A stretch of DNA of 64,000 nucleotides from Adineta vaga (Eukaryota > Animalia > Rotifera), in NCBI GenBank assembly GCA_021613535.1, contig CP075492.1:248001-312000 (forward strand), written 5' to 3'. Positions 1 to 64,000 of this stretch are shown one piece after another (positions within the stretch are counted from its first letter, which is position 1; each line of letters opens with the position of its first letter). The notes beneath the pieces were generated by a model, which worked only from the letters and a program-made list of their open reading frames with translations, searched no databases and was not told where the DNA came from. The translations under genes and the position numbers were made by a program.

Positions 1-183
1 TATAGCATACACGGACTCAAGGGTATCGCCCTAATATAGCATATGGGGGATTTAAGATTGTCTCTCTGATATAGGACATGATACAGTTGAGCTCATGTGA
101 ACTGTTAGAATAGTTCAGTCGCAAGCTGAGCTGTTTGAAAAGGTGGAAGGTTGTGAGCTAAATTCGAACTTTGCCTATCCCTA
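1..183. mobile_element. Partial copy of hAT-like MITE (same insertion as 15435-15855)
   Basis: Matches 15673-15855 and is followed by the same ATCAATAA flank. Confidence 0.7.
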
Positions 184-1020
184 ATCAATAAGCTTATGTC
201 TCATAACGTTCTCTTACACGCAGACTCAGTATTTGTGCAAGTGGTAGCTTACTACTGTATTCAAAGATTAGTTGTGGATAAAGAACAGAAAAATGGAAGT
301 ATTCTAGATAACTGCAAAGTTACACAAAAAACACTTTCTAGAAGTCTGCAATATATGTAATACTTAATGCAATTTTTTCTTGAATACTGTCATAAAAGTA
401 CAAATTGAATTCTATGACGAGTAGTGATCAGTTTAGTTTCAATTTCTTTGGAGAAAATATTTTATCATACCTCTGTTGCTACTGTGAGTTCCACTTATCT
501 CTTCATACCCTTAACTTAGATAGTGAATAAATTAAAAATGCTCTAATGAAAAACAGAAGAAAAGAATTTGTTCTCTATCAAAAATAAGAAAATTAGATAA
601 CATTTCTTTTTTGGAAACTCGTCAATTAATCAACAGAATGACGACTATATAGCTTTTATAGTTGCGGTGGCTAACTCTCGATGCAACTCGACATATATTG
701 TTAAGAAAGTATATTCAAACGACACTGTCATCATTTATGGAATAAATCTCAGTGGATTACGAACACCAAACGTGTGTCGAATAAGCCACTTCTAATGATT
801 CTCACGTCATCCTATCGCCCACAATGCAAGCCAAGATATTCGCAAAAATGAATGAAGATGACGCCGTCTTTAAAAGGCAAAAAGACTGCAGAAACCAATT
901 GCATATGGAAATCATTAAAATCAAAGTTAACACATACCTAAGATAAATGTATAGGTCATTATTAGTAATATGGGTCATCAACAACAAGAAAATTTTAATC
1001 AGAACAAGACAGAAGCCTAC

Positions 1021-4000
1021 CTTCACTTGTGATATTTGATTGTCGATCAAATATAACATCATCGATTTCCTTAGCTTCCTTCGCCAATATAAGATCAAGT
1101 TTCGATACAGCTGTCCCACACATGTTCACTTCATCCACTATTCCATTCGATACAAACAATTGTTCAATACAATATGAAAATCGTCCACCTATATCTGTAA
1201 CAGTTCCATCATCAAATAAATCATGAGAACATATCAAATGCAATGATAATCGATTATTTTCTAATGTTGGATCATAAATAAATGTTAGCATAAAATCAAA
1301 TTTAGCTGCTTCATTCGATTGCTCTAACATTACTGGCTCTAATTTTGTATCATTCATCGATAAGTAACTCTCACTTTCAGATAATGTGATAAAATTAAAC
1401 ATTATTTCCAAAAAGTTAAGATTCGATTGGTTGGCATGAAAGTCATTAAGAATATGTTGAAGTGGATAATGAGAATGTTTAAGTATTGATAAACACATTT
1501 CTCTTACAGAATGAACAACTTCATCAAATGACCAATCTCCATTGAGTTGAATACGATATGGTAATGTTGCTACAAACATTCCTATCATATTATACAATTC
1601 AGATCGATATCGATTGGCATTTATACTACCAACACATAAATCAGTTTGATTGTGAGATAATTTAAATAGAAATACATAAAATATCGATAGTCCAAGTTGA
1701 AAAAATGTAAGATGATGTGATGATGCATAGTTTAGAAATGATGTACATGTAACATCATTTAGTATTATTTGAGTTGTAGCACCTAAGCCAGATCGATGAT
1801 GAATTGATGAACGAGATCGATCATATGGTAATGATAATGAATGTTGAAGATCACATCCTTGAAGTTGAGAATACCAAAACTCACGAGATAAGGTCATATC
1901 CATGACATGTTCATGAACAGAATAATCAACATATTGAAATGAATTGTCATCTAGAGATAGCGAACTATGATCTTGATAAGCAAGAGAAAGATCACGAATA
2001 AAGATTGATGTTGATGCACCATCAAAGAAAGCATGATGAACAGTAAATAATATTAAATCATCTCTATTCAACATATCATCTTCTTCATTTGAACTGTGTG
2101 TGTGAGAACGAAGAATATGACAATTAATGACATGTCCTTTTGATAAATCAAATAAATCACATTTATTCAAGATTCTCTTCACAATTTCATTCATATCGCC
2201 ATCTTCTCTGGAAACATTCACTATTGAAAAACCAAATGTTTCACTATTATTGCTTAAAGTATTCATATCTCGACAATCTTGTACAATAATACCATTTTGA
2301 TCAAGATAAAGTGCTGTTCTCAGAATCTGATGTTTTCTAATGATACATTGATATGCATGATATAATCGTGAAATTGATATATGATGGTCATTTATCGATG
2401 ATAGACGATATATTAATGGAATAACATACATATTTGTATTGTTATCTGTCGAAGAAGAAGAAGAAGAAGAAGAAGAAAATCGAATATTTTCATCTAAGAA
2501 AATGCGTTCTTGAGCAAAGGATGCTTTCGCTAAAGTGAGAAATAGAATGTGGTTATTAGAGTATTTTTGAGATTATATTTGTTACCTGTAAGGATATTTA
2601 ATGAATGCCAAGAATGATCATCTTTACTCAATTCGGTATTGAGAATCTGATGAATAAGTTTTGCATGATCAATGATAGTTGGATGTTGAAATAGATCAGT
2701 AATAGCAATGGAATTTATTTCTAATCGAAATTCTACTTTATAGTGATGTAGAAGTTGCATAATAATTAATGAATGGCCACCAATAGAGAATATGTTTGTA
2801 TTAGTAGAGATTTGTTTTTGTTTCAATAGATCACACCATATATGATGAATAATAGATTCAATTTTATTTGTTGGTTCTACTAAATCGTTAGTATTGTTGA
2901 GTTTAGTTGAAGAGAGAACAAGGGAATCAGGTGAGGGCAATCGTTTTCGATCAATTTTTCCATTTGGATTGAGAGGTAATTTATCAAGAATAATGAAATA
3001 AGATGGAATCATATGCGGTGGAAGATGTGATTGACAATATTCATGTAATTCTTTTTCACTAACGACTGAACTTTGAACATAAGCAACTAAATGATCTTCA
3101 CCCCATTTCACCACAACACAAGTAGATATCGATGTAATACTAAGTAGGCATCGTTCAATTTCACCAAGTTCAATTCTTTGTCCATGTAGTTTGACTTGGA
3201 AATCTTTCCTTCCTTGATAGTTTAAGTTACCGTTAAAATCCATTTTAACCATATCACCTGTACGATAATTAATATCGCCATCGATTTCGATAAGTGCTTG
3301 TGCTGTCAGATCATCACGGCCAAGATAACTGGCAAAGATCCCAATTCCTCCAACAAACAGTTCTCCTTCTTGGTTGATCACCACTCTTTGTAAATGTATA
3401 TCCAAAAGTAAATGACGATAGTTTGGTAGTGGTCGTCCAATTGAAATATTTTCGGTTTCTATCATTTGATTCAATAGATGAATAGTAGAGACAACTGTCG
3501 TTTCGGTTGGACCATATATATTCCATATGTTACACTTCACTATTCCAATATTTACAATCAGATGTTTTAATTTGTCAGGGAATGGTTCTCCTTAAAAAAA
3601 TATGAAATTTGATCGTAGAATATATTTGACGAAAAAACTTAACGGCACACTGTCGTATGCTTGTAAGATTCTGATACAAATATATGAAAAGCAAATAGGA
3701 CGAAAGAAGACTACGGTTATATTCTCGCACTAAATGATCATTGAATTCGCTGCCAACTGACTCCGAATCATTAAATGTGACAATACAACTGTAGGAATGA
3801 CTGTATACGAATTATATTACGTTGTCTACACACACTTGATTATCAACTTACCAACACTACAAAGTGATCGAAGATATTTGACAGCATGATGCATGTTAGA
3901 TTGGTTAATAAAAGTGAAGAAATGAAAAAGCAAACTTGGAACAGTGTGTATATATGTAATTTGTTTGTCGTATAACACTTTTGATAGATAATCAAAATCA

Positions 4001-6330
4001 AAAGTTTCTTGTGGATGAAGCATAACTAATGTAACGCCTTTTGATAACAAACCAAGTATTTCGTGAATATGTATGTCGAATGAATATCGTGACATTTGAA
4101 TAACGGTGTCACTTTCGGCCAATATTTTGGCTCCAATAAAAGAATGCATATGTTCAGAGAAATTTCGATGTCGGATTCGAACCTACAAAAAAAGATAAGT
4201 GCGAAACAGATTTCAGAACATATATATACGAACTGCTTTCGGCATTCCAGTTGAGCCACTTGTGAAAATGATGTATGCGATACAATCCGGTGTTATAATC
4301 ACATTCGATAACCGATTTTCAATAATTCTATACATAATCACGTCGATAAACAGTATCAGATTAATATGGCATGTGATAATAACATCATTGAACTTGGACT
4401 TAGTTGATGACTCAACGAGCACAATTCGACTTTCAATTTGTTCGAAAAGAGAATGTAGCCGATGAGGTGGATCTCGTGGAGATAATGGACAATATACACC
4501 ACCTACCATCTCAATTGCCATTATACCAATTACCTAAAACACGAGAAACTTCCTGATTATAAACATCACAAAATTATCCAACGCAACCTACCATTGATAT
4601 ACTTCTCTCAACACATTGACAAATAATATCACCAACATTTACACGATATTCATTCAATAGAGTCAAAGACAATACTTGAACATAATATAACAGTTCACAA
4701 TATGTCAACGACTGTTCATCTAATTCTACAGCTAACTTTTGTGAATAGATCATCGCTTTAGAAACAAACTCATGATGAATGCATTTGACAGATGGATATG
4801 ATATTTGTGTATTATTCATTGATTGTACAAGTAATTGTTCAGTTGGTAGTGTTAATGATAATTCATACAGTGGTTTCTTCGATTGACTATCAATAATAGA
4901 TGCACATAGATCATACAACAGTGAATGAAATTGTTGTGAAATCTTATTCACAGTTTCCACGTGAAACAAATCCAATGATGCATCGATTGTACATGAAAGT
5001 TCATTAGGATCCAAAGTATGATGAAAAGTGAGAATAAAATCAAATTTACTCATCACTTCATCTTCACTAATCTCAATCGAATATGGTGCTAAAATAAGTT
5101 CATTATCACCAAGATTTACTTTGTCTTGATCGTCATTTGTCATCGATGTTATAAACTGGAATGATGTATCAAGAAATGCAGGATTTGATAGATGAGGATG
5201 TTGTGCAAGAATACGTTGAAGTGGAAAATATGAATATTTCATAGTATTTGTCATCAAGACTCGCATTTGTTGAGTGAATTGATGAAACGAAGAATGAGGA
5301 TCAAGTTGACATCGAAGAGGAATAGCATTGACAAACATTCCAATTAGAGATCTAAATTCATCTCGATAACGTCCATCTGTATTTATTCCAATACAAAGAT
5401 CTTGTTCTCCATTAGTTAATTTGAATAAAAGAATAAAATAAATTGTGAGTGCCAAATACTCAAGTGAAATGTTATTTGTCGATGCATATGTAAGAAAGTA
5501 ATGTGAAAGATCTTGTCCAAAATCAAACGAAATAGATGTTCCACGACCAGTTCGATGTTCATTTGCAAGACGATATCGATCATATGGTAATGAAAGAGAT
5601 TGATCAAGTTTACAGTCATGGAGAGTATCAAGCCAAAACATTTCTGCACCAGTCATTGACATTCCTCGTTCGATAGCAGCATCTACATAGAAGAACAACG
5701 ATGAATGACATATGAGAAAGAAAAAGTGCGATGTTGAAGATGTATACTTACAATCAAGATATCGAATATTCATTTCATCATCATTGTTGTTGTTATTGCT
5801 AAGTAATTCACCTGTTGTATATACTTGATTAAGATCATGAAGAAAGATATGCATTGATGGAAAATCAAATGCTGCATGATGAAAATTGAAGATGATTATA
5901 TCTTTATGATGAAGTAGATGATCGGAAGAGATGTGTTTGTAATAGACAAGATGACATCGAAAGACAAGACCTTGAGTAAGATTGAAGAGTTGAGGATTTC
6001 GTTTTTCTTCATGTATGATATTGTTGAGTTGTTGTTGTGTTTCATAAGTACTCTCAATAAATGTAAATAATGTCTTTTGATCTGTGGTAATGTCTATGAT
6101 TCGTTGCATCAATATATTTTTATCTTTGTCGAAAATGAATGCTGTATGAAGTGCAAGATGTTTGCTGATAGTGAGATCGAGTGCATGTTGAAGTTGTTTG
6201 ACTGATATAGTATTGTTTGTAGAAAGGTGATAAACGAAAGGCATGTTGTAGATTGCTACTTGTGGATTTTGAGGATCGAATCTCATTTGTTCGTCGAGCC
6301 AAATGCGAGCTTGTGCATATGATGCTGGTG
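1021..6330 (-). CDS. NRPS module M7 (C-A-T(alpha)-C(alpha))
   Basis: Exons 5752-6330, 4592-5682, 4234-4533, 3852-4182, 2586-3590, 1021-2529 (4815 nt = 1605 aa). Code DIHHCVIVVK. Followed by a donor at 1020 and an intron that copies 15673-16690, implying a further module beyond the window. Confidence 0.9.
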
Positions 6331-9300
6331 CTATAGTAATTGCAGTTTATGTGTGTAACAATAAAAGTGTCAACGATATACAGGACAGGATGTATTAGCG
6401 TCTATGATGATTCGCTCTATATTGACCTTGAGATTAAGATGGTCCTTCTAGTCTGATTAGCTTAGAACATCTGCCCGGGTAGCAAAAGATGTGGGTTCGA
6501 ATCCTACGTATGCTATCTTTTCTTTATTTTCTTCTATATCAGGTTTCTGTCACTTATGTCTCTTCCCTAGCTATAATATGAAGCCAATACGATGAAACAG
6601 ACTTTTTGCTGATAACTTTATTCATAGTCTGTGCCTCTCTCAAAATACAGGCTGTATTCTCGCTTGTTTAATCTAACTATTGTCTTCTAATGTGAGTTTT
6701 CGAAAAAGAGTTAAACAGTATAATTGATTTCAAATTAAGGATAGTGTAAAGCGGGTAACACGTTGGTCTCTGAGTTAACGAGAAATTTGATTTTTTGGCA
6801 AGTTCAAAAAATCAGCTGTAATACTTAGGGCAATCCAAAAGTAGTGAGGGAGGTACTCGTTTCCTTAACCAGGGATATAAAAAGAATTTCTTTTTCCACT
6901 AATGGATAGAGCGTGGTTTGCTCTATCTATCCATGCTATGTGATCACTATTAAACTGCGACTATGATAACAAAATTTTGATAGGATCTCTTTCTGTCGCA
7001 TATTCACTGGTAGCACGAACAAGAATGCTTGTGAGTATTTTTGGAATAACTTCTGATAGAAACAGGATAGACAACTGCCGTTTTCACCGTTGGAAAGAGG
7101 AGATGAGGACGCATCGAGCTATGTATCACTAATTTTTCCAATCTACTTTTTATAAGGTTTCAGCTGGCTTTTTAAAGAGGAAATCTATTCCATAAGTTGT
7201 TTACAGTAAGTTTTCAATAATCGTGTTCATATTCAAACTACTAATTGGATATCTACAGGCTGCGAAACACTCAGCTATTTAATACAATTATTTATGAATA
7301 CTATCTATTCTTAAGAAACCTCTACTACGATATTCTATCAAATTTTTCGCCTTTTCTTCTTTTTTATAAAACAAGATTTTTTTCGCCGGTTAGAAAATTG
7401 AATAAAAAATGTCGGAACTCATAATAGAAAACTCGATAGTATACTGTTCAATGCGTTTTCGTCTCCTTTTTCCAACGGTGAAAACTGCAGTTGTCTATCC
7501 TGTTTCTATCAGAAGTTATTCCAAAAATACTCACAAGCATTCTTGTTCGTGCTACCAGTGAATATGCGACAGAAAGAGATCCTATCAAAATTTTGTTATC
7601 ATAGTTGCAGTTTAATAGTGATCACATAGCATGGAAAGATAGAGCAAACCACGCTCTATCTATTAGTGGAAAAAGAAATTCTTTTTATACCCCTGATTAA
7701 GGAAACAAGTACCTCCCTCACTACTTTTAGATTGCCCTAAGTATGTTATCTGTAAAACTGATCAAAAGCCGCCATGGTTGAGTGGTTACGTGTTCGACAC
7801 GTAGCTACTAGGTACTGTGTTCAAACTTCAGTAACGTCAGGCATGGAATGAAGCTGGACAAGTCACTAACGGCTAAGTTGTCTGAAAATGACTCAATCCA
7901 CATGAGTCATTCGTACTGACTACACACTTAGTCAGTATGTTGGACGGCAGAGGGTCCAGATACCACCGTCCGTAAAAAGAAAAAGACGAAAGAAACCGGC
8001 TGCATGTGGATAAAAATACTAATAATAGCCGCGGCCGGCCGGCAGCGGGCGTTAAGCCTATGCGACGTTATTATTATATTATTATTATTCTTATAAAACT
8101 GATCAAACGATCTTTTAGGATTAGTACTAAACTCAATGAAAATGATGACTTGTTTGTTATTTCGAAAAATTTCATCGATAGTCCAGACACCGAGGTATAT
8201 ATGTATGAGAGGTATAACGGTCTTTGCAATCTGATAGTTGGAAGCGGTTTTATGCAGTCTAAGCCGTTTAGAGCGATCTAAGTGTTCTATGTGGTCTTGT
8301 GGTTTAGAGCGGTATAATCAAGGGGGAGGGGGGGGGGGAGAAGCAAGACTTCATATACTTCAAACAGAATTTGAAATCTCATGAAGTACCGTGAATTACT
8401 GTGAAGTATGAGTGAAGTATGAGTGAAGTATTAATGAAGTATTAGTGAAGTACTAGTGAAATAGAGTGAAGTATGATTGAAGTAGATTGAAGTACCAATG
8501 AAGTCTCGCTTTTCCTCCCTTAGCTATAATGCGATCTAGGCAGCACAACAATCTTAGAGATCATAGATTGCATTGGTTAGGGGGCATAGATCACTTTACT
8601 GCTTAGATCGTATAGATAGCAGCAGAGCGTTATAGCATGAATAGTGCTGTAAATAACGTAGCTAATATAAATGGTATTTATATATATATATATTTCATTT
8701 TGTTACAAAATTATCACGGACATCAAATTGATATACTCTGTTTTTTTGGTGAATAAAAATCATTGGTCATTGTTATGTAGTCGATAGCTTTATTACGGTA
8801 GGACACGTTTTAACAGTTTTTTTAATCATAGAAGCATTGCTTTATTAACATCAATGAGACATCCGTGTCACAAAGGTTGTCTGCAGTTGAAATGATCCTT
8901 TTCGTTCTGCATATGCTAGTGCCTTACATAGTTTTTATCTGTCGATGATGGCAAAATAATAAAAGACCACCACACTATCGAAAATTTAACAAAATCCCTC
9001 TTGCGATGAGATACATCACACACAACCTTCCTATAACCGTAAATTCTAGCTGATGGAACGTACATACTTTCCAAAGCTTGATATTAGTAATGGATGTTTA
9101 TACACACTGTATACATATGCCTAAAACTCACGTCTATATTTCCACTAGTAGTACACTTAGATTATAGTCATATCTTTAAGAACTCATTTATTGCTTCAAA
9201 AAATTGAGCAGTCAGACAGCAGAAAAACAGAGGAATTGCCGTATTCGTAAGTCATCTTGACAGAATTGAGAACACTATGTTTTTCAAAAATTACCGAGAT

Positions 9301-12300
9301 GTCAAATATTTTACGGAGTTATTCTGTAGAGCTATCAGAAAAATACGAATCTAAGTCTGTATGAAATTGTTATTGCTGTTTCTTGTAATCATTCATTGAT
9401 TTATTCATAACACAAGAACGTGATAAAGGCGTATGCGATTATGAAAAGTCATAATCATCTTATTTCTCTTTTTCACAATGAATGTTTCATTTTTCACTCA
9501 TGTTGAAACTCTACTTATGATAAGTTCTTCATGCTTCTTATGCCAGAGGGTAAAAGAAGTGAATGTAGTATGGGCACAAATGGAGTAACAGACGATAGAC
9601 TCTGTAGAAAAGTAAAACTAGATTAATTTTCTTTTTTCGAAAATTCTCAAATGAATGAATCAATCGAACGTTAACCATTACAGTTTCAACAGCGAAAAGT
9701 AAACTCAAATGCAGATCCATATTATACGAAAGTCCTGAGAAATATGTCGTATGCAAATACTCCCCAAATCGATGAAGTTTTTTTGCAACATTTGATCTTA
9801 ATAAAGAACCTTGAAGAGTGCGTATTCTCTTACAGAATCTTCTTCTTTATCTCACCCAACTTAAGACTGTGAGGGTGAGGATGGTCTTTAGCATAAATGC
9901 AATCTAAAGAAGCTCAGATTTTAGCAGATTTCAGCAACTGTTTCTTTTGATATTTCAATGCTTTAGGAAGTTTTGTAGCATCTACGAAGCCTTTTGAAAG
10001 CTTCCGTAGAACCTCGACTATTATAGAATGTATAGTCACATATTATATGACATCATGAAGAGCTGTTTCTCAGTAAAATATGTATCTTTAAGGAGGGAAA
10101 ACAAGAAAATTGGAAAACATACCTTCAAACATTATATGTGGTTGTCGACAAAATATAACATCATCAATTTCGCTAGCTTCACTCGGTAAAATAAGACTAA
10201 GTCGTGATCGAGATATGAGACATGTATCCATTTCATTCATTGTTTCAGTAGATGAAAACAATTGTTCAATACAGTATGAAAATCGTTCAGCTATACTTGC
10301 AATAGTTTTCTTATCAAATAAATCATGAGAACCAACTAAACTAAATGATAATTTACCATTTTCAAATGTTGGATCATAAATGAATGTTAGCATAAAATCA
10401 AATTTAGCTGCTTCATTCGATTGCTCTAACATTACTGGCTCTAATTTTGTATCATTCATCAGTAGGTAAGTGACACTTTCAGACAAAGTGATAAAATCGA
10501 ACATTGTTTCCAAAAAGCTAAGATTAGATTGATTGAGATGAAAGACACTGAGAATATGTTGAAGTGGATAATGAGAATGTTCAAGAATTGATAAACACCT
10601 TTCTTTTACATAATGAACAAGTTCATCAAATGACCAATTTGCATTGAGGTGAATACGATATGGTAATGTTGCTACAAACATTCCTATTACATTATGTAAT
10701 TCAGCTCGATATCGATTAGCATTGAGACAAGAAATACATAGATCATCGTCACGAGTTAATCTGGATAGAAATAGATGGAATATGGACAATCCAAGTTGAA
10801 AAAGTGTAACATGCTGTGATGATGCATAATTGACAATCGATGTGCTTATTTGATCGTTAAGTGTGATATGAATTGTAGAAGCTAAGCCAGATCTCTCGTG
10901 ATTGGATGAACGAGATCGATCATATGGTAACAATAATGGACGTTCGAAATTATATGTTTCTAACTGTGAAAACCAAAATTCTTGTGATGGTTTCATGTCA
11001 ATTTGACGTTCATGGATAGTGTAATCAATATATTGTAATGCTTCTTCGTCATCTTTCTCTGACCATTCTGAAGCGTTATTATAAGCAAAACAGAAATCTT
11101 TGAAAAAAATTGGTCCACATGATCGATCATATGCTGCATGATGAAGAGCAATTACTAGAACATGGGAACTTGTTATCAATTGATTATCATTATTTTTGTT
11201 AATTGAGTTCTGATGTTGAAGTATTTGACAATGAAAAACACGACCTATTGATAAATCAAATAAATTAGGATCAAAAGTTAGTTGAGTAATTATATTTTGA
11301 AGTTCATTGTTATCTTTGAACGTTCGATTTGCAACTATCGTGAATGTGTTATTGGTATCTGTAATATATTGTTCTAAGATGCCATTATCGGTGTTAAATT
11401 TGATAGATGTATGTAGTATTTTATGTTTGTTCAAGATATATTGAAGAGTTTTCAATAAACGCGTGAATGACAATGATCCTTGAGTAATTCTTAGCACCAT
11501 TAGTTCATTATAAATAGCAATATTTTTTGAAAAACGAACTTGTTCATCAAGAGAGATGCGTTCTTGGACAAAAGAAGCAATACCTAGGAATTGAACGAAA
11601 GAATGTATGAATTCATCCAATAATTTTCTAATAGATATATTCACCTCGATTGATATGCAATGAATGCCAAACTGTTGCTTGCATATCATTGTTTGTAACT
11701 GTTTGAAGTAGTTGTGAATGTTGAAATATAGTTGGCTGTTGAATAAATGAGCCTAACAAGAGTGTGTGAGTATCAAAATTGAACAATGATTGATAGCGAT
11801 GATAAAGTTCAATGAATAAAAGAGAATGACCACCAATGGTAAAAAAGTTTGTAGTCCTGGAAATATGATGTCCTTTATAATCAAGAACTTGTCGCCAAAC
11901 ATTACATATACGAGACTCTAATTCATTGAGTGGTGCTTCGAAGTGATTATCTGTTGATACAGTTGCCGAAGAGAAGTTAGGTGAAGGTAAATGTTTTCGA
12001 TCAATTTTTCCATTTGGATTGAGAGGTAATTTATCAAGAATAATGAAATGAGATGGAATCATATGCGGTGGAAGATGTGATTGACAATATTCATGTAATT
12101 CTTTTTCACTAACGACTGAACTTTGAACATAAGCAACTAAATGATGTTGACCCCATTTCATGACAACACAAGTAGATATCGATGTAATACTAAGTAGGCA
12201 TCGTTCAATTTCACCAAGTTCAATTCTTTGTCCATGTAGTTTGATTTGAAAATCTTTTCTTCCTTGATATTGAACAAGATTATTCTGATCTATCTTGACA

Positions 12301-15300
12301 AGATCACCAGTTCGATAAAACAACATATCATCGATATAAATCACTGCTTTTGATGTTAAATCATTGCGTCCAAGATAACCAGCAAAGACGCCTACTCCTC
12401 CAACAAGTAGCTCTCCTTCTTGGTTTATCAATACACTTTGCAAATATTCATCCAGAATTATATGGCTGTAGTTTGGAAATGGTCTGCCGATAGGTACATT
12501 CTCGCTAGCCGTGCCTTGATGGATACGATGAACAGTAGAACCAACGGTGACTTCGGTTGGACCATACAAGTTCCACAATTCGATAGTGTGTTGAGCAATG
12601 CTCACTAGCAAGTGCATCAGCGTCAAAGTAAAAGGCTCGCCTAAATAAATACACAGCGATTTAGATAGCAATTGATATCTGTGGGAATTCACCTACCAGC
12701 ACAGCCAATATATCGTAGATGCTTTACAGAATTCTGTGCGCTCATTTCTTGTAAATAAGAGAAAAAACTTCGAAGCCAACTTGGAACAGTCGCAACAAAA
12801 CTTATTTCCTTTTCTTTCATCACATTGGCAAGATATGGAAAGTGCAGAATTCCACCTGGGTGTAACATTACTAAACCGCTTCCGGTTGTGAAAGCAGCGA
12901 ATATATCCTCCAGGTGAGCATCGAAAGAGCAACGGGCCATTTGCAATGTTATATCGCTTTTCTTCTTCATACCATTTCTCATCAATGAACAAATAAAATG
13001 AGCAATATTTCGATGCCGAATTTGAACCTAAAAGAAAGCAAAACAGATATTTACATCTCTTCCAGATCGAAACACTATGCATAACCAACCGCCTTTGGTA
13101 TTCCAGTTGAGCCACTTGTGCAAATAATGTATGCAATGTTATCTGGCGTAACTACGACGTTTGACAATTGATCAAAGTCTATGTTATTTTGAATGTCATT
13201 ATTACTCAATATTGAATCAACATTAACAACAATATTTCCATCATGTATCTTCTCTATTGTCAGCCAATGCGCAAGAATAAGATGACTTTGAGTTTGCTCG
13301 ACAAGTTTATATAAACGATCTTTTGGATCTCGTGGAGATAATGGACAATATACACCACCTACCATCTCAATTGCCATTATACCAATTACCTAAAATGAAC
13401 AAAGATCTCTCATTAAACATCAAGAGGCACTCTTCTCATTCATCAACTTACCATTGATATACTTCTCTCCACACATTGACAAATAATATCACCAACATTT
13501 ACACGATATTCATTCAATAGAGTCAAAGACAATACTTGAACATAATATAACAGTTCACAATATGTCAACGACTGTTCATCTAGTTCCACAGCTAACTTTT
13601 GTGAATAGATCATCGCTTTAGAAACAAACTCATGATGAATGCATTTGACAGATGGATATGATATTTGTGTATTATTCATTGATTGTACAAGTAATTGTTC
13701 AGTTGGTAGTGTTAATGATAATTCATACAGTGGTTTCTTCGATTGACTATCAATAATAGATGCACATAGATCATACAACAGTGAATGAAATTGTTGTGAA
13801 ATCTTATTCACAGTTTCCACGTGAAACAAATCCAATGATGCATCGATTGTACATGAAAGTTCATTAGGATCCAAAGTATGATGAAAAGTGAGAATAAAAT
13901 CAAATTTACTCATCACTTCATCTTCACTAATCTCAATCGAATATGGTGCTAAAATAAGTTCATTATCACCAAGATTTACTTTGTCTTGATCGTCATTTGT
14001 CATCGATGTTATAAACTGGAATGATGTATCAAGAAATGCAGGATTTGATAGATGAGGATGTTGTGCAAGAATACGTTGAAGTGGAAAATATGAATATTTC
14101 ATAGTATTTGTCATCAAGACTCGCATTTGTTGAGTGAATTGATGAAACGAAGAATGAGGATCAAGTTGACATCGAAGAGGAATAGCATTGACAAACATTC
14201 CAATTAGAGATCTAAATTCATCTCGATAACGTCCATCTGTATTTATTCCAATACAAAGATCTTGTTCTCCATTAGTTAATTTGAATAAAAGAATAAAATA
14301 AATTGTGAGTGCCAAATACTCAAGTGAAATGTTATTTGTCGATGCATATGTAAGAAAGTAATGTGAAAGATCTTGTCCAAAATCAAACGAAATAGATGTT
14401 CCACGACCAGTTCGATGTTCATTTGCAAGACGATATCGATCATATGGTAATGAAAGAGATTGATCAAGTTTACAGTCATGGAGAGTATCAAGCCAAAACA
14501 TTTCTGCACCAGTCATTGACATTCCTCGTTCGATAGCAGCATCTACATAGAAGAACAACGATGAATGACATATGAGAAAGAAAAAGTGCGATGTTGAAGA
14601 TGTATACTTACAATCAAGATATCGAATATTCATTTCATCATCATTGTTGTTGTTATTGCTAAGTAATTCACCTGTTGTATATACTTGATTAAGATCATGA
14701 AGAAAGATATGCATTGATGGAAAATCAAATGCTGCATGATGAAAATTGAAGATGATTATATCTTTATGATGAAGTAGATGATCGGAAGAGATGTGTTTGT
14801 AATAGACAAGATGACATCGAAAGACAAGACCTTGAGTAAGATTGAAGAGTTGAGGATTTCGTTTTTCTTCATGTATGATATTGTTGAGTTGTTGTTGTGT
14901 TTCATAAGTACTCTCAATAAATGTAAATAATGTCTTTTGATCTGTGGTAATGTCTATGATTCGTTGCATCAATATATTTTTATCTTTGTCGAAAATGAAT
15001 GCTGTATGAAGTGCAAGATGTTTGCTGATAGTGAGATCGAGTGCATGTTGAAGTTGTTTGACTGATATAGTATTGTTTGTAGAAAGGTGATAAATGAAAG
15101 GCATGTTATAGATTGCTATTTGTGGATGATCAGGATCGAATCGTATTTGTTCGTCAAGCCAAATGCGAGCTTGTGCATATGATGCTGGTGCTAGAATAAT
15201 TGTGGTTTGTTTTGTGCATGTAACAATAAAAGCACGAATGATGTGAAGGATATGATAGAACATTCTCTCTACTTGTCATGGTATTCTGCCATGAGTCGTA

Positions 15301-18300
15301 TATATAAGTTCATGATGCTTGAGTCATTTGTATATGATGAAACTTCGTGAGCCATATACGTGTGACTAGGATTAGTGTATGAAGGAGAGTGTGTATGTTT
15401 AGTTGGGACATCATCGCTTATTTTTCATCAATAATAGAGGTAGATAAGCTCAGGGTCATGAACCGAATTCAAATGAACTAAAGAACTGATGAGATAGCTC
15501 ATTTGAGCGAACTAAACTGTACAAACAGTTCTTTTCAACAAACTGAACTTTTCAACTAGTTCAGTTCATATGAAATCAGCTCTATCATGTCCTACACTAG
15601 GGAGATACCCTAGGATCCTCTAGTCCTATACCAGGCGGTTTCCTCAATTTCGAACTGAGGGCATCCATCTGATATAGCATACACGGACTCAAGGGTATCG
15701 CCCTAATATAGCATATGGGGGATTTAAGATTGTCTCTCTGATATAGGACATGATACAGTTGAGCTCATGTGAACTGTTAGAATAGTTCAGTCGCAAGCTG
15801 AGCTGTTTGAAAAGGTGGAAGGTTGTGAGCTAAATTCGAACTTTGCCTATCCCTAATCAATAAGCTTATGTCTCATAACGTTCTCTTACACGCAGACTCA
15901 GTATTTGTGCAAGTGGTAGCTTACTACTGTATTCAAAGATTAGTTGTGGATAAAGAACAGAAAAATGGAAGTATTCTAGATAACTGCAAAGTTACACAAA
16001 AAACACTTTCTAGAAGTCTGCAATATATGTAATACTTAATGCAATTTTTTCTTGAATACTGTCATAAAAGTACAAATTGAATTCTATGACGAGTAGTGAT
16101 CAGTTTAGTTTCAATTTCTTTGGAGAAAATATTTTATCATACCTCTGTTGCTACTGTGAGTTCCACTTATCTCTTCATACCCTTAACTTAGATAGTGAAT
16201 AAATTAAAAATGCTCTAATGAAAACAGAAGAAAGAATTTGTTCTCTATCAAAAATAAGAAAATTAGATAACATTTCTTTTTTGGAAACTCGTCAATTAAT
16301 CAACAGAATGACGACTATATAGCTTTTATAGTTGCGGTGGCTAACTCTCGATGCAACTCGACATATATTGTTAAGAAAGTATATTCAAACGACACTGTCA
16401 TCATTTATGGAATAAATCTCAGTGGATTACGAACACCAAACGTGTGTCGAATAAGCCACTTCTAATGATTCTCACGTCATCCTATCGCCCACAATGCAAG
16501 CCAAGATATTCGCAAAAATGAATGAAGATGACGCCGTCTTTAAAAGGCAAAAAGACTGCAGAAACCAATTGCATATGGAAATCATTAAAATCAAAGTTAA
16601 CACATACCTAAGATAAATGTATAGGTCATTATTAGTAATATGGGTCATCAACAACAATAAAATTTTAATCACAACAAGACAGAAACCTACCTTCACTTGT
16701 GATATTTGATTGTCGATCAAATATAACATCATCGATTTCCTTAGCTTCCTTCGCCAATATAAGATCAAGTTTCGATACAGCTGTCCCACACATGTTCACT
16801 TCATCCACTATTCCATTCGATACAAACAATTGTTCAATACAATATGAAAATCGTCCACCTATATCTGTAACAGTTCCATCATCAAATAAATCATGAGAAC
16901 ATATCAAATGCAATGATAATCGATTATTTTCTAATGTTGGATCATAAATAAATGTTAGCATAAAATCAAATTTAGCTGCTTCATTCGATTGCTCTAACAT
17001 TACTGGCTCTAATTTTGTATCATTCATCGATAAGTAACTCTCACTTTCAGATAATGTGATAAAATTAAACATTATTTCCAAAAAGTTAAGATTCGATTGG
17101 TTGGCATGAAAGTCATTAAGAATATGTTGAAGTGGATAATGAGAATGTTTAAGTATTGATAAACACATTTCTCTTACAGAATGAACAACTTCATCAAATG
17201 ACCAATCTCCATTGAGTTGAATACGATATGGTAATGTTGCTACAAACATTCCTATCATATTATACAATTCAGATCGATATCGATTGGCATTTATACTACC
17301 AACACATAAATCAGTTTGATTGTGAGATAATTTAAATAGAAATACATAAAATATCGATAGTCCAAGTTGAAAAAATGTAAGATGATGTGATGATGCATAG
17401 TTTAGAAATGATGTACATGTAACATCATTTAGTATTATTTGAGTTGTAGCACCTAAGCCAGATCGATGATGAATTGATGAACGAGATCGATCATATGGTA
17501 ATGATAATGAATGTTGAAGATCACATCCTTGAAGTTGAGAATACCAAAACTCACGAGATAAGGTCATATCCATGACATGTTCATGAACAGAATAATCAAC
17601 ATATTGAAATGAATTGTCATCTAGAGATAGCGAACTATGATCTTGATAAGCAAGAGAAAGATCACGAATAAAGATTGATGTTGATGCACCATCAAAGAAA
17701 GCATGATGAACAGTAAATAATATTAAATCATCTCTATTCAACATATCATCTTCTTCATTTGAACTGTGTGTGTGAGAACGAAGAATATGACAATTAATGA
17801 CATGTCCTTTTGATAAATCAAATAAATCACATTTATTCAAGATTCTCTTCACAATTTCATTCATATCGCCATCTTCTCTGGAAACATTCACTATTGAAAA
17901 ACCAAATGTTTCACTATTATTGCTTAAAGTATTCATATCTCGACAATCTTGTACAATAATACCATTTTGATCAAGATAAAGTGCTGTTCTCAGAATCTGA
18001 TGTTTTCTAATGATACATTGATATGCATGATATAATCGTGAAATTGATATATGATGGTCATTTATCGATGATAGACGATATATTAATGGAATAACATACA
18101 TATTTGTATTGTTATCTGTCGAAGAAGAAGAAGAAGAAGAAGAAGAAAATCGAATATTTTCATCTAAGAAAATGCGTTCTTGAGCAAAGGATGCTTTCGC
18201 TAAAGTGAGAAATAGAATGTGGTTATTAGAGTATTTTTGAGATTATATTTGTTACCTGTAAGGATATTTAATGAATGCCAAGAATGATCATCTTTACTCA

Positions 18301-21300
18301 ATTCGGTATTGAGAATCTGATGAATAAGTTTTGCATGATCAATGATAGTTGGATGTTGAAATAGATCAGTAATAGCAATGGAATTTATTTCTAATCGAAA
18401 TTCTACTTTATAGTGATGTAGAAGTTGCATAATAATTAATGAATGGCCACCAATAGAGAATATGTTTGTATTAGTAGAGATTTGTTTTTGTTTCAATAGA
18501 TCACACCATATATGATGAATAATAGATTCAATTTTATTTGTTGGTTCTACTAAATCGTTAGTATTGTTGAGTTTAGTTGAAGAGAGAACAAGGGAATCAG
18601 GTGAGGGCAATCGTTTTCGATCAATTTTTCCATTTGGATTGAGAGGTAATTTATCAAGAATAATGAAATAAGATGGAATCATATGCGGTGGAAGATGTGA
18701 TTGACAATATTCATGTAATTCTTTTTCACTAACGACTGAACTTTGAACATAAGCAACTAAATGATCTTCACCCCATTTCACCACAACACAAGTAGATATC
18801 GATGTAATACTAAGTAGGCATCGTTCAATTTCACCAAGTTCAATTCTTTGTCCATGTAGTTTGATTTGAAAATCTTTTCTTCCTTGATAATAGATACGAC
18901 CATTATGGTCTATTTTGACAATATCACCAGTTCGATAAAATAAGACATCATTGATATATAGTACTCCTTTTGATGTCAAATCATCGCGTCTAAGATAACC
19001 AGGAAAGACGCCAACTCCGCCAACAAATAGCTCGCCTTCGTGGTTTATTACTACATTTTGTAAATATTCGTCGAAAACTCGATGGCGATAGTTGGTCAGT
19101 GGTCCACCTATTGGGATATTATCAGTTTCCACGGTGTGATTCAGCAGGTGAACAGTACAACCGATGGTTGCTTCTGCTGGACCGTATAGGTTCCAAATGT
19201 TACATTGCAACATATTAATGTTGAGAATCAAATGTATTAGTTTGGAATTAAATGGTTCTCCTGTGAAAAAATAAAATCGGATTGGGTAAAATATGTCAAC
19301 TGACAGATGGAGCGGCGCGGCTAATGGTACATTGGGAGATATTTTCGCAGAAATATAAAGTGCCGACATATACTGACGTGTAACAAGTACGACTTTTTTT
19401 CCAGGAAGGATTCGTTAAGGAATGCGTTATGAAGTTGGTAACATTGGCTCTCAATACAACTTGGCGAGTTCTATTAATTCCAGAAAAATATTTCCACAAA
19501 GTCTGCTTCTTGTTTTCAAAAAGACTCGAAGAAGTGCAAAATAACACCGCAAAAATGTTAAAATTTCACAAAAACCTGGTCTTTTTCGCGTGTCTAGTAG
19601 CGGAACTGATTTCAATGATGGTTGCAGATGGAGCTTGAGGAGATCTATTGGTTTCGTCGATGATAATTTTACTCTTCGTGTGAAACCACTCAGATGACTC
19701 TTGAACTATCGAAAATAGCAATGAAATATGTGTTAGTTTAATTGGAATCATGACTTGTGTGCAGTAGTCTACTGCACACAAGTCATGATTCCAATTAAAC
19801 CAGTGTGTGAGTTAAAACTGTTTTTTGAAAAGTTATAACCTTCAACTGTAGTTATAAACTTTAACCAGAGTTATAAGTATGGACGTGTTTAGAACTTCGA
19901 ACATTATTAGCTTTATGATGTTTATGAGTTAATTTAATTGAATCGAAATAGTAACTACTGCGGTCTCTAGGTTTGTTTAGCTCAATCAACAAAAATACGA
20001 GTAACAATATGTGAGCTAAGACATTTTTTCGAAAAGTTAGAAGTTGAGAAAAATCAGAAAAGTTGAAACGGTTATAACTGAGGTTATAACTATCAACCAT
20101 GGTTATAACCTTCAACCAGAGTTATAACTTTCAACCCTAAGTTATAACTCTAGATTATAGTTATAACTAACAACTAAAGTTATAAATCGCAAAAGTCACT
20201 AGTGGATACATAGAAAAAATGCATTTTTGCATTATTGGTTCCACTCCGATTTATGTATATAGAAGAAACGACAGTGTAAGTTACACATAAATAAGTTTAA
20301 AGGTTATAAAAAGAAATCTGATAATTATGGCTTTTTAAATAGAAGATCTAGAGAAAATAGTAGTTCTTTAAAAATTTCTGTCACATATAACAATAAGCTG
20401 AAGTTATTCTAGTTTTAATATAATTAAATTAGTTCATAGACATCATAAAGCTAATGATATTCGAAGTTCTAAACACGCCCATACTTATAACTCTGGTTAA
20501 AGTTTATAACTACAGTTGAAGGTTATAACTGCGGTTAAAAGTTATAACTCGAGTTATAAGTCGGCCAGTTTTAACTCCCACTATGGCTGTAGTACAGAAA
20601 AACGTGCGATTTTAGGTGTCTGGGATGGTTGAGGGTGTGGATGAGACTGGATGGAGGCTGAAAATATTATGAGTGGAATCGATAGATCTCGTCGAGCTTA
20701 ATCTGTAACCATCGTTGAAATCAGTCTCGCTACTACAGAGGCGAATTAGACCAATGTTTTGTGAAACTTTAACATTTTTCCTAGATGAAGGAGAGATTTT
20801 GTGCAAATATTTCTCTAAAATCGATAGAGCCCGCCAAGTTGTAGTGGGAACCAGTATGACCCAATATAGACAGTGGCGCAACCAGGGGGGGGGCGGGCAA
20901 ATGGGCAATTGCCCATTCCATTTTGAGCTTTGCCCACTCAAATTTTACTTGTTAAAATTGATATATTGATTTATGAGTTAGATAACAACTACATCTTTTT
21001 CGTGTTGATTTTGACATTTTGTTTCAAATATAAATGTTGCAAAACATCAAAAATATGCCAATAATCATTCGACTTAAGCCCGAAATTTCTGTATACCGCA
21101 GTTTCTTGTTAGAAAAACGTTATCTCGTTTCACTATGTTTATGCTCTACTGAGCGTTTTTCGCATATTGATAAGACAAAATTATTAGGCCCGTCGATAAA
21201 AAGCCTACCCATTGTGGCCATTGTCTTTTTCTTACGTAAGAGAAGTTTGCCCATTGGCCTAAAAATCCTGGTTGCGCCACTGAATATGGAACGTATATCG

Positions 21301-24300
21301 AAACGAATTCGTCTTAAAAAAAGCCAAATCCCGCCTTGAGCTATTCTACGTAGAGTGCGGTTTTTGAAAATGATACTAAATACAGTCGTATTGTAACAGT
21401 AGGTGATCCTCTGATCCCTATCGATTGACCTACAATCGGAATGGGAGTGCTGCGCAAATACGGATACAAGTAATGCTCATCCTGTGGATTTGCTGACCCT
21501 TTTCTGAAAGAATTATAATAATGATCAATGCATTCATATTCTCTAAGTAACTGTCATTCAGTAGACAGTTATTCTTAGCATCTACTGTCATTTTGTCTTA
21601 TGGCTTCATGTAAATGTTCTTTGGTAACACGACAACATTTAGAAACATTGTTTTTGTGAGTTTTAGAATATTTGCACTTTACAAACAGAAACCGATAATA
21701 GAAGGAGAGTGATGATTAGTAAGCAAAAATTTACACATAAGAACAATTTGATAACAAAAGATGATTATTGCTGAGAGCAAGTTTAGCACTCAATTTATTT
21801 TCGTTAACTAACCGTTAGAAAGCGCATAGTAGATTGTGATTTATTCTATGCGCCCTGAAAAATAGAGTAAGAATCAGAGATAAGCTCGGTTCGTGTTTTT
21901 CAAAATTTGAACCGAACCGAAAGCGGAATCTGAAAAAGTAAGCCGAATCGAGCCGAAACCGAGATTTTTTAATTTCAACCGAACCGAAACTGATGTAATT
22001 TCAAAAAGCTAAAACCAAACCGAATCGAACCGAATTATATGCTCAAAACGTTTACTAATTTATAGATAAAAGTACTTAATATTACTGGCGATTTAGTCGT
22101 GTCATTTGTACAGGTAATCTCAATTTAAATGTACATTAATACAAGTTTGGTTAATTTATTACACTTTTATTTATTTCACTTTCAAAATAGTAAACTATTT
22201 AAAGATACGTCATACAAAAAGAACAAAAAACAACCCAGGACACGGCGTTGTATAACAATACTTACATGACATAAATGTACAGGGTCGGAAAGAATATTTT
22301 TCAAGGGGGTAACCATATAATCCCGAATAGGAGATATGATGAATTTTATACCAAATAAAAGCCCGTGAAAAATGGGACATATAAATATGACTAGCCGTTC
22401 ATAAAATAAGAATGGGCTATAGAAATAAGGCAAGTTTCAGACTTTGATGGTATACTTATACCTTTTTGCTGATGATTAACTAAAAAACATAAAAGTGTCG
22501 GAAACTAATTTCGTCTTTTGAGTGGTGTAACATATCCCGCAGATCGGGGATGCACCCTCATCTCCCTCAGGAGACGAGCTGGTCTCTGGTGGGAGATGCA
22601 GCATTTTGGGCGGGATATGCAGTTATCTCCATCAGGATACGCACCCTCACTCTTCAATATGCACATATCCCGCACAAAATGCTGCATCTCCCGCCGGAGA
22701 CTAGGTCGTCTCCTGAAAGAGATGAGGGTGCGTCTCCAAAATGCGGGATATGTGACACTGCTGCGTCTTTTCAACTTTGTAGAGTTTTTCATGCTGATCA
22801 TTTTAGTAAAAAATGTTTTCTAATTTCATTGATAAATAACAGTTCTAGAGTCGAAAAACCCACACATCTATTAAGCTTATTAATGAGAGCAGTATGATGT
22901 TTTCAGTATTTTGACTCTAGAACTGTTACCCAGAACGAACAATCCGACAGTCGGATCTCGTCGGATCCTATGGGGGAAGACATCGGACTTTCTCGGCTCC
23001 GATAGGAATTTGTCGGAAAGCGTCGGAATCCTTGGTACAGGAATCCGACCGGAAGTTGTCGGATGTCGGAAAGTGTCGGACATGTTGGGGATCCTGTCAG
23101 AACCCTGTAAAACCAACACTTTCCGATATCCGACAGCTTCCGATCGGATTCCTGTACCAAGGATCCGATGCTTTCCGACAAAATCCCATCGGATCCGATG
23201 GGGAAGCTTTGACCTGGGATATTTATCAATGAAATTAGAAAACATTTTTTACTAAAATGATCAGCATGAAAAACTCTACAAAGTTGAAAAGACGAAATTA
23301 GTTTCCGACACTTTTATGTTTTTTAGTTAATCATCAGCAAAAAGGTATAAGTATACCATCAAAGTCTGAAACTTGCCTTATTTCTATAGCCCATTCTTAT
23401 TTTATGAACGGCTAGTCATATTTATATGTCCCATTTTTCACGGGCTTTTATTTGGTATAAAATTCATCATATCTCCTATTCGGGATTATATGGTTACCCC
23501 CTTGAAAAATATTCTTTCCGACCCTGTAGTGTAGGAGACGGAGCAGATTGATGATCATCATTTGAATCAGAAGAAGAATCAAGATCAATATTATTATGAA
23601 TATTTGCAGCAGGAGATATATTCATGTTCGATAAATTTTACATTTAACAAGTAATAAAAGAAACAATCTATATGATTTTCTACATTTGAAATATAATTGG
23701 TTTATTTACTTCTGAATTTTCGTTGACGAACATGGACGAGAAGGTATAGCTATATTGTCATTGCTACTTACGACATCTTTTTTTGTTTCTTATTGTATAT
23801 ATATCAACACGCGATTATACAGATCACATCAGTTCGACTTAAAACTGAACCGAACCGAAACGCACCCATCTCTGGTAAGAATGTGCGATTATATGTGTTT
23901 ATTTTTATGGAACATTTAAACACCTAGCTTTCATATTCAAGCACTCTCAACTGATCGATTTTTCTTATCACATCGATAAGCTAATGTGAATAATTTAGTC
24001 TTTTTATAAATCGACTTTGTCAACCTACTGGCAACTTCAAATAGAACATCAGGTTAGAAATCACGTATCGAAGGGTACCTATTTTTTGGTGAACATAGAG
24101 GCAAACTAATCAATACAAGTCAGTAGCATCGGATAATGAAATATTGCAACAAAATTCGTTGATGCTTATATAAATTCAAATAAACTAGTAATTCTACTTC
24201 AAGAAACAACTACACTTAGAAGGACATATTATTTCATCTACACTCTTGAGTTCACATTGACCGTCAATTTAGAAGTCGAATAAAGTTTCATAGTAACTCA

Positions 24301-27300
24301 AAGCCGATTCGACATTGATGGTTCATGGGAGGGGCAAGTCGTTCGTCGACCTCTCTTTGGTCGACCACTTACGGCTAGCCACTCCAATCCATACCATATT
24401 TCTTCTATTGCTAGTTTCAATAATACTATCTCTCATATCTGATAGATTAACGATCAGCTGCTCTTTTTTTCTTACGTTCTTAATGGCGATTTTTTAATTG
24501 ATGATTTGTGTAAATTATTTATAAGATGAATTGAAAATGAAGCATAAATATCCTGTTCAATTTAACTAACAGCAGTCTAAAGCATTGTGTCGATGTGAAC
24601 GTTAATGCTAGACGTTGACATAACAATCTACAGTACCTTGCACAGTGATTTGGAAAGCCTTCGAAATTTTTCAATGAAAAATTTTCAATAGAGCGACCAC
24701 TCACGGCTAGTCGCTCCAGCCTCAATCTCTACTTTTATTCTAATTCCAAAATGGACGAGAGTTTTCAAACAACGCTATCCTGGTTCGAATAATAGGAATC
24801 GATCGCGAAGATAGATGAGCTGTTTTAACTTATCCACCCTAAAAATAAACTTTGTTGTACTCACATCAGTATAATGCTGCAAAAACATATGCATTTTGTA
24901 ACAGCAGTCACCGATTAGAAAGTACGACGGGCATTTTGATTTATTTACATCTTTTACAAAGCGTTATGCAAACCTTATGGAATTCTACGTAAACATCTCT
25001 TTTATTATTTTACATGGATTATAATTAAACTGAATTAATTGTCTGCTAATGTAGTTTCTCTAAAAACTTGACTTATCTATACAGTTTGACAGTAGGTATT
25101 TACGTATTAATGTTGCCTCCAAGTACACTTCCGTTTAATTAAGTTCAAAAATCGAAATACTGAATCACTTCTAGTGAATTGCAGTGATGTAACATCCTCA
25201 TTCTAGCGGCGTAACCCGGTTTTCAGTCTGGAGGGGGCTCAGCCCCATACATTATTTGAGACTGATCGAAGATAGGGTAACTTTCATCTATTTTGTAATC
25301 ACACATGGTGCTTGCCTTATCTTTATTAATATATTTCTGGAGGGGGCTCAGCCCACCCCAGCCCACCCGGTGGTTACGCCACTACCTCATTCTCAAAATT
25401 TTTTCAAAAAAATAACTTCAGATTCGAGTTGCTCGACCCCGAAAACCCTTGCGTCAATCACTTCCGGATACGTTTTCATTGATTTACGGAATGCTGTTTT
25501 TTGATTGGTTAGGATAGACAGACAAACTTTTTACATTTGCAGCCCAGGATTTGATCGCGATATAACCCTTTCTTTCAGAAAAGGTAATAAATCCACAGTA
25601 CAATTTCTACTCTTATTTATGCATTGCTGAAGCACCCCCAAGAGTTAAGCACAAATGAAGAACTACAAGTAATTGTGACAAGATTAGTAAATATTCCATG
25701 GTGGAGAATAAGTACTTATAAAATAATTATGAAATACAGGTAAAGGAAACATTGTTTTACCTTCAATATAATTAGTATTATTCATGTTTGGTAACGAAAG
25801 ATTTATCAGTGTGAATCCAGAAAGGATCTTTCTAAAGAAATAAAGTAGTTTCTGTAAGATACTGATTAATCCATTTCCGCTTGAAAAAAATACCATGTTT
25901 TCCATTGCGTTTTTCTCCTCGCAAAAAGCTCTCCTCATACATTTAATATTTTATCTTTCTTGCGTGTTCTTGTCACAATTAATAAGTTATTTATCCAATA
26001 TACGAAGTACTAACATGGTATTAGCAAATCTCCAGCAATATGTTGATGGTACTCCTTCAATAATACTTGTTTTTGTAAATATGAAAGATAGTTTCACTTA
26101 TAAAAATTAGATTAACAATCATAATGATATTAAACCATAAGGCATTCTGTTAAAACTAAGACATAATCCTATCAATTTCTCTAATAATTGATCTAAGAAA
26201 AAAAACCTCCACTTATTCTTTTGTTGTGCTTCACTTGAGGGTGCTCATCATTCTTTGCGCTCATTGTTCGATTTCCCCCAAAAATCATCTGCTTTGACAA
26301 AACAGCTGTTAGAGTAACCATACATCAGCTGTACCCCGTCATCTGAGCATTTATATACCGATCCACTTACCAATACTGCAAAGTGATCGAAGATATTTTA
26401 CAACATGGCCCATGTTACATTTGTTGATAAAAGTGAAGAAATGAAAAAGCAAACTTGGAACAGTGTGCATATATGTTATTTGTTTGTTGGATAATACTTT
26501 CGATAGATAATCAAAATCAATAGTTCCTTGTGGATGAAGCATAACTAACGAAGCACCCTTTGATAAAATACCAAGTATCTCTTGAACATGAATATCGAAT
26601 GAACATCGTGCCATTTGTATTGCAGTGTCATATTCGTTGAATGAATTTATGAAAGTCAAAGAATGCATACATTCATCGAAATTTCTATGACGAATTTGGG
26701 CCTATAAAGGAAAAGAGAAAGATTAATTCAACAACAAGAAACAGGCAATAAGCAATAACGAACCGCTTTCGGTACTCCAGTTGAGCCACTTGTAAAAATG
26801 ATGTAAGCAATATTTTTTGGTGTTACTACAATGTTTGACAATTGATCACAGCCAATATTATTTTGATTGTCATTATTAGTTAATATTAAATCAACATTCA
26901 CCACGATTGTTTCATTATGTATCATAGTCTTTGTTAACCAATGAGCAATAACAAGATGACTTTGAGTCTGCTCGACAAGTGTATGCAGACGATATGAAGG
27001 GTCTCGAGGTGATAATGGACAATATACACCACCTACCATTTCTATTGCCATTATACCAATTACCTAGAATGAACAACAATTTCTCCTAAATTCTAAGAGA
27101 CACTCTTCTCATTCATCAACTTACCATTGATATACTTCTCTCCACACATTGACAAATAATATCACCAACATTTACACGATATTCATTCAATAGAGTCAAA
27201 GACAATACTTGAACATAATACAACAGTTCACAATATGTCAACGACTGTTCATCTAGTTCCACAGCTAACTTTTGTGAATAGATCATCGCTTTAGAAACAA

Positions 27301-30300
27301 ACTCATGATGAATGCATTTGACAGATGGAAATGATATTTGTGTATTATTCATTGATCGTACAAGTAATTGTTCAGTTGGTAGTGTTAATGATAATTCATA
27401 CAGTGGTTTCTTCGATTGACTATCAATAATAGATGCACATAGATCATACAACAGTGAATGAAATTGTTGTGAAATCTTGTTCATAGTTTCCACGTGAAAC
27501 AAATCTAATGATGCATCGATTGTACATGAAAGTTCATTAGGATCCAAAGTATGATGAAAAGTGAGAATAAAATCAAATTTACTCATCACTTCATCTTCAC
27601 TAATCTCAATCGAATATGGTGCTAAAATAAGTTCACTATCACCAAGATTTACTTTGTCTTGATCGTCATTTGTCATCGATGTTATAAACTGGAATGATGT
27701 ATCAAGAAATGCAGGACTTGATAGATGAGGATGTTGTGCAAGAATACGTTGAAGTGGAAAATATGAATATTTCATACTATTTGTCATCAAGACTCGCATT
27801 TGTTGAGTGAATTGATGAAACGAAGAATGAGGATCAAATTGACATCGAAGAGGAATAGCATTGACAAACATTCCAATTAGAGATCTAAGTTCATCTCGAT
27901 AACGTCCATCTGTATTCATTCCAATGCATAGATCTTGTTCTCCATTGGTTAATTTGAATAAGAAGATGAAATAAGTCATGAGTGACAAATATTCAAGTGA
28001 CATGTTATTTGTCGATGCATATGTAAGAAAGTATTGTGAAAGATCTTGTCCAAAATCAAACGAAATAGATGTTCCACGACCAGTTCGATGTTCATTTGCA
28101 AGACGATATCGATCATATGGTAATGAAAGAGATTGATCAAGTTTACAGTCATGGAGAGTATCAAGCCAAAACATTTCTGCACCAGTCATTGACATTCCTC
28201 GTTCGATAGCAGCATCTACATAGAAGAACAACGATGAATGACATATGAGAAAGAAAAAGTGCGATGTTGAAGATGTATACTTACAATCAAGATATCGAAT
28301 ATTCATTTCATCATCATTGTTGTTGTTATTGCTAAGTAATTCACCTGTTGTATATACTTGATTAAGATCATGAAGAAAGATATGCATTGATGGAAAATCA
28401 AATGCTTCATGATGAAAATTGAAGATGATTATATCTTTATGATGAAGTAGATGATCGGAAGAGATGTGTTTGTAATAGACAAGATGACATCGAAAGACAA
28501 GACCTTGAGTAAGATTGAAGAGTTGAGGATTTCGTTTTTCTTCATGTATGATATTGTTGAGTTGTTGTTGTGTTTCATAAGTACTCTCAATAAATGTAAA
28601 TAATGTCTTTTGATCTGTGGTAATGTCTATGATTCGTTGCATCAATATATTTTTATCTTTGTCGAAAATGAATGCTGTATGAAGTGCAAGATGTTTGCTG
28701 ATAGTGAGATCGAGTGCATGTTGAAGTTGTTTGACTGATATAGTATTGTTTGTAGAAAGGTGATAAACGAAAGGCATGTTGTAGATTGCTACTTGTGGGT
28801 TTTGAGGATCGAATCTCAATTGTTCGTCGAGCCAAATGCGAGCTTGTGCATATGATGCTGGTGCTATAGCAATTGTATTCTATTCGTGTAGGGATAGAAA
28901 CACCAATGATGTAGAGGTGCTGAGGACGCACTCTCCCGAGTGATAGTTTCATAGGGTGTCTCTCTCTCTTTTACAAGTACGTTCAGTATTCATGCGAGTG
29001 GTAGCTAAGTACTCTCTTCAAAGATGAGCTATGGATAAAAAATAAAAATATATGAGTGGCCTAAATCACTCCACAGTTATATCAGAAGTGCCTGTAAAGT
29101 ATTTTTAAATACTTGAAATATTTAATACGATTATCCTTTAGAACTCTAATTGAAGTACAGAGTGAATTCGACGTTAAGTAGCGATCCAGTAAGTTTCAGC
29201 TTTTATATAGAAAATACTTCACCATGTCTCTCTTTCGATATATATGTTTACACTAATCCCTTCGTTTTCTTTAACAAAGAAAGTAAATGAACTACATATA
29301 CTATAGGTAGAAGCAGAAGCAAATAAAATATATTCTCTATGAGAAACTAAAACAAACTAGATTTTGTCTTTCGAACACTCACAAATGAATCAAACAAGTG
29401 TCAACTATATATCTTTCATAGCTGCGATGGCTAAGTGCTTATGTTGTTTAAGATAAATTGAAACTATATTCTGTGCAAACGTCAGTGGCATCATTCATAG
29501 AATAAATTTCAAGAAATCGGGAACGAAATACTTCTCATAATTCTTACACTAGGGTATGGCCTACAATGTTAGTCACGATTTTAGAGAGGAGGAGTGCAAA
29601 TATCACTGTCTATAAAGAGAGAAAAGCTGTAGAGAGCAGTTTGATATGTAAATCATAACAATTATAGTTGTCATCTACACAAGACACGTCTATGAAAGAT
29701 TATTCGTAATATGGATCATCAACAACAATAAAATTTTAATCAGAACAAGACAGAAACCTACCTTCACTTGTGATATTTGATTGTCGATCAAATATAACAT
29801 CATCGATTTCCTTAGCTTCCTTCGCCAATATAAGATCAAGTTTCGATACAGCTGTCCCACACATGTTCACTTCATCCACTATTCCATTCGATACAAACAA
29901 TTGTTCAATACAATACGAAAATCGTTCACCTATATCTGTAACAGTTCCATCATCAAATAAATCATGAGAACATATAAAATACAATGATAATCTATTGTTT
30001 TGTAATGTTGGATCATAAACAAATGTTAACATGAAATCAAATTGAGCCATTTCATCTGATTGTTCTAATGATCCTTGTTCTAGTTTTGTATCATTCATCG
30101 ACAAGGAACTCTCACTTTCAGATAAAGTGATAAAATCGAACATTATTTCCAAAAAGTTAAGATTCGATTGGTTGGCATGAAAGTCATTAAGAATATGTTG
30201 AAGTGGATAATGAGAATGTTTAAGTATTGATAAACACATTTCTCTTACAGAATGAACAACTTCATCAAATGACCAATCTCCATTGAGTTGAATACGATAT

Positions 30301-33300
30301 GGTAATGTTGCTACAAACATTCCTATCATATTATACAATTCAGATCGATATCGATTGGCATTTATACTACCAACACATAAATCAGTTTGATTGTGAGATA
30401 ATTTAAATAGAAATACATAAAATATCGATAGTCCAAGTTGAAAAAATGTAAGATGATGTGATGATGCATAGTTTAGAAATGATGTACATGTAACATCATT
30501 TAGTATTATTTGAGTTGTAGCACCTAAGCCAGATCGATGATGAATTGATGAACGAGATCGATCATATGGTAATGATAATGAATGTTGAAGATCACATCCT
30601 TGAAGTTGAGAATACCAAAACTCACGAGATAAGGACATATCCATGACATGTTCATGAACAGAATAATCAACATATTGAAATGAATTGTCATCTAGAGATA
30701 GCGAACTATGATCTTGATAAGCAAGAGAAAGATCACGAATAAAGATTGATGTTGATGCACCATCAAAGAAAGCATGATGAACAGTAAATAATATTAAATC
30801 ATCTCTATTCAACATATCATCTTCTTCATTTGAACTGTGTGTGTGAGAACGAAGAATATGACAATTAATGACATGTCCTTTTGATAAATCAAATAAATCA
30901 CATTTATTCAAGATTCTCTTCACAATTTCATTCATATCGCCATCTTCTCTGGAAACATTCACTATTGAAAAACCAAATGTTTCACTATTATTGCTTAAAG
31001 TATTCATATCTCGACAATCTTGTACAATAATACCATTTTGATCAAGATAAAGTGCTGTTCTCAGAATCTGATGTTTTCTAATGATACATTGATATGCATG
31101 ATATAATCGTGAAATTGATATATGATGGTCATTTATCGATGATAGACGATATATTAATGGAATAACATACATATTTGTATTGTTATCTGTCGAAGAAGAA
31201 GAAGAAGAAGAAGAAGAAAATCGAATATTTTCATCTAAGAAAATGCGTTCTTGAGCAAAGGATGCTTTCGCTAAAGTGAGAAATAGAATGTGGTTATTAG
31301 AGTATTTTTGAGATTATATTTGTTACCTGTAAGGATATTTAATGAATGCCAAGAATGATCATCTTTACTCAATTCGGTATTGAGAATCTGATGAATAAGT
31401 TTTGCATGATCAATGATAGTTGGATGTTGAAATAGATCAGTAATAGCAATGGAATTTATTTCTAATCGAAATTCTACTTTATAGTGATGTAGAAGTTGCA
31501 TAATAATTAATGAATGGCCACCAATAGAGAATATGTTTGTATTAGTAGAGATTTGTTTTTGTTTCAATAGATCACACCATATATGATGAATAATAGATTC
31601 AATTTTATTTGTTGGTTCTACTAAATCGTTAGTATTGTTGAGTTTAGTTGAAGAGAGAACAAGGGAATCAGGTGAGGGCAATCGTTTTCGATCAATTTTT
31701 CCATTTGGATTGAGAGGTAATTTATCAAGAATAATGAAATAAGATGGAATCATATGCGGTGGAAGATGTGATTGACAATATTCATGTAATTCTTTTTCAC
31801 TAACGACTGAACTTTGAACATAAGCAACTAAATGATCTTCACCCCATTTCACCACAACACAAGTAGATATCGATGTAATACTAAGTAGGCATCGTTCAAT
31901 TTCACCAAGTTCAATCCTTTGTCCATGTAGTTTGACTTGGAAATCTTTCCTTCCTTGATAGTTTAAGTTACCGTTGAAATCCATTTTAACCATATCACCT
32001 GTACGATAATTAATATCGCCATCGATTTCGATAAGTGCTTGTGCTGTCAGATCATCACGGTCAAGATAACCAGCAAAGATACCAACTCCGCGAATTATAA
32101 CTTCACCTTCTTGGCCAGTTAATATAGGTTGACCAAAGCAGTCGATAACTGTGAAATTGTAGTTGGGCAACGGCCTGCCAAGAGGAATGTTTTCGATATC
32201 TGTTCCTAAGTCAATTCGATGGAATAAAGATTGTAGGGTTGTCTCAGCTGGACCACATAAATTCCACAGCGCATACTGCTGGGCAATATTAATATCTATT
32301 AACTTGACCAGATTGATCGAACAACGTTCACCTAATATATGAAAAAAAAATACGATGACTATCAATCGAAACACTAATACAATTACCCCCTGTGCACAAT
32401 GATCGCAAATATTTAGTAGCATAAGATTTTTTACTCCTTGCGATAAAATTGAAAAGATATTGAAGTAACGTCGGCACAGTATATAAAAAAGTAATTTCTT
32501 TTCTTTCCATCGTCGTGGACAGATATTCGAAATCTAGATTTCCTCTCGGATGTAACATCACTAGAGTTGCTCCAATCACCAAACTTCCAAGTATTTCCTG
32601 AAGATGAATATCGAATGAACATCGTGCAATTTGAATAATAGTATCGTTTCTGTTGAATAAATCAATATGTACTAAAGAATGTACAGATTGAGTAAAATTT
32701 CTGTGCCAAACTTGAGCCTACGTATACCAAAAATATTTACTATACTTCATAGTAATTCTTACGCTATCACTCACTGCTTTCGGTAATCCAGTTGATCCAC
32801 TAGTATAAATGATGTATGCGACACTATTCGCTGCTATAAAAACACTGGACAAGCCATTTAAATAAACATCAATATTTCCACCCCCATAAGCAACTACTAC
32901 ATTCTCAATACTACATAGAATAATATTACAATCGAAAAAGTTTGCTGTTAAGTAATGAGCAAAAACAAGATGACTGTGAGTTTGTTCTACGAGTGCATGT
33001 AGACGATGTGGTGGATCTCGTGGAGATAACGGGCAATATACACCACCTGCCATTAGAATTCCCATTATACCAATTACCTAAAACACGAGAAACTTCCTAA
33101 TTATAAACATCACAAAATTATCCAACGCAACCTACCATTGATATACTTCTCTCCACACATTGACAAATAATATCACCAACATTTACACGATATTCATTCA
33201 ATAGAGTCAAAGACAATACTTGAACATAATATAACAGTTCACAATATGTCAACGACTGTTCATCTAATTCTACAGCTAACTTTTGTGAATAGATCATCGC

Positions 33301-36300
33301 TTTAGAAACAAACTCATGATGAATGCATTTGACAGATGGAAATGATATTTGTGTATTATTCATTGATTGTACAAGTAATTGTTCAGTTGGTAGTGTTAAT
33401 GATAATTCATACAGTGGTTTCTTCGATTGACTATCAATAATAGATGCACATAGATCATACAACAGTGAATGAAATTGTTGTGAAATCTTGTTCATAGTTT
33501 CCACGTGAAACAAATCTAATGATGCATCGATTGTACATGAAAGTTCATTAGGATCCAAAGTATGATGAAAAGTGAGAATAAAATCAAATTTACTCATCAC
33601 TTCATCTTCACTAATCTCAATCGAATATGGTGCTAAAATAAGTTCACTATCACCAAGATTTACTTTGTCTTGATCGTCATTTGTCATCGATGTTATAAAC
33701 TGGAATGATGTATCAAGAAATGCAGGACTTGATAGATGAGGATGTTGTGCAAGAATACGTTGAAGTGGAAAATATGAATATTTCATACTATTTGTCATCA
33801 AGACTCGCATTTGTTGAGTGAATTGATGAAACGAAGAATGAGGATCAAATTGACATCGAAGAGGAATAGCATTGACAAACATTCCAATTAGAGATCTAAA
33901 TTCATCTCGATAACGTCCATCTGTATTCATTCCAATGCATAGATCTTGTTCTCCATTGGTTAATTTGAATAAGAAGATGAAATAAGTCATGAGTGACAAA
34001 TATTCAAGTGACATGTTATTTGTCGATGCATATGTAAGAAAGTATTGTGAAAGATCTTGTCCAAAATCAAACGAAATAGATGTTCCACGACCAGTTCGAT
34101 GTTCATTTGCAAGACGATATCGATCATATGGTAATGAAAGAGATTGATCAAGTTTACAGTCATGGAGAGTATCAAGCCAAAACATTTCTGCACCAGTCAT
34201 TGACATTCCTCGTTCGATAGCAGCATCTACATAGAAGAACAACGATGAATGACATATGAGAAAGAAAAAGTGCGATGTTGAAGATGTATACTTACAATCA
34301 AGATATCGAATATTCATTTCATCATCATTGTTGTTGTTATTGCTAAGTAATTCACCTGTTGTATATACTTGATTAAGATCATGAAGAAAGATATGCATTG
34401 ATGGAAAATCAAATGCTTCATGATGAAAATTGAAGATGATTATATCTTTATGATGAAGTAGATGATCGGAAGAGATGTGTTTGTAATAGACAAGATGACA
34501 TCGAAAGACAAGACCTTGAGTAAGATTGAAGAGTTGAGGATTTCGTTTTTCTTCATGTATGATATTGTTGAGTTGTTGTTGTGTTTCATAAGTACTCTCA
34601 ATAAATGTAAATAATGTCTTTTGATCTGTGGTAATGTCTATGATTCGTTGCATCAATATATTTTTATCTTTGTCGAAAATGAATGCTGTATGAAGTGCAA
34701 GATGTTTGCTGATAGTGAGATCGAGTGCATGTTGAAGTTGTTTGACTGATATAGTATTGTTTGTAGAAAGGTGATAAACGAAAGGCATGTTGTAGATTGC
34801 TACTTGTGGGTTTTGAGGATCGAATCTCAATTGTTCGTCGAGCCAAATGCGAGCTTGTGCATATGATGCTGGTGCTATAGCAATTGTATTCTATTCGTGT
34901 AGGGATAGAAACACCGATGATGTGAAGGACAGGATGTAAGATTCTGTCTAGTGATATTTTTGTATAAACTGTCTTTCTCTTTTAGGATTAGACTCGATAT
35001 TCGTGTAAGTGGATGGTAACTGCTTTCTTCAAGAATAAGTTTTGGAAAAGAGTTGAACAATATATCTGATGTGAAATGAGGCTAAATTGTGTAGTAAGTG
35101 ATAGATCGTTTTTTTTGGACAGCTCTCAACGTAAGTTTGGAAGTGACTATAGATGTGCTCGAACAAGAGAGAAGCAGATCGCGAAGAGTGTGATTTATTG
35201 ATTTCAAAGAAGTGAAGAAGATTATTATTAGAATACCACCATATCGATTTGATGCATTGTGTGTTGGGTCAGTGAAATTTATTCGTCGTTGTTCATTTAG
35301 CTGACGAATTTGTTTACGTCAGAGAAGGTTTTTACAGTTTTTAGTCGTATAAACATTCTTTGACGATTATCAATGAGGCATTCTTATTATAAGGCTTACT
35401 GGAAACTGATATGTCCTTTTCGTTCTGCATATTCTGATACCTCACGTCCTCTTCCTCGTGCTGATGACGGTGACATCATAAGAGAGCAGCGCACTATTGG
35501 GTGTTTAACACATTGTTAGCTTTTATTTTATTCTGAAAACTCTTGCCCACTAGACGTTAGTATGGCGGACGGAGTTTAATAAGAACTACTGATCTGTACT
35601 AGTTCAGTTAGTTATGGGTTGTCCTATTTTATACTGATGTGATGAAAATGTTCGTAGTTTTTTCAAAGGAGAAAATCGATCGACGGATGTCGAAGTTAAA
35701 TAAGAGGCAACTGAACTGTCTGGAGACCCCGTAGTTCAAAAGGTCAAGCGACTGCCAGACGATAGAAAAATAAATGTGGAAACTTCGGATTTTATCCGAG
35801 AGTTATGTGTACTGCAAAAAGTGTATGGGAGAGATGAACCATTCTAGAATGTCTACGCATCAAAATTACCACCAGAAATTTTTCGATGAGCAAGATTTTT
35901 CATGTTGAGTTATGAAGGAATTTTTGTATTGGAATCTATCCGAATAACGGTCATATGCAACCTCATGAGTCTATAAAAGATACACATCAGCATTTTAGTA
36001 ACAGATCATCAATATCGATAGGTTTGAAGATCAGGTTTTTCTCTTTTGATAGTCCTTCTGACTAGCTACAAAACTAAGGATTTGGGAAACTCCCAAAATA
36101 CAGATTATATGAAACGTATTCAGGCAATTCGGTGTTAAAATACAGTTTTTGCGCATTTTGAGACCTTTTTTAAGCATTTTTCTTTAGTAAACTATGATTT
36201 GACTCAAAACCAATATCAGATTCGGAATCAGCGTTAAAAACTGAGCCGATTCATATAGGTTTTAAATAATTTTGAGAGAAAATGTTTTTTCAAAAAAACC

Positions 36301-39300
36301 CTGTATCCCCCCTCAGGGATGGTCTGGTCAAAAATGACAATTTTTTCGATAACTCAGCCATTTCTGGAGAGATCATTTTCATCTTCTTCTCTCGACCGAG
36401 ATATTGATGAGACAATTATGTGCACAAAGTTTCAGCTCAATCGAATGTAGTTGTGAAGAGTTATCGTGTAAACGGACGGAGGGACGGCCGGACGGACACA
36501 CAGACCGATTATAGTAGTGTACTCACTTTTTGAGTACACTAAAAATCAAAATAGAGATAACAAAGGATGGAAGGAGAAAACGATGAGAGAGAAGAAAGAG
36601 AAAAGAGAAAAAAATATGTTAATTTAACTAACACGAAAAGAAAAGTTAGCGATAACAGTATATTAACCCTTATCGCTAACACACATTCGGCACGATGGAT
36701 TCCTCCGGTAGGACCCACTATAATTCGACAAGAAAATTTTAAAAAGTCGCTTTCGTTTTCTTTTTACTGCGGTAGAAGGTTACACGGATGTGTTATCTTC
36801 TATTTCGTTTTTGTTGCAATTATTTATTGCGTAGCGTGATGTTTACCATTGAAACAATCAAGACAAAATAAATTTATGACAATCAGAACAAAGGTTTGTG
36901 TTTTCTTTGTTGTCGAAATACTTGCTTCTTTTTACTGTTTTTCTCCTAGCAGCCAGCACAGCGCCTTCGATTATCGCGGGTAGATCGTTCTATTTCCTCA
37001 AGCGTGTGAACAGCGAGTTTGCGCTTCGTCTGACCTGTTCATTCTTGTCTTGGACCAAGTTTCAACTTTTCGGATGGTATACCTGTAGAGAATATAGTGC
37101 GTCATTCTCTAACCAAAAGGTTATTAAGAACATTTCACTAAATGTTCCTGTTTTTCTCTCTCTCTCGTTTTTCTCTTATAAATATATATATGTATGTTCT
37201 ATCTATTGTTGTTGTTGTTCTTCTTCTTCTTCTTGCTCGTCTTGTTCATCTTCCAATACACTTCTACATCATCACAATCCTATTCTATTTCTGTTGTTTC
37301 TGTTTCTTCTATCGTTCTGTTTACAATAAACAAGAACTCACGTTACATTTTATCCACAACATTTACAATACCAAGTAGTAAAGATCAAGCAAGGCTTTCA
37401 CAAAACTGCAGAATGGTCATGTCGCTTGCGGCATAGTTTTACTTGTATATCAGATAGCTATTGTCTAGCGTGGTCCCAAAAATCAATTCACGTAGCACCA
37501 TTCTATTGAGTGTCTGAGACATGTATAGATGGCTGATAGCTGACCAGATAAATCAATACCTTACCCTCGTTTTTTGTAATCCAGCACAACTTGTGGCTTC
37601 ATAACGCGCTCAATCTCAGTCGCTTTTATAGATAAAAGTAACGAGAGACAAGAACAATGAAGAAAAAACTGGACGTTCCATTCTCTTATCGTGCACGTAC
37701 TATTTATGTAACGTAAAAGAACGAAAAAGGAACGTGCAAGATTTTCCATATGGTCGCGAAAAATGACTCATTATGAGGTAACACAAGGAAGGGAACAATA
37801 AATAATCTGTAGAAGACGAAGAAAAGGTCATTAAATGTATTTATTAGAAGTTGATTGTCCATGAAAATAAACTTCTCGAAGAATCTTTGAAAAAAATGAA
37901 TCATGTCGAGTGTGTTAAGAAAACCGCTTTCATGAAATGATGTATTATACTAAACCTTCGCACTACCGTAAACTCTAGCTCATGGGTGCACATATCTCCA
38001 AATGTTTGACATTAGCAGTGGATGTTTTGAAGGTGCAGCACATGTAAAATTTCAGTGGATTTTTTTCTCGCTCGTTTATATATGAATTGATAGAGAATGA
38101 AACGCTGATCACGAATATATATAAATTATTTCGATTTGATCGCTCTTTGTCTGGGATAAACGCTAGATACGTTCTATGACTAAAAATGTCATATATCTTG
38201 CTTCCTGCAGAAAAACTGTTAACATTCAAGATTATTTATTATGTTGAATGTTTTTTAAATATCATATTCTGAATCAACATGGAAAACTGAATCAGAAAAT
38301 CCTATTTGATCATATTCAAAGCAAAAAATGTTTAAAAACTCATGTCTACCAATCATACCGCTATATGCTGAAAAACTACATATCCGGTACTAATCTTCTG
38401 AATCTATCTAGTTTTTTGTATTGAGAGATAGAATGAATTGTCATATATCATTAGAACCGCTACATCAAGGGCTACAAAAGTACTTGTTTAGTTTTTCTAA
38501 ATTTTCTTTAAATGTTGAGAAAATCCGGGTTTTTCCCTTATGCCTGTCAAGATCAAACAAGAAGAACTACAAAATGCGTCAATTTTTGGTAAAATCTCAA
38601 ATAAAAATTCAACGCAAATGCCAAATAAATATCATATTCGGAATCAGCATCAAAAATTACATCGAACCACATGATTTATTAGAAAAAATTTTTTTATCAA
38701 AATGCGACTGTGGAGGACCGCAGGCAAAACCTAAATAAAATTTAGCTGATGGGGGGGGGGGGGGTTACAGGTAATTTTTGATAAAAAAATTTTTTCTAAT
38801 AAATCATGTGGTTCGATGTAATTTTTGATGCTGATTCCGAATATGATATTTATTTGGCATTTGCGTTGAATTTTTATTTGAGATTTTACCAAAAATTGAC
38901 GCATTTTGTAGTTCTTCTTGTTTGATCTTGACAGGCATAAGGGAAAAACCCGGATTTTCTCAACATTTAAAGAAAATTTAGAAAAACTAAACAAGTACTT
39001 TTGTAGCCCTTGATGTAGCGGTTCTAATGATATATGACAATTCATTCTATCTCTCAATACAAAAAACTAGATAGATTCAGAAGATTAGTACCGGATATGT
39101 AGTTTTTCAGCATATAGGGGTATGATTGGTAGACAGGAGTTTTTAAACATTTTTTGCTTTGAATATGATCAAATAGGATTTTCTGATTCAGTTTTCCATG
39201 TTGATTCAGAATATGATATTTAAAAAACATTCAACATAATAAATAATCTTGAATGTTAACAGTTTTTCTGCAGGAAGCAAGATATATGACATTTTTAGTC

Positions 39301-42300
39301 ATAGAACGTATCTAGCGTTTATCCCAGACAAAGAGCGATCAAATCGAAATAATTTATATATATTCGTGATCAGCGTTTCATTCTCTATCAATTCATATAT
39401 AAACGAGCGAGAAAAAAATCCACTGAAATTTTACATGTGCTGCACCTTACAAATCGCATACATACGCCCAAAATCTACATATATATTCATATTAGTAATC
39501 CACTCATAATATAGTCGGATCTTTAGGAGCCTGTTTATCGCTTCATTTTATATCACTGAAATCTGATTGTTTCAACAAATTGAGCAATCACACAGTAGAC
39601 AAACAGAGGAATTGTCACACTCTCAAGTCATCCTTACAGAATTGAGAACACTATGTTTTTCAAAAATTATCAAAAATATCAAATATTTTACGGAATTCTT
39701 CTGTAGAACTATCAGCAAAATACAGATCTAAAGTAGTATTAAATCGTTAACGCTTTTTCTTGTAATTATTTATTGGTTCATTTCTAACACGAGAACGTGG
39801 TTAAGAAGTATGAGGCTTCGAAAACTCATACTTATCCTGTTTCTCTTTTTCACAACAAAGTTTTATTTTTAACTCACTTTGAAAATGTACTTATGTTAAT
39901 CTCTTCATACTCCTTATGTCAGAAAGTAAAAGAAATGAATGTACTATGTGCGTGAACGGATTGGAAGATAATAGATTCTCTATAGAAAAGTAAAACTAGA
40001 TTAATTTTCTTTTTCGAAGATCCTCAAATTCATCAACCAAACGTCACCTATTACAGTTTCTATAGAAAAACGTAAACTTTAAAGTCAATCGGTATTGTAC
40101 GGAGGCCCTCAGAATTAAGCCATATGAAAATACGAAAGTTTCACAATTTCCTATTACATCCAAACCTTCCGTAAAAAACACCTTCAAAACCGATGGTATT
40201 TTGTATGCAACCTGTGGTCTGGTGAAAGAATCTTGAACAATGCGTATTCTCTTACAGAATCTTCTTCTTTATCTCACCCAACTTAAGACTGTGAGGGTGA
40301 GGATGGTCTTTAGCATAAATGCAATCTAAAGAAGCTCAGATTTTAGCAGATTTCAGCAACTGTTTCTTTTGATATTTCAATGCTTTAGGAAGTTTTGTAG
40401 CATCTACGAAGCCTTTTGAAAGCTTCCGTAGAACCTCGACTATTATAGAATGTATAGTCACATATTATATGACATCATGAAGAGCTGTTTCTCAGTAAAA
40501 TATGTATCTTTAAGGAGGGAAAACAAGAAAATTGGAAAACATACCTTCAAACATTATATGTGGTTGTCGACAAAATATAACATCATCAATTTCGCTAGCT
40601 TCACTCGGTAAAATAAGACTAAGTCGTGATCGAGATATGAGACATGTATCCATTTCATTCATTGTTTCAGTAGATGAAAACAATTGTTCAATACAGTATG
40701 AAAATCGTTCAGCTATACTTGCAATAGTTTTCTTATCAAATAAATCATGAGAACCAACTAAACTAAATGATAATTTACCATTTTCAAATGTTGGATCATA
40801 AATGAATGTTAGCATAAAATCAAATTTAGCTGCTTCATTCGATTGCTCTAACATTACTGGCTCTAATTTTGTATCATTCATCAGTAGGTAAGTGACACTT
40901 TCAGACAAAGTGATAAAATCGAACATTGTTTCCAAAAAGCTAAGATTAGATTGATTGAGATGAAAGACACTGAGAATATGTTGAAGTGGATAATGAGAAT
41001 GTTCAAGAATTGATAAACACCTTTCTTTTACATAATGAACAAGTTCATCAAATGACCAATTTGCATTGAGGTGAATACGATATGGTAATGTTGCTACAAA
41101 CATTCCTATTACATTATGTAATTCAGCTCGATATCGATTAGCATTGAGACAAGAAATACATAGATCATCGTCACGAGTTAATCTGGATAGAAATAGATGG
41201 AATATGGACAATCCAAGTTGAAAAAGTGTAACATGCTGTGATGATGCATAATTGACAATCGATGTGCTTATTTGATCGTTAAGTGTGATATGAATTGTAG
41301 AAGCTAAGCCAGATCTCTCGTGATTGGATGAACGAGATCGATCATATGGTAACAATAATGGACGTTCAAAATTATATGTTTCTAACTGTGAAAACCAAAA
41401 TTCTTGTGATGGTTTCATGTCAATTTGACGTTCATGGATAGTGTAATCAATATATTGTAATGCTTCTTCGTCATCTTTCTCTGACCATTCTGAAGCGTTA
41501 TTATAAGCAAAACAGAAATCTTTGAAAAAAATTGGTTGAGACGATCGATCGAATGCTACATGATGAAAACCAATGACTAGAACATCAGAACTTTTTACTC
41601 GTTGATTATCATTATTTTTGTTAATTGAGTTCTGATGTTGAAGTATTTGACAATGAAAAACACGACCTATTGATAAATCGAACAAATTAGGATCAATAGT
41701 TAGTTGAGTAATTATATTTTGAAGTTCATTGTTATCTTTGAACGTTCGATTTGCAACTATCGTGAATGTGTTATTGGTATCTGTAATATATTGTTCTAAG
41801 ATGCCATTATTGGTGTTAAATTTGATAGATGTATGTAGTATTTTATGTTTGTTCAAGATATATTGAAGAGTTTTCAATAAACGCGTGAATGACAATGATC
41901 CTTGAGTAATTCTTAGCACCATTAGTTCATTATAAATAGCAATATTTTTTGAAAAACGAACTTGTTCATCAAGAGAGATGCGTTCTTGGGCAAAAGAAGC
42001 AATACCTGCAGATTAACAAAAGTATGTGTCGATTCATCCAATAATTTCCTAACAAATATATTTACCTCGATTGATATGCAATGAATGCCAAACTGTTGCT
42101 TGCATATCATTGTTTGTAACTGTTTGAAGTAGTTGTGAATGTTGAAATATAGTTGGCTGTTGAATAAATGAGCCTAACAAGAGTGTGTGAGTATCAAAAT
42201 TGAACAATGATTGATAGCGATGATAAAGTTCAATGAATAAAAGAGAATGACCACCAATGGTAAAAAAGTTTGTAGTCCTGGAAATATGATGTCCTTTATA

Positions 42301-45300
42301 ATCAAGAACTTGTCGCCAAACATTACATATACGAGACTCTAATTCATTGAGTGGTGCTTCGAAGTGATTATCTGTTGATACAGTTGCCGAAGAGAAGTTA
42401 GGTGAAGGTAAATGTTTTCGATCAATTTTTCCATTTGGATTGAGAGGTAATTTATCAAGAATAATGAAATGAGATGGAATCATATGCGGTGGAAGATGTG
42501 ATTGACAATATTCATGTAATTCTTTTTCACTAACGACTGAACTTTGAACATAAGCAACTAAATGATGTTGACCCCATTTCATGACAACACAAGTAGATAT
42601 CGATGTAATACTAAGTAGGCATCGTTCAATTTCACCAAGTTCAATTCTTTGTCCATGTAGTTTGATTTGAAAATCTTTTCTTCCTTGGTAATAGAGAAGG
42701 CCTTTATTGTCGAATTTGACAAGATCTCCAGTTCGATAAAATAATTCATCATTGATATAAATTATTACGTGTTTTGTTAAATCATCACGTCTATAGTAAC
42801 CGGAAAAAATAGCGGTACCTCCGATATATAATTCACCATCCTCACCTAATAGAGATGGTTGTAAATATGTATCCATTATCAGACATTTATAATTAGATAG
42901 TAAAAGTCCAATAGGAATATTTGTTCCAGAAAAATTTATGGTAGTAATATGGAATGTGGAATCTACAGTTGCTTCGGCTGGCCCATATAAATTCCATATA
43001 AGAGCATTTTGAGGAAGATAACGATATAATTTTTCAATCAATTGAACTGTACTAGTATCTCCTAGAAAACTAGTACCGTATATGCAGTGAAGAAAAAGTT
43101 TCATTTACCTCCAATATCAATAGTGCGTAAGGTACTAAATTTAGAATAATTATAATCTTCTAAAAGTTGTAACATATTATTGACATATGCTGGTACACTT
43201 TGTAGATAAGAAATTTCTTTTAATTCCAGCATCTCAAGAACATATAGGATATCCATATTACCTTGTGGATGAAGCATCACCAGAGAAGCGCTAATGCTTA
43301 ATGCTCCTAAAATTTCTTGAACATGTACGTCATAAGAGCAATTAGCCATTTGCAACATAGTATCTTTTAATGAAATCAAATTCAAAAGAACAAGAGAATT
43401 GATACACGATATTAAATTATCATGTCGAATGACAACCTAAATTACAATGGTAAAGAATCAAAACGGGTCAATTTGTCAACATACTGCTTTTGGTACGCCA
43501 GTTGAGCCACTTGTAAAAATGATGTATGCAATATTTTCTACGGTAACTACGACCTTCGACAATTCGTCAAAGCCTGTATCATTTTGCATGTCATTATTGC
43601 TCAGTATTGAATCGACATTAGCTACGATATCTTCATCCTGTACCTTATTCTTTGTTAGCCAATGAGCAAGAACAAGATGACTTTGGGTTTGATCGATAAG
43701 ATTATGCAAACGATCTTTTGGATCTCGAGGTGATAATGGACAATATACACCACCTACCATCTCAATTGCCATTATACCAATTACCTAAAACACGAGAAAC
43801 TTCCTAATTATAAACATCACAAAATTATCCAACGCAACCTACCATTGATATACTTCTCTCTACACATTGACAAATAATATCACCAACATTTACACGATAT
43901 TCATTCAATAGAGTCAAAGACAATACTTGAACATAATACAACAGTTCACAATATGTCAACGACTGTTCATCTAGTTCCACAGCTAACTTTTGTGAATAGA
44001 TCATCGCTTTAGAAACAAACTCATGATGAATGCATTTGACAGATGGATATGATATTTGTGTATTATTCATTGATTGTACAAGTAATTGTTCAGTTGGTAG
44101 TGTTAATGACAATTCATAGTATGCCTTCCGTGTTCGACTATGAATAGATGTCGATAACTGATACAACAATGAATGAAATTGTTGTGCAATTTTATTAACA
44201 GTTTCTGTACGAAATAAATCCAATGATGCATCAATTGTACATGAAAGTTCATTAAGATCCAAAGTATGATGAAAAGTGAGAATAAAATCAAATTTACTCA
44301 TCACTTCATCATCGCTAATATGAATTGAGTCTGGCGCTAAAATAAGTTCATTATCACCAAGAATTATTTTTCTCTCATTGTCGTTGCTCATAGATGATGT
44401 AAACTCGAATGATGTATCAAGAAATGCAGGACTTGATAGATGAGGATGTTGTGCAAGAATACGTTGAAGTGGAAAATATGAATATTTCATACTATTTGTC
44501 ATCAAGACTCGCATTTGTTGAGTGAATTGATGAAACGAAGAATGAGGATCAAGTTGACATCGAAGAGGAATAGCATTGACAAACATTCCAATTAGAGATC
44601 TAAATTCATCTCGATAACGTCCATCTGTATTCATTCCAATACAAAGATCGTGTTCTGCATTAGTTAATTTGAATAAAAGAATAAAATAAATTGTGAGTGC
44701 CAAATACTCAAGTGAAATGTTATTTGTCGATGCATATGTAAGAAAGTAATGTGAAAGATCTTGTCCAAAATCAAACGAAATAGATGTTCCACGACCAGTT
44801 CGATGTTCATTTGCAAGACGATATCGATCATATGGTAATGAAAGAGATTGATCAAGTTTACAGTCATGGAGAGTATCAAGCCAAAACATTTCTGCACCAG
44901 TCATTGACATTCCTCGTTCGATAGCAGCATCTACATAGAAGAACAACGATGAATGACATATGAGAAAGAAAAAGTGCGATGTTGAAGATGTATACTTACA
45001 ATCAAGATATCGAATATTCATTTCATCATCATTGTTGTTGTTATTGCTAAGTAATTCACCTGTTGTATATACTTGATTAAGATCATGAAGAAAGATATGC
45101 ATTGATGGAAAATCAAATGCTGCATGATGAAAATTGAAGATGATTATATCTTTATGATGAAGTAGATGATCGGAAGAGATGTGTTTGTAATAGACAAGAT
45201 GACATCGAAAGACAAGACCTTGAGTAAGATTGAAGAGTTGAGGATTTCGTTTTTCTTCATGTATGATATTGTTGAGTTGTTGTTGTGTTTCATAAGTACT

Positions 45301-48300
45301 CTCAATAAATGTAAATAATGTCTTTTGATCTGTGTTAATGTCTATGATTCGTTGCATCAATATATTTTTATCTTTGTCGAAAATGAATGCTGTATGAAGT
45401 GCAAGATGTTTGCTGATAGTGAGATCGAGTGCATGTTGAAGTTGTTTGACTGATATAGTATTATTTGTAGAAAGGTGATAAATGAAAGGCATGTTGTAGA
45501 TTGCTACTTGTGGATTTTGAGGATCGAATCTCATTTGTTCGTCGAGCCAAATGCGAGCTTGTGCATATGATGCTGGTGCTATAGTAATTGCAGTTTATGT
45601 GTGTAACAATAAAAGTGTCAACGATATACAGGACAGGATGTATTAGCGTCTATGATGATTCGCTCTATATTGACCTTGAGATTAAGATGGTCCTTCTAGT
45701 CTGATTAGCTTAGAACATCTGGGTAGCAAAAGATGTGGGTTCGAATCCTACGTATGCTATCTTTTCTTTATTTTCTTCTATATCAGGTTTCTGTCACTTA
45801 TGTCTCTTCCCTAGCTATAATATGAAGCCAATACGATTAAACATACTTTTTGCTGATAACTTTATTCATAGTCTGTGCCTCTCTCAAAATACAGGCTGTA
45901 TTCTCGCTTGTTTAATCTAACTATTGTCTTCTAATGTGAGTTTTCGAAAAAGAGTTAAACAGTATAATTGATTTCAAATTAAGGATAGTGTAAAGCGGGT
46001 AACACGTTGGTCTCTGAGTTAACGAGAAATTTGATTTTTTGGCAAGTTCAAAAAATCAGCTGTAATACTTAGGGCAATCCAAAAGTAGTGAGGGAGGTAC
46101 TCGTTTCCTTAACCAGGGATATAAAAAGAATTTCTTTTTCCACTAATGGATAGAGCGTGGTTTGCTCTATCTATCCATGCTATGTGATCACTATTAAACT
46201 GCGACTATGATAACAAAATTTTGATAGGATCTCTTTCTGTCGCATATTCACTGGTAGCACGAACAAGAATGCTTGTGAGTATTTTTGGAATAACTTCTGA
46301 TAGAAACAGGATAGACAACTGCCGTTTTCACCGTTGGAAAGAGGAGATGAGGACGCATCGAGCTATGTATCACTAATTTTTCCAATCTACTTTTTATAAG
46401 GTTTCAGCTGGCTTTTTAAAGAGGAAATCTATTCCATAAGTTGTTTACAGTAAGTTTTCAATAATCGTGTTCATATTCAAACTACTAATTGGATATCTAC
46501 AGGCTGCGAAACACTCAGCTATTTAATACAATTATTTATGAATACTATCTATTCTTAAGAAACCTCTACTACGATATTCTATCAAATTTTTCGCCTTTTC
46601 TTCTTTTTTATAAAACAAGATTTTTTTCGCCGGTTAGAAAATTGAATAAAAAATGTCGGAACTCATAATAGAAAACTCGATAGTATACTGTTCAATGCGT
46701 TTTCGTCTCCTTTTTCCAACGGTGAAAACTGCAGTTGTCTATCCTGTTTCTATCAGAAGTTATTCCAAAAATACTCACAAGCATTCTTGTTCGTGCTACC
46801 AGTGAATATGCGACAGAAAGAGATCCTATCAAAATTTTGTTATCATAGTTGCAGTTTAATAGTGATCACATAGCATGGAAAGATAGAGCAAACCACGCTC
46901 TATCTATTAGTGGAAAAAGAAATTCTTTTTATACCCCTGATTAAGGAAACAAGTACCTCCCTCACTACTTTTAGATTGCCCTAAGTATGTTATCTGTAAA
47001 ACTGATCAAAAGCCGCCATGGTTGAGTGGTTACGTGTTCGACACGTAGCTACTAGGTACTGTGTTCAAACTTCAGTAACGTCAGGCATGGAATGAAGCTG
47101 GACAAGTCACTAACGGCTAAGTTGTCTGAAAATGACTCAATCCACATGAGTCATTCGTACTGACTACACACTTAGTCAGTATGTTGGACGGCAGAGGGTC
47201 CAGATACCACCGTCCGTAAAAAGAAAAAGACGAAAGAAACCGGCTGCATGTGGATAAAAATACTAATAATAGCCGCGGCCGGCCGGCAGCGGGCGTTAAG
47301 CCTATGCGACGTTATTATTATATTATTATTATGCTTATAAAACTGATCAAACGATCTTTTAGGATTAGTACTAAACTCAATGAAAATGATGACTTGTTTG
47401 TTATTTCGAAAAATTTCATCGATAGTCCAGACACCGAGGTATATATGTATGAGAGGTATAACGGTCTTTGCAATCTGATAGTTGGAAGCGGTTTTATGCA
47501 GTCTAAGCCGTTTAGAGCGATCTAAGTGTTCTATGTGGTCTTGTGGTTTAGAGCGGTATAATCAAGGGGGAGGGGAGAAGCAAGACTTCATATACTTCAA
47601 ACAGAATTTGAAATCTCATGAAGTACCGTGAATTACTGTGAAGTATGAGTGAAGTATGAGTGAAGTATTAATGAAGTATTAATGAAGTATTAGTGAAGTA
47701 CTAGTGAAATAGAGTGAAGTATGATTGAAGTAGATTGAAGTACCAATGAAGTCTTGCTTTTCCTCCCTTAGCTATAATGCGATCTAGGCAGCACAACAAT
47801 CTTAGAGATCATAGATTGCATTGGTTAGGGGGCATAGATCACTTTACTGCTTAGATCGTATAGATAGCAGCAGAGCGTTATAGCATGAATAGTGCTGTAA
47901 ATAACGTAGCTAATATAAATGGTATTTATATATATATATATTTCATTTTGTTACAAAATTATCACGGACATCAAATTGATATACTCTGTTTTTTTGGTGA
48001 ATAAAAATCATTGGTCATTGTTATGTAGTCGATAGCTTTATTACGGTAGGACACGTTTTAACAGTTTTTTTAATCATAGAAGCATTGCTTTATTAACATC
48101 AATGAGACATCCGTGTCACAAAGGTTGTCTGCAGTTGAAATGATCCTTTTCGTTCTGCATATGCTAGTGCCTTACATAGTTTTTATCTGTCGATGATGGC
48201 AAAATAATAAAAGACCACCACACTATCGAAAATTTAACAAAATCCCTCTTGCGATGAGATACATCACACACAACCTTCCTATAACCGTAAATTCTAGCTG

Positions 48301-51300
48301 ATGGAACGTACATACTTTCCAAAGCTTGATATTAGTAATGGATGTTTATACACACTGTATACATATGCCTAAAACTCACGTCTATATTTCCACTAGTAGT
48401 ACACTTAGATTATAGTCATATCTTTAAGAACTCATTTATTGCTTCAAAAAATTGAGCAGTCAGACAGCAGAAAAACAGAGGAATTGCCGTATTCGTAAGT
48501 CATCTTGACAGAATTGAGAACACTATGTTTTTCAAAAATTACCGAGATGTCAAATATTTTACGGAGTTATTCTGTAGAGCTATCAGAAAAATACGAATCT
48601 AAGTCTGTATGAAATTGTTATTGCTGTTTCTTGTAATCATTCATTGATTTATTCATAACACAAGAACGTGATAAAGGCGTATGCGATTATGAAAAGTCAT
48701 AATCATCTTATTTCTCTTTTTCACAATGAATGTTTCATTTTTCACTCATGTTGAAACTCTACTTATGATAAGTTCTTCATGCTTCTTATGCCAGAGGGTA
48801 AAAGAAGTGAATGTAGTATGGGCACAAATGGAGTAACAGACGATAGACTCTGTAGAAAAGTAAAACTAGATTAATTTTCTTTTTTCGAAAATTCTCAAAT
48901 GAATGAATCAATCGAACGTTAACCATTACAGTTTCAACAGCGAAAAGTAAACTCAAATGCAGATCCATATTATACGAAAGTCCTGAGAAATATGTCGTAT
49001 GCAAATACTCCCCAAATCGATGAAGTTTTTTTGCAACATTTGATCTTAATAAAGAACCTTGAAGAGTGCGTATTCTCTTACAGAATCTTCTTCTTTATCT
49101 CACCCAACTTAAGACTGTGAGGGTGAGGATGGTCTTTAGCATAAATGCAATCTAAAGAAGCTCAGATTTTAGCAGATTTCAGCAACTGTTTCTTTTGATA
49201 TTTCAATGCTTTAGGAAGTTTTGTAGCATCTACGAAGCCTTTTGAAAGCTTCCGTAGAACCTCGACTATTATAGAATGTATAGTCACATATTATATGACA
49301 TCATGAAGAGCTGTTTCTCAGTAAAATATGTATCTTTAAGGAGGGAAAACAAGAAAATTGGACAACATACCTTCAAACATTATATGTGGTTGTCGACAAA
49401 ATATAACATCATCAATTTCGCTAGCTTCACTCGGTAAAATAAGACTAAGTCGTGATCGAGATATGAGACATGTATCCATTTCATTCATTGTTTCAGTAGA
49501 TGAAAACAATTGTTCAATACAGTATGAAAATCGTTCAGCTATACTTGCAATAGTTTTCTTATCAAATAAATCATGAGAACCAACTAAACTAAATGATAAT
49601 TTACCATTTTCAAATGTTGGATCATAAATGAATGTTAGCATAAAATCAAATTTAGCTGCTTCATTCGATTGCTCTAACATTACTGGCTCTAATTTTGTAT
49701 CATTCATCAGTAGGTAAGTGACACTTTCAGACAAAGTGATAAAATCGAACATTGTTTCCAAAAAGCTAAGATTAGATTGATTGAGATGAAAGACACTGAG
49801 AATATGTTGAAGTGGATAATGAGAATGTTCAAGAATTGATAAACACCTTTCTTTTACATAATGAACAAGTTCATCAAATGACCAATTTGCATTGAGGTGA
49901 ATACGATATGGTAATGTTGCTACAAACATTCCTATTACATTATGTAATTCAGCTCGATATCGATTAGCATTGAGACAAGAAATACATAGATCATCGTCAC
50001 GAGTTAATCTGGATAGAAATAGATGGAATATGGACAATCCAAGTTGAAAAAGTGTAACATGCTGTGATGATGCATAATTGACAATCGATGTGCTTATTTG
50101 ATCGTTAAGTGTGATATGAATTGTAGAAGCTAAGCCAGATCTCTCGTGATTGGATGAACGAGATCGATCATATGGTAACAATAATGGACGTTCAAAATTA
50201 TATGTTTCTAACTGTGAAAACCAAAATTCTTGTGATGGTTTCATGTCAATTTGACGTTCATGGATAGTGTAATCAATATATTGTAATGCTTCTTCGTCAT
50301 CTTTCTCTGACCATTCTGAAGCGTTATTATAAGCAAAACAGAAATCTTTGAAGAAAATTGGTCTACATGATCGATCATATGCTGCATGATGAAAACCAAT
50401 GACTAGAACATCAGAACTTTTTACTCGTTGATTATCATTATTTTTGTTAATTGAGTTCTGATGTTGAAGTATTTGACAATGAAAAACACGACCTATTGAT
50501 AAATCGAACAAATTAGGATCAATAGTTAGTTGAGTAATTATATTTTGAAGTTCATTGTTATCTTTGAACGTTCGATTTGCAACTATCGTGAATGTGTTAT
50601 TGGTATCTGTAATATATTGTTCTAAGATGCCATTATTGGTGTTAAATTTGATAGATGTATGTAGTATTTTATGTTTGTTCAAGATATATTGAAGAGTTTT
50701 CAATAAACGCGTGAATGACAATGATCCTTGAGTAATTCTTAGCACCATTAGTTCATTATAAATAGCAATATTTTTTGAAAAACGAACTTGTTCATCAAGA
50801 GAGATGCGTTCTTGGGCAAAAGAAGCAATACCTGCAGATTAACAAAAGTATGTGTCGATTCATCCAATAATTTCCTAACAAATATATTTACCTCGATTGA
50901 TATGCAATGAATGCCAAACTGTTGCTTGCATATCATTGTTTGTAACTGTTTGAAGTAGTTGTGAATGTTGAAATATAGTTGGCTGTTGAATAAATGAGCC
51001 TAACAAGAGTGTGTGAGTATCAAAATTGAACAATGATTGATAGCGATGATAAAGTTCAATGAATAAAAGAGAATGACCACCAATGGTAAAAAAGTTTGTA
51101 GTCCTGGAAATATGATGTCCTTTATAATCAAGAACTTGTCGCCAAACATTACATATACGAGACTCTAATTCATTGAGTGGTGCTTCGAAGTGATTATCTG
51201 TTGATACAGTTGCCGAAGAGAAGTTAGGTGAAGGTAAATGTTTTCGATCAATTTTTCCATTTGGATTGAGAGGTAATTTATCAAGAATAATGAAATGAGA

Positions 51301-54300
51301 TGGAATCATATGCGGTGGAAGATGTGATTGACAATATTCATGTAATTCTTTTTCACTAACGACTGAACTTTGAACATAAGCAACTAAATGATGTTGACCC
51401 CATTTCATGACAACACAAGTAGATATCGATGTAATACTAAGTAGGCATCGTTCAATTTCACCAAGTTCAATTCTTTGTCCATGTAGTTTGATTTGAAAAT
51501 CTTTTCTTCCTTGATATTGAACAAGATTATTCTGATCTATCTTGACAAGATCACCAGTTCGATAAAACAACATATCATCGATATAAATCACTGCTTTTGA
51601 TGTTAAATCATTGCGTCCAAGATAACCAGCAAAGACGCCTACTCCTCCAACAAGTAGCTCTCCTTCTTGGTTTATCAATACACTTTGCAAATATTCATCC
51701 AGAACTATATGGCTGTAGTTTGGAAGTGGTCGTCCTATCGGAAGATTTTCCATTTCTGTTGTAGCATTCAACAGATAACACGTACAATCAATAGTCGCCT
51801 CTGCTGGCCCATATAAATTCCAAATGTTACATTCTAATATTTCAATGTTTACAATCAAATTTATTAATTTGGGATTAAATGGTTCTCCTGTTAAAATATA
51901 AAAGAAATATGTTTAAGATCTAAGTAAAAACATATAAATGCTGAGTAGATTATGGCTTCGTAAAATAGGTAAATACTCAGAAGAAAAATTAGATGCTCAG
52001 TGAAAATAATAGTTGTCGGTAACTAAAATTTGTTGCTAAGTTAAATAATTAACATCTAAGCAAAATATCTAATTACTCAGTTAAGAAATAAGAATGATAA
52101 GTTAAAAAAGAAACTTGATGGATAGAGAAAAGGTATTGCTGAGTAAAAGTGACTATGTCAAGATAAAGATTGTCAACCTTGATGTGGATCATATGTTTTC
52201 TTTTTCTTCCTGTGACAGTTACATATGATCTTCGCTATTTACCAAAAACTTCTTCTTTAATCGCTTTTGTATATATGCATATGTGTCAGGCAAAGTTAAA
52301 CTTTATATTTGAAAATAGTATTTGTGAGTTTTTACAATAAATTCAAATTCAAGAATTAAAGTCGTCATCGCGGTGCGTTGTTTAAATTTTAAATAATAGT
52401 AATTGCACTAACGTAAGTTTCAGGAAGGTGTAGCGTTCGTTAGTAGTTTTCAATACAAACTATACGAAGTTTCAGGAAGATGTAGAGTCCGCGAGTAGTT
52501 TGCAATAGAAAATCAAATAAAACTTGAGAATATTTAATCATAGTCAGAAGTTACAAATACACGATGGTCTGAAAGTCATGTTACTCGAAAAAAATTGAAT
52601 ATCTCCCTTACTGTTCGATCAAACGGACTAATTTCTTTTATAAAGTATAGAGACATGTTTACATTTCAAATCCATATGGATAACATTAGTGAGAACCTTT
52701 GTTATATATCAGTACTGACCTCAACAAGAAAATTTTTACTTATTAACAAATAGGAAAACAAAACAATATACTTAACATAGGTTCTCACTAATATGGTTGG
52801 TATGGATTTTAATTATCAACATGTCTCTGTGTTTGATGAAAATATTACGTCGTTAACTGGAGCTTAAGGAAGATATTCAATTTTCTCTTTTGATAAAGTG
52901 AATTTTATAACATCCTGTACATTTTTCTTTATTTGTGAAAAAGTAAAATTTTTCTGTTAAAGTCAACTGTAAAACTTAACAAAGGTTCTCACTTATTTTG
53001 TCCACATGGATGGCGAGTGTGAAGTTGTCTTCATATCAGTTAAAAAACCGAGTCTGTGTGGTCGAGCAGTAAGGGAAATATTTAATTTTTTTGGGTAACA
53101 GGACTTTTGGGTCACTTAATATTTGTTATGAGCGTGATGTCAACTGCCCGATCGGAAAGCAAAAAAAAGGGGATGTATCGTTTTCATAGGAAACGATCAT
53201 ATATATTCAATTTTGGTGTGAAAATATTATGTTCATAGCGCTAGTAACGATTGTTGCAAGCTTCTTTTGAGAAAAGTTGTAGCTAGTTAGAAAATTTTTT
53301 TCATATTAATCTACTCGAACAGCCCGTGTGGGTTCGATAGCGTATAGTTCTTACTCATGTAGTTTTTAGGTTTATCTGATGCAGAAATAGTTGCTGAACA
53401 GTCTACTCTATGCTCAAATTATTACCATCGCTACCTTAAAGTTTAGTATGCTGCCAAAACACTAATAGAGTCTGTGTATCTATTTTGTCAGTCTGTGTTG
53501 ATTTTCAACGAAACATCGTTTTAAATCGTATGATAGAACGGTATTCATTCACAGAAGAAAAGATGATTCAATTTTGCGCCTAATTAGAAACGAATTTTGA
53601 CTAAGTTTGATTTTACCTAAAACTCAATTCTGCCTGGGACATCTGTGTATGTATATATAGTAGTTGAAGTTTAGTTTAAACATACTACAATACCAAATTT
53701 TTTACAAACACAACAGTATGAGGCTTCATCTGAATCCGACGATGCGATGGACCAGCAGAATGTCCGAGACGAGAGAATAGTTAAACGTAAATTTGCTTGA
53801 ATAAGACAAAAGTGCTTTTCTAATGGTACACACGCTCAATTAGAAATCAAACGAGAAGAACAATTGAGTCGATATTGTACTAACAGAGTTAAAGATAGAC
53901 TGAGAGTTTATTACCGGTACAATAAAGTTAAGTTTCACGGCCTGCAATGTAATGCCTCAATTTATCTCTTTCATACGCATAATCATGATGAGGTTATATT
54001 ATATAGTGTATATAATGGGCATAGTCATACTGATCTAAGTAGACGTTATTCTTCTCTGAAGAAATGAAACAGAATATCCAGGAACTGTTCGATATGAAAT
54101 TAAAGCCAAAAAAAATATATGAAGTAACGGGAAGGTGAGAAATAACAAGATAACCCGTAGTCAGTTAAACAATTATTTAACACAATTACGTAGACAAAAA
54201 TTTTGTCCTTCTATCTTAAATTTAGCAGAATTAGAATCTTGATGTCAAGAGAAACATATAATACCACAATCTGAAGATGAACCATTTGCAGTTTCTTTTC

Positions 54301-57300
54301 ATAGTCATTACGAAGATGATGAAGACGTCAATGATGGTAATAAGTTTAAATTTTTTCTCTCTTCAAAATGATTACTGCAATTTGCTTTAATATCAACCAA
54401 CTTATATGCTCACGCCATGTAGAAATTAAACTGGAACGGTTTTCCAGCGTTAACTGTTGGAACGAGTGATTGCGATCGTAAGTTCCATTCATTTGGCTTA
54501 ACTGTATGTACTGATGAAAAAGAACCAGACTTCTCCTTTATTTTTAAAAGTATTATCGACGGCGTAAAACGAACAACTGGATTAGCCTTTACAGTTGAAG
54601 TACTTAGAGCTGATGGTTCTGGTACTATACGCAACGCTTAGCAAATGCTTTTTTAAGAAGGATAAAATGGTCATGTGTTAGTCTCATATGCGGCGCAGCA
54701 CTGAAAAAAAATGAAGAGCTGGAAAATCGATTCGAAGAAAAGAAAAGAAATATTAGATGATATTGACACATAACAATTATGTGAATCAGAAACTGTGTTT
54801 CGTAATGCATCATCTTTATTTTTGAAGCAATGGAGAAAATCGAAAAAAGAGTTTACAGAATATTTTGAAAACGCATAGTTAACAGTTTTTGATTTATGTC
54901 ATGAATGATATAATGGTGCGTTCACACCAAACACTAACAATCAATTAGAAGCTATGAACAAAATCATCAAAGACGAATATACTTTTAGAGAACGACATAC
55001 ATTATCGAGATTTCTTACACGTGCAAGTGATATTGTCAATAAATGGTTTATGTCCTAGGAGCAAAATCGAACAGACATATTTGTGTTTTCTACAGAACTA
55101 ACAATCCCAGTTGCACAATGGACCGATGCATATCATTTTGAAAATCCTCCAAGTTTGTTTTACAACTACAATCACAAAGACAAAGGGTTTTACTGATTAT
55201 TATATACCAGCAGGTGATGCAGCCAATATCACAAAAAAATGATATCCAAAGATATAAGAACAAACCGTAGACTACATTTGTACAATTTAAGTATCGTCAG
55301 TTTGAAATTTGGAAATTAACTATACTAGACATTGTATCGAAATGGAAAAATGAGTTTTGTAATTGTCGAAATTTTTTGTAAGAATACATATGTAAAAACG
55401 TGTTTGGCATGTCAATTAGATTGAAACACTGTAAACCACCTTCAATAGCGAAGAATGTACTTATGGGTTAGAAAAGAAAGCGAGAACCACCACGATAAGC
55501 AATACAACCTTTGTTAATCGATTAACTGTTCAAACTAAAGTTTTTACTTAAACATATTTGTTTTTCTACTTAACAAAAGTTATATATATGTATATACTTA
55601 TCAATGCTAAATATTTTGTTTAGCAAACATAACTCCGTCTACTGACATGAGAATTTAAATAAACCACTTAGCAAAAAATCTTTTCTTACTTAGATCGATA
55701 TTAAACCAATTACTTAGAAAACATTGAATATATTACTAGAAATTATATTTTTTACTTTACCATCCTGATATATGTCAATATAGAATCGGATCGGATAAAA
55801 TGTAGGAATTGACAGATGCAACTGCACGGTTTGTGATACATCTGTAAATTTCTGATACACAAATGCAGATTGTCAGTATATGGTACTAACATTATACAAT
55901 CGTATTGTCGAAGTACCCGACCTCTTAATCCCTTATCGATTAACTTACAATAGTCTAAAGCGACAGAAGGGATATAGTAACAGTCGTCTATGAACTATAC
56001 CACTCCAGCTAAGTTAAGGATGGATCGTTTCAGTAAATTGAAAAGTGCTAACTCGCACACTTGTGCACTGAAACTATAGATTCCTATCAACTCAAATACT
56101 AATATTTTGATCAACTTACCACTGCTACAAAGTGATCGAATATATCTTACAATATGATCCGCGTTACGTTCGCTGATGAAAGTGAAGAAATGAAAAAGCA
56201 AACTTGGAACAGTGTGCATATATGTTATTTGTTTGTTGGATAATACTTTCGATAGATAATCAAAATCAATAGTTCCTTGTGGATGAAGCATAACTAACGA
56301 AGCACCCTTTGATAAAATACCAAGTATCTCTTGAACATGAATATCGAATGAACATCGTGCCATTTGTATTGCAGTGTCATATTCGTTGAATGAATTTATG
56401 AAAGTCAAAGAATGCATACATTCATCGAAATTTCTATGACGAATTTGGGCCTATAAAGGAAAAGAGAAAGATTAATTCAACAACAAGAAACAGGCAATAA
56501 GCAATAACGAACCGCTTTCGGTACTCCAGTTGAGCCACTTGTAAAAATGATGTAAGCAATATTTTTTGGTGTTACTACAATGTTTGACAATTGATCACAG
56601 CCAATATTATTTTGATTGTCATTATTAGTTAATATTAAATCAACATTCACTACGATTGTTTCATTATGTATCATAGTCTTTGTTAACCAATGAGCAATAA
56701 CAAGATGACTTTGAGTCTGCTCGACAAGTGTATGCAGACGATATGAAGGGTCTCGAGGTGATAATGGACAATATACACCACCTACCATTTCTATTGCCAT
56801 TATACCAATTACCTAGAATGAACAACAATTTCTCCTAAATTCTAAGAGACACTCTTCTCATTCATCAACTTACCATTGATATACTTCTCTCCACACATTG
56901 ACAAATAATATCACCAACATTTACACGATATTCATTCAATAGAGTCAAAGACAATACTTGAACATAATACAACAGTTCACAATATGTCAACGACTGTTCA
57001 TCTAGTTCCACAGCTAACTTTTGTGAATAGATCATCGCTTTAGAAACAAACTCATGATGAATGCATTTGACAGATGGATATGATATTTGTGTATTATTCA
57101 TTGATTGTACAAGTAATTGTTCAGTTGGTAGTGTTAATGATAATTCATACAGTGGTTTCTTCGATTGACTATCAATAATAGATGCACATAGATCATACAA
57201 CAGTGAATGAAATTGTTGTGAAATCTTGTTCATAGTTTCCACGTGAAACAAATCCAATGATGCATCGATTGTACATGAAAGTTCATTAGGATCCAAAGTA

Positions 57301-60300
57301 TGATGAAAAGTGAGAATAAAATCAAATTTACTCATCACTTCATCTTCACTAATCTCAATCGAATATGGTGCTAAAATAAGTTCACTATCACCAAGATTTA
57401 CTTTGTCTTGATCGTCATTTGTCATCGATGTTATAAACTCGAATGATGTATCAAGAAATGCAGGACTTGATAGATGAGGATGTTGTGCAAGAATACGTTG
57501 AAGTGGAAAATATGAATATTTCATACTATTTGTCATCAAGACTCGCATTTGTTGAGTGAATTGATGAAACGAAGAATGAGGATCAAATTGACATCGAAGA
57601 GGAATAGCATTGACAAACATTCCAATTAGAGATCTAAGTTCATCTCGATAACGTCCATCTGTATTCATTCCAATGCATAGATCTTGTTCTCCATTGGTTA
57701 ATTTGAATAAGAAGATGAAATAAGTCATGAGTGACAAATATTCAAGTGACATGTTATTTGTCGATGCATATGTAAGAAAGTATTGTGAAAGATCTTGTCC
57801 AAAATCAAACGAAATAGATGTTCCACGACCAGTTCGATGTTCATTTGCAAGACGATATCGATCATATGGTAATGAAAGAGATTGATCAAGTTTACAGTCA
57901 TGGAGAGTATCAAGCCAAAACATTTCTGCACCAGTCATTGACATTCCTCGTTCGATAGCAGCATCTACATAGAAGAACAACGATGAATGACATATGAGAA
58001 AGAAAAAGTGCGATGTTGAAGATGTATACTTACAATCAAGATATCGAATATTCATTTCATCATCATTGTTGTTGTTATTGCTAAGTAATTCACCTGTTGT
58101 ATATACTTGATTAAGATCATGAAGAAAGATATGCATTGATGGAAAATCAAATGCTGCATGATGAAAATTGAAGATGATTATATCTTTATGATGAAGTAGA
58201 TGATCGGAAGAGATGTGTTTGTAATAGACAAGATGACATCGAAAGACAAGACCTTGAGTAAGATTGAAGAGTTGAGGATTTCGTTTTTCTTCATGTATGA
58301 TATTGTTGAGTTGTTGTTGTGTTTCATAAGTACTCTCAATAAATGTAAATAATGTCTTTTGATCTGTGGTAATGTCTATGATTCGTTGCATCAATATATT
58401 TTTATCTTTGTCGAAAATGAATGCTGTATGAAGTGCAAGATGTTTGCTGATAGTGAGATCGAGTGCATGTTGAAGTTGTTTGACTGATATAGTATTGTTT
58501 GTAGAAAGGTGATAAACGAAAGGCATGTTGTAGATTGCTACTTGTGGGTTTTGAGGATCGAATCTCAATTGTTCGTCGAGCCAAATGCGAGCTTGTGCAT
58601 ATGATGCTGGTGCTATAGCAATTGTATTCTATTCGTGTAGGGATAGAAACACCAATGATGTAGAGGTGCTGAGGACGCACTCTCCCGAGTGATAGTTTCA
58701 TGGGGTGTCTCTCTCTCTTTTACAAGTACGTTCAGTATTCATGCGAGTGGTAGCTAAGTACTCTCTTCAAAGATGAGCTATGGATAAAAAATAAAAATAT
58801 ATGAGTGGCCTAAATCACTCCACAGTTATATCAGAAGTGCCTGTAAAGTATTTTTAAATACTTGAAATATTTAATACGATTATCCTTTAGAACTGTAATT
58901 GAAGTACAGAGTGAATTCGACGTTAAGTAGCGATCCAGTAAGTTTCAGCTTTTATATAGGAAATACTTCACCATGTCTCTTTCGATATATATGTTTACAC
59001 TAATCCCTTCGTTTTCTTTAACAAAGAAAGTAAATGAACTACATATACTATAGGTAAAAGCAGAAGCAAACAAAATATATTCTCTATCAGAAACTAAAAC
59101 GAACTAAATTTTGTCTTTCGAACACTCACAAATGAATCAAACAAATGTCAACTATGTATCTTTCATAGCTGCGATGGCTAAGTGCTTATGTTGTTTAAGA
59201 TAAATTGAAACTATATTCTGTGCAAACGTCAGTGGCATCATTCATAGAATAAATTTCAAGAAATCGGGAACGAAATACTTCTCATAATTCTTACACTAGG
59301 GTATGGCCTACAATGTTAGTCACGATTTTAGAGAGGAGGAGTCCAAATGTCACTGTCTATAAGAGGAGAAAAGCTGCAGAGACCAGATTGATATGTAAAT
59401 CATAACAATTATAGTTGGCATCTACACAAGACACGTCTATGAAAGATTATTCGTAATATGGATCATCAACAACAATAAAATTTTAATCACAACAAGACAG
59501 AAACCTACCTTCACTTGTGATATTTGATTGTCGATCAAATATAACATCATCGATTTCCTTAGCTTCCTTCGGCAATATAAGATCAAGTTTCGATACAGCT
59601 GTCCCACACATGTTCACTTCATCCACTATTCCATTCGATACAAACAATTGTTCAATACAATACGAAAATCGTTCACCTATATCTGTAACAGTTCCATCAT
59701 CAAATAAATCATGAGAACATATCAAATACAATGATAATCTATTGTTTTGTAATGTTGGATTATAAACAAATGTTAACATGAAATCAAATTTAGCTATTTC
59801 ATCTGATTGTTCTAATGATACTTCTTCTAATTTTGTATCATTCATCGATAAGGAACTCTCACTTTCAGATAAAGTGATAAAATCGAACATTGTTTCCAAA
59901 AATGTAAGATTCGATTGGTTGGCATGAAAGTCATTAAGAATATGTTGAAGTGGATAATGAGAATGTTTAAGTATTGATAAACACATTTCTCTTACAGAAT
60001 GAACAACTTCATCAAATGACCAATCTCCATTGAGTTGAATACGATATGGTAATGTTGCTACAAACATTCCTATCATATTATACAATTCAGATCGATATCG
60101 ATTGGCATTTATACTACCAACACATAAATCAGTTTGATTGTGAGATAATTTAAATAGAAATACATAAAATATCGATAGTCCAAGTTGAAAAAATGTAAGA
60201 TGATGTGATGATGCATAGTTTAGAAATGATGTACATGTAACATCATTTAGTATTATTTGAGTTGTAGCACCTAAGCCAGATCGATGATGAATTGATGAAC

Positions 60301-63300
60301 GAGATCGATCATATGGTAATGATAATGAATGTTGAAGATCACATCCTTGAAGTTGAGAATACCAAAACTCACGAGATAAGGACATATCCATGACATGTTC
60401 ATGAACAGAATAATCAACATATTGAAATGAATTGTCATCTAGAGATAGCGAACTATGATCTTGATAAGCAAGAGAAAGATCACGAATAAAGATTGATGTT
60501 GATGCACCATCAAAGAAAGCATGATGAACAGTAAATAATATTAAATCATCTCTATTCAACATATCATCTTCTTCATTTGAACTGTGTGTGTGAGAACGAA
60601 GAATATGACAATTAATGACATGTCCTTTTGATAAATCAAATAAATCACATTTATTCAAGATTCTCTTCACAATTTCATTCATATCGCCATCTTCTCTGGA
60701 AACATTCACTATTGAAAAACCAAATGTTTCACTATTATTGCTTAAAGTATTCATATCTCGACAATCTTGTACAATAATACCATTTTGATCAAGATAAAGT
60801 GCTGTTCTCAGAATCTGATGTTTTCTAATGATACATTGATATGCATGATATAATCGTGAAATTGATATATGATGGTCATTTATCGATGATAGACGATATA
60901 TTAATGGAATAACATACATATTTGTATTGTTATCTGTCGAAGAAGAAGAAGAAGAAGAAAATCGAATATTTTCATCTAAGAAAATGCGTTCTTGAGCAAA
61001 GGATGCTTTCGCTAAAGTGAGAAATAGAATGTGGTTATTAGAGTATTTTTGAGATTATATTTTGTTACCTGTAAGGATATTTAATGAATGCCAAGAATGA
61101 TCATCTTTACTCAATTCGGTATTGAGAATCTGATGAATAAGTTTTGCATGATCAATGATAGTTGGATGTTGAAATAGATCAGTAATAGCAATGGAATTTA
61201 TTTCTAATCGAAATTCTACTTTATAGTGATGTAGAAGTTGCATAATAATTAATGAATGGCCACCAATAGAGAATATGTTTGTATTAGTAGAGATTTGTTT
61301 TTGTTTCAATAGATCACACCATATATGATGAATAATAGATTCAATTTTATTTGTTGGTTCTACTAAATCGTTAGTATTGTTGAGTTTAGTTGAAGAGAGA
61401 ACAAGGGAATCAGGTGAGGGCAATCGTTTTCGATCAATTTTTCCATTTGGATTGAGAGGTAATTTATCAAGAATAATGAAATAAGATGGAATCATATGCG
61501 GTGGAAGATGTGATTGACAATATTCATGTAATTCTTTTTCACTAACGACTGAACTTTGAACATAAGCAACTAAATGATCTTCACCCCATTTCACCACAAC
61601 ACAAGTAGATATCGATGTAATACTAAGTAGGCATCGTTCAATTTCACCAAGTTCAATTCTTTGCCCATGTAGTTTGATTTGAAAATCTTTTCTTCCTTGA
61701 TAATAGATACGACCATTATGGTTTGTTTTGGCAAGATCACCAGTTCGATAAAATCGTGCATTATCTATGTAAATCAGTGTGCTCTTTGTCAAATCATCAC
61801 GGCCAAGATAGCCAGCAAAGATGCCAACTCCTCCGATTAGTAGCTCTCCTTGTTGGTTTATCAAAACAGTTTGCAAATACTGATCCAACACTAGATGTCG
61901 ATAGTTTGGAAGTGGCCGTCCTATCGGAATATTTTCCGTTTCTTTGGTCGCGTTCAACAGATAATAAGTACAATCAATAGTCGCCTCTGCTGGACCATAT
62001 AAATTCCATAGTTGACAAGTGTCTGGTAACTTATTGACGATTAGATTGACCAGTTTCGATGAACAAGTTTCACCTAGAATAGAAGTTTATTCCTATTGTT
62101 TCTGATAAGTTTCGGATAAGTTTTACTAACCACCAGTAGTAACTGAGCGCAGATACTTCAAATTCTTGAAATCGCTCTGTGTACTCAGAAAAGTAAAGAA
62201 ACTGTGAAGCAAACTTGGAACAGTCGTAATCGAAGTAATTTGTTTGTCTTGAATAATATTGAGCAGATAGTCAAACTGAAGAATTCCTCTGGGACGTAAC
62301 ATAACTAACGCACCTCCACTAGTCAGAGCACCCATTATATCTTGCAAATGATCATCAAAAGAGCAGCGTGACATCTGAAGAATTCTATCGTCTCTATTTA
62401 TAATGTTTGTGAAACTTAATGAGTCTATCATATGAGTAATATTTCGATGACGAATTTTGATCTACAAATAAGTAGAAAAATCGCTGTTAGACTTTTCCGA
62501 TTACAATATATTGTTTCACAAACCGCTTTCGGTACTCCAGTTGAGCCACTTGTAAAAATGATGTAAGCAATATTTTTTGGTGTTACTACAATGTTTGACA
62601 ATTGATCACAGCCAATATTATTTTGATTGTCATTATTAGTTAATATTAAATCAACATTCACTACGATTGTTTCATTATGTATCATAGTCTTTGTTAACCA
62701 ATGAGCAATAACAAGATGACTTTGAGTCTGCTCGACAAGTGTATGCAGACGATATGAAGGGTCTCGAGGTGATAATGGACAATATACACCACCTACCATT
62801 TCTATTGCCATTATACCAATTACCTAGAATGAACAACAATTTCTCCTAAATTCTAAGAGACACTCTTCTCATTCATCAACTTACCATTGATATACTTCTC
62901 TCCACACATTGACAAATAATATCACCAACATTTACACGATATTCATTCAATAGAGTCAAAGACAATACTTGAACATAATATAACAGTTCACAATATGTCA
63001 ACGACTGTTCATCTAGTTCCACAGCTAACTTTTGTGAATAGATCATCGCTTTAGAAACAAACTCATGATGAATACATTGGACAGATGGAAATGATATTTG
63101 TGTATTATTCATTGATTGTACAAGTAATTGTTCAGTTGGTAGTGTTAATGATAATTCATACAGTGGTTTCTTCGATTGACTATCAATAATAGATGCACAT
63201 AGATCATACAACAGTGAATGAAATTGTTGTGAAATCTTATTCACAGTTTCCACGTGAAACAAATCCAATGATGCATCGATTGTACATGAAAGTTCATTAG

Positions 63301-63975
63301 GATCCAAAGTATGATGAAAAGTGAGAATAAAATCAAATTTACTCATCACTTCATCTTCACTAATCTCAATCGAATATGGTGCTAAAATAAGTTCACTATC
63401 ACCAAGATTTACTTTGTCTTGATCGTCATTTGTCATCGATGTTATAAACTGGAATGATGTATCAAGAAATGCAGGATTTGATAGATGAGGATGTTGTGCA
63501 AGAATACGTTGAAGTGGAAAATATGAATATTTCATAGTATTTGTCATCAAGACTCGCATTTGTTGAGTGAATTGATGAAACGAAGAATGAGGATCAAATT
63601 GACATCGAAGAGGAATAGCATTGACAAACATTCCAATTAGAGATCTAAATTCATCTCGATAACGTCCATCTGTATTCATTCCAATGCATAGATCTTGTTC
63701 TCCATTGGTTAATTTGAATAAGAAGATGAAATAAGTCATGAGTGACAAATAGTCAAGTGACATGTTATTTGTCGATGCATATGTAAGAAAGTATTGTGAA
63801 AGATCTTGTCCAAAATCAAACGAAATAGATGTTCCACGACCAGTTCGATGTTCATTTGCAAGACGATATCGATCATATGGTAATGAAAGAGATTGATCAA
63901 GTTTACAGTCATGGAGAGCATCAAGCCAAAACATTTCTGCACCAGTCATTGGCATTTGTTTTTCGATAGCAGCAT
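1021..63975 (-). CDS. Giant multimodular spliced NRPS, partial at both ends (41 exons, ~10,980 aa in window, 7 x C-A-T-C)
   Basis: Core motifs recur in every module: C1 (SYAQARIW/SFAQERI), HHxxxD, A3 TSGSTGxPK, A5 GP(A/T)E, A7 YRTGD, A8 GRKDFQxKLHGQRIELGEIE, A10 NGKIDRK and T GGHSL. All junctions are GT-AG with matching phase, including the inter-module junction GAA G|gt...ag|CA CCA GCA TCA TAT (E-A-P-A-S-Y). Confidence 0.93.
6441..6510 (+). pseudogene. Degenerate tRNA-like sequence (tRNA pseudogene or SINE head); copy near 45689-45755
   Basis: T-arm GTGGG-TTCGAAT-CCTAC with a B-box and an A-box-like TAGTCTGATTAG. Acceptor and anticodon arms are non-canonical, and the second copy has a 4-nt deletion. 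Confidence 0.45.
6824..7741. mobile_element. Non-autonomous DNA transposon (MITE/foldback) with ~290-bp TIRs and TA flanks
   Basis: TA|CTTAGGGCAATC...GATTGCCCTAAG|TA; arms about 6824-7115 and 7450-7741. Confidence 0.85.
7767..8093 (+). mobile_element. tRNA-derived SINE
   Basis: A-box TGGTTGAGTGG, B-box GTTCAAAC, (TTA)n tail, and a perfect 14-bp TSD TAAAACTGATCAAA (7753-7766, 8094-8107). Confidence 0.85.
8318..8525. mobile_element. Small MITE with internal ~11-bp TGAAGTA minisatellite; copy about 47560-47775
   Basis: Imperfect TIR GGGGAGAAGCAAGACTTCAT / ATGAAGTCTCGCTTTTCCTCCC. The second copy has one more repeat unit and a shorter G-run. Confidence 0.6.
10123..15190 (-). CDS. NRPS module M6 (C-A-T(beta)-C(beta))
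   Basis: C/A-N region 13452-15190, then exons 13090-13389, 12697-13027, 11645-12640, 10123-11583. Code DAEAGALVGK. Confidence 0.9.
15435..15855. mobile_element. hAT-like MITE
   Basis: TAGAGGTAG...CTATCCCTA termini, perfect 8-bp TSD ATCAATAA, internal inverted symmetry. Confidence 0.8.
16691..28863 (-). CDS. NRPS module M5 (C-A-T(alpha)-C(alpha))
   Basis: C/A-N region 27125-28863, then exons 26764-27063, 26371-26701, 18256-19260, 16691-18199. A 7110-nt TE-filled intron (19261-26370) lies within the A domain. Code DIQHCILIGK. Confidence 0.9.
19736..19800. repeat. Perfect palindrome (32-bp arms, 1-nt spacer)
   Basis: GTTTAATTGGAATCATGACTTGTGTGCAGTAG-T-CTACTGCACACAAGTCATGATTCCAATTAAAC. Confidence 0.95.
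19801..20585. mobile_element. MITE with GTTATAAC subterminal repeats
   Basis: Imperfect TIR CAGTGTGTGAGTTAAAACTG / CAGTTTTAACTCCCACTATG; inverted arms about 19830-19945 and 20425-20545. Confidence 0.7.
20871..21282. mobile_element. hAT-like MITE
   Basis: Perfect TIR CAGTGGCGCAACCAGG; 8-bp TSD AATATAGA/AATATGGA. Confidence 0.85.
22520..22763. mobile_element. hAT-like MITE nested in the left arm of 22280-23526
   Basis: TIR (G/C)AGyrGTGT(A/C)ACATATCCCGCA and 8-bp TSD CGTCTTTT. The empty site is visible in the opposite arm near 23287-23294. Confidence 0.85.
22929..23218. mobile_element. MITE with TCCGA/TCGGA repeats nested in the right arm of 22280-23526
   Basis: CCCAG...CTGGG termini with TTA/ATA flanks. 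The empty site is visible in the left arm near 22827-22852. Confidence 0.75.
25204..25384. mobile_element. hAT-like MITE
   Basis: TAGCGGCGTAACC...GGTTACGCCACTA with a perfect 8-bp TSD CCTCATTC. Confidence 0.85.
29762..34874 (-). CDS. NRPS module M4 (C-A-T(alpha)-C(alpha))
   Basis: C/A-N region 33136-34874, then exons 32775-33077, 32387-32717, 31327-32331, 29762-31270. Code DIQYCGLLQK. A5 reads NLCGPAE; first C motif HHEAFD. Confidence 0.9.
35577..36545 (+). mobile_element. Helentron/DINE-1-like non-autonomous rolling-circle element (5' limit uncertain)
   Basis: GGAC-rich microsatellite followed by the 3' hairpin TAGTGTACTCA-CTTTT-TGAGTACACTA (36515-36541) and an A-run. Confidence 0.55.
36667..37910 (-). 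pseudogene. Degenerate piggyBac transposon relic
   Basis: The minus strand reads KPQVVLDYKKRG*GIDLSGQLSAIYTCLRHSIEW (piggyBac KPxxxLDYNxxxGGVDxxDQ...W motif) and a Cys-rich remnant TTWYCKCC. A TTAA|CCCT end lies at 36663-36670. Confidence 0.7.
38030..39448. mobile_element. Palindromic foldback element with ~673-bp near-perfect arms
   Basis: 38030-38702 is the reverse complement of 38777-39448 with two visible mismatches and a ~74-nt spacer. GGTG...CACC termini with degenerate TTAA-like flanks (possibly Kolobok-type). Confidence 0.85.
40545..45578 (-). CDS. NRPS module M3 (C-A-T(beta)-C(beta))
   Basis: C/A-N region 43843-45578, then exons 43485-43784, 43109-43436, 42066-43061, 40545-42005. 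Code DVQQDGLVDK. Post-T C motif HHVAFDR. Confidence 0.9.
46068..46985. mobile_element. Copy of MITE 6824-7741 (inherited by segmental duplication)
   Basis: Same 918-bp sequence and same flanks. Confidence 0.85.
47011..47337 (+). mobile_element. Copy of SINE 7767-8093
   Basis: Same sequence and same 14-bp TSD. Confidence 0.85.
49371..58612 (-). CDS. NRPS module M2 (C-A-T(beta)-C(beta))
   Basis: C/A-N region 56874-58612 (contains a 69-nt intron), then exons 56513-56812, 56120-56450, 50892-51887, 49371-50831. A 4232-nt intron lies within the A domain. Code DIQHCSLIDK. Post-T C motif HHAAYDR. Confidence 0.9.
52559..52918. mobile_element. Diverged Tc1/mariner-like MITE
   Basis: TA|CACGATG...CATCCTG|TA with internal inverted motifs (TTAGTGAGAACCT / AGGTTCTCACTAA). 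An extra half-copy follows at about 52920-53120. Confidence 0.55.
53700..55525 (+). pseudogene. Dead Mutator (MULE) transposase with SWIM finger
   Basis: Motifs KLNWNGFPALTVGTSDCDRKFHSFGLTVC, VLRADG, TPNTNNQLEAMNKIIKDEYTFRER and CNC...YICK, broken by several stops and frameshifts. Confidence 0.8.
59509..63975 (-). CDS. NRPS module M1 (partial C-A-T(alpha)-C(alpha))
   Basis: Exons 62885-63975, 62524-62823, 62131-62461, 61069-62073, 59509-61011. Manual specificity code DDQTTGLIDK. Post-T C motif HHAFFDG. Confidence 0.9.
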
Positions 63976-64000
63976 CTATATAGAAGAACAAGTGACAAAT

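Follow-up and report, generated by a model that had tools for sequence, protein, structure and literature searches.

An A-core mosaic in a subtelomeric NRPS locus of a bdelloid rotifer: near-identical scaffolds around old, distinct pocket codes

How can neighbouring modules of a nonribosomal peptide synthetase (NRPS) be nearly identical over much of their length and carry different substrate pockets? The question is raised by a stretch of 64,000 nt of Adineta vaga DNA (the window), in which the original prediction had seen seven A-domain specificity codes on a near-clonal scaffold, reminiscent of a constant/variable cassette system. Our best reading of the pattern is an Acore mosaic of the kind described for bacterial NRPSs, not a programmed cassette system.

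The window is best explained as the central part of a single, very large hybrid PKS-NRPS locus that is spliced and lies subtelomerically on a bdelloid rotifer chromosome; possibly, the locus comprises a few adjacent genes rather than one. The gene model was built from genomic DNA, splice signals and Pfam matches, and its exons are predictions; the joined spliced models were analysed locally, while database searches were run exon by exon. In this model the whole window is a GT-AG-spliced NRPS region on the minus strand with seven C-A-T-C modules (M1 to M7), ordered C-alpha, A, T and C-beta in each case and all open once spliced (about 11,100 codons, zero stops). Each of the seven A domains has three GT-AG introns at equal positions and an open spliced frame. 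Five intron positions, with their phases, are common to all modules, introns J3, J4 and J5 all being phase 1.

The C-alpha exons, located by Pfam, occupy 62885..64000 (M1, together with the start of the A domain and its A1 motif; cut by the window end, and supported by the Condensation matches of its sister copies and by the spliced model), 56874..58612 (M2) and 43843..45578 (M3), both supported also by the spliced model, 33136..34874 (M4, with HHEAFD), 27125..28863 (M5), 13452..15190 (M6) and 4592..6330 (M7). A exon 1, which covers the A2 to A3 motifs, was read from the spliced models at 62524..62823, 56513..56812, 43485..43784, 32775..33077, 26764..27063, 13090..13389 and 4234..4533 in M1 to M7, respectively, and is 100% identical in M1, M2 and M5. 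A exon 2 contributes positions 235-301 of the pocket code and was placed by spliced model and code reading at 62131..62461 (M1, DDQTTG), 56120..56450 (M2, DIQHCS), 32387..32717 (M4, DIQYCG), 26371..26701 (M5, DIQHCI) and 3852..4182 (M7, DIHHCV); its counterparts are found at 43109..43436 in M3 (DVQQDG), the most isolated core, and at 12697..13027 in M6 (DAEAGA). A exon 3 supplies positions 322-331, motifs A5-A10 and K517, and runs on into the T domain, which belongs to one of two classes described below. It was identified by Pfam, and in M1 to M4 from the spliced model as well, at 61069..62073 (M1, LID, class 1), 50892..51887 (M2, LID, class 2, behind a 4,232-nt intron), 42066..43061 (M3, LVD, class 2), 31327..32331 (M4, LLQ, class 1), 18256..19260 (M5, LIG, class 1, behind a 7,110-nt intron with foldback repeats), 11645..12640 (M6, LVG, class 2) and 2586..3590 (M7, IVV, class 1, with matching 1AMU ranges). 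Finally, the C-beta exons, again found by Pfam, lie at 59509..61011 (M1, class 1, HHAFFD, Condensation 1.1e-47), 49371..50831 (M2, class 2, HHAAYD), 40545..42005 (M3, class 2, HHVAFD), 29762..31270 (M4, class 1), 16691..18199 (M5, class 1), 10123..11583 (M6, class 2) and 1021..2529 (M7, class 1). All these exons are on the minus strand.

Every one of the seven modules has Pfam matches to AMP-binding, AMP-binding_C, PP-binding and Condensation. PF00501 and PF13193 fall in A exon 3 of each, the carrier domain (PF00550) has its phosphopantetheine-serine motif GGxS as GGHSL in 7/7, and PF00668 is found in 14 exons, with HHxxxD in 13/13 of the condensation exons complete within the window. The spliced A domains contain the motifs SGSTGxPKA, FDxx, NxYGPxE (NLCGPAE at A5 of M4), YRTGD, GRKDFQxKLHGQRIELGEIE and NGKIDRK. 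By sequence, then, the features of an NRPS elongation module (A domain, carrier, condensation domain, Asp235 and Lys517) are all in place. We rejected the idea that C-beta is an epimerisation domain, as its best PDB and NCBIfam matches are ordinary condensation domains; for M7, the best PDB matches of both C-alpha and C-beta are canonical C domains. A public protein search with exon 3 of M3 returned bdelloid and metagenome relatives only, at 67% or less, giant annotated models being outside the length range of that search.

The locus is interrupted by repeat-laden gaps of 3.8-7.1 kb, which are putative introns or gene breaks. The gap between M6 and M7 (6331..10122, minus strand, 3.8 kb) follows a class-2 C-beta, holds an inverted-repeat element and has a duplicate at 45579-49370; that between M3 and M4 (34875..40544, minus strand, 5.7 kb), also behind a class-2 C-beta, holds a 1.43-kb palindromic multi-copy element (38025-39453). 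The inverted-repeat and foldback elements of the gaps are multi-copy in the genome. Ten ORFs from the gaps, searched for hidden domains, gave no Pfam match.

The pocket codes were read from landmarks: FDxxxx locates positions 235/236/239, x-T-V-P-S locates 278, the three residues ahead of G-E give 299/301, NxYGPxE+3/+4 gives 322/330/331 and NGK gives 517. FDxxxxE and VPS align to bacterial A domains, and the match of M7 to 1AMU (query 13-256 to chain 311-556) places I, V and V at 322, 330 and 331. This reading reproduced exactly the seven distinct codes of the original prediction, namely DDQTTGLIDK (M1), DIQHCSLIDK (M2), DVQQDGLVDK (M3), DIQYCGLLQK (M4), DIQHCILIGK (M5), DAEAGALVGK (M6) and DIHHCVIVVK (M7). 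Asp235 and Lys517 are retained in 7/7, so the codes are compatible with the alpha-amino acid substrates that had been suggested. The bacterial codes with which M2 and M3 had been compared are confirmed as quoted (Ser, DVWHLSLIDK; Gln, DAWQFGLIDK; PMC10634486, PMC8313283), and the likenesses hold at 7/10 for M2 to Ser and 6/10 for M3 to Gln. A literature search for the codes of M1-M6 found no paper with any of the six. Since the beginnings DIQH, DVQQ, DAEA, DDQT, DIHH and DIQY are absent from the supplementary file of a paper reporting 508 bacterial signatures, substrate predictions trained on bacteria are likely to be weak here. The seven codes differ as sequences; differing substrates would be a putative extension of this. 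We infer a product chain primed by a polyketide and extended, module after module, with about six or seven different amino acids.

Divergence along the modules is sharply non-uniform, in line with the predicted concentration of variation between A2/A3 and A8. In sliding windows, nucleotide identity averaged over module pairs starts at 0.96-1.00 upstream, drops to 0.52-0.66 in a trough running from the A2 motif (YCPLSPRDP) to A8 (YQGRKDFQ), and returns to 0.97-0.99 over A8-A10. The first C domain, A1-A2 and A8-A10 are 96-100% identical in DNA with dS of 0-0.19; by the Nei-Gojobori method, dS is 0-0.17 for C-alpha and 0-0.11 for A8-A10. In the variable zone it rises to 0.25-1.75, mostly 0.6-1.75, with dN/dS of 0.25-0.40. 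The C-A linker and Asub are thus conserved, and it is the A core that diverges. The introns follow the same division: J1 and J4, which flank the zone, are 98-100% alike within types, whereas J2 and J3 inside it are only 33-56% alike, which is the random level, and cannot be aligned. The exception is J2 of M2 and M5, which is 100% alike (the J3 introns of these two modules, 4.2 and 7.1 kb, stand outside the comparison). Neutral sites of the core have therefore diverged along with the coding ones, which marks the variable zone as old rather than fast-evolving.

These data already contradict the notion that the modules are young duplicates whose pocket zone diverged rapidly in place under positive diversifying selection, which we regard as very improbable. 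The sharp contrast between zone and scaffold would suit it, as would the somewhat lower mean conservation of the pocket columns (0.39 against a zone average of 0.54), but the excess variability of the nine pocket columns over the rest of the zone is not significant by permutation (p 0.075, 0.19). Furthermore, synonymous divergence in the zone approaches saturation at dN/dS of 0.25-0.40, the introns of the zone cannot be aligned although those on its flanks are identical, and paralogous loci hold cores of the same type with equal codes; on the grounds of dS, dN/dS and the introns, we reject positive selection on the pocket. An artefact of assembly or polishing in a repeat-rich subtelomeric region has a similarly slim chance of explaining why the scaffolds are so alike. 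The window contains repeats of 2-8 kb that are 98-100% identical and hence difficult to assemble, subtelomeric regions with bdelloid NRPS/PKS clusters are described as difficult in PMC11258130, and long-read polishing might raise identity among repeats. However, every module is anchored by its unique core, identity changes smoothly and differently for each module pair, and other loci of the genome show an equal pattern.

Clonality does not extend evenly over the scaffold. T and C-beta form two old classes, M1, M4, M5 and M7 on one side and M2, M3 and M6 on the other; between them, T differs with a dS of 1.4 and a dN of 0.56, and C-beta with a dS of 0.6. The proposed near-identity of C domains, A8-A10 and T domains consequently stands for C-alpha and A8-A10 but fails for T and C-beta. 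Nor is the variable zone a single block. Identical tracts run into it from both sides and end at differing points: M1, M2 and M5 are identical as far as the A3 motif, M2 and M5 until 29 codons short of the exon end, M2 and M6 from just past position 331, and M4 and M7 from ahead of A7. A core exchanged as one cassette does not agree with these borders, which also differ in position from those of the exons. As a description, with boundaries at A2/A3 and A8, "constant/variable" is apt; of a programmed mechanism we see no sign.

Core and scaffold differ in history. Cores and their in-gene neighbours are only 45-57% alike, while the core types of M1, M2/M5 and M4 recur in other subtelomeric loci with a different module order. 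The nearest relative of the M1 core is in the C3 1.64-Mb locus (65%), those of M2/M5 are in C1 and the 1.58-Mb locus (81-90%), and M4 has copies of 80-81% in a paralogous locus and an identical (100%) one in the last module of the gene. For the pocket exons of M3 and M6, the best outside copies genome-wide reach 63% and 50%. The code DIQHCSLIDK is identical in M2, C1_1334 and P1_1581202, and DIQYCGLLQK in M4 and P1_1626441, despite core divergence of 15-20%. Because the pocket-column test was not significant, it is this cross-locus conservation, and only this, that argues for selection on specificity. Same-type cores of different loci show dS of 0.4-1.0, against 0.2-0.5 for scaffolds, and are thus of similar age. 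In trees, the pocket clusters modules by type across loci, whereas A8-A10 and C-alpha cluster them by locus. AU tests reject a single clade for the 11 modules of the gene with the pocket data (p 9e-15) and an M4-type cross-locus clade with the C-alpha data (p 4.5e-100; this grouping was picked after inspection of the tree).

We consider it quite probable that these observations reflect concerted evolution of the scaffold together with selection guarding old pocket islands, with breakpoints inside the A core. Since five intron positions and phases are common to all modules, these would derive from a single intron-bearing ancestral module within the rotifer lineage. The tandem modules would then recombine at the DNA level, introns included, by gene conversion or unequal crossing-over, repeatedly homogenising three parts: C-alpha with A1-A2, A8-A10, and T with C-beta within the two classes. 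The stretch from A2/A3 to A5-A8, which builds the substrate pocket, would be spared, and purifying selection would keep it as old, distinct specificity types that are present also in paralogous loci. Conversion tracts may enter the core from both sides and halt before pocket residues would change; the sole tract across pocket positions (M2 and M5) would cover positions alike in both ancestral types. Both the recombination mechanism and the role of selection are our inference from these patterns.

Alternatively, recent module duplication could have produced the like scaffolds, with pockets imported by recombination from other NRPS loci. The recurrence of core types in loci with differing module order, the M4 core present twice in the gene at 100% identity, and the multiple breakpoints within the core, as in bacterial swaps (PMC8097286), are what such swapping would leave. 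Recent core donors were, however, found neither in three paralogous loci nor, for M3 and M6, genome-wide. As the best copies outside the locus are only 65-90% identical, with dS similar to that of scaffolds between loci, and M3 and M6 have no close donor, any import would be as old as the split of the loci, and we hold this alternative to be rather unlikely. Extremely improbable, in our view, is a programmed system, for example regulated recombination or module-skipping splicing at phase-1 introns, by which an individual or lineage would diversify its product. The scaffolds would be ideal recombination substrates in a subtelomeric locus, and the phase 1 common to J3, J4 and J5 would allow whole modules to be skipped in frame. 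Yet silent near-identical donors were not found (the genome-wide and paralogous best matches being those given above), the ten gap ORFs searched with Pfam include neither a recombinase nor a reverse transcriptase, exon borders do not match unit borders, and ordinary evolutionary recombination accounts for all the data. That near-identical scaffolds and phase-1 module borders provide a standing substrate for recombination or module-skipping splicing in an asexual animal is a broader proposal, and a doubtful one; if true, conserved pocket cores of the whole family could be re-ordered among subtelomeric loci to give new lipopeptides fast, between clones or even transcripts.

Under concerted evolution with guarded pockets, an evolutionary rule of bacterial synthetases, by which the C-A linker, hinge and carrier interfaces stay constant and the pocket-bearing core alone varies, would operate also in a horizontally acquired, intron-bearing animal gene family. 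The intron positions common to all modules place the diversification of the pocket repertoire within the rotifer lineage. The natural breakpoints (chiefly just after A2, at A3, just after 331 and before A8) may serve as field-tested exchange boundaries for engineering, and the conserved codes point to a few A domains from which the composition of bdelloid lipopeptides could be learned.

The window locus belongs to the same gene family and host group as the clusters of the chromosome-scale A. vaga assembly, where about 40 mostly subtelomeric NRPS/PKS clusters are counted, PKS-NRPS hybrids included, and module recombination is proposed as a source of their variation (Nowell et al. 2024, PMC11258130; PMC10531068); the accessible parts of these reports do not describe a module-level mosaic, pocket codes or cross-locus code conservation. 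For bacterial synthetases, a constant scaffold around old pockets is a familiar pattern; here it occurs in an animal. As in bacterial Acore subdomain recombination (Baunach et al. 2021, PMC8097286), divergence and exchange affect the A core alone and leave the C-A linker, Asub (A8-A10) and the Asub-T interface intact, several breakpoints fall within the core, and adjacent C domains are nearly identical. Unlike the bacterial case, the rotifer gene is an animal nuclear gene with spliceosomal introns, its mosaic spans the 11 tandem modules of a single locus as well as subtelomeric paralogs, and homogenisation of the scaffold is better supported as the direction than recent import. The kahalalide NRPS family of Candidatus Endobryopsis kahalalidifaciens (PMC11428043), a bacterial symbiont with 20 pathways, likewise has, within its A domains, a specificity unit that varies (A3 to A6), flanked on either side by conserved linkers that serve as recombination sites. 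Its unit from T to the next C varies on its own, a feature comparable to the two T and C-beta classes of the rotifer. In contrast to that system, the rotifer trough extends from A2 to A8, its protected island begins near A3 and ends shortly after A5, and there are two condensation-type domains per module.

All long open frames of the window (C3:248001-312000, in a genome of 100.8 Mb and six contigs) are on the minus strand; the DNA is AT-rich (~33% GC), and the introns between the frames are short and of GT-AG type. Pfam searches detect a sevenfold repeat of Condensation, AMP-binding, AMP-binding_C and PP-binding domains, and the closest public matches are proteins of Adineta steineri and Rotaria. 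The gene model of the seven modules (M1 at the high-coordinate end, M7 at the low end) is a prediction that combines continuous reading frames, GT-AG sites and what is conserved between the seven copies; database searches were run per exon, while the spliced, joined proteins were handled by local scripts only. Each of the seven modules is predicted to comprise five exons. The first, of 579 codons, encodes the first condensation domain (C-alpha) and also the beginning of the A domain; three A exons follow, of which exon 1 runs from the A2 to the A3 motif, exon 2 is 110 codons long and exon 3 covers A5 to A10 together with the carrier domain (T); the last encodes the second condensation domain (C-beta). 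The intron positions are common to all modules, namely J1 (phase 0, after ERSISM), J2 (phase 0, directly after the PKA of A3), J3 (phase 1, splitting the Gly codon of G-E, with pocket position 301 before it and 302 after it), J4 (phase 1, between T and C-beta) and J5 (phase 1, between C-beta and the following C-alpha), and the predicted splicing is stop-free in 7/7 cases.

We fetched the rest of the locus and mapped all its exons, which brings the module count to 11. Upstream of the NRPS modules, a complete reducing PKS module (KS, AT, DH, ER, KR and ACP by Pfam) followed by a lone C domain is found on the minus strand at C3:332.5-341.3 kb (L005:496-9259); the locus is thus a PKS-NRPS hybrid, whose predicted product is probably a lipopeptide. 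In the module upstream of M1 (C3:312.6-319.8 kb, L003), C-beta is not detectable, and a 7-kb stretch free of hits separates its A-T exon from the C-alpha exon of M1. The last exon (C3:235.6-237.9 kb, L001:7645-9909, minus strand) encodes the final part of an A domain and a carrier domain, and it matches TIGR02353, the Pls/PosA-family NRPS terminal domain, with Hexapep repeats (E 2.5e-31, under the curated cut-off); it contains neither a thioesterase nor a reductase. Genome-wide, well over 100 A domains are clustered near contig ends. This fits the published descriptions of A. vaga clusters, which count about 40 NRPS/PKS clusters, mostly subtelomeric, in a chromosome-scale assembly (PMC11258130, PMC10531068).

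Divergence along the modules was profiled as mean pairwise nucleotide identity in a codon alignment of the seven copies. Identity is 0.90-1.00, mostly ≥0.96, over C-alpha and A1-A2 (columns 1-570), begins dropping directly past the A2 motif (from about column 586), reaches a trough of 0.52-0.66 at columns 676-840 and returns to 0.97-0.99 over A8-A10 (columns 916-990). Nei-Gojobori dS is 0-0.17 in C-alpha, 0-0.11 in A8-A10 and 0.25-1.75 in the variable zone between them, where dN/dS is 0.25-0.40. T and C-beta are bimodal, with M1, M4, M5 and M7 forming class 1 and M2, M3 and M6 class 2; dS is 0-0.04 within classes and 1.4 (T) or 0.6 (C-beta) between them. The near-clonal C/T scaffold of the original prediction therefore extends across all modules only for C-alpha and A8-A10, T and C-beta being of two kinds. 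Over-polishing of repeats in the assembly may have raised the identities between copies. Class-1 C-beta starts with a coding (TCT)n run (window about 2440-2470 and its counterparts) whose poly-Ser product varies in length, being two Ser shorter in M1 than in M4, M5 and M7.

After each carrier domain, C-beta and C-alpha stand in tandem (window 1021-2529 and 4592-6330, with the same pair in every module). Both keep HHxxxD and match ordinary C domains best, not epimerisation domains; such a C-A-T-C module is unusual. The gap after C-beta measures 3.8-5.7 kb in class 2 (M2, M3, M6) and 0.9-1.5 kb in class 1. Class-2 gaps open with a conserved segment of ~570 nt, 79% alike (window 9190-9760, 39566-40133 and 48438-49008). 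The long, repeat-laden gaps of the window may be introns or gene breaks; they hold palindromic or foldback elements, at 38025-39453 (arms of 678 nt at 99%), 22278-23528 (242 nt at 100%) and 6821-7744 (318 nt at 93%). The former two, the only ones searched, have many copies in other parts of the genome, mostly near contig ends.

The specificity codes were assigned by landmark. The FD motif gave positions 235, 236 and 239 (GrsA numbering); 278 is the residue two places ahead of VPS; 299 and 301 stand three residues and one residue ahead of G-E; NxYGPxE gave 322, with 330 and 331 lying three and four residues beyond its Glu; and NGK gave 517. This reading reproduces all seven codes originally proposed (7/7), and the Ser and Gln reference codes quoted alongside them are correct against published ones. 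The M7 stretches ysFDihihE and tyihtVPSll align with FDvsvwE and vhfVPSml of bacterial A domains, and residues 13-256 of M7 exon 3 match residues 311-556 of the structure 1AMU, which places I, V and V at 322, 330 and 331. Positions 299 and 301 were set by landmark alone, because four additional residues sit between 302 and 321 in the rotifer domains. In M4 (window 31327-32331), motif A5 reads NLCGPAE, with Cys replacing the usual Tyr, and an identical core recurs in the last module of the gene.

The variable zone had been likened to part of a cassette system; it proves to be a mosaic of several shared tracts, not one cassette, and the tract borders differ from the exon borders. M1, M2 and M5 are identical between the A2 and A3 motifs, and the M2/M5 identity extends to column 760, stopping 29 codons before exon 2 ends. 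M2 matches M6 exactly from column 845 on, directly past position 331, and from column 875 M4 and M7 agree at 98%. These tracts intrude on the core from either side and end short of the pocket columns (716-824), with the exception of the M2/M5 tract, which spans positions 235-278, where DIQH is already common to both types. An 8-kb segmental duplication (window 4468-12484 and 43719-51731, 98.4% identity) starts within an A domain, at about A6, takes in T, C-beta, the gap and C-alpha, and ends at the A2 motif of the following module, so that the duplicated unit is offset from the module.

Introns J2 and J3, inside the variable zone, are 33-56% alike between modules, that is, at random level, except for the identical J2 of M2 and M5; the flanking J1 and J4 are 98-100% alike within types. 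Unalignable zone introns, saturation at synonymous sites and a dN/dS far under 1 together rule out a recent duplication followed by fast pocket evolution. Conservation of the nine pocket columns is 0.39 against a zone average of 0.54, a difference that is not significant (p 0.075; central zone p 0.19).

Comparison with the remainder of the locus and with three paralogous loci, all exons mapped, shows that for several pocket exons the nearest relative lies in another locus, not in their own gene. The M1 pocket exon shares 65% identity with a core at C3:1.637 Mb. For M4, the cores at C3:1.626 and 1.649 Mb reach 80-81%, and the final module of the same gene holds a 100% identical copy; for M2 and M5, cores at C1:3 kb and C3:1.58 Mb reach 81-90%. 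Genome-wide, no other copy of the M3 pocket exon exceeds 63%, nor of the M6 one 50%. Modules cluster by type across loci in the pocket-region tree, and by locus in the A8-A10 and C-alpha trees. Constraining this gene's 11 modules to a single group lowers the log-likelihood by 428 units on the pocket alignment (AU p 9e-15); on the C-alpha alignment, a single group of the M4-type modules of two loci, a grouping picked after viewing the pocket tree, is rejected (p 4.5e-100). Within a type, the code is conserved from locus to locus: DIQHCSLIDK is found in M2 and two other loci, DIQYCGLLQK in M4 and one paralog, with a one-letter variant in another, and DIQHCILIG/A in three loci. About three quarters of roughly 90 matching pocket exons genome-wide lie in open frames of ~110-160 codons, consistent with one exon structure throughout the family and hence with pockets that would have diversified within the rotifer lineage once the introns had been gained.

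These findings are best explained by concerted evolution of the scaffolds combined with old pocket types kept by selection: recombination among tandem modules would homogenise the scaffolds, and selection would preserve the pockets. The main rival, young scaffolds that received imported cores, appears unlikely, since the imports would have to be as old as the split between loci; between loci, dS is 0.4-1.0 for same-type cores and 0.2-0.5 for scaffolds, which are thus of comparable age. A programmed cassette mechanism is without support: no near-identical donor archive for the cores turned up in the three paralogous loci or, for M3 and M6, genome-wide, and ten ORFs taken from the gaps gave no Pfam hit to an enzyme domain.

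Bdelloid NRPS clusters and their subtelomeric dynamics have been published, and the available portions of these accounts (PMC11258130, PMC10531068) contain no description of the module mosaic that we could find. In bacterial NRPSs, exchange is confined to the A core, with many breakpoints, and the C-A linker, Asub and the Asub-T interface are kept (PMC8097286); the rotifer locus has the same layout. A further parallel is the unit-and-linker scheme of the kahalalide synthetases, in which a T-to-C unit varies independently too (PMC11428043).

Follow-up and report, generated by a model that had tools for sequence, protein, structure and literature searches.

The 64-kb stretch of DNA analyzed here (the window, in which positions carry the prefix w) corresponds to bases 248001-312000 of CP075492.1, chromosome 3 of the bdelloid rotifer Adineta vaga Av20, and is very probably an internal slice of one roughly 106-kb gene for a hybrid PKS-NRPS assembly line. 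The whole gene lies on the minus strand at about 235.6-341.3 kb of chromosome 3, in a subtelomeric position 248 kb from the chromosome end. At the gene level, a reducing PKS module comes first, 11 NRPS modules (C-A-T-C) follow, and a putative Pls/PosA-type domain closes the line; the window holds the middle part, from module 3 (partial) to module 9. Neither the locus nor its reading as a single synthetase is new, both having been in print since Nowell et al. 2024 (PMC11258130).

In that catalogue (Nowell et al. 2024, Nat Commun 15:5787, PMC11258130, Supplementary Data 9), the locus is Cluster 3.1, region3.1:225210..345004 on Chrom_3 (= CP075492.1), minus strand, NRPS_term. It is entered as 'intact', a verdict reached by manual curation, with a length of 20,965 aa and co-translation assumed. 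The ORF rows of the catalogue are the window ORFs plus 248,000 (for example, 248995-250431 is w995-2431), and with these identical coordinates the locus is part of the Av20 inventory of horizontally acquired bdelloid NRPS/PKS genes, in agreement with an earlier note on this DNA, which had pointed to the horizontally acquired, intronised NRPS genes of bdelloid rotifers. The gene family has been tied to defence against a fungal pathogen (Nowell et al. 2024, PMC11258130). We also considered whether Cluster 3.1 is the PKS-NRPS of the main text, AVAG|g48151; because the latter has a predicted heptadepsipeptide product and two near-identical copies (Nowell et al. 2024, PMC11258130), it is probably another cluster. 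The Cluster 3.1 entry covers the same DNA as ORF-level domain hits, without an exon-intron model, kilobase introns, hidden 69-nt introns, or transcript evidence for the cluster; the introns are described here.

Splice sites were curated from conserved motifs, independently of the earlier reader's list. The resulting model comprises 41 exons on the minus strand, from w63975 to w1021, which join into 32,970 nt and 10,990 codons with no stop, and all 40 introns have GT..AG ends. This rebuild returned the 41 in-frame, stop-free exons of the earlier note and its example junctions (10123-6330 and 16691-15190); the size given there, more than 11,000 aa, was slightly high. Each module is built of six exons (C1a, C1b, A-1, A-2, A-3+T, and C2), and the long ORFs, all on the minus strand, recur in the Pfam order Condensation, AMP-binding, AMP-binding_C plus PP-binding, Condensation. 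Automated gene models (codon log-odds, with and without tblastn support) were spurious, with micro-exons and wrong donors, because many of their guide proteins were ORF calls extending past the donor into intron sequence; motif-anchored curation was used instead. The features of the window are as follows, in the order of transcription.

63976..64000, minus strand: tail of a 63-nt phase-1 intron in the first C domain of module 3; donor GTAAGT at w64038, outside the window; exon from w63975; peptide ..LRYLD|YAAIE..
59509..63975, minus strand: module 3 of 11 (partial), C1b, A, T, and C2 (478-type), from Pfam domains; exons 63975-62885, 62823-62524, 62461-62131, 62073-61069, 61011-59509
58613..59508, minus strand: inter-module intron, 896 nt, phase 1; GAAG|GTAGGT .. 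CTATAG|CACCAGC
49371..58612, minus strand: module 4, C1-A-T-C2 (470-type); exons 58612-58034, 57964-56874, 56812-56513, 56450-56120, 51887-50880, 50831-49371
51888..56119, minus strand: 4232-nt phase-1 intron that interrupts the module 4 A domain between about positions 291 and 295 of Pfam AMP-binding; cagtg|GTAAGT .. TTTAACAG|gagaa; ..IRSLCSS|GEPFNPK
45579..49370, minus strand: inter-module intron, 3792 nt, phase 1; copy of w6331-10122 at 99% identity
40545..45578, minus strand: module 5; exons 45578-45000, 44930-43843, 43784-43485, 43436-43109, 43061-42054, 42005-40545
34875..40544, minus strand: inter-module intron, 5670 nt, phase 1; ~780-bp dispersed repeat at w35767-36545 and foldback with 678-nt arms at w38025-39453
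29762..34874, minus strand: module 6; exons 34874-34296, 34226-33136, 33077-32775, 32717-32387, 32331-31327, 31270-29762
28864..29761, minus strand: inter-module intron, 898 nt, phase 1, from the splice-site model
16691..28863, minus strand: module 7; exons 28863-28285, 28215-27125, 27063-26764, 26701-26371, 19260-18256, 18199-16691
19261..26370, minus strand: 7110-nt phase-1 intron that interrupts the module 7 A domain and is pieced together from dispersed short repeats; tattg|GTAAGT .. TTTCACAG|gagaa; ..LRSLCSI|GEPFNSK
15191..16690, minus strand: inter-module intron, 1500 nt, phase 1, from the splice-site model
10123..15190, minus strand: module 8; exons 15190-14612, 14542-13452, 13389-13090, 13027-12697, 12640-11645, 11583-10123
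6331..10122, minus strand: inter-module intron, 3792 nt, phase 1, built of dispersed repeats; ..IMFE G|GTATGT .. CTATAG|CA CCA = A-P-A-S-Y-A-Q
1021..6330, minus strand: module 9; exons 6330-5752, 5682-4592, 4533-4234, 4182-3852, 3590-2586, 2529-1021; RNA contigs on w5000-6332
5683..5751, minus strand: 69-nt stop-free phase-1 intron within the first-C 'ORF' of module 9; removal seen in RNA
1..1020, minus strand: first 1020 nt of the next inter-module intron (1502 nt); donor GAAG|GTAGGC at w1020; ends at chr3:247519; next C1 exon from w-482

Most introns are 47-69 nt long, the usual bdelloid size. Eight are 0.9-7.1 kb long, which is unusual for the Adineta vaga genome: six between modules (896, 3792, 5670, 898, 1500, and 3792 nt, all in phase 1, matching the 896-5670 nt and phase-matched GT/AG ends noted earlier) and two inside A domains. 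Module-boundary splice sites are uniform at the six boundaries in the window and at four outside it, with donor GAAG|GTA[TG]G, acceptor AG|CACCAGCATC (TAG at the six in the window), and phase 1. The two A-domain introns, of 4232 nt (w51888-56119) and 7110 nt (w19261-26370), are left out of the text of the earlier note; they occupy a mid-domain site at which the intron measures 47-261 nt in the other modules. The gaps consist of a patchwork of short dispersed repeats and foldbacks, and many pieces of the 7110-nt intron have copies elsewhere in the genome. A search for transposases or other genes gave no credible Pfam family in the ten longest gap ORFs tested and no Pfam domain in ORFs of the 5670-nt or 7110-nt introns, while the 896-nt intron holds no ORF of 90 aa or more. 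Insertion of short dispersed repeats has very probably inflated the phase-1 introns, at module boundaries and in two A domains, to 0.9-7.1 kb. The module-boundary introns have grown to kilobases with the frame unbroken, in a genome known for tiny introns.

Each first-C 'ORF' also hides an in-frame intron, 63-69 nt long and free of stops. The ORFs of the catalogue read straight through it and so gain 21-23 surplus residues per module. For the copy in module 9, we compared contigs of RNA runs X1, X2, and X3 with those of DNA run X6: the joint 5682->5752 (CT..AC on the plus strand, GT..AG on the minus strand) is present in all three RNA runs and absent from X6, and the spliced peptide, IRYLD|YAAIERG, agrees with Adineta steineri LRYLDYAVIEQQ.

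The domain content of the units is that of an NRPS. AMP-binding and AMP-binding_C (Pfam) and a carrier domain (PF00550) occur in every unit, and all seven spliced modules carry the A3 (TSGSTGxPK), A4 (FD), A5 (NxYGPxE), and A10 (GKxDR) motifs and the phosphopantetheine-serine motif GGHSL. The C1 motif reads FNFHH[AE]AFD and the C2 motif HHAFFDG (478-type) or HH[AV]A[YF]DR (470-type). All C1, C2, A, and T motifs in the window modules are intact (in module 3, for instance, TSGSTGVPKA, SFD, NLYGPAE, GKIDRK, GGHSL, and HHAFFDG), and the seven modules have seven distinct pocket codes. Asp235 and Lys517 are kept in each A domain, and each should therefore load an alpha-amino acid. In a PDB search, the nearest solved chains for the C domains were the true C domains of TycC (2jgp), Txo1, and LgrA. 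The possibility that C2 is an epimerisation domain was rejected: C2 starts with the C1-type motif SFAQERI.LDEQ, and the chains listed for it in the PDB search are C domains, none named epimerisation. A Pfam match to Toxin_R_bind_C in the 470-type C2 (22 bits, cut-off 25) was taken as noise.

The gene runs past both ends of the window, as the earlier note had proposed, with two more modules and the PKS upstream and two modules and the end domain downstream. Upstream, successive ORFs on the same strand (chr3, about 341.3-332.5 kb), directly 5' of the first C domain, encode ketoacyl-synt, Ketoacyl-synt_C, Acyl_transf_1, PS-DH, ADH_zinc_N, KR, and PP-binding. Downstream, module 11 has a putative Pls/PosA-type hexapeptide-repeat domain in place of C2; its last exon matches TIGR02353 with an E value of 3e-31 and 108.5 bits (cut-off 423) over profile positions 48-456 of 695, and Hexapep repeats are present. 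In the two upstream modules, 1 and 2, the C2 domains change frame near w77450 and w70900, where only weak GT..AG candidates restore it.

These frame changes are one reason to ask whether the array is transcribed yet partly a decaying relic, with a full-length, correct mRNA rare or absent and no 11-module enzyme made. RNA k-mer depth is low, the eight long introns are full of dispersed repeats and foldbacks, and the subtelomeric position would suit such a reading. We nevertheless consider it unlikely, since 10,990 codons run without a stop or frameshift, the catalytic motifs are all intact, the distinct pocket codes have been maintained, and published manual curation gave 'intact' (Nowell et al. 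2024, PMC11258130). In addition, exon indels come in threes only, and paralogous units differ at 182 synonymous versus 252 non-synonymous sites, counts that are merely indicative because the paralogue pairs overlap and are gene-converted.

Quite improbable, in our view, is the arrangement implied by the GenBank annotation, in which one-module genes (C1-A-T-C2) stand in tandem, each expressed on its own; the gaps would be intergenic, and the proteins would act in trans or alone. That annotation divides the locus into fragmentary gene models, and one of them, I4U23_010868 (791 aa), finishes in a short exon placed within an inter-module gap. The gaps of 0.9-5.7 kb are also far above the typical intron length here, and each C2 frame, if left unspliced, meets a stop 8-11 codons past the proposed donor. 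Against this, the conserved C1 motif APASYAQARIWLDEQ starts at the acceptor, 5' of the first ATG, and for three units the ORF list offers no start other than TTG. Even as separate genes, modules 4 and 7 would need introns of 4.2 kb and 7.1 kb within their A domains; because long introns cut these two domains as well, kilobase introns must be spliced here or both modules are dead.

Comparison with Adineta steineri also argues for one gene. In 19 of its gene models the ..NE|APAS[FY]AQ.. junction is contiguous, as it is in the one open frame built in silico. In contig L004, donor and acceptor sit at the same codon across a 137-nt phase-1 intron (GAAG|GTAT..ATAG|CACCAGC), which counts for one gene because 137 nt is too short for a terminator and a promoter; contig L005 has a ~2.2-kb intron at the same junction. 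Dozens of environmental ORFs end in ..NEGM[FY].., a read-through of the same donor. A strict pattern for an intron-less (cDNA-like) C2-C1 junction had no matches in metagenome contigs, and a loose pattern had 21, none of them C2-C1. In a protein collection searched for RNA-derived sequences across the junction, queries with the C2 exon and with its last 190 residues found no near-identical Logan-derived match, the best besides the GenBank model being 59-61% identical.

Exons of the array are transcribed: contigs from the three RNA runs cover w5000-6332 and w10503-10999. No RNA contig of these runs falls in w6400-10400, which includes the last 277 nt of the C2 exon (w10123-10400), and the DNA run covers w6800-10400. 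One X3 contig (record 22) is exactly the C1a exon of module 8, a sequence also found in modules 10 and 11. It stops 5 letters past the acceptor, and of these, judging from table lengths and with the letters themselves unread, no more than the first two agree with the genome. The final 5 letters (TGAAG) are common to both types of C2 exon end, which diverge at the sixth; a k-mer contig assembled from a cis-spliced mRNA would thus break exactly 5 letters out. Junction peptides ..IMFEAPASYAQAR and ..NITSEAPASYAQAR could be encoded only by such an mRNA. Splice phases, the C1 motif ahead of the ATG, the Adineta steineri junctions, and the RNA contig pattern all speak for the single gene of the earlier note. 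Because no RNA read or contig was seen to cross an inter-module junction in data covering the w10123-6330 region, which suits separate genes, we strongly infer, rather than observe, that all modules are on a single transcript.

It is very unlikely that the number or order of modules is partly an assembly artefact: the array is fragile to assemble because 5.6-8 kb repeats at 98-99% identity could be mis-joined (in self-alignment, w4468-12484 with w43719-51731 at 98.4% and w26360-31960 with w56109-61702 at 98.8%), and the catalogue's own authors call subtelomeric clusters difficult to assemble (Nowell et al. 2024, PMC11258130), but the copies can be told apart at many fixed positions and in A-pocket segments, the exon-intron edge at w9819-10412 is bridged by independent short-read contigs from 2013 in which, as in the assembly, the C1 exon is preceded by more than one kind of sequence, and such an error would alter the module count while leaving the gene's nature unchanged.

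Taking the window as part of one hybrid gene, a route to a product can be proposed from the domains. Cis-splicing would remove the long introns of the primary transcript and leave one reading frame. A reduced acyl starter would come from a fully reducing PKS module (KS-AT-DH-ER-KR-ACP) at the start, which is followed by a condensation domain; each A domain would load an alpha-amino acid onto its carrier Ser (GGHSL), and C domains would join the residues into an N-acylated undecapeptide. The earlier note's peptide of at least 7 residues was understated, since over its full length the gene counts 11 NRPS modules behind a PKS loading module. If this domain reading is true, the gene would make an acylated peptide of 11 residues that has yet to be isolated, and if the 21,000-codon frame is translated as one chain, it would be among the largest proteins of any animal. 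Since boundary and mid-A introns are in phase 1 with near-identical sites, joining the donor of one module to the acceptor of any later one would keep the frame. There is a slim chance that alternative splicing between modules yields an entire family of truncated or chimeric synthetases, and with them a set of lipopeptides, beside what would be the largest known animal enzyme.

Bacterial and fungal mega-NRPSs on a single polypeptide include the Photorhabdus kolossin synthetase (about 16,000 aa) and the Trichoderma peptaibol synthetase Tex1 (about 21,000 aa). Like these, the Adineta vaga gene would have many collinear C-A-T modules in one reading frame and a comparable predicted size. Unlike them, it is animal-borne and divided among about 70 exons, with a reducing PKS at its start, a putative Pls-type domain at its end, and a pair of C-type domains between each carrier and the A domain that follows. 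The last exon partially matches the Pls/PosA family (epsilon-poly-L-lysine synthetase, TIGR02353), following AMP-binding_C and PP-binding; however, this domain closes an 11-module line, whereas that of Pls follows a single A-T, and its 108 bits lie below the curated 423. Closest to home are Clusters 1.9, 3.2, 3.6, and 5.7, giant Adineta vaga NRPS arrays in the same catalogue (Nowell et al. 2024, PMC11258130). Like Cluster 3.1, they are subtelomeric, intron-split, and multi-module, with tandem Condensation ORFs between the PCP and the next module, but they are listed with frameshifts or stops, whereas Cluster 3.1 is the longest of the catalogued arrays and carries no listed defect (Supplementary Data 9, PMC11258130).

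Every ORF of at least 150 aa in the window lies on the minus strand, and together the ORFs make a repeating series. By Pfam, each unit consists of a Condensation domain (~570 aa), three short AMP-binding pieces, an ORF holding the end of AMP-binding followed by AMP-binding_C and PP-binding, and a second Condensation domain (470 to 533 aa); we call these C1, the adenylation (A) and carrier (T) domains, and C2. Seven such units were counted, with ~80 to 99% DNA identity to one another in self-alignment outside the A-domain core. Two larger segments, gaps included, are duplicated at 98.4% identity (w4468-12484 and w43719-51731, where w marks window coordinates) and 98.8% identity (w26360-31960 and w56109-61702). 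The locus is subtelomeric, at bases 248001-312000 of contig 3 (chromosome 3, CP075492.1, 20,354,754 bases) in the chromosome-level assembly (100.8 Mb, 6 contigs) of the bdelloid rotifer Adineta vaga.

Introns were placed from conserved protein motifs, exons were joined in a local script, and homology searches used the exons one at a time. The joined model runs from w63975 to w1021 in 41 exons and totals 32,970 bases, or 10,990 codons free of stops, reproducing the exon count and end coordinates of the earlier note. All introns (40/40) have GT..AG ends and, in gene direction, the recurrent sites are as follows.

Minus strand, within every C1, at ..RYLD|Y..: stop-free phase-1 intron of 63-69 nt
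Minus strand, between C1 and A, at ..SM|VIG..: phase-0 intron
Minus strand, directly after the A3 motif TSGSTGxPKA: phase-0 intron
Minus strand, mid A domain, at ..LRSLCxx|GE..: phase-1 intron
Minus strand, between T and C2: phase-1 intron
Minus strand, between C2 and the next C1: phase-1 intron

Thirty-one introns measure 47-69 nt and one 261 nt. The inter-module introns are 896, 3792, 5670, 898, 1500, and 3792 nt long and all are phase 1, in agreement with the phase-matched GT/AG introns of 896-5670 nt reported before. Two long A-domain introns, of 4232 nt (module 4) and 7110 nt (module 7), were absent from the earlier text.

Several lines point to one gene rather than seven. All module boundaries share the donor GAAG|GTA[TG]G and the acceptor AG|CACCAGCATC in phase 1. 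The C-domain opening motif APASYAQARIWLDEQ begins at the acceptor, 5' of the first ATG, so that a unit read as a separate gene would lose it; for three units, the ORF list gives no start other than TTG. The kilobase introns of modules 4 and 7 interrupt A domains at a site where other modules have introns of 47-261 nt, and thus long introns must be spliced in this gene, or else both modules are dead. The ..NE|APAS[FY]AQ.. junction is contiguous in 19 gene models of Adineta steineri; one contig of that species has a 137-nt phase-1 intron there with the same ends (GAAG|GTATAT..ATAG|CACCAGC) and another an intron of ~2.2 kb, which indicates that the intron position is old and its length variable. 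Finally, many homologous ORF calls read through the splice donor, and the ..NEGM[FY].. ending common among metagenome ORFs labeled prokaryotic is a read-through of the inter-module donor.

The gaps consist of a patchwork of short elements that recur many times in the rest of the genome, chiefly close to chromosome ends, and the 10 longest gap ORFs submitted gave no credible Pfam family. Repeat insertion is the simplest explanation of the intron sizes. The main elements are listed below.

w35767-36545: dispersed repeat of ~780 bp, >50 genome copies (83-93% identical), most of them near chromosome ends
w38025-38702 / w38776-39453: foldback with 678-nt arms, 99% complementary, 73-nt loop, within the 5.67-kb inter-module intron
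w6821-7131 / 7437-7744: inverted repeat pair (94.5%) of a ~920-bp foldback element, duplicated at w46065-46375 / 46681-46988
w22278-22519 / w23287-23528: inverted 242-nt arms, 100% identical, within the 7.1-kb A-domain intron of module 7

A related copy of the ~920-bp element lies on contig 5 (1837064-1837982). The duplicated 3.8-kb intron (w6331-10122 versus w45579-49370) has diverged by 0.43%, whereas its flanking exons have diverged by 2.2%, which suggests that the segment was duplicated very recently and that its exons were later gene-converted in patches by other modules.

The gene was said to continue off both window ends, and it does. In the window plus flanks there are 11 A3 motifs and 11 C1 starts (w81336, 75340, 64608, 58612, 45578, 34874, 28863, 15190, 6330, -482, and -7072, negative values lying beyond the low-coordinate end). 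Farther upstream, still on the minus strand, come KS, AT, DH, ER, KR, and ACP domains and then a C2-type domain; downstream, the last module ends in an exon carrying AMP-binding_C, PP-binding, hexapeptide repeats, and a partial TIGR02353 (Pls/PosA terminal domain) match. This places the window at modules 3 (partial) to 9 of a PKS-NRPS with 11 modules, in keeping with the claim of at least seven NRPS modules. Outside the window, the reading frame changes in C2 of modules 1 and 2 (chr3 ~325450, w77450, and ~318900, w70900); each change is due to an extra intron or to a frameshift, and the candidates restoring frame are weak GT..AG pairs of 38-53 nt.

Three 2024 runs bearing the same organism label (X1-X3) behave as RNA and have contigs on w5000-6332 and w10503-10999. 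The joint 5682->5752 occurs in all three and is absent from the DNA run X6; these data prove that the locus is transcribed and that the hidden 69-nt intron is removed. No RNA contig from X1-X3 lies on w6400-10400, where X6 covers w6800-10400. The inter-module junction 10123-6330, proposed earlier as a check, is likewise spanned by no contig in X1-X3: none crosses the 3.8-kb gap, and the final 277 nt of the adjoining C2 exon are also without one. The one-gene claim gains from splice phases, start motif, and A. steineri junctions but falls short of transcript proof. An indirect clue comes from one X3 contig (record 22), which is identical to the first C1 exon common to modules 8, 10, and 11 and extends 5 letters past the exon start, of which the genome fits only the first two (AG). 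C2 exons end in two ways, ..TTTGAAG and ..AGTGAAG, with exactly 5 letters in common. Going by the letter count, cis-spliced mRNAs of both C2 kinds should give a k-mer contig stopping at 5 letters, and a different end point would be expected of an unspliced or spliced-leader form.

Each of the seven modules retains HHxxxD in its two C domains, A-domain motifs A3, A4, A5, and A10, and the carrier serine. Pocket positions were read from motif anchors under the GrsA numbering, and the residues are approximate; the seven codes (DDQTTGLIDK, DIQHCSLIDK, DVQQDGLVDK, DIQYCGLLQK, DIQHCILIGK, DAEAGALVGK, and DIHHCVIVVK) all differ in this approximate reading, and each keeps Asp235 and Lys517. Of the changes between paralogous units, 182 are synonymous and 252 non-synonymous, and exon indels occur only in multiples of three. 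This pattern suggests constraint, with the reservation that the pairs are not independent of one another. Both C domains lie closer to true condensation domains than to epimerases. C2 is of two types, canonical HHAFFDG and HH[AV]A[YF]DR (Arg in place of the usual Gly), both present along one assembly line. The C2 domains compared were these.

Group 1, minus strand: w40545-42005, 49371-50831, 10123-11583
Group 2, minus strand: w1021-2529, 16691-18199, 29762-31270, 59509-61011

Two proteins from the collection search (P0214, P0221) have a C2-like domain directly before an A domain, interrupted by an intron at that same ..SLSM|V position, so that some bdelloid sequences also use the C2 type as the regular C of a C-A module.

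GenBank splits the locus, as in 'hypothetical protein I4U23_010868 [Adineta vaga]' (791 aa), which joins a C2 donor to a 34-codon terminal exon within an inter-module gap (w~9915-10018). The three RNA runs have no contig over that exon, and a second copy of the site lies near w49160-49265. Among JGI/ENA metagenome ORFs (P0008-P0120, P0122-P0213), dozens are labeled 'prokaryotic' and many named 'NRPS component F', with the ..NEGM[FY].. ending. This ending comes from reading through the bdelloid G|GTATG donor, so these ORFs are metagenomic rotifer DNA, and they were ruled out as bacterial donors.

Taken together, the original observation is correct, and the one-gene reading has support that stops short of proof from transcripts. 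A literature text search found no further paper naming Adineta, NRPS, and introns together. A review of animal NRPSs remarks on their abundance in bdelloids. The finding was in a catalogue already: the locus appears as 'region3.1:225210..345004' (minus strand, 'intact', aa_length_est 20965, NRPS_term) in Supplementary Data 9 of Nowell et al. 2024. It is the longest cluster there and has no defect given, its ORF rows equal the window ORFs plus 248,000, and the table's lengths 'generally assume' co-translation.

Follow-up and report, generated by a model that had tools for sequence, protein, structure and literature searches.

Two LCL-type condensation domains at each module junction of a giant NRPS gene of Adineta vaga, a bdelloid rotifer

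In a giant, intron-bearing NRPS gene of Adineta vaga, two full condensation (C) domains stand between the carrier (T) of one module and the A domain of the next, both of the LCL type and both carrying HHxxxD. The gene lies on the minus strand, and the window, i.e., the whole stretch of 64,000 nucleotides analysed here (Chrom_3:248001-312000), contains seven of its 11 NRPS modules, the total of 11 including the flanks. We term the C domain directly behind T Cpost and the second one, fused to A, Cpre. The pair is documented below by its domain order, subtype, phylogeny and motif conservation and by the splice that joins T to Cpost. Judged by motifs, profiles and trees, neither domain is an E, DCL or dual E/C domain. 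The explanation that we put first, with slightly less than even confidence, is a C-C connector derived from duplication of an LCL domain, in which Cpost would condense and Cpre would add a second step. None of the published texts consulted describes doubled condensation domains at every junction; in a 2024 supplement, both carry the label Condensation_LCL and no comment.

Module architecture and position of the paired domains

A search with tblastn placed seven copies of a Cpre-A-T-Cpost repeat on the minus strand of the window, and the layout of the whole NRPS is C_N-[Cpre-A-T-Cpost]x10-Cpre-A-T-Pls tail. Within each repeat, a full C domain (Cpost) comes after T, then a probable phase-1 intron of 0.9-5.7 kb and a second C domain (Cpre), which includes the full C-A linker and is fused to A. 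The doubled connector occupies all ten inter-module junctions as well as the start of the line, where the lipid-fed module 1 opens with a distinct first C domain (C_N) ahead of Cpre; the final T of the gene leads into a membrane domain instead of a C domain. Apart from the C_N start and this last T, the tandem C domains per module, both with HHxxxD, that the earlier note had described were confirmed by Pfam, tblastn and motif reading, and the T-domain motif is indeed GGHSL in 7/7 T domains of the window. The A-domain motifs were also located. Cpost occurs as two types of 52% mutual identity, type I with HHAFFDG and type II with HHAAYDR or HHVAFDR, and the type tracks that of the upstream A-T. 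All ten Cpost copies are intact and constrained.

The junction between modules U6 and U7 was resolved most finely (all features on the minus strand; a slash marks the splice site). Pfam detects Condensation in ORF 10091-11752, preceded by AMP-binding_C and PP-binding at 11631-12692, and again in ORF 4577-6346, followed by AMP-binding at 4216-4533. The T domain of U6, with GGHSL, lies at 11775..11912 (Pfam PP-binding, residues 261-306 of ORF 11631-12692). It is separated from the Cpost exon by a 61-nt phase-1 intron with GT..AG ends (11584..11644), which is skipped in an RNA contig of run X1. The type II Cpost exon of U6 (10123..11583; HHAAYDR; 1,461 nt, phase 1 at both ends) matches Pfam Condensation at 1.6e-47; its acceptor and donor were located and it is covered by RNA contigs of four runs. 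A probable phase-1 intron of 3,792 nt follows (6331..10122; donor TTTGAAG/GTATGT, acceptor TATAG/CACCAGC), on which no RNA contig lies and inside which an inverted repeat has 318-nt arms at 6821-7138 and 7427-7744. Cpre of U7 begins with exon a (5752..6330), which carries the C1, C2 and HHAAFDF motifs, is supported by Pfam, tblastn and its acceptor, and shows codon-level constraint directly 3' of that acceptor. The Cpre ORF hides a 69-nt in-frame, stop-free phase-1 intron (5683..5751; GATT/GTAAGT...TGTAG/AT); its removal yields RYLDYAAIE, matching homologues, and the stretch has low pLDDT in the structure model. Exon b (4592..5682; Pfam, tblastn) encodes the C-terminal lobe, the C-A linker and the start of the A domain, and ends at the donor ATCAATG/GTAGGT. 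The span 4592-11583 given in the earlier note is therefore one of exon ends, 11583 being the first Cpost exon base and 4592 the last Cpre exon base before GTAGGT.

The remaining copies follow the same plan on the same strand. The type I Cpost exon of U7 (1021..2529, about 1,503 nt, HHAFFDG) matches Pfam Condensation at 3.4e-48 and has located boundaries. By tblastn and splice-site reading, further type I Cpost exons were placed at 16691..18199 (U5), 29762..31270 (U4) and 59509..61011 (U1), and, with motif reading added, type II exons at 40545..42005 (U3, HHVAFDR) and 49371..50831 (U2, HHAAYDR). Cpre was mapped by tblastn and splice-site reading to 13452..15190 (U6), 43843..45578 (U3), 56874..58612 (U2) and 62885..64000 (U1, extending past the window end), and with motif reading as well to 27125..28863 (U5, HHEAFDF) and 33136..34874 (U4, HHEAFDF). 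The His motifs reported in the earlier note hold copy by copy across U1-U7: HHAFFDG in the post-T domains of U1, U4, U5 and U7, HHAAYDR in those of U2 and U6 and HHVAFDR in that of U3; HHAAFDF in the A-linked domains of U2, U3, U6 and U7 and HHEAFDF in those of U4 and U5.

Splicing across the connector

In a 5,951-base stretch examined with four RNA runs, contigs mapped to exons only. With the 61-nt intron absent from one of them, the T-to-Cpost splice is seen directly, and the post-T exon, whose constitutive skipping had been named as a refutation, is retained in at least some RNA. The Cpost-to-Cpre junction was crossed by no read or RNA contig of the four runs. We infer that Cpost is very probably spliced to Cpre, because donor and acceptor sites are conserved in the same phase, because the codons beyond the acceptor are constrained without an in-frame start, and because about 28 NCBI gene models of A. 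steineri, themselves predictions, cross the junction.

The donor GAAG/GTA(G/T/C) occupies a homologous place, in phase 1, in 7/7 Cpost copies of the window, and the acceptor AG/CA CCA GCA is in phase 1 at 6/6 junctions. Clusters on Chrom_1 and Chrom_2 use the same donor and acceptor sites around introns of about 330 nt. Just 3' of the acceptor, codon changes fall mainly at synonymous sites, and an in-frame ATG at this start of Cpre is absent in U2, U4 and U5. At the junction, the A. steineri models that were inspected read ...ILPxE...NE/APAS(F/Y)AQ. A search with the junction region of P0183 for transcript-derived proteins spanning it returned only A. steineri NCBI gene models. An intron-less C-C junction, suggested by an apparent short in-frame linker in the A. 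steineri models P0001 and P0021, was rejected, as the contigs show introns of ~1 and 1.4 kb and a different predicted acceptor. Cpost-to-Cpre introns, at 0.33-5.7 kb, are unusually long compared with the 56-69 nt introns elsewhere in the gene. ORFs within the long introns had no Pfam match, and a tRNA-like stretch in an intron is not a tRNA gene according to ARAGORN.

It is very improbable, in our estimate, that T-C-C-A is not the main protein, i.e., that the Cpost exon is skipped to give T-Cpre-A or that transcripts end in the long intron, with separate C-A-T-C genes as the limiting case. Such isoforms would be feasible: Cpost exons of 1,461 or about 1,503 nt are in phase 1 on both sides, so that skipping preserves the frame, and a stop codon lies 7 to 10 codons past each Cpost donor, at the head of introns of 0.9-5.7 kb. 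The missing read from Cpost to Cpre in the four runs would fit them too, as would NCBI's A. vaga gene models and several for A. steineri, which end after Cpost; the A. vaga models found are of 600-900 aa, each only part of such a gene. The T-to-Cpost splice in RNA nevertheless speaks against skipping, and every Cpost, like C_N, ends with a conserved donor, for which a terminal exon would have no use. Cpre also has no start codon of its own ahead of its conserved, constrained codons, Cpost is kept in all ten copies, and C_N-Cpre has the same junction at the gene start, where skipping would be senseless. In principle, splicing could still switch connectors or shorten the line, because Cpost is a symmetric phase 1-1 exon adjoining a long intron.

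Class and conservation of the two domains

To classify the two domains, single exons or database proteins were used as input for searches and structure predictions, and His-motif counts were taken on HMM-aligned columns. By position, right after PP-binding and before Cpre, Cpost fits an E domain. In the EGHGRE and RTVGWFT columns of 12 reference E domains, Cpost reads NANRYR and MIGMFVATLPYR, the catalytic Glu of EGHGRE being aligned with Asn; the corresponding Cpre letters are NTDGRYR and LIGMFVNAIPLR. The NCBIfam profile of the E-associated region, TIGR01720, matched neither Cpost type nor Cpre at E<=0.01 and nothing in the whole A. vaga genome, while a B. subtilis control responded. Among the PDB sequence matches of Cpost at E<=1e-3 there was no E structure. 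For the C types of the pair, the leading solved structures by sequence were Txo1/2, TycC6, DhbF, LgrA and the fuscachelin C domain. For AlphaFold models of both C types, the best 50 Foldseek matches were led by C domains and included no stand-alone E-domain structure. In the trees, the E clade (support 100) sits on a long stem and the DCL clade has support of 97-100; all rotifer C domains group together (100) inside LCL (96-98), and Cpost falls outside the E clade in both trees. The earlier view of the post-T domain as something other than a classical E domain is thus upheld, the phylogeny placing Cpost inside the rotifer LCL clade rather than with canonical E domains.

The DCL, dual E/C, X and C_T classes fit no better. 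All rotifer domains lie outside the DCL clade and their C1 columns differ from the DCL type; the dual E/C motif HH(I/L)xxxxGD is absent from 13/13 C domains of the window. In profile scores, the X domain 4tx2 reached 307 bits and the C_T domain of TqaA 103 bits, versus 350-485 bits for LCL domains, and neither identity suits the rotifer pair, in which HH is intact in both C types and use of the conserved donor would make Cpost internal. At E<=1e-3, Cpre did not match CDA-C1, a starter C domain, by sequence, and the RzmA starter ranked only 37 by fold; the trees were built without named starter references.

The resemblance of both domains to LCL, noted earlier, agrees with the trees and with the motifs: C1 S(Y/F)AQxRIW/F and C5 IGMFV..(L/I)P.R are common to both C types. 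Of the LCL motifs C1 SxAQxR(L/I)W, C2 ..H..LRT and C5 IGxFVNT..R, Cpost has all three and Cpre C1 and C5, the Cpre C2 reading LHT for LRT in 58% of 142 members. At every core motif, Cpost equals the sole rotifer C domains of ordinary T-C-A modules. The suggestion that the post-T domain is a new C subtype was thus not sustained; it is the A-linked domain that is derived.

Is one of the two C domains catalytically silent, acting as spacer, offering the A domain a docking platform or recruiting a trans-acting enzyme, as X and interface domains do? We regard this as unlikely. The Gly of HHxxxDG is always replaced in Cpre, by F, Y, L or I in the aligned set, as the earlier note had seen, and in Cpost II by R or Q (HHxxxD(R/Q) in 24/24, versus HHxxFDG in 19/20 Cpost I); Cpre is always joined to A, and the catalytic loop of Cpost II differs between copies otherwise 97% identical. 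The earlier alternative of a purely structural C domain is nevertheless weakened because HHxxxD is intact in 126/136 Cpre and 43/44 Cpost (19/20 type I, 24/24 type II); clade by clade, 93-100% of the sequences, drawn from Adineta, Rotaria and environmental data, retain it. Silent C-like domains, the X domain among them, are known for having lost this motif. Since P0043, a sole-C domain, has HHxxxDR as well, losing the Gly need not equal loss of function. Both C types show dN/dS of 0.35-0.5 among paralogues, with no separation of types, and bacterial LCL domains share 83 conserved columns, 46 of them retained in Cpre and 48-49 in Cpost, so that Cpre is not much more decayed.

A second possibility, doubtful yet deserving weight, is a T-E-C logic with a home-grown epimerase: the LCL-derived Cpost would tailor the residue bound to T(n), most likely by epimerising it, and Cpre would form the peptide bond. 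Cpost occupies the exact position of an E domain, its two types follow the type of the upstream A-T, Cpre bears the full C-A linker and sits on A as in canonical modules, and the solved E-C-A cross-module structure PvdL 9lcq shows the topology to be workable. The genome has no TIGR01720 match and the antiSMASH labels of the published supplement include no Epimerization; the rotifer is therefore without a known route to D-residues. Yet Cpost has no E motifs and Asn in place of the catalytic Glu, and its near relatives, which have its motif pattern, serve as the only C domain in T-C-A modules. Carriers before E domains are expected to read GGDSI, and all seven carriers upstream of Cpost read GGHSL. 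In module 1, the slot is held by C_N, with no upstream amino acid to epimerise, and Cpre has an LCL-type C1 and lies outside the DCL clade.

Division of labour and comparison with known systems

The Cpost-like clade (support 99) includes the sole C domains of T-C-A modules (L005, P0020, P0028 and P0043). Cpre, by comparison of upstream contexts, follows another C domain in 42/44 readable cases and T in 0/44, and is followed by A in 30/32. From its HHxxFD(F/Y) motif, its LHT in C2 and the fact that it was not found without a preceding C domain, Cpre is, on sequence grounds, the derived domain of the pair. In the lipid-fed module 1, the domain that differs is C_N, not Cpre.

We propose that the window represents the central part of a single spliced NRPS gene whose connector is a C-C didomain, T(n)-Cpost-Cpre-A-T(n+1), and that both C domains stem from a single LCL-type ancestor duplicated within the bdelloid NRPS lineage. 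The T-linked first C domain (Cpost I or II, or C_N in module 1) would keep the ancestral job of moving the T(n)-bound chain onto the amino acid carried by T(n+1). Cpre would be a derived, obligate partner of the A domain that kept the catalytic His pair under the signature HHxxFD(F/Y) and C2 LHT, and would act on aminoacyl-T(n+1), the acceptor, by performing or gating a second step, comparable to the second C domain of the icosalide tandem, in which both C domains act on one acceptor carrier (PMC10510592). That step could be a stereo-inversion or another modification. Giving the peptide bond to Cpost and the second step to Cpre is a tentative assignment, close to an even chance but short of it. 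Several points weigh against it: the T-x-C-A layout equals T-E-C-A, in which the A-linked domain condenses; for Cpost to condense, T(n+1) must reach beyond Cpre; Cpre lacks the match to CDA-C1 that an icosalide-based expectation would predict; and the two domains are similar in retained LCL columns and in dN/dS.

The identity of the bond-making domain and the role of extra C-family domains are current questions for NRPS enzymology and engineering. Here, a C-C connector with both His motifs kept has become fixed in an animal lineage, across dozens of modules, several clusters and at least two genera. It offers a natural, repeated test case of two condensation-type active sites sharing two carriers, in a genome with no E-marker match, and may explain the stereochemistry of the rotifer peptides, which are induced against fungal infection (PMC11258130). 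A bolder proposal, distinctly short of an even chance, is that Cpre is a new condensation-family subtype of bdelloid rotifers performing a second catalytic step in each elongation cycle, e.g., an acceptor-side stereo-inversion or other backbone change; if true, assembly would use two C-type active sites for each residue, which is not known to have been described for an NRPS. For annotation, antiSMASH-type tools assign both to LCL and would count one residue for each C domain.

Among known systems, the bacterial and fungal T-E-C-A junction (PvdL E2-C3-A3, PDB 9lcq; E domains of TycA and GrsA) likewise has two C-superfamily domains between a carrier and the next A, the first after T and the second on A. 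The rotifer first domain, in contrast, is LCL at every motif, outside the E clade and without a TIGR01720 match, the second does not belong to DCL, the carrier motif is GGHSL, and the doubling is found at all ten inter-module junctions and at the line start. Module 3 of the icosalide synthetase of Burkholderia gladioli (C-Cstart-A-T) shares the T-C-C-A order; both its C domains are catalytically active and serve one downstream carrier, the T-linked C transferring the chain (PMC6553374, PMC10510592). There, however, only one module has the tandem, whose second C, of the starter type, adds a fatty acid, whereas the rotifer tandem is in every module and its Cpre has no sequence match to a solved starter C. 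The adjacent paralogous Cy1-Cy2 domains of VibF (vibriobactin) and of the anguibactin NRPS, also of the C superfamily, split one elongation cycle between them (PMC10510592), but these are DxxxxD, heterocycle-forming domains occurring once per synthetase, unlike the HHxxxD, LCL-type rotifer pair.

Canonical bdelloid C-A-T modules (A. vaga Chrom_1 13.7 Mb, Chrom_6 1.02 Mb and Chrom_5 0.69 Mb; Rotaria) belong to the same rotifer-specific C clade, and the Cpost-like clade takes in the sole C domains of the Chrom_5 0.69 Mb cluster and those of Rotaria (P0020, P0043), which have Cpost motifs; in these modules, each junction has a single C and Cpre is absent. A second C-family domain within ~10-45 residues of the first and before A is also seen in bacterial-like NRPSs assembled from sequencing runs and metagenomes (P0073, P0106, P0125, P0132, P0087 and P0105). 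Their T-C-C-A arrangement, unlike that of the rotifer gene, is found in only one to three modules per protein and lies outside the rotifer clade.

Gene layout and the doubled condensation domain

The locus lies in a 100.8-Mb assembly of six contigs and is listed by Nowell et al. 2024 (PMC11258130, supplementary file 12) as 'region3.1 Chrom_3:225210..345004, intact, 20965, NRPS_term', with ORF coordinates equal to window coordinates plus 248,000. GC content of the window is ~33%, and the NRPS is encoded on the minus strand in ORFs broken by GT..AG introns, mostly of 45-70 nt with a few longer. All searches and folds used single exons or stored database proteins.

The earlier note had described each module as carrying two condensation (C) domains. 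This was borne out by the Pfam domain order (Condensation, AMP-binding, AMP-binding_C, PP-binding, Condensation) and by tblastn with pieces of one module, which mapped seven Cpre-A-T-Cpost units (U1-U7) in the window; Cpost denotes the C domain directly after the carrier (T), and Cpre the second C domain, fused to A. Together with its flanks, the window holds 11 modules, arranged as C_N-[Cpre-A-T-Cpost]x10-Cpre-A-T-Pls-type membrane tail. The gene starts at C_N, the distinct first C of module 1 (contig coordinates 331326-329821, minus strand), and ends with the membrane tail (contig coordinates 237504-235418, minus strand), both outside the window. The Cpre copies are 91-98% identical in pairwise comparison and 31-34% identical to Cpost, which occurs as type I (U1, U4, U5, U7) and type II (U2, U3, U6), 52% identical to each other. 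The His motifs of both C types and the GGHSL carriers read exactly as claimed.

The three type II copies are 97% identical, and of the 14 residues that vary within the domain, 10 surround the His motif (alignment columns 192-213); across the copies, this catalytic loop (41400-41470, 50230-50300, 11040-11180) reads HHAAYDRSCR, HHVAFDRSSQ or HHAAYDRSCG. No variation was seen at these columns among type I copies. In two modules the A2 and A3 exons of the A domain stand far apart, with a gap of ~7 kb in U5 (19300-26350) and of ~4.2 kb in U2 (51900-56100); ORFs within the U5 gap gave no Pfam match.

Two recent duplications, one of 8.0 kb (4468-12484 versus 43719-51731, 98.4% identical) and one of 5.6 kb (98.8% identical), both carry A(3' part)-T-Cpost-intron-Cpre-A(5' part). 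Since their breakpoints lie within A domains, the C-C connector and its intron are inherited as a block, and the A-domain cores differ.

The junction between Cpost and Cpre

Each Cpost is followed by a spacer of 0.9-5.7 kb without a long ORF before the next Cpre. Five lines of sequence evidence (donor, acceptor, other clusters, codon constraint and A. steineri gene models) argue that this spacer is an intron. All seven Cpost copies end at a homologous codon, in phase 1, with (AGT/TTT)GAAG followed by the donor GTA(G/T)G, past which the sequence is unrelated and reaches a stop codon 7 to 10 codons on. All six Cpre copies start, also in phase 1, with CA CCA GCA TCA after the acceptor AG, and the sequence upstream has diverged. 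Identical donors and acceptors in equal phase, with introns of ~330 nt, are found in clusters on Chrom_1 and Chrom_2. The 14 codons past the acceptor encode the C1 motif, with mainly synonymous differences between paralogues; they hold no in-frame ATG in U2, U4 and U5, so translation must come in from an upstream exon. In A. steineri, donor and acceptor are as in A. vaga and in equal phase, and ~28 NCBI gene models cross the C-C junction, those inspected reading ...ILPxE...NE before it and APAS(F/Y)AQARIW after it.

Contigs from four presumed-RNA runs, their RNA status being the tool's guess, are confined to exons, and none of them crosses from Cpost to Cpre. One splices out a 61-nt T-to-Cpost intron (11584-11644), which means that the Cpost exon is used; at least some of the RNA thus contradicts the constitutive skipping of this exon raised in the earlier note. 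Cpost (1021-2529, 10123-11583 and others) is a single symmetric exon in phase 1 on both sides, its length of 1,461 or 1,503 nt being a multiple of three, so that skipping would also preserve the frame; given the nearby stop past the donor and the unusually long intron, early transcript ends would be frame-compatible too. We consider a continuous T-C-C-A polypeptide highly probable.

The 3.8-kb intron, whose sequence recurs at 45579-49370, contains an inverted repeat with 318-nt arms (6821-7138 and 7427-7744, 93% complementary), possibly a foldback or MITE-like element. Inside the Cpre ORF (5683-5751), and at the corresponding position of all Cpre copies, lies a phase-1 intron of 69 nt that is in frame and free of stops; it is read through in ORF scans and in some gene models (e.g., P0001), giving 23 false residues.

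Subtype and phylogeny of the two domains

Trees were built from all C-family domains of the best 150 representatives of the full HMMER search, with references assigned to E by the EGHGR motif, to DCL by a position directly after an E and to LCL by position. FastTree (178 rows) and IQ-TREE under LG+C20 (75 rows) gave agreeing results: E forms a single clade (support 100), as does DCL (97-100), and the rotifer C domains all fall in one clade (100) within the LCL side (96-98). Within the rotifer clade, Cpre (100) and a Cpost-like clade (99) are sisters (93). The Cpost-like clade includes C domains that stand alone in ordinary T-C-A modules, namely those of A. vaga (L005), Rotaria sp. (P0020) and R. 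magnacalcarata (P0043) and that of P0028, an unchecked rotifer model. The rotifer domains thus lie outside the E clade in both trees, upholding the earlier proposal that the post-T domain is no classical E domain.

By sequence, the best PDB matches of Cpost and Cpre were LCL-type C domains (Txo1/2, TycC6, DhbF, LgrA and the fuscachelin C domain), with no E-domain structure among the matches at E<=1e-3. A Cpost-clade profile, biased toward LCL by the bacterial LCL rows it includes, scored LCL domains at 350-485 bits, DCL domains (SrfA-C, TycB1) at 220-240 and the TycA E domain at 109. AlphaFold models reached a pLDDT of 87 for Cpost I and 79 for Cpre, the latter lowered by the 69-nt intron retained in the modelled sequence; in Foldseek, the top 50 hits of both predicted structures were C domains throughout, with no stand-alone E-domain structure among them. 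The dual E/C motif was absent from the C domains checked. Published antiSMASH labels (PMC11258130 supplement) assign both C types to Condensation_LCL and never use Epimerization. The E-domain marker TIGR01720 matched neither Cpost nor Cpre domains, nor anything else in the 100.8-Mb assembly with its dozens of NRPS modules, and responded in the Bacillus subtilis control. The main rival to the division of labor proposed below is a T-E-C logic, in which Cpost would be a home-grown epimerase. The lack of an E domain in the A. vaga genome makes this reading attractive, and topologically it is the better-known arrangement; we regard it as somewhat less probable than the proposed one.

Distribution and a proposed division of labor

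Cpre-type domains occur in A. vaga clusters on Chrom_1, 2, 3, 5 and 6, as well as in A. steineri, A. ricciae, Rotaria sordida, Rotaria sp. and environmental contigs, and coexist with canonical single-C clusters. Four NCBI A. vaga models (I4U23_...; P0169, P0174, P0216, P0225) of 600-900 aa contain only a Cpre-type C and a partial A, so that a complete multi-module NRPS gene is not represented by any of them. The doubled C domain is unmentioned in the searchable text and supplements of the two papers on rotifer NRPSs. The published supplement already gives the domain list, but neither describes the doubled C domain nor analyzes its subtypes nor poses the question that the layout raises.

Motifs were counted across Adineta, Rotaria and environmental contigs. 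HHxxxD is intact in 126 of 136 Cpre, 19 of 20 Cpost I, all 24 Cpost II and 14 of 16 C_N domains, and because nearly all members retain it, a purely silent Cpost or Cpre is unlikely. In motif pattern, Cpost equals the related domains that act as sole C; the changes private to Cpre are G to F/Y after the Asp, LRT to LHT in C2, a changed Ala before C5 and TL to AI in C5. In gene models, another C lies upstream of Cpre in 42 of the 44 readable contexts (12 C_N, 20 Cpost I, 10 Cpost II), T lies directly upstream in none, and A follows in 30/32; T precedes Cpost in 19/21, and A can come directly after Cpost II-like domains. The two Cpre contexts without a first C are P0192 (A. steineri), where methyltransferase domains stand ahead of the Cpre-A unit, and P0237, which looks like a mis-model. 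In module 1, fed by a fatty-acid-type synthase, the deviating domain is the first C (C_N) and not Cpre. The Cpost tail retains the first part of a C-A linker (ILPxE...), consistent with descent from a C domain that was attached to an A domain.

Taking His conservation, motif pattern, gene-model context, the first module and the linker together, we tentatively propose that Cpost, or C_N in module 1, would transfer the chain as the condensation domain, and that Cpre, derived and A-bound, would act as a second catalytic domain.

Isolated T-C-C-A modules also occur in bacterial-like NRPSs from sequencing-run and metagenome assemblies (P0073, P0106, P0125, P0132, P0087, P0105). The second domain of P0087 and P0105 is very divergent (HHALMDGAA-type) and lies close to the E clade, a weakly supported placement. 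The one known tandem of C domains, in icosalide module 3 (PMC10510592; PMC6553374), works in the manner proposed here for Cpost and Cpre.
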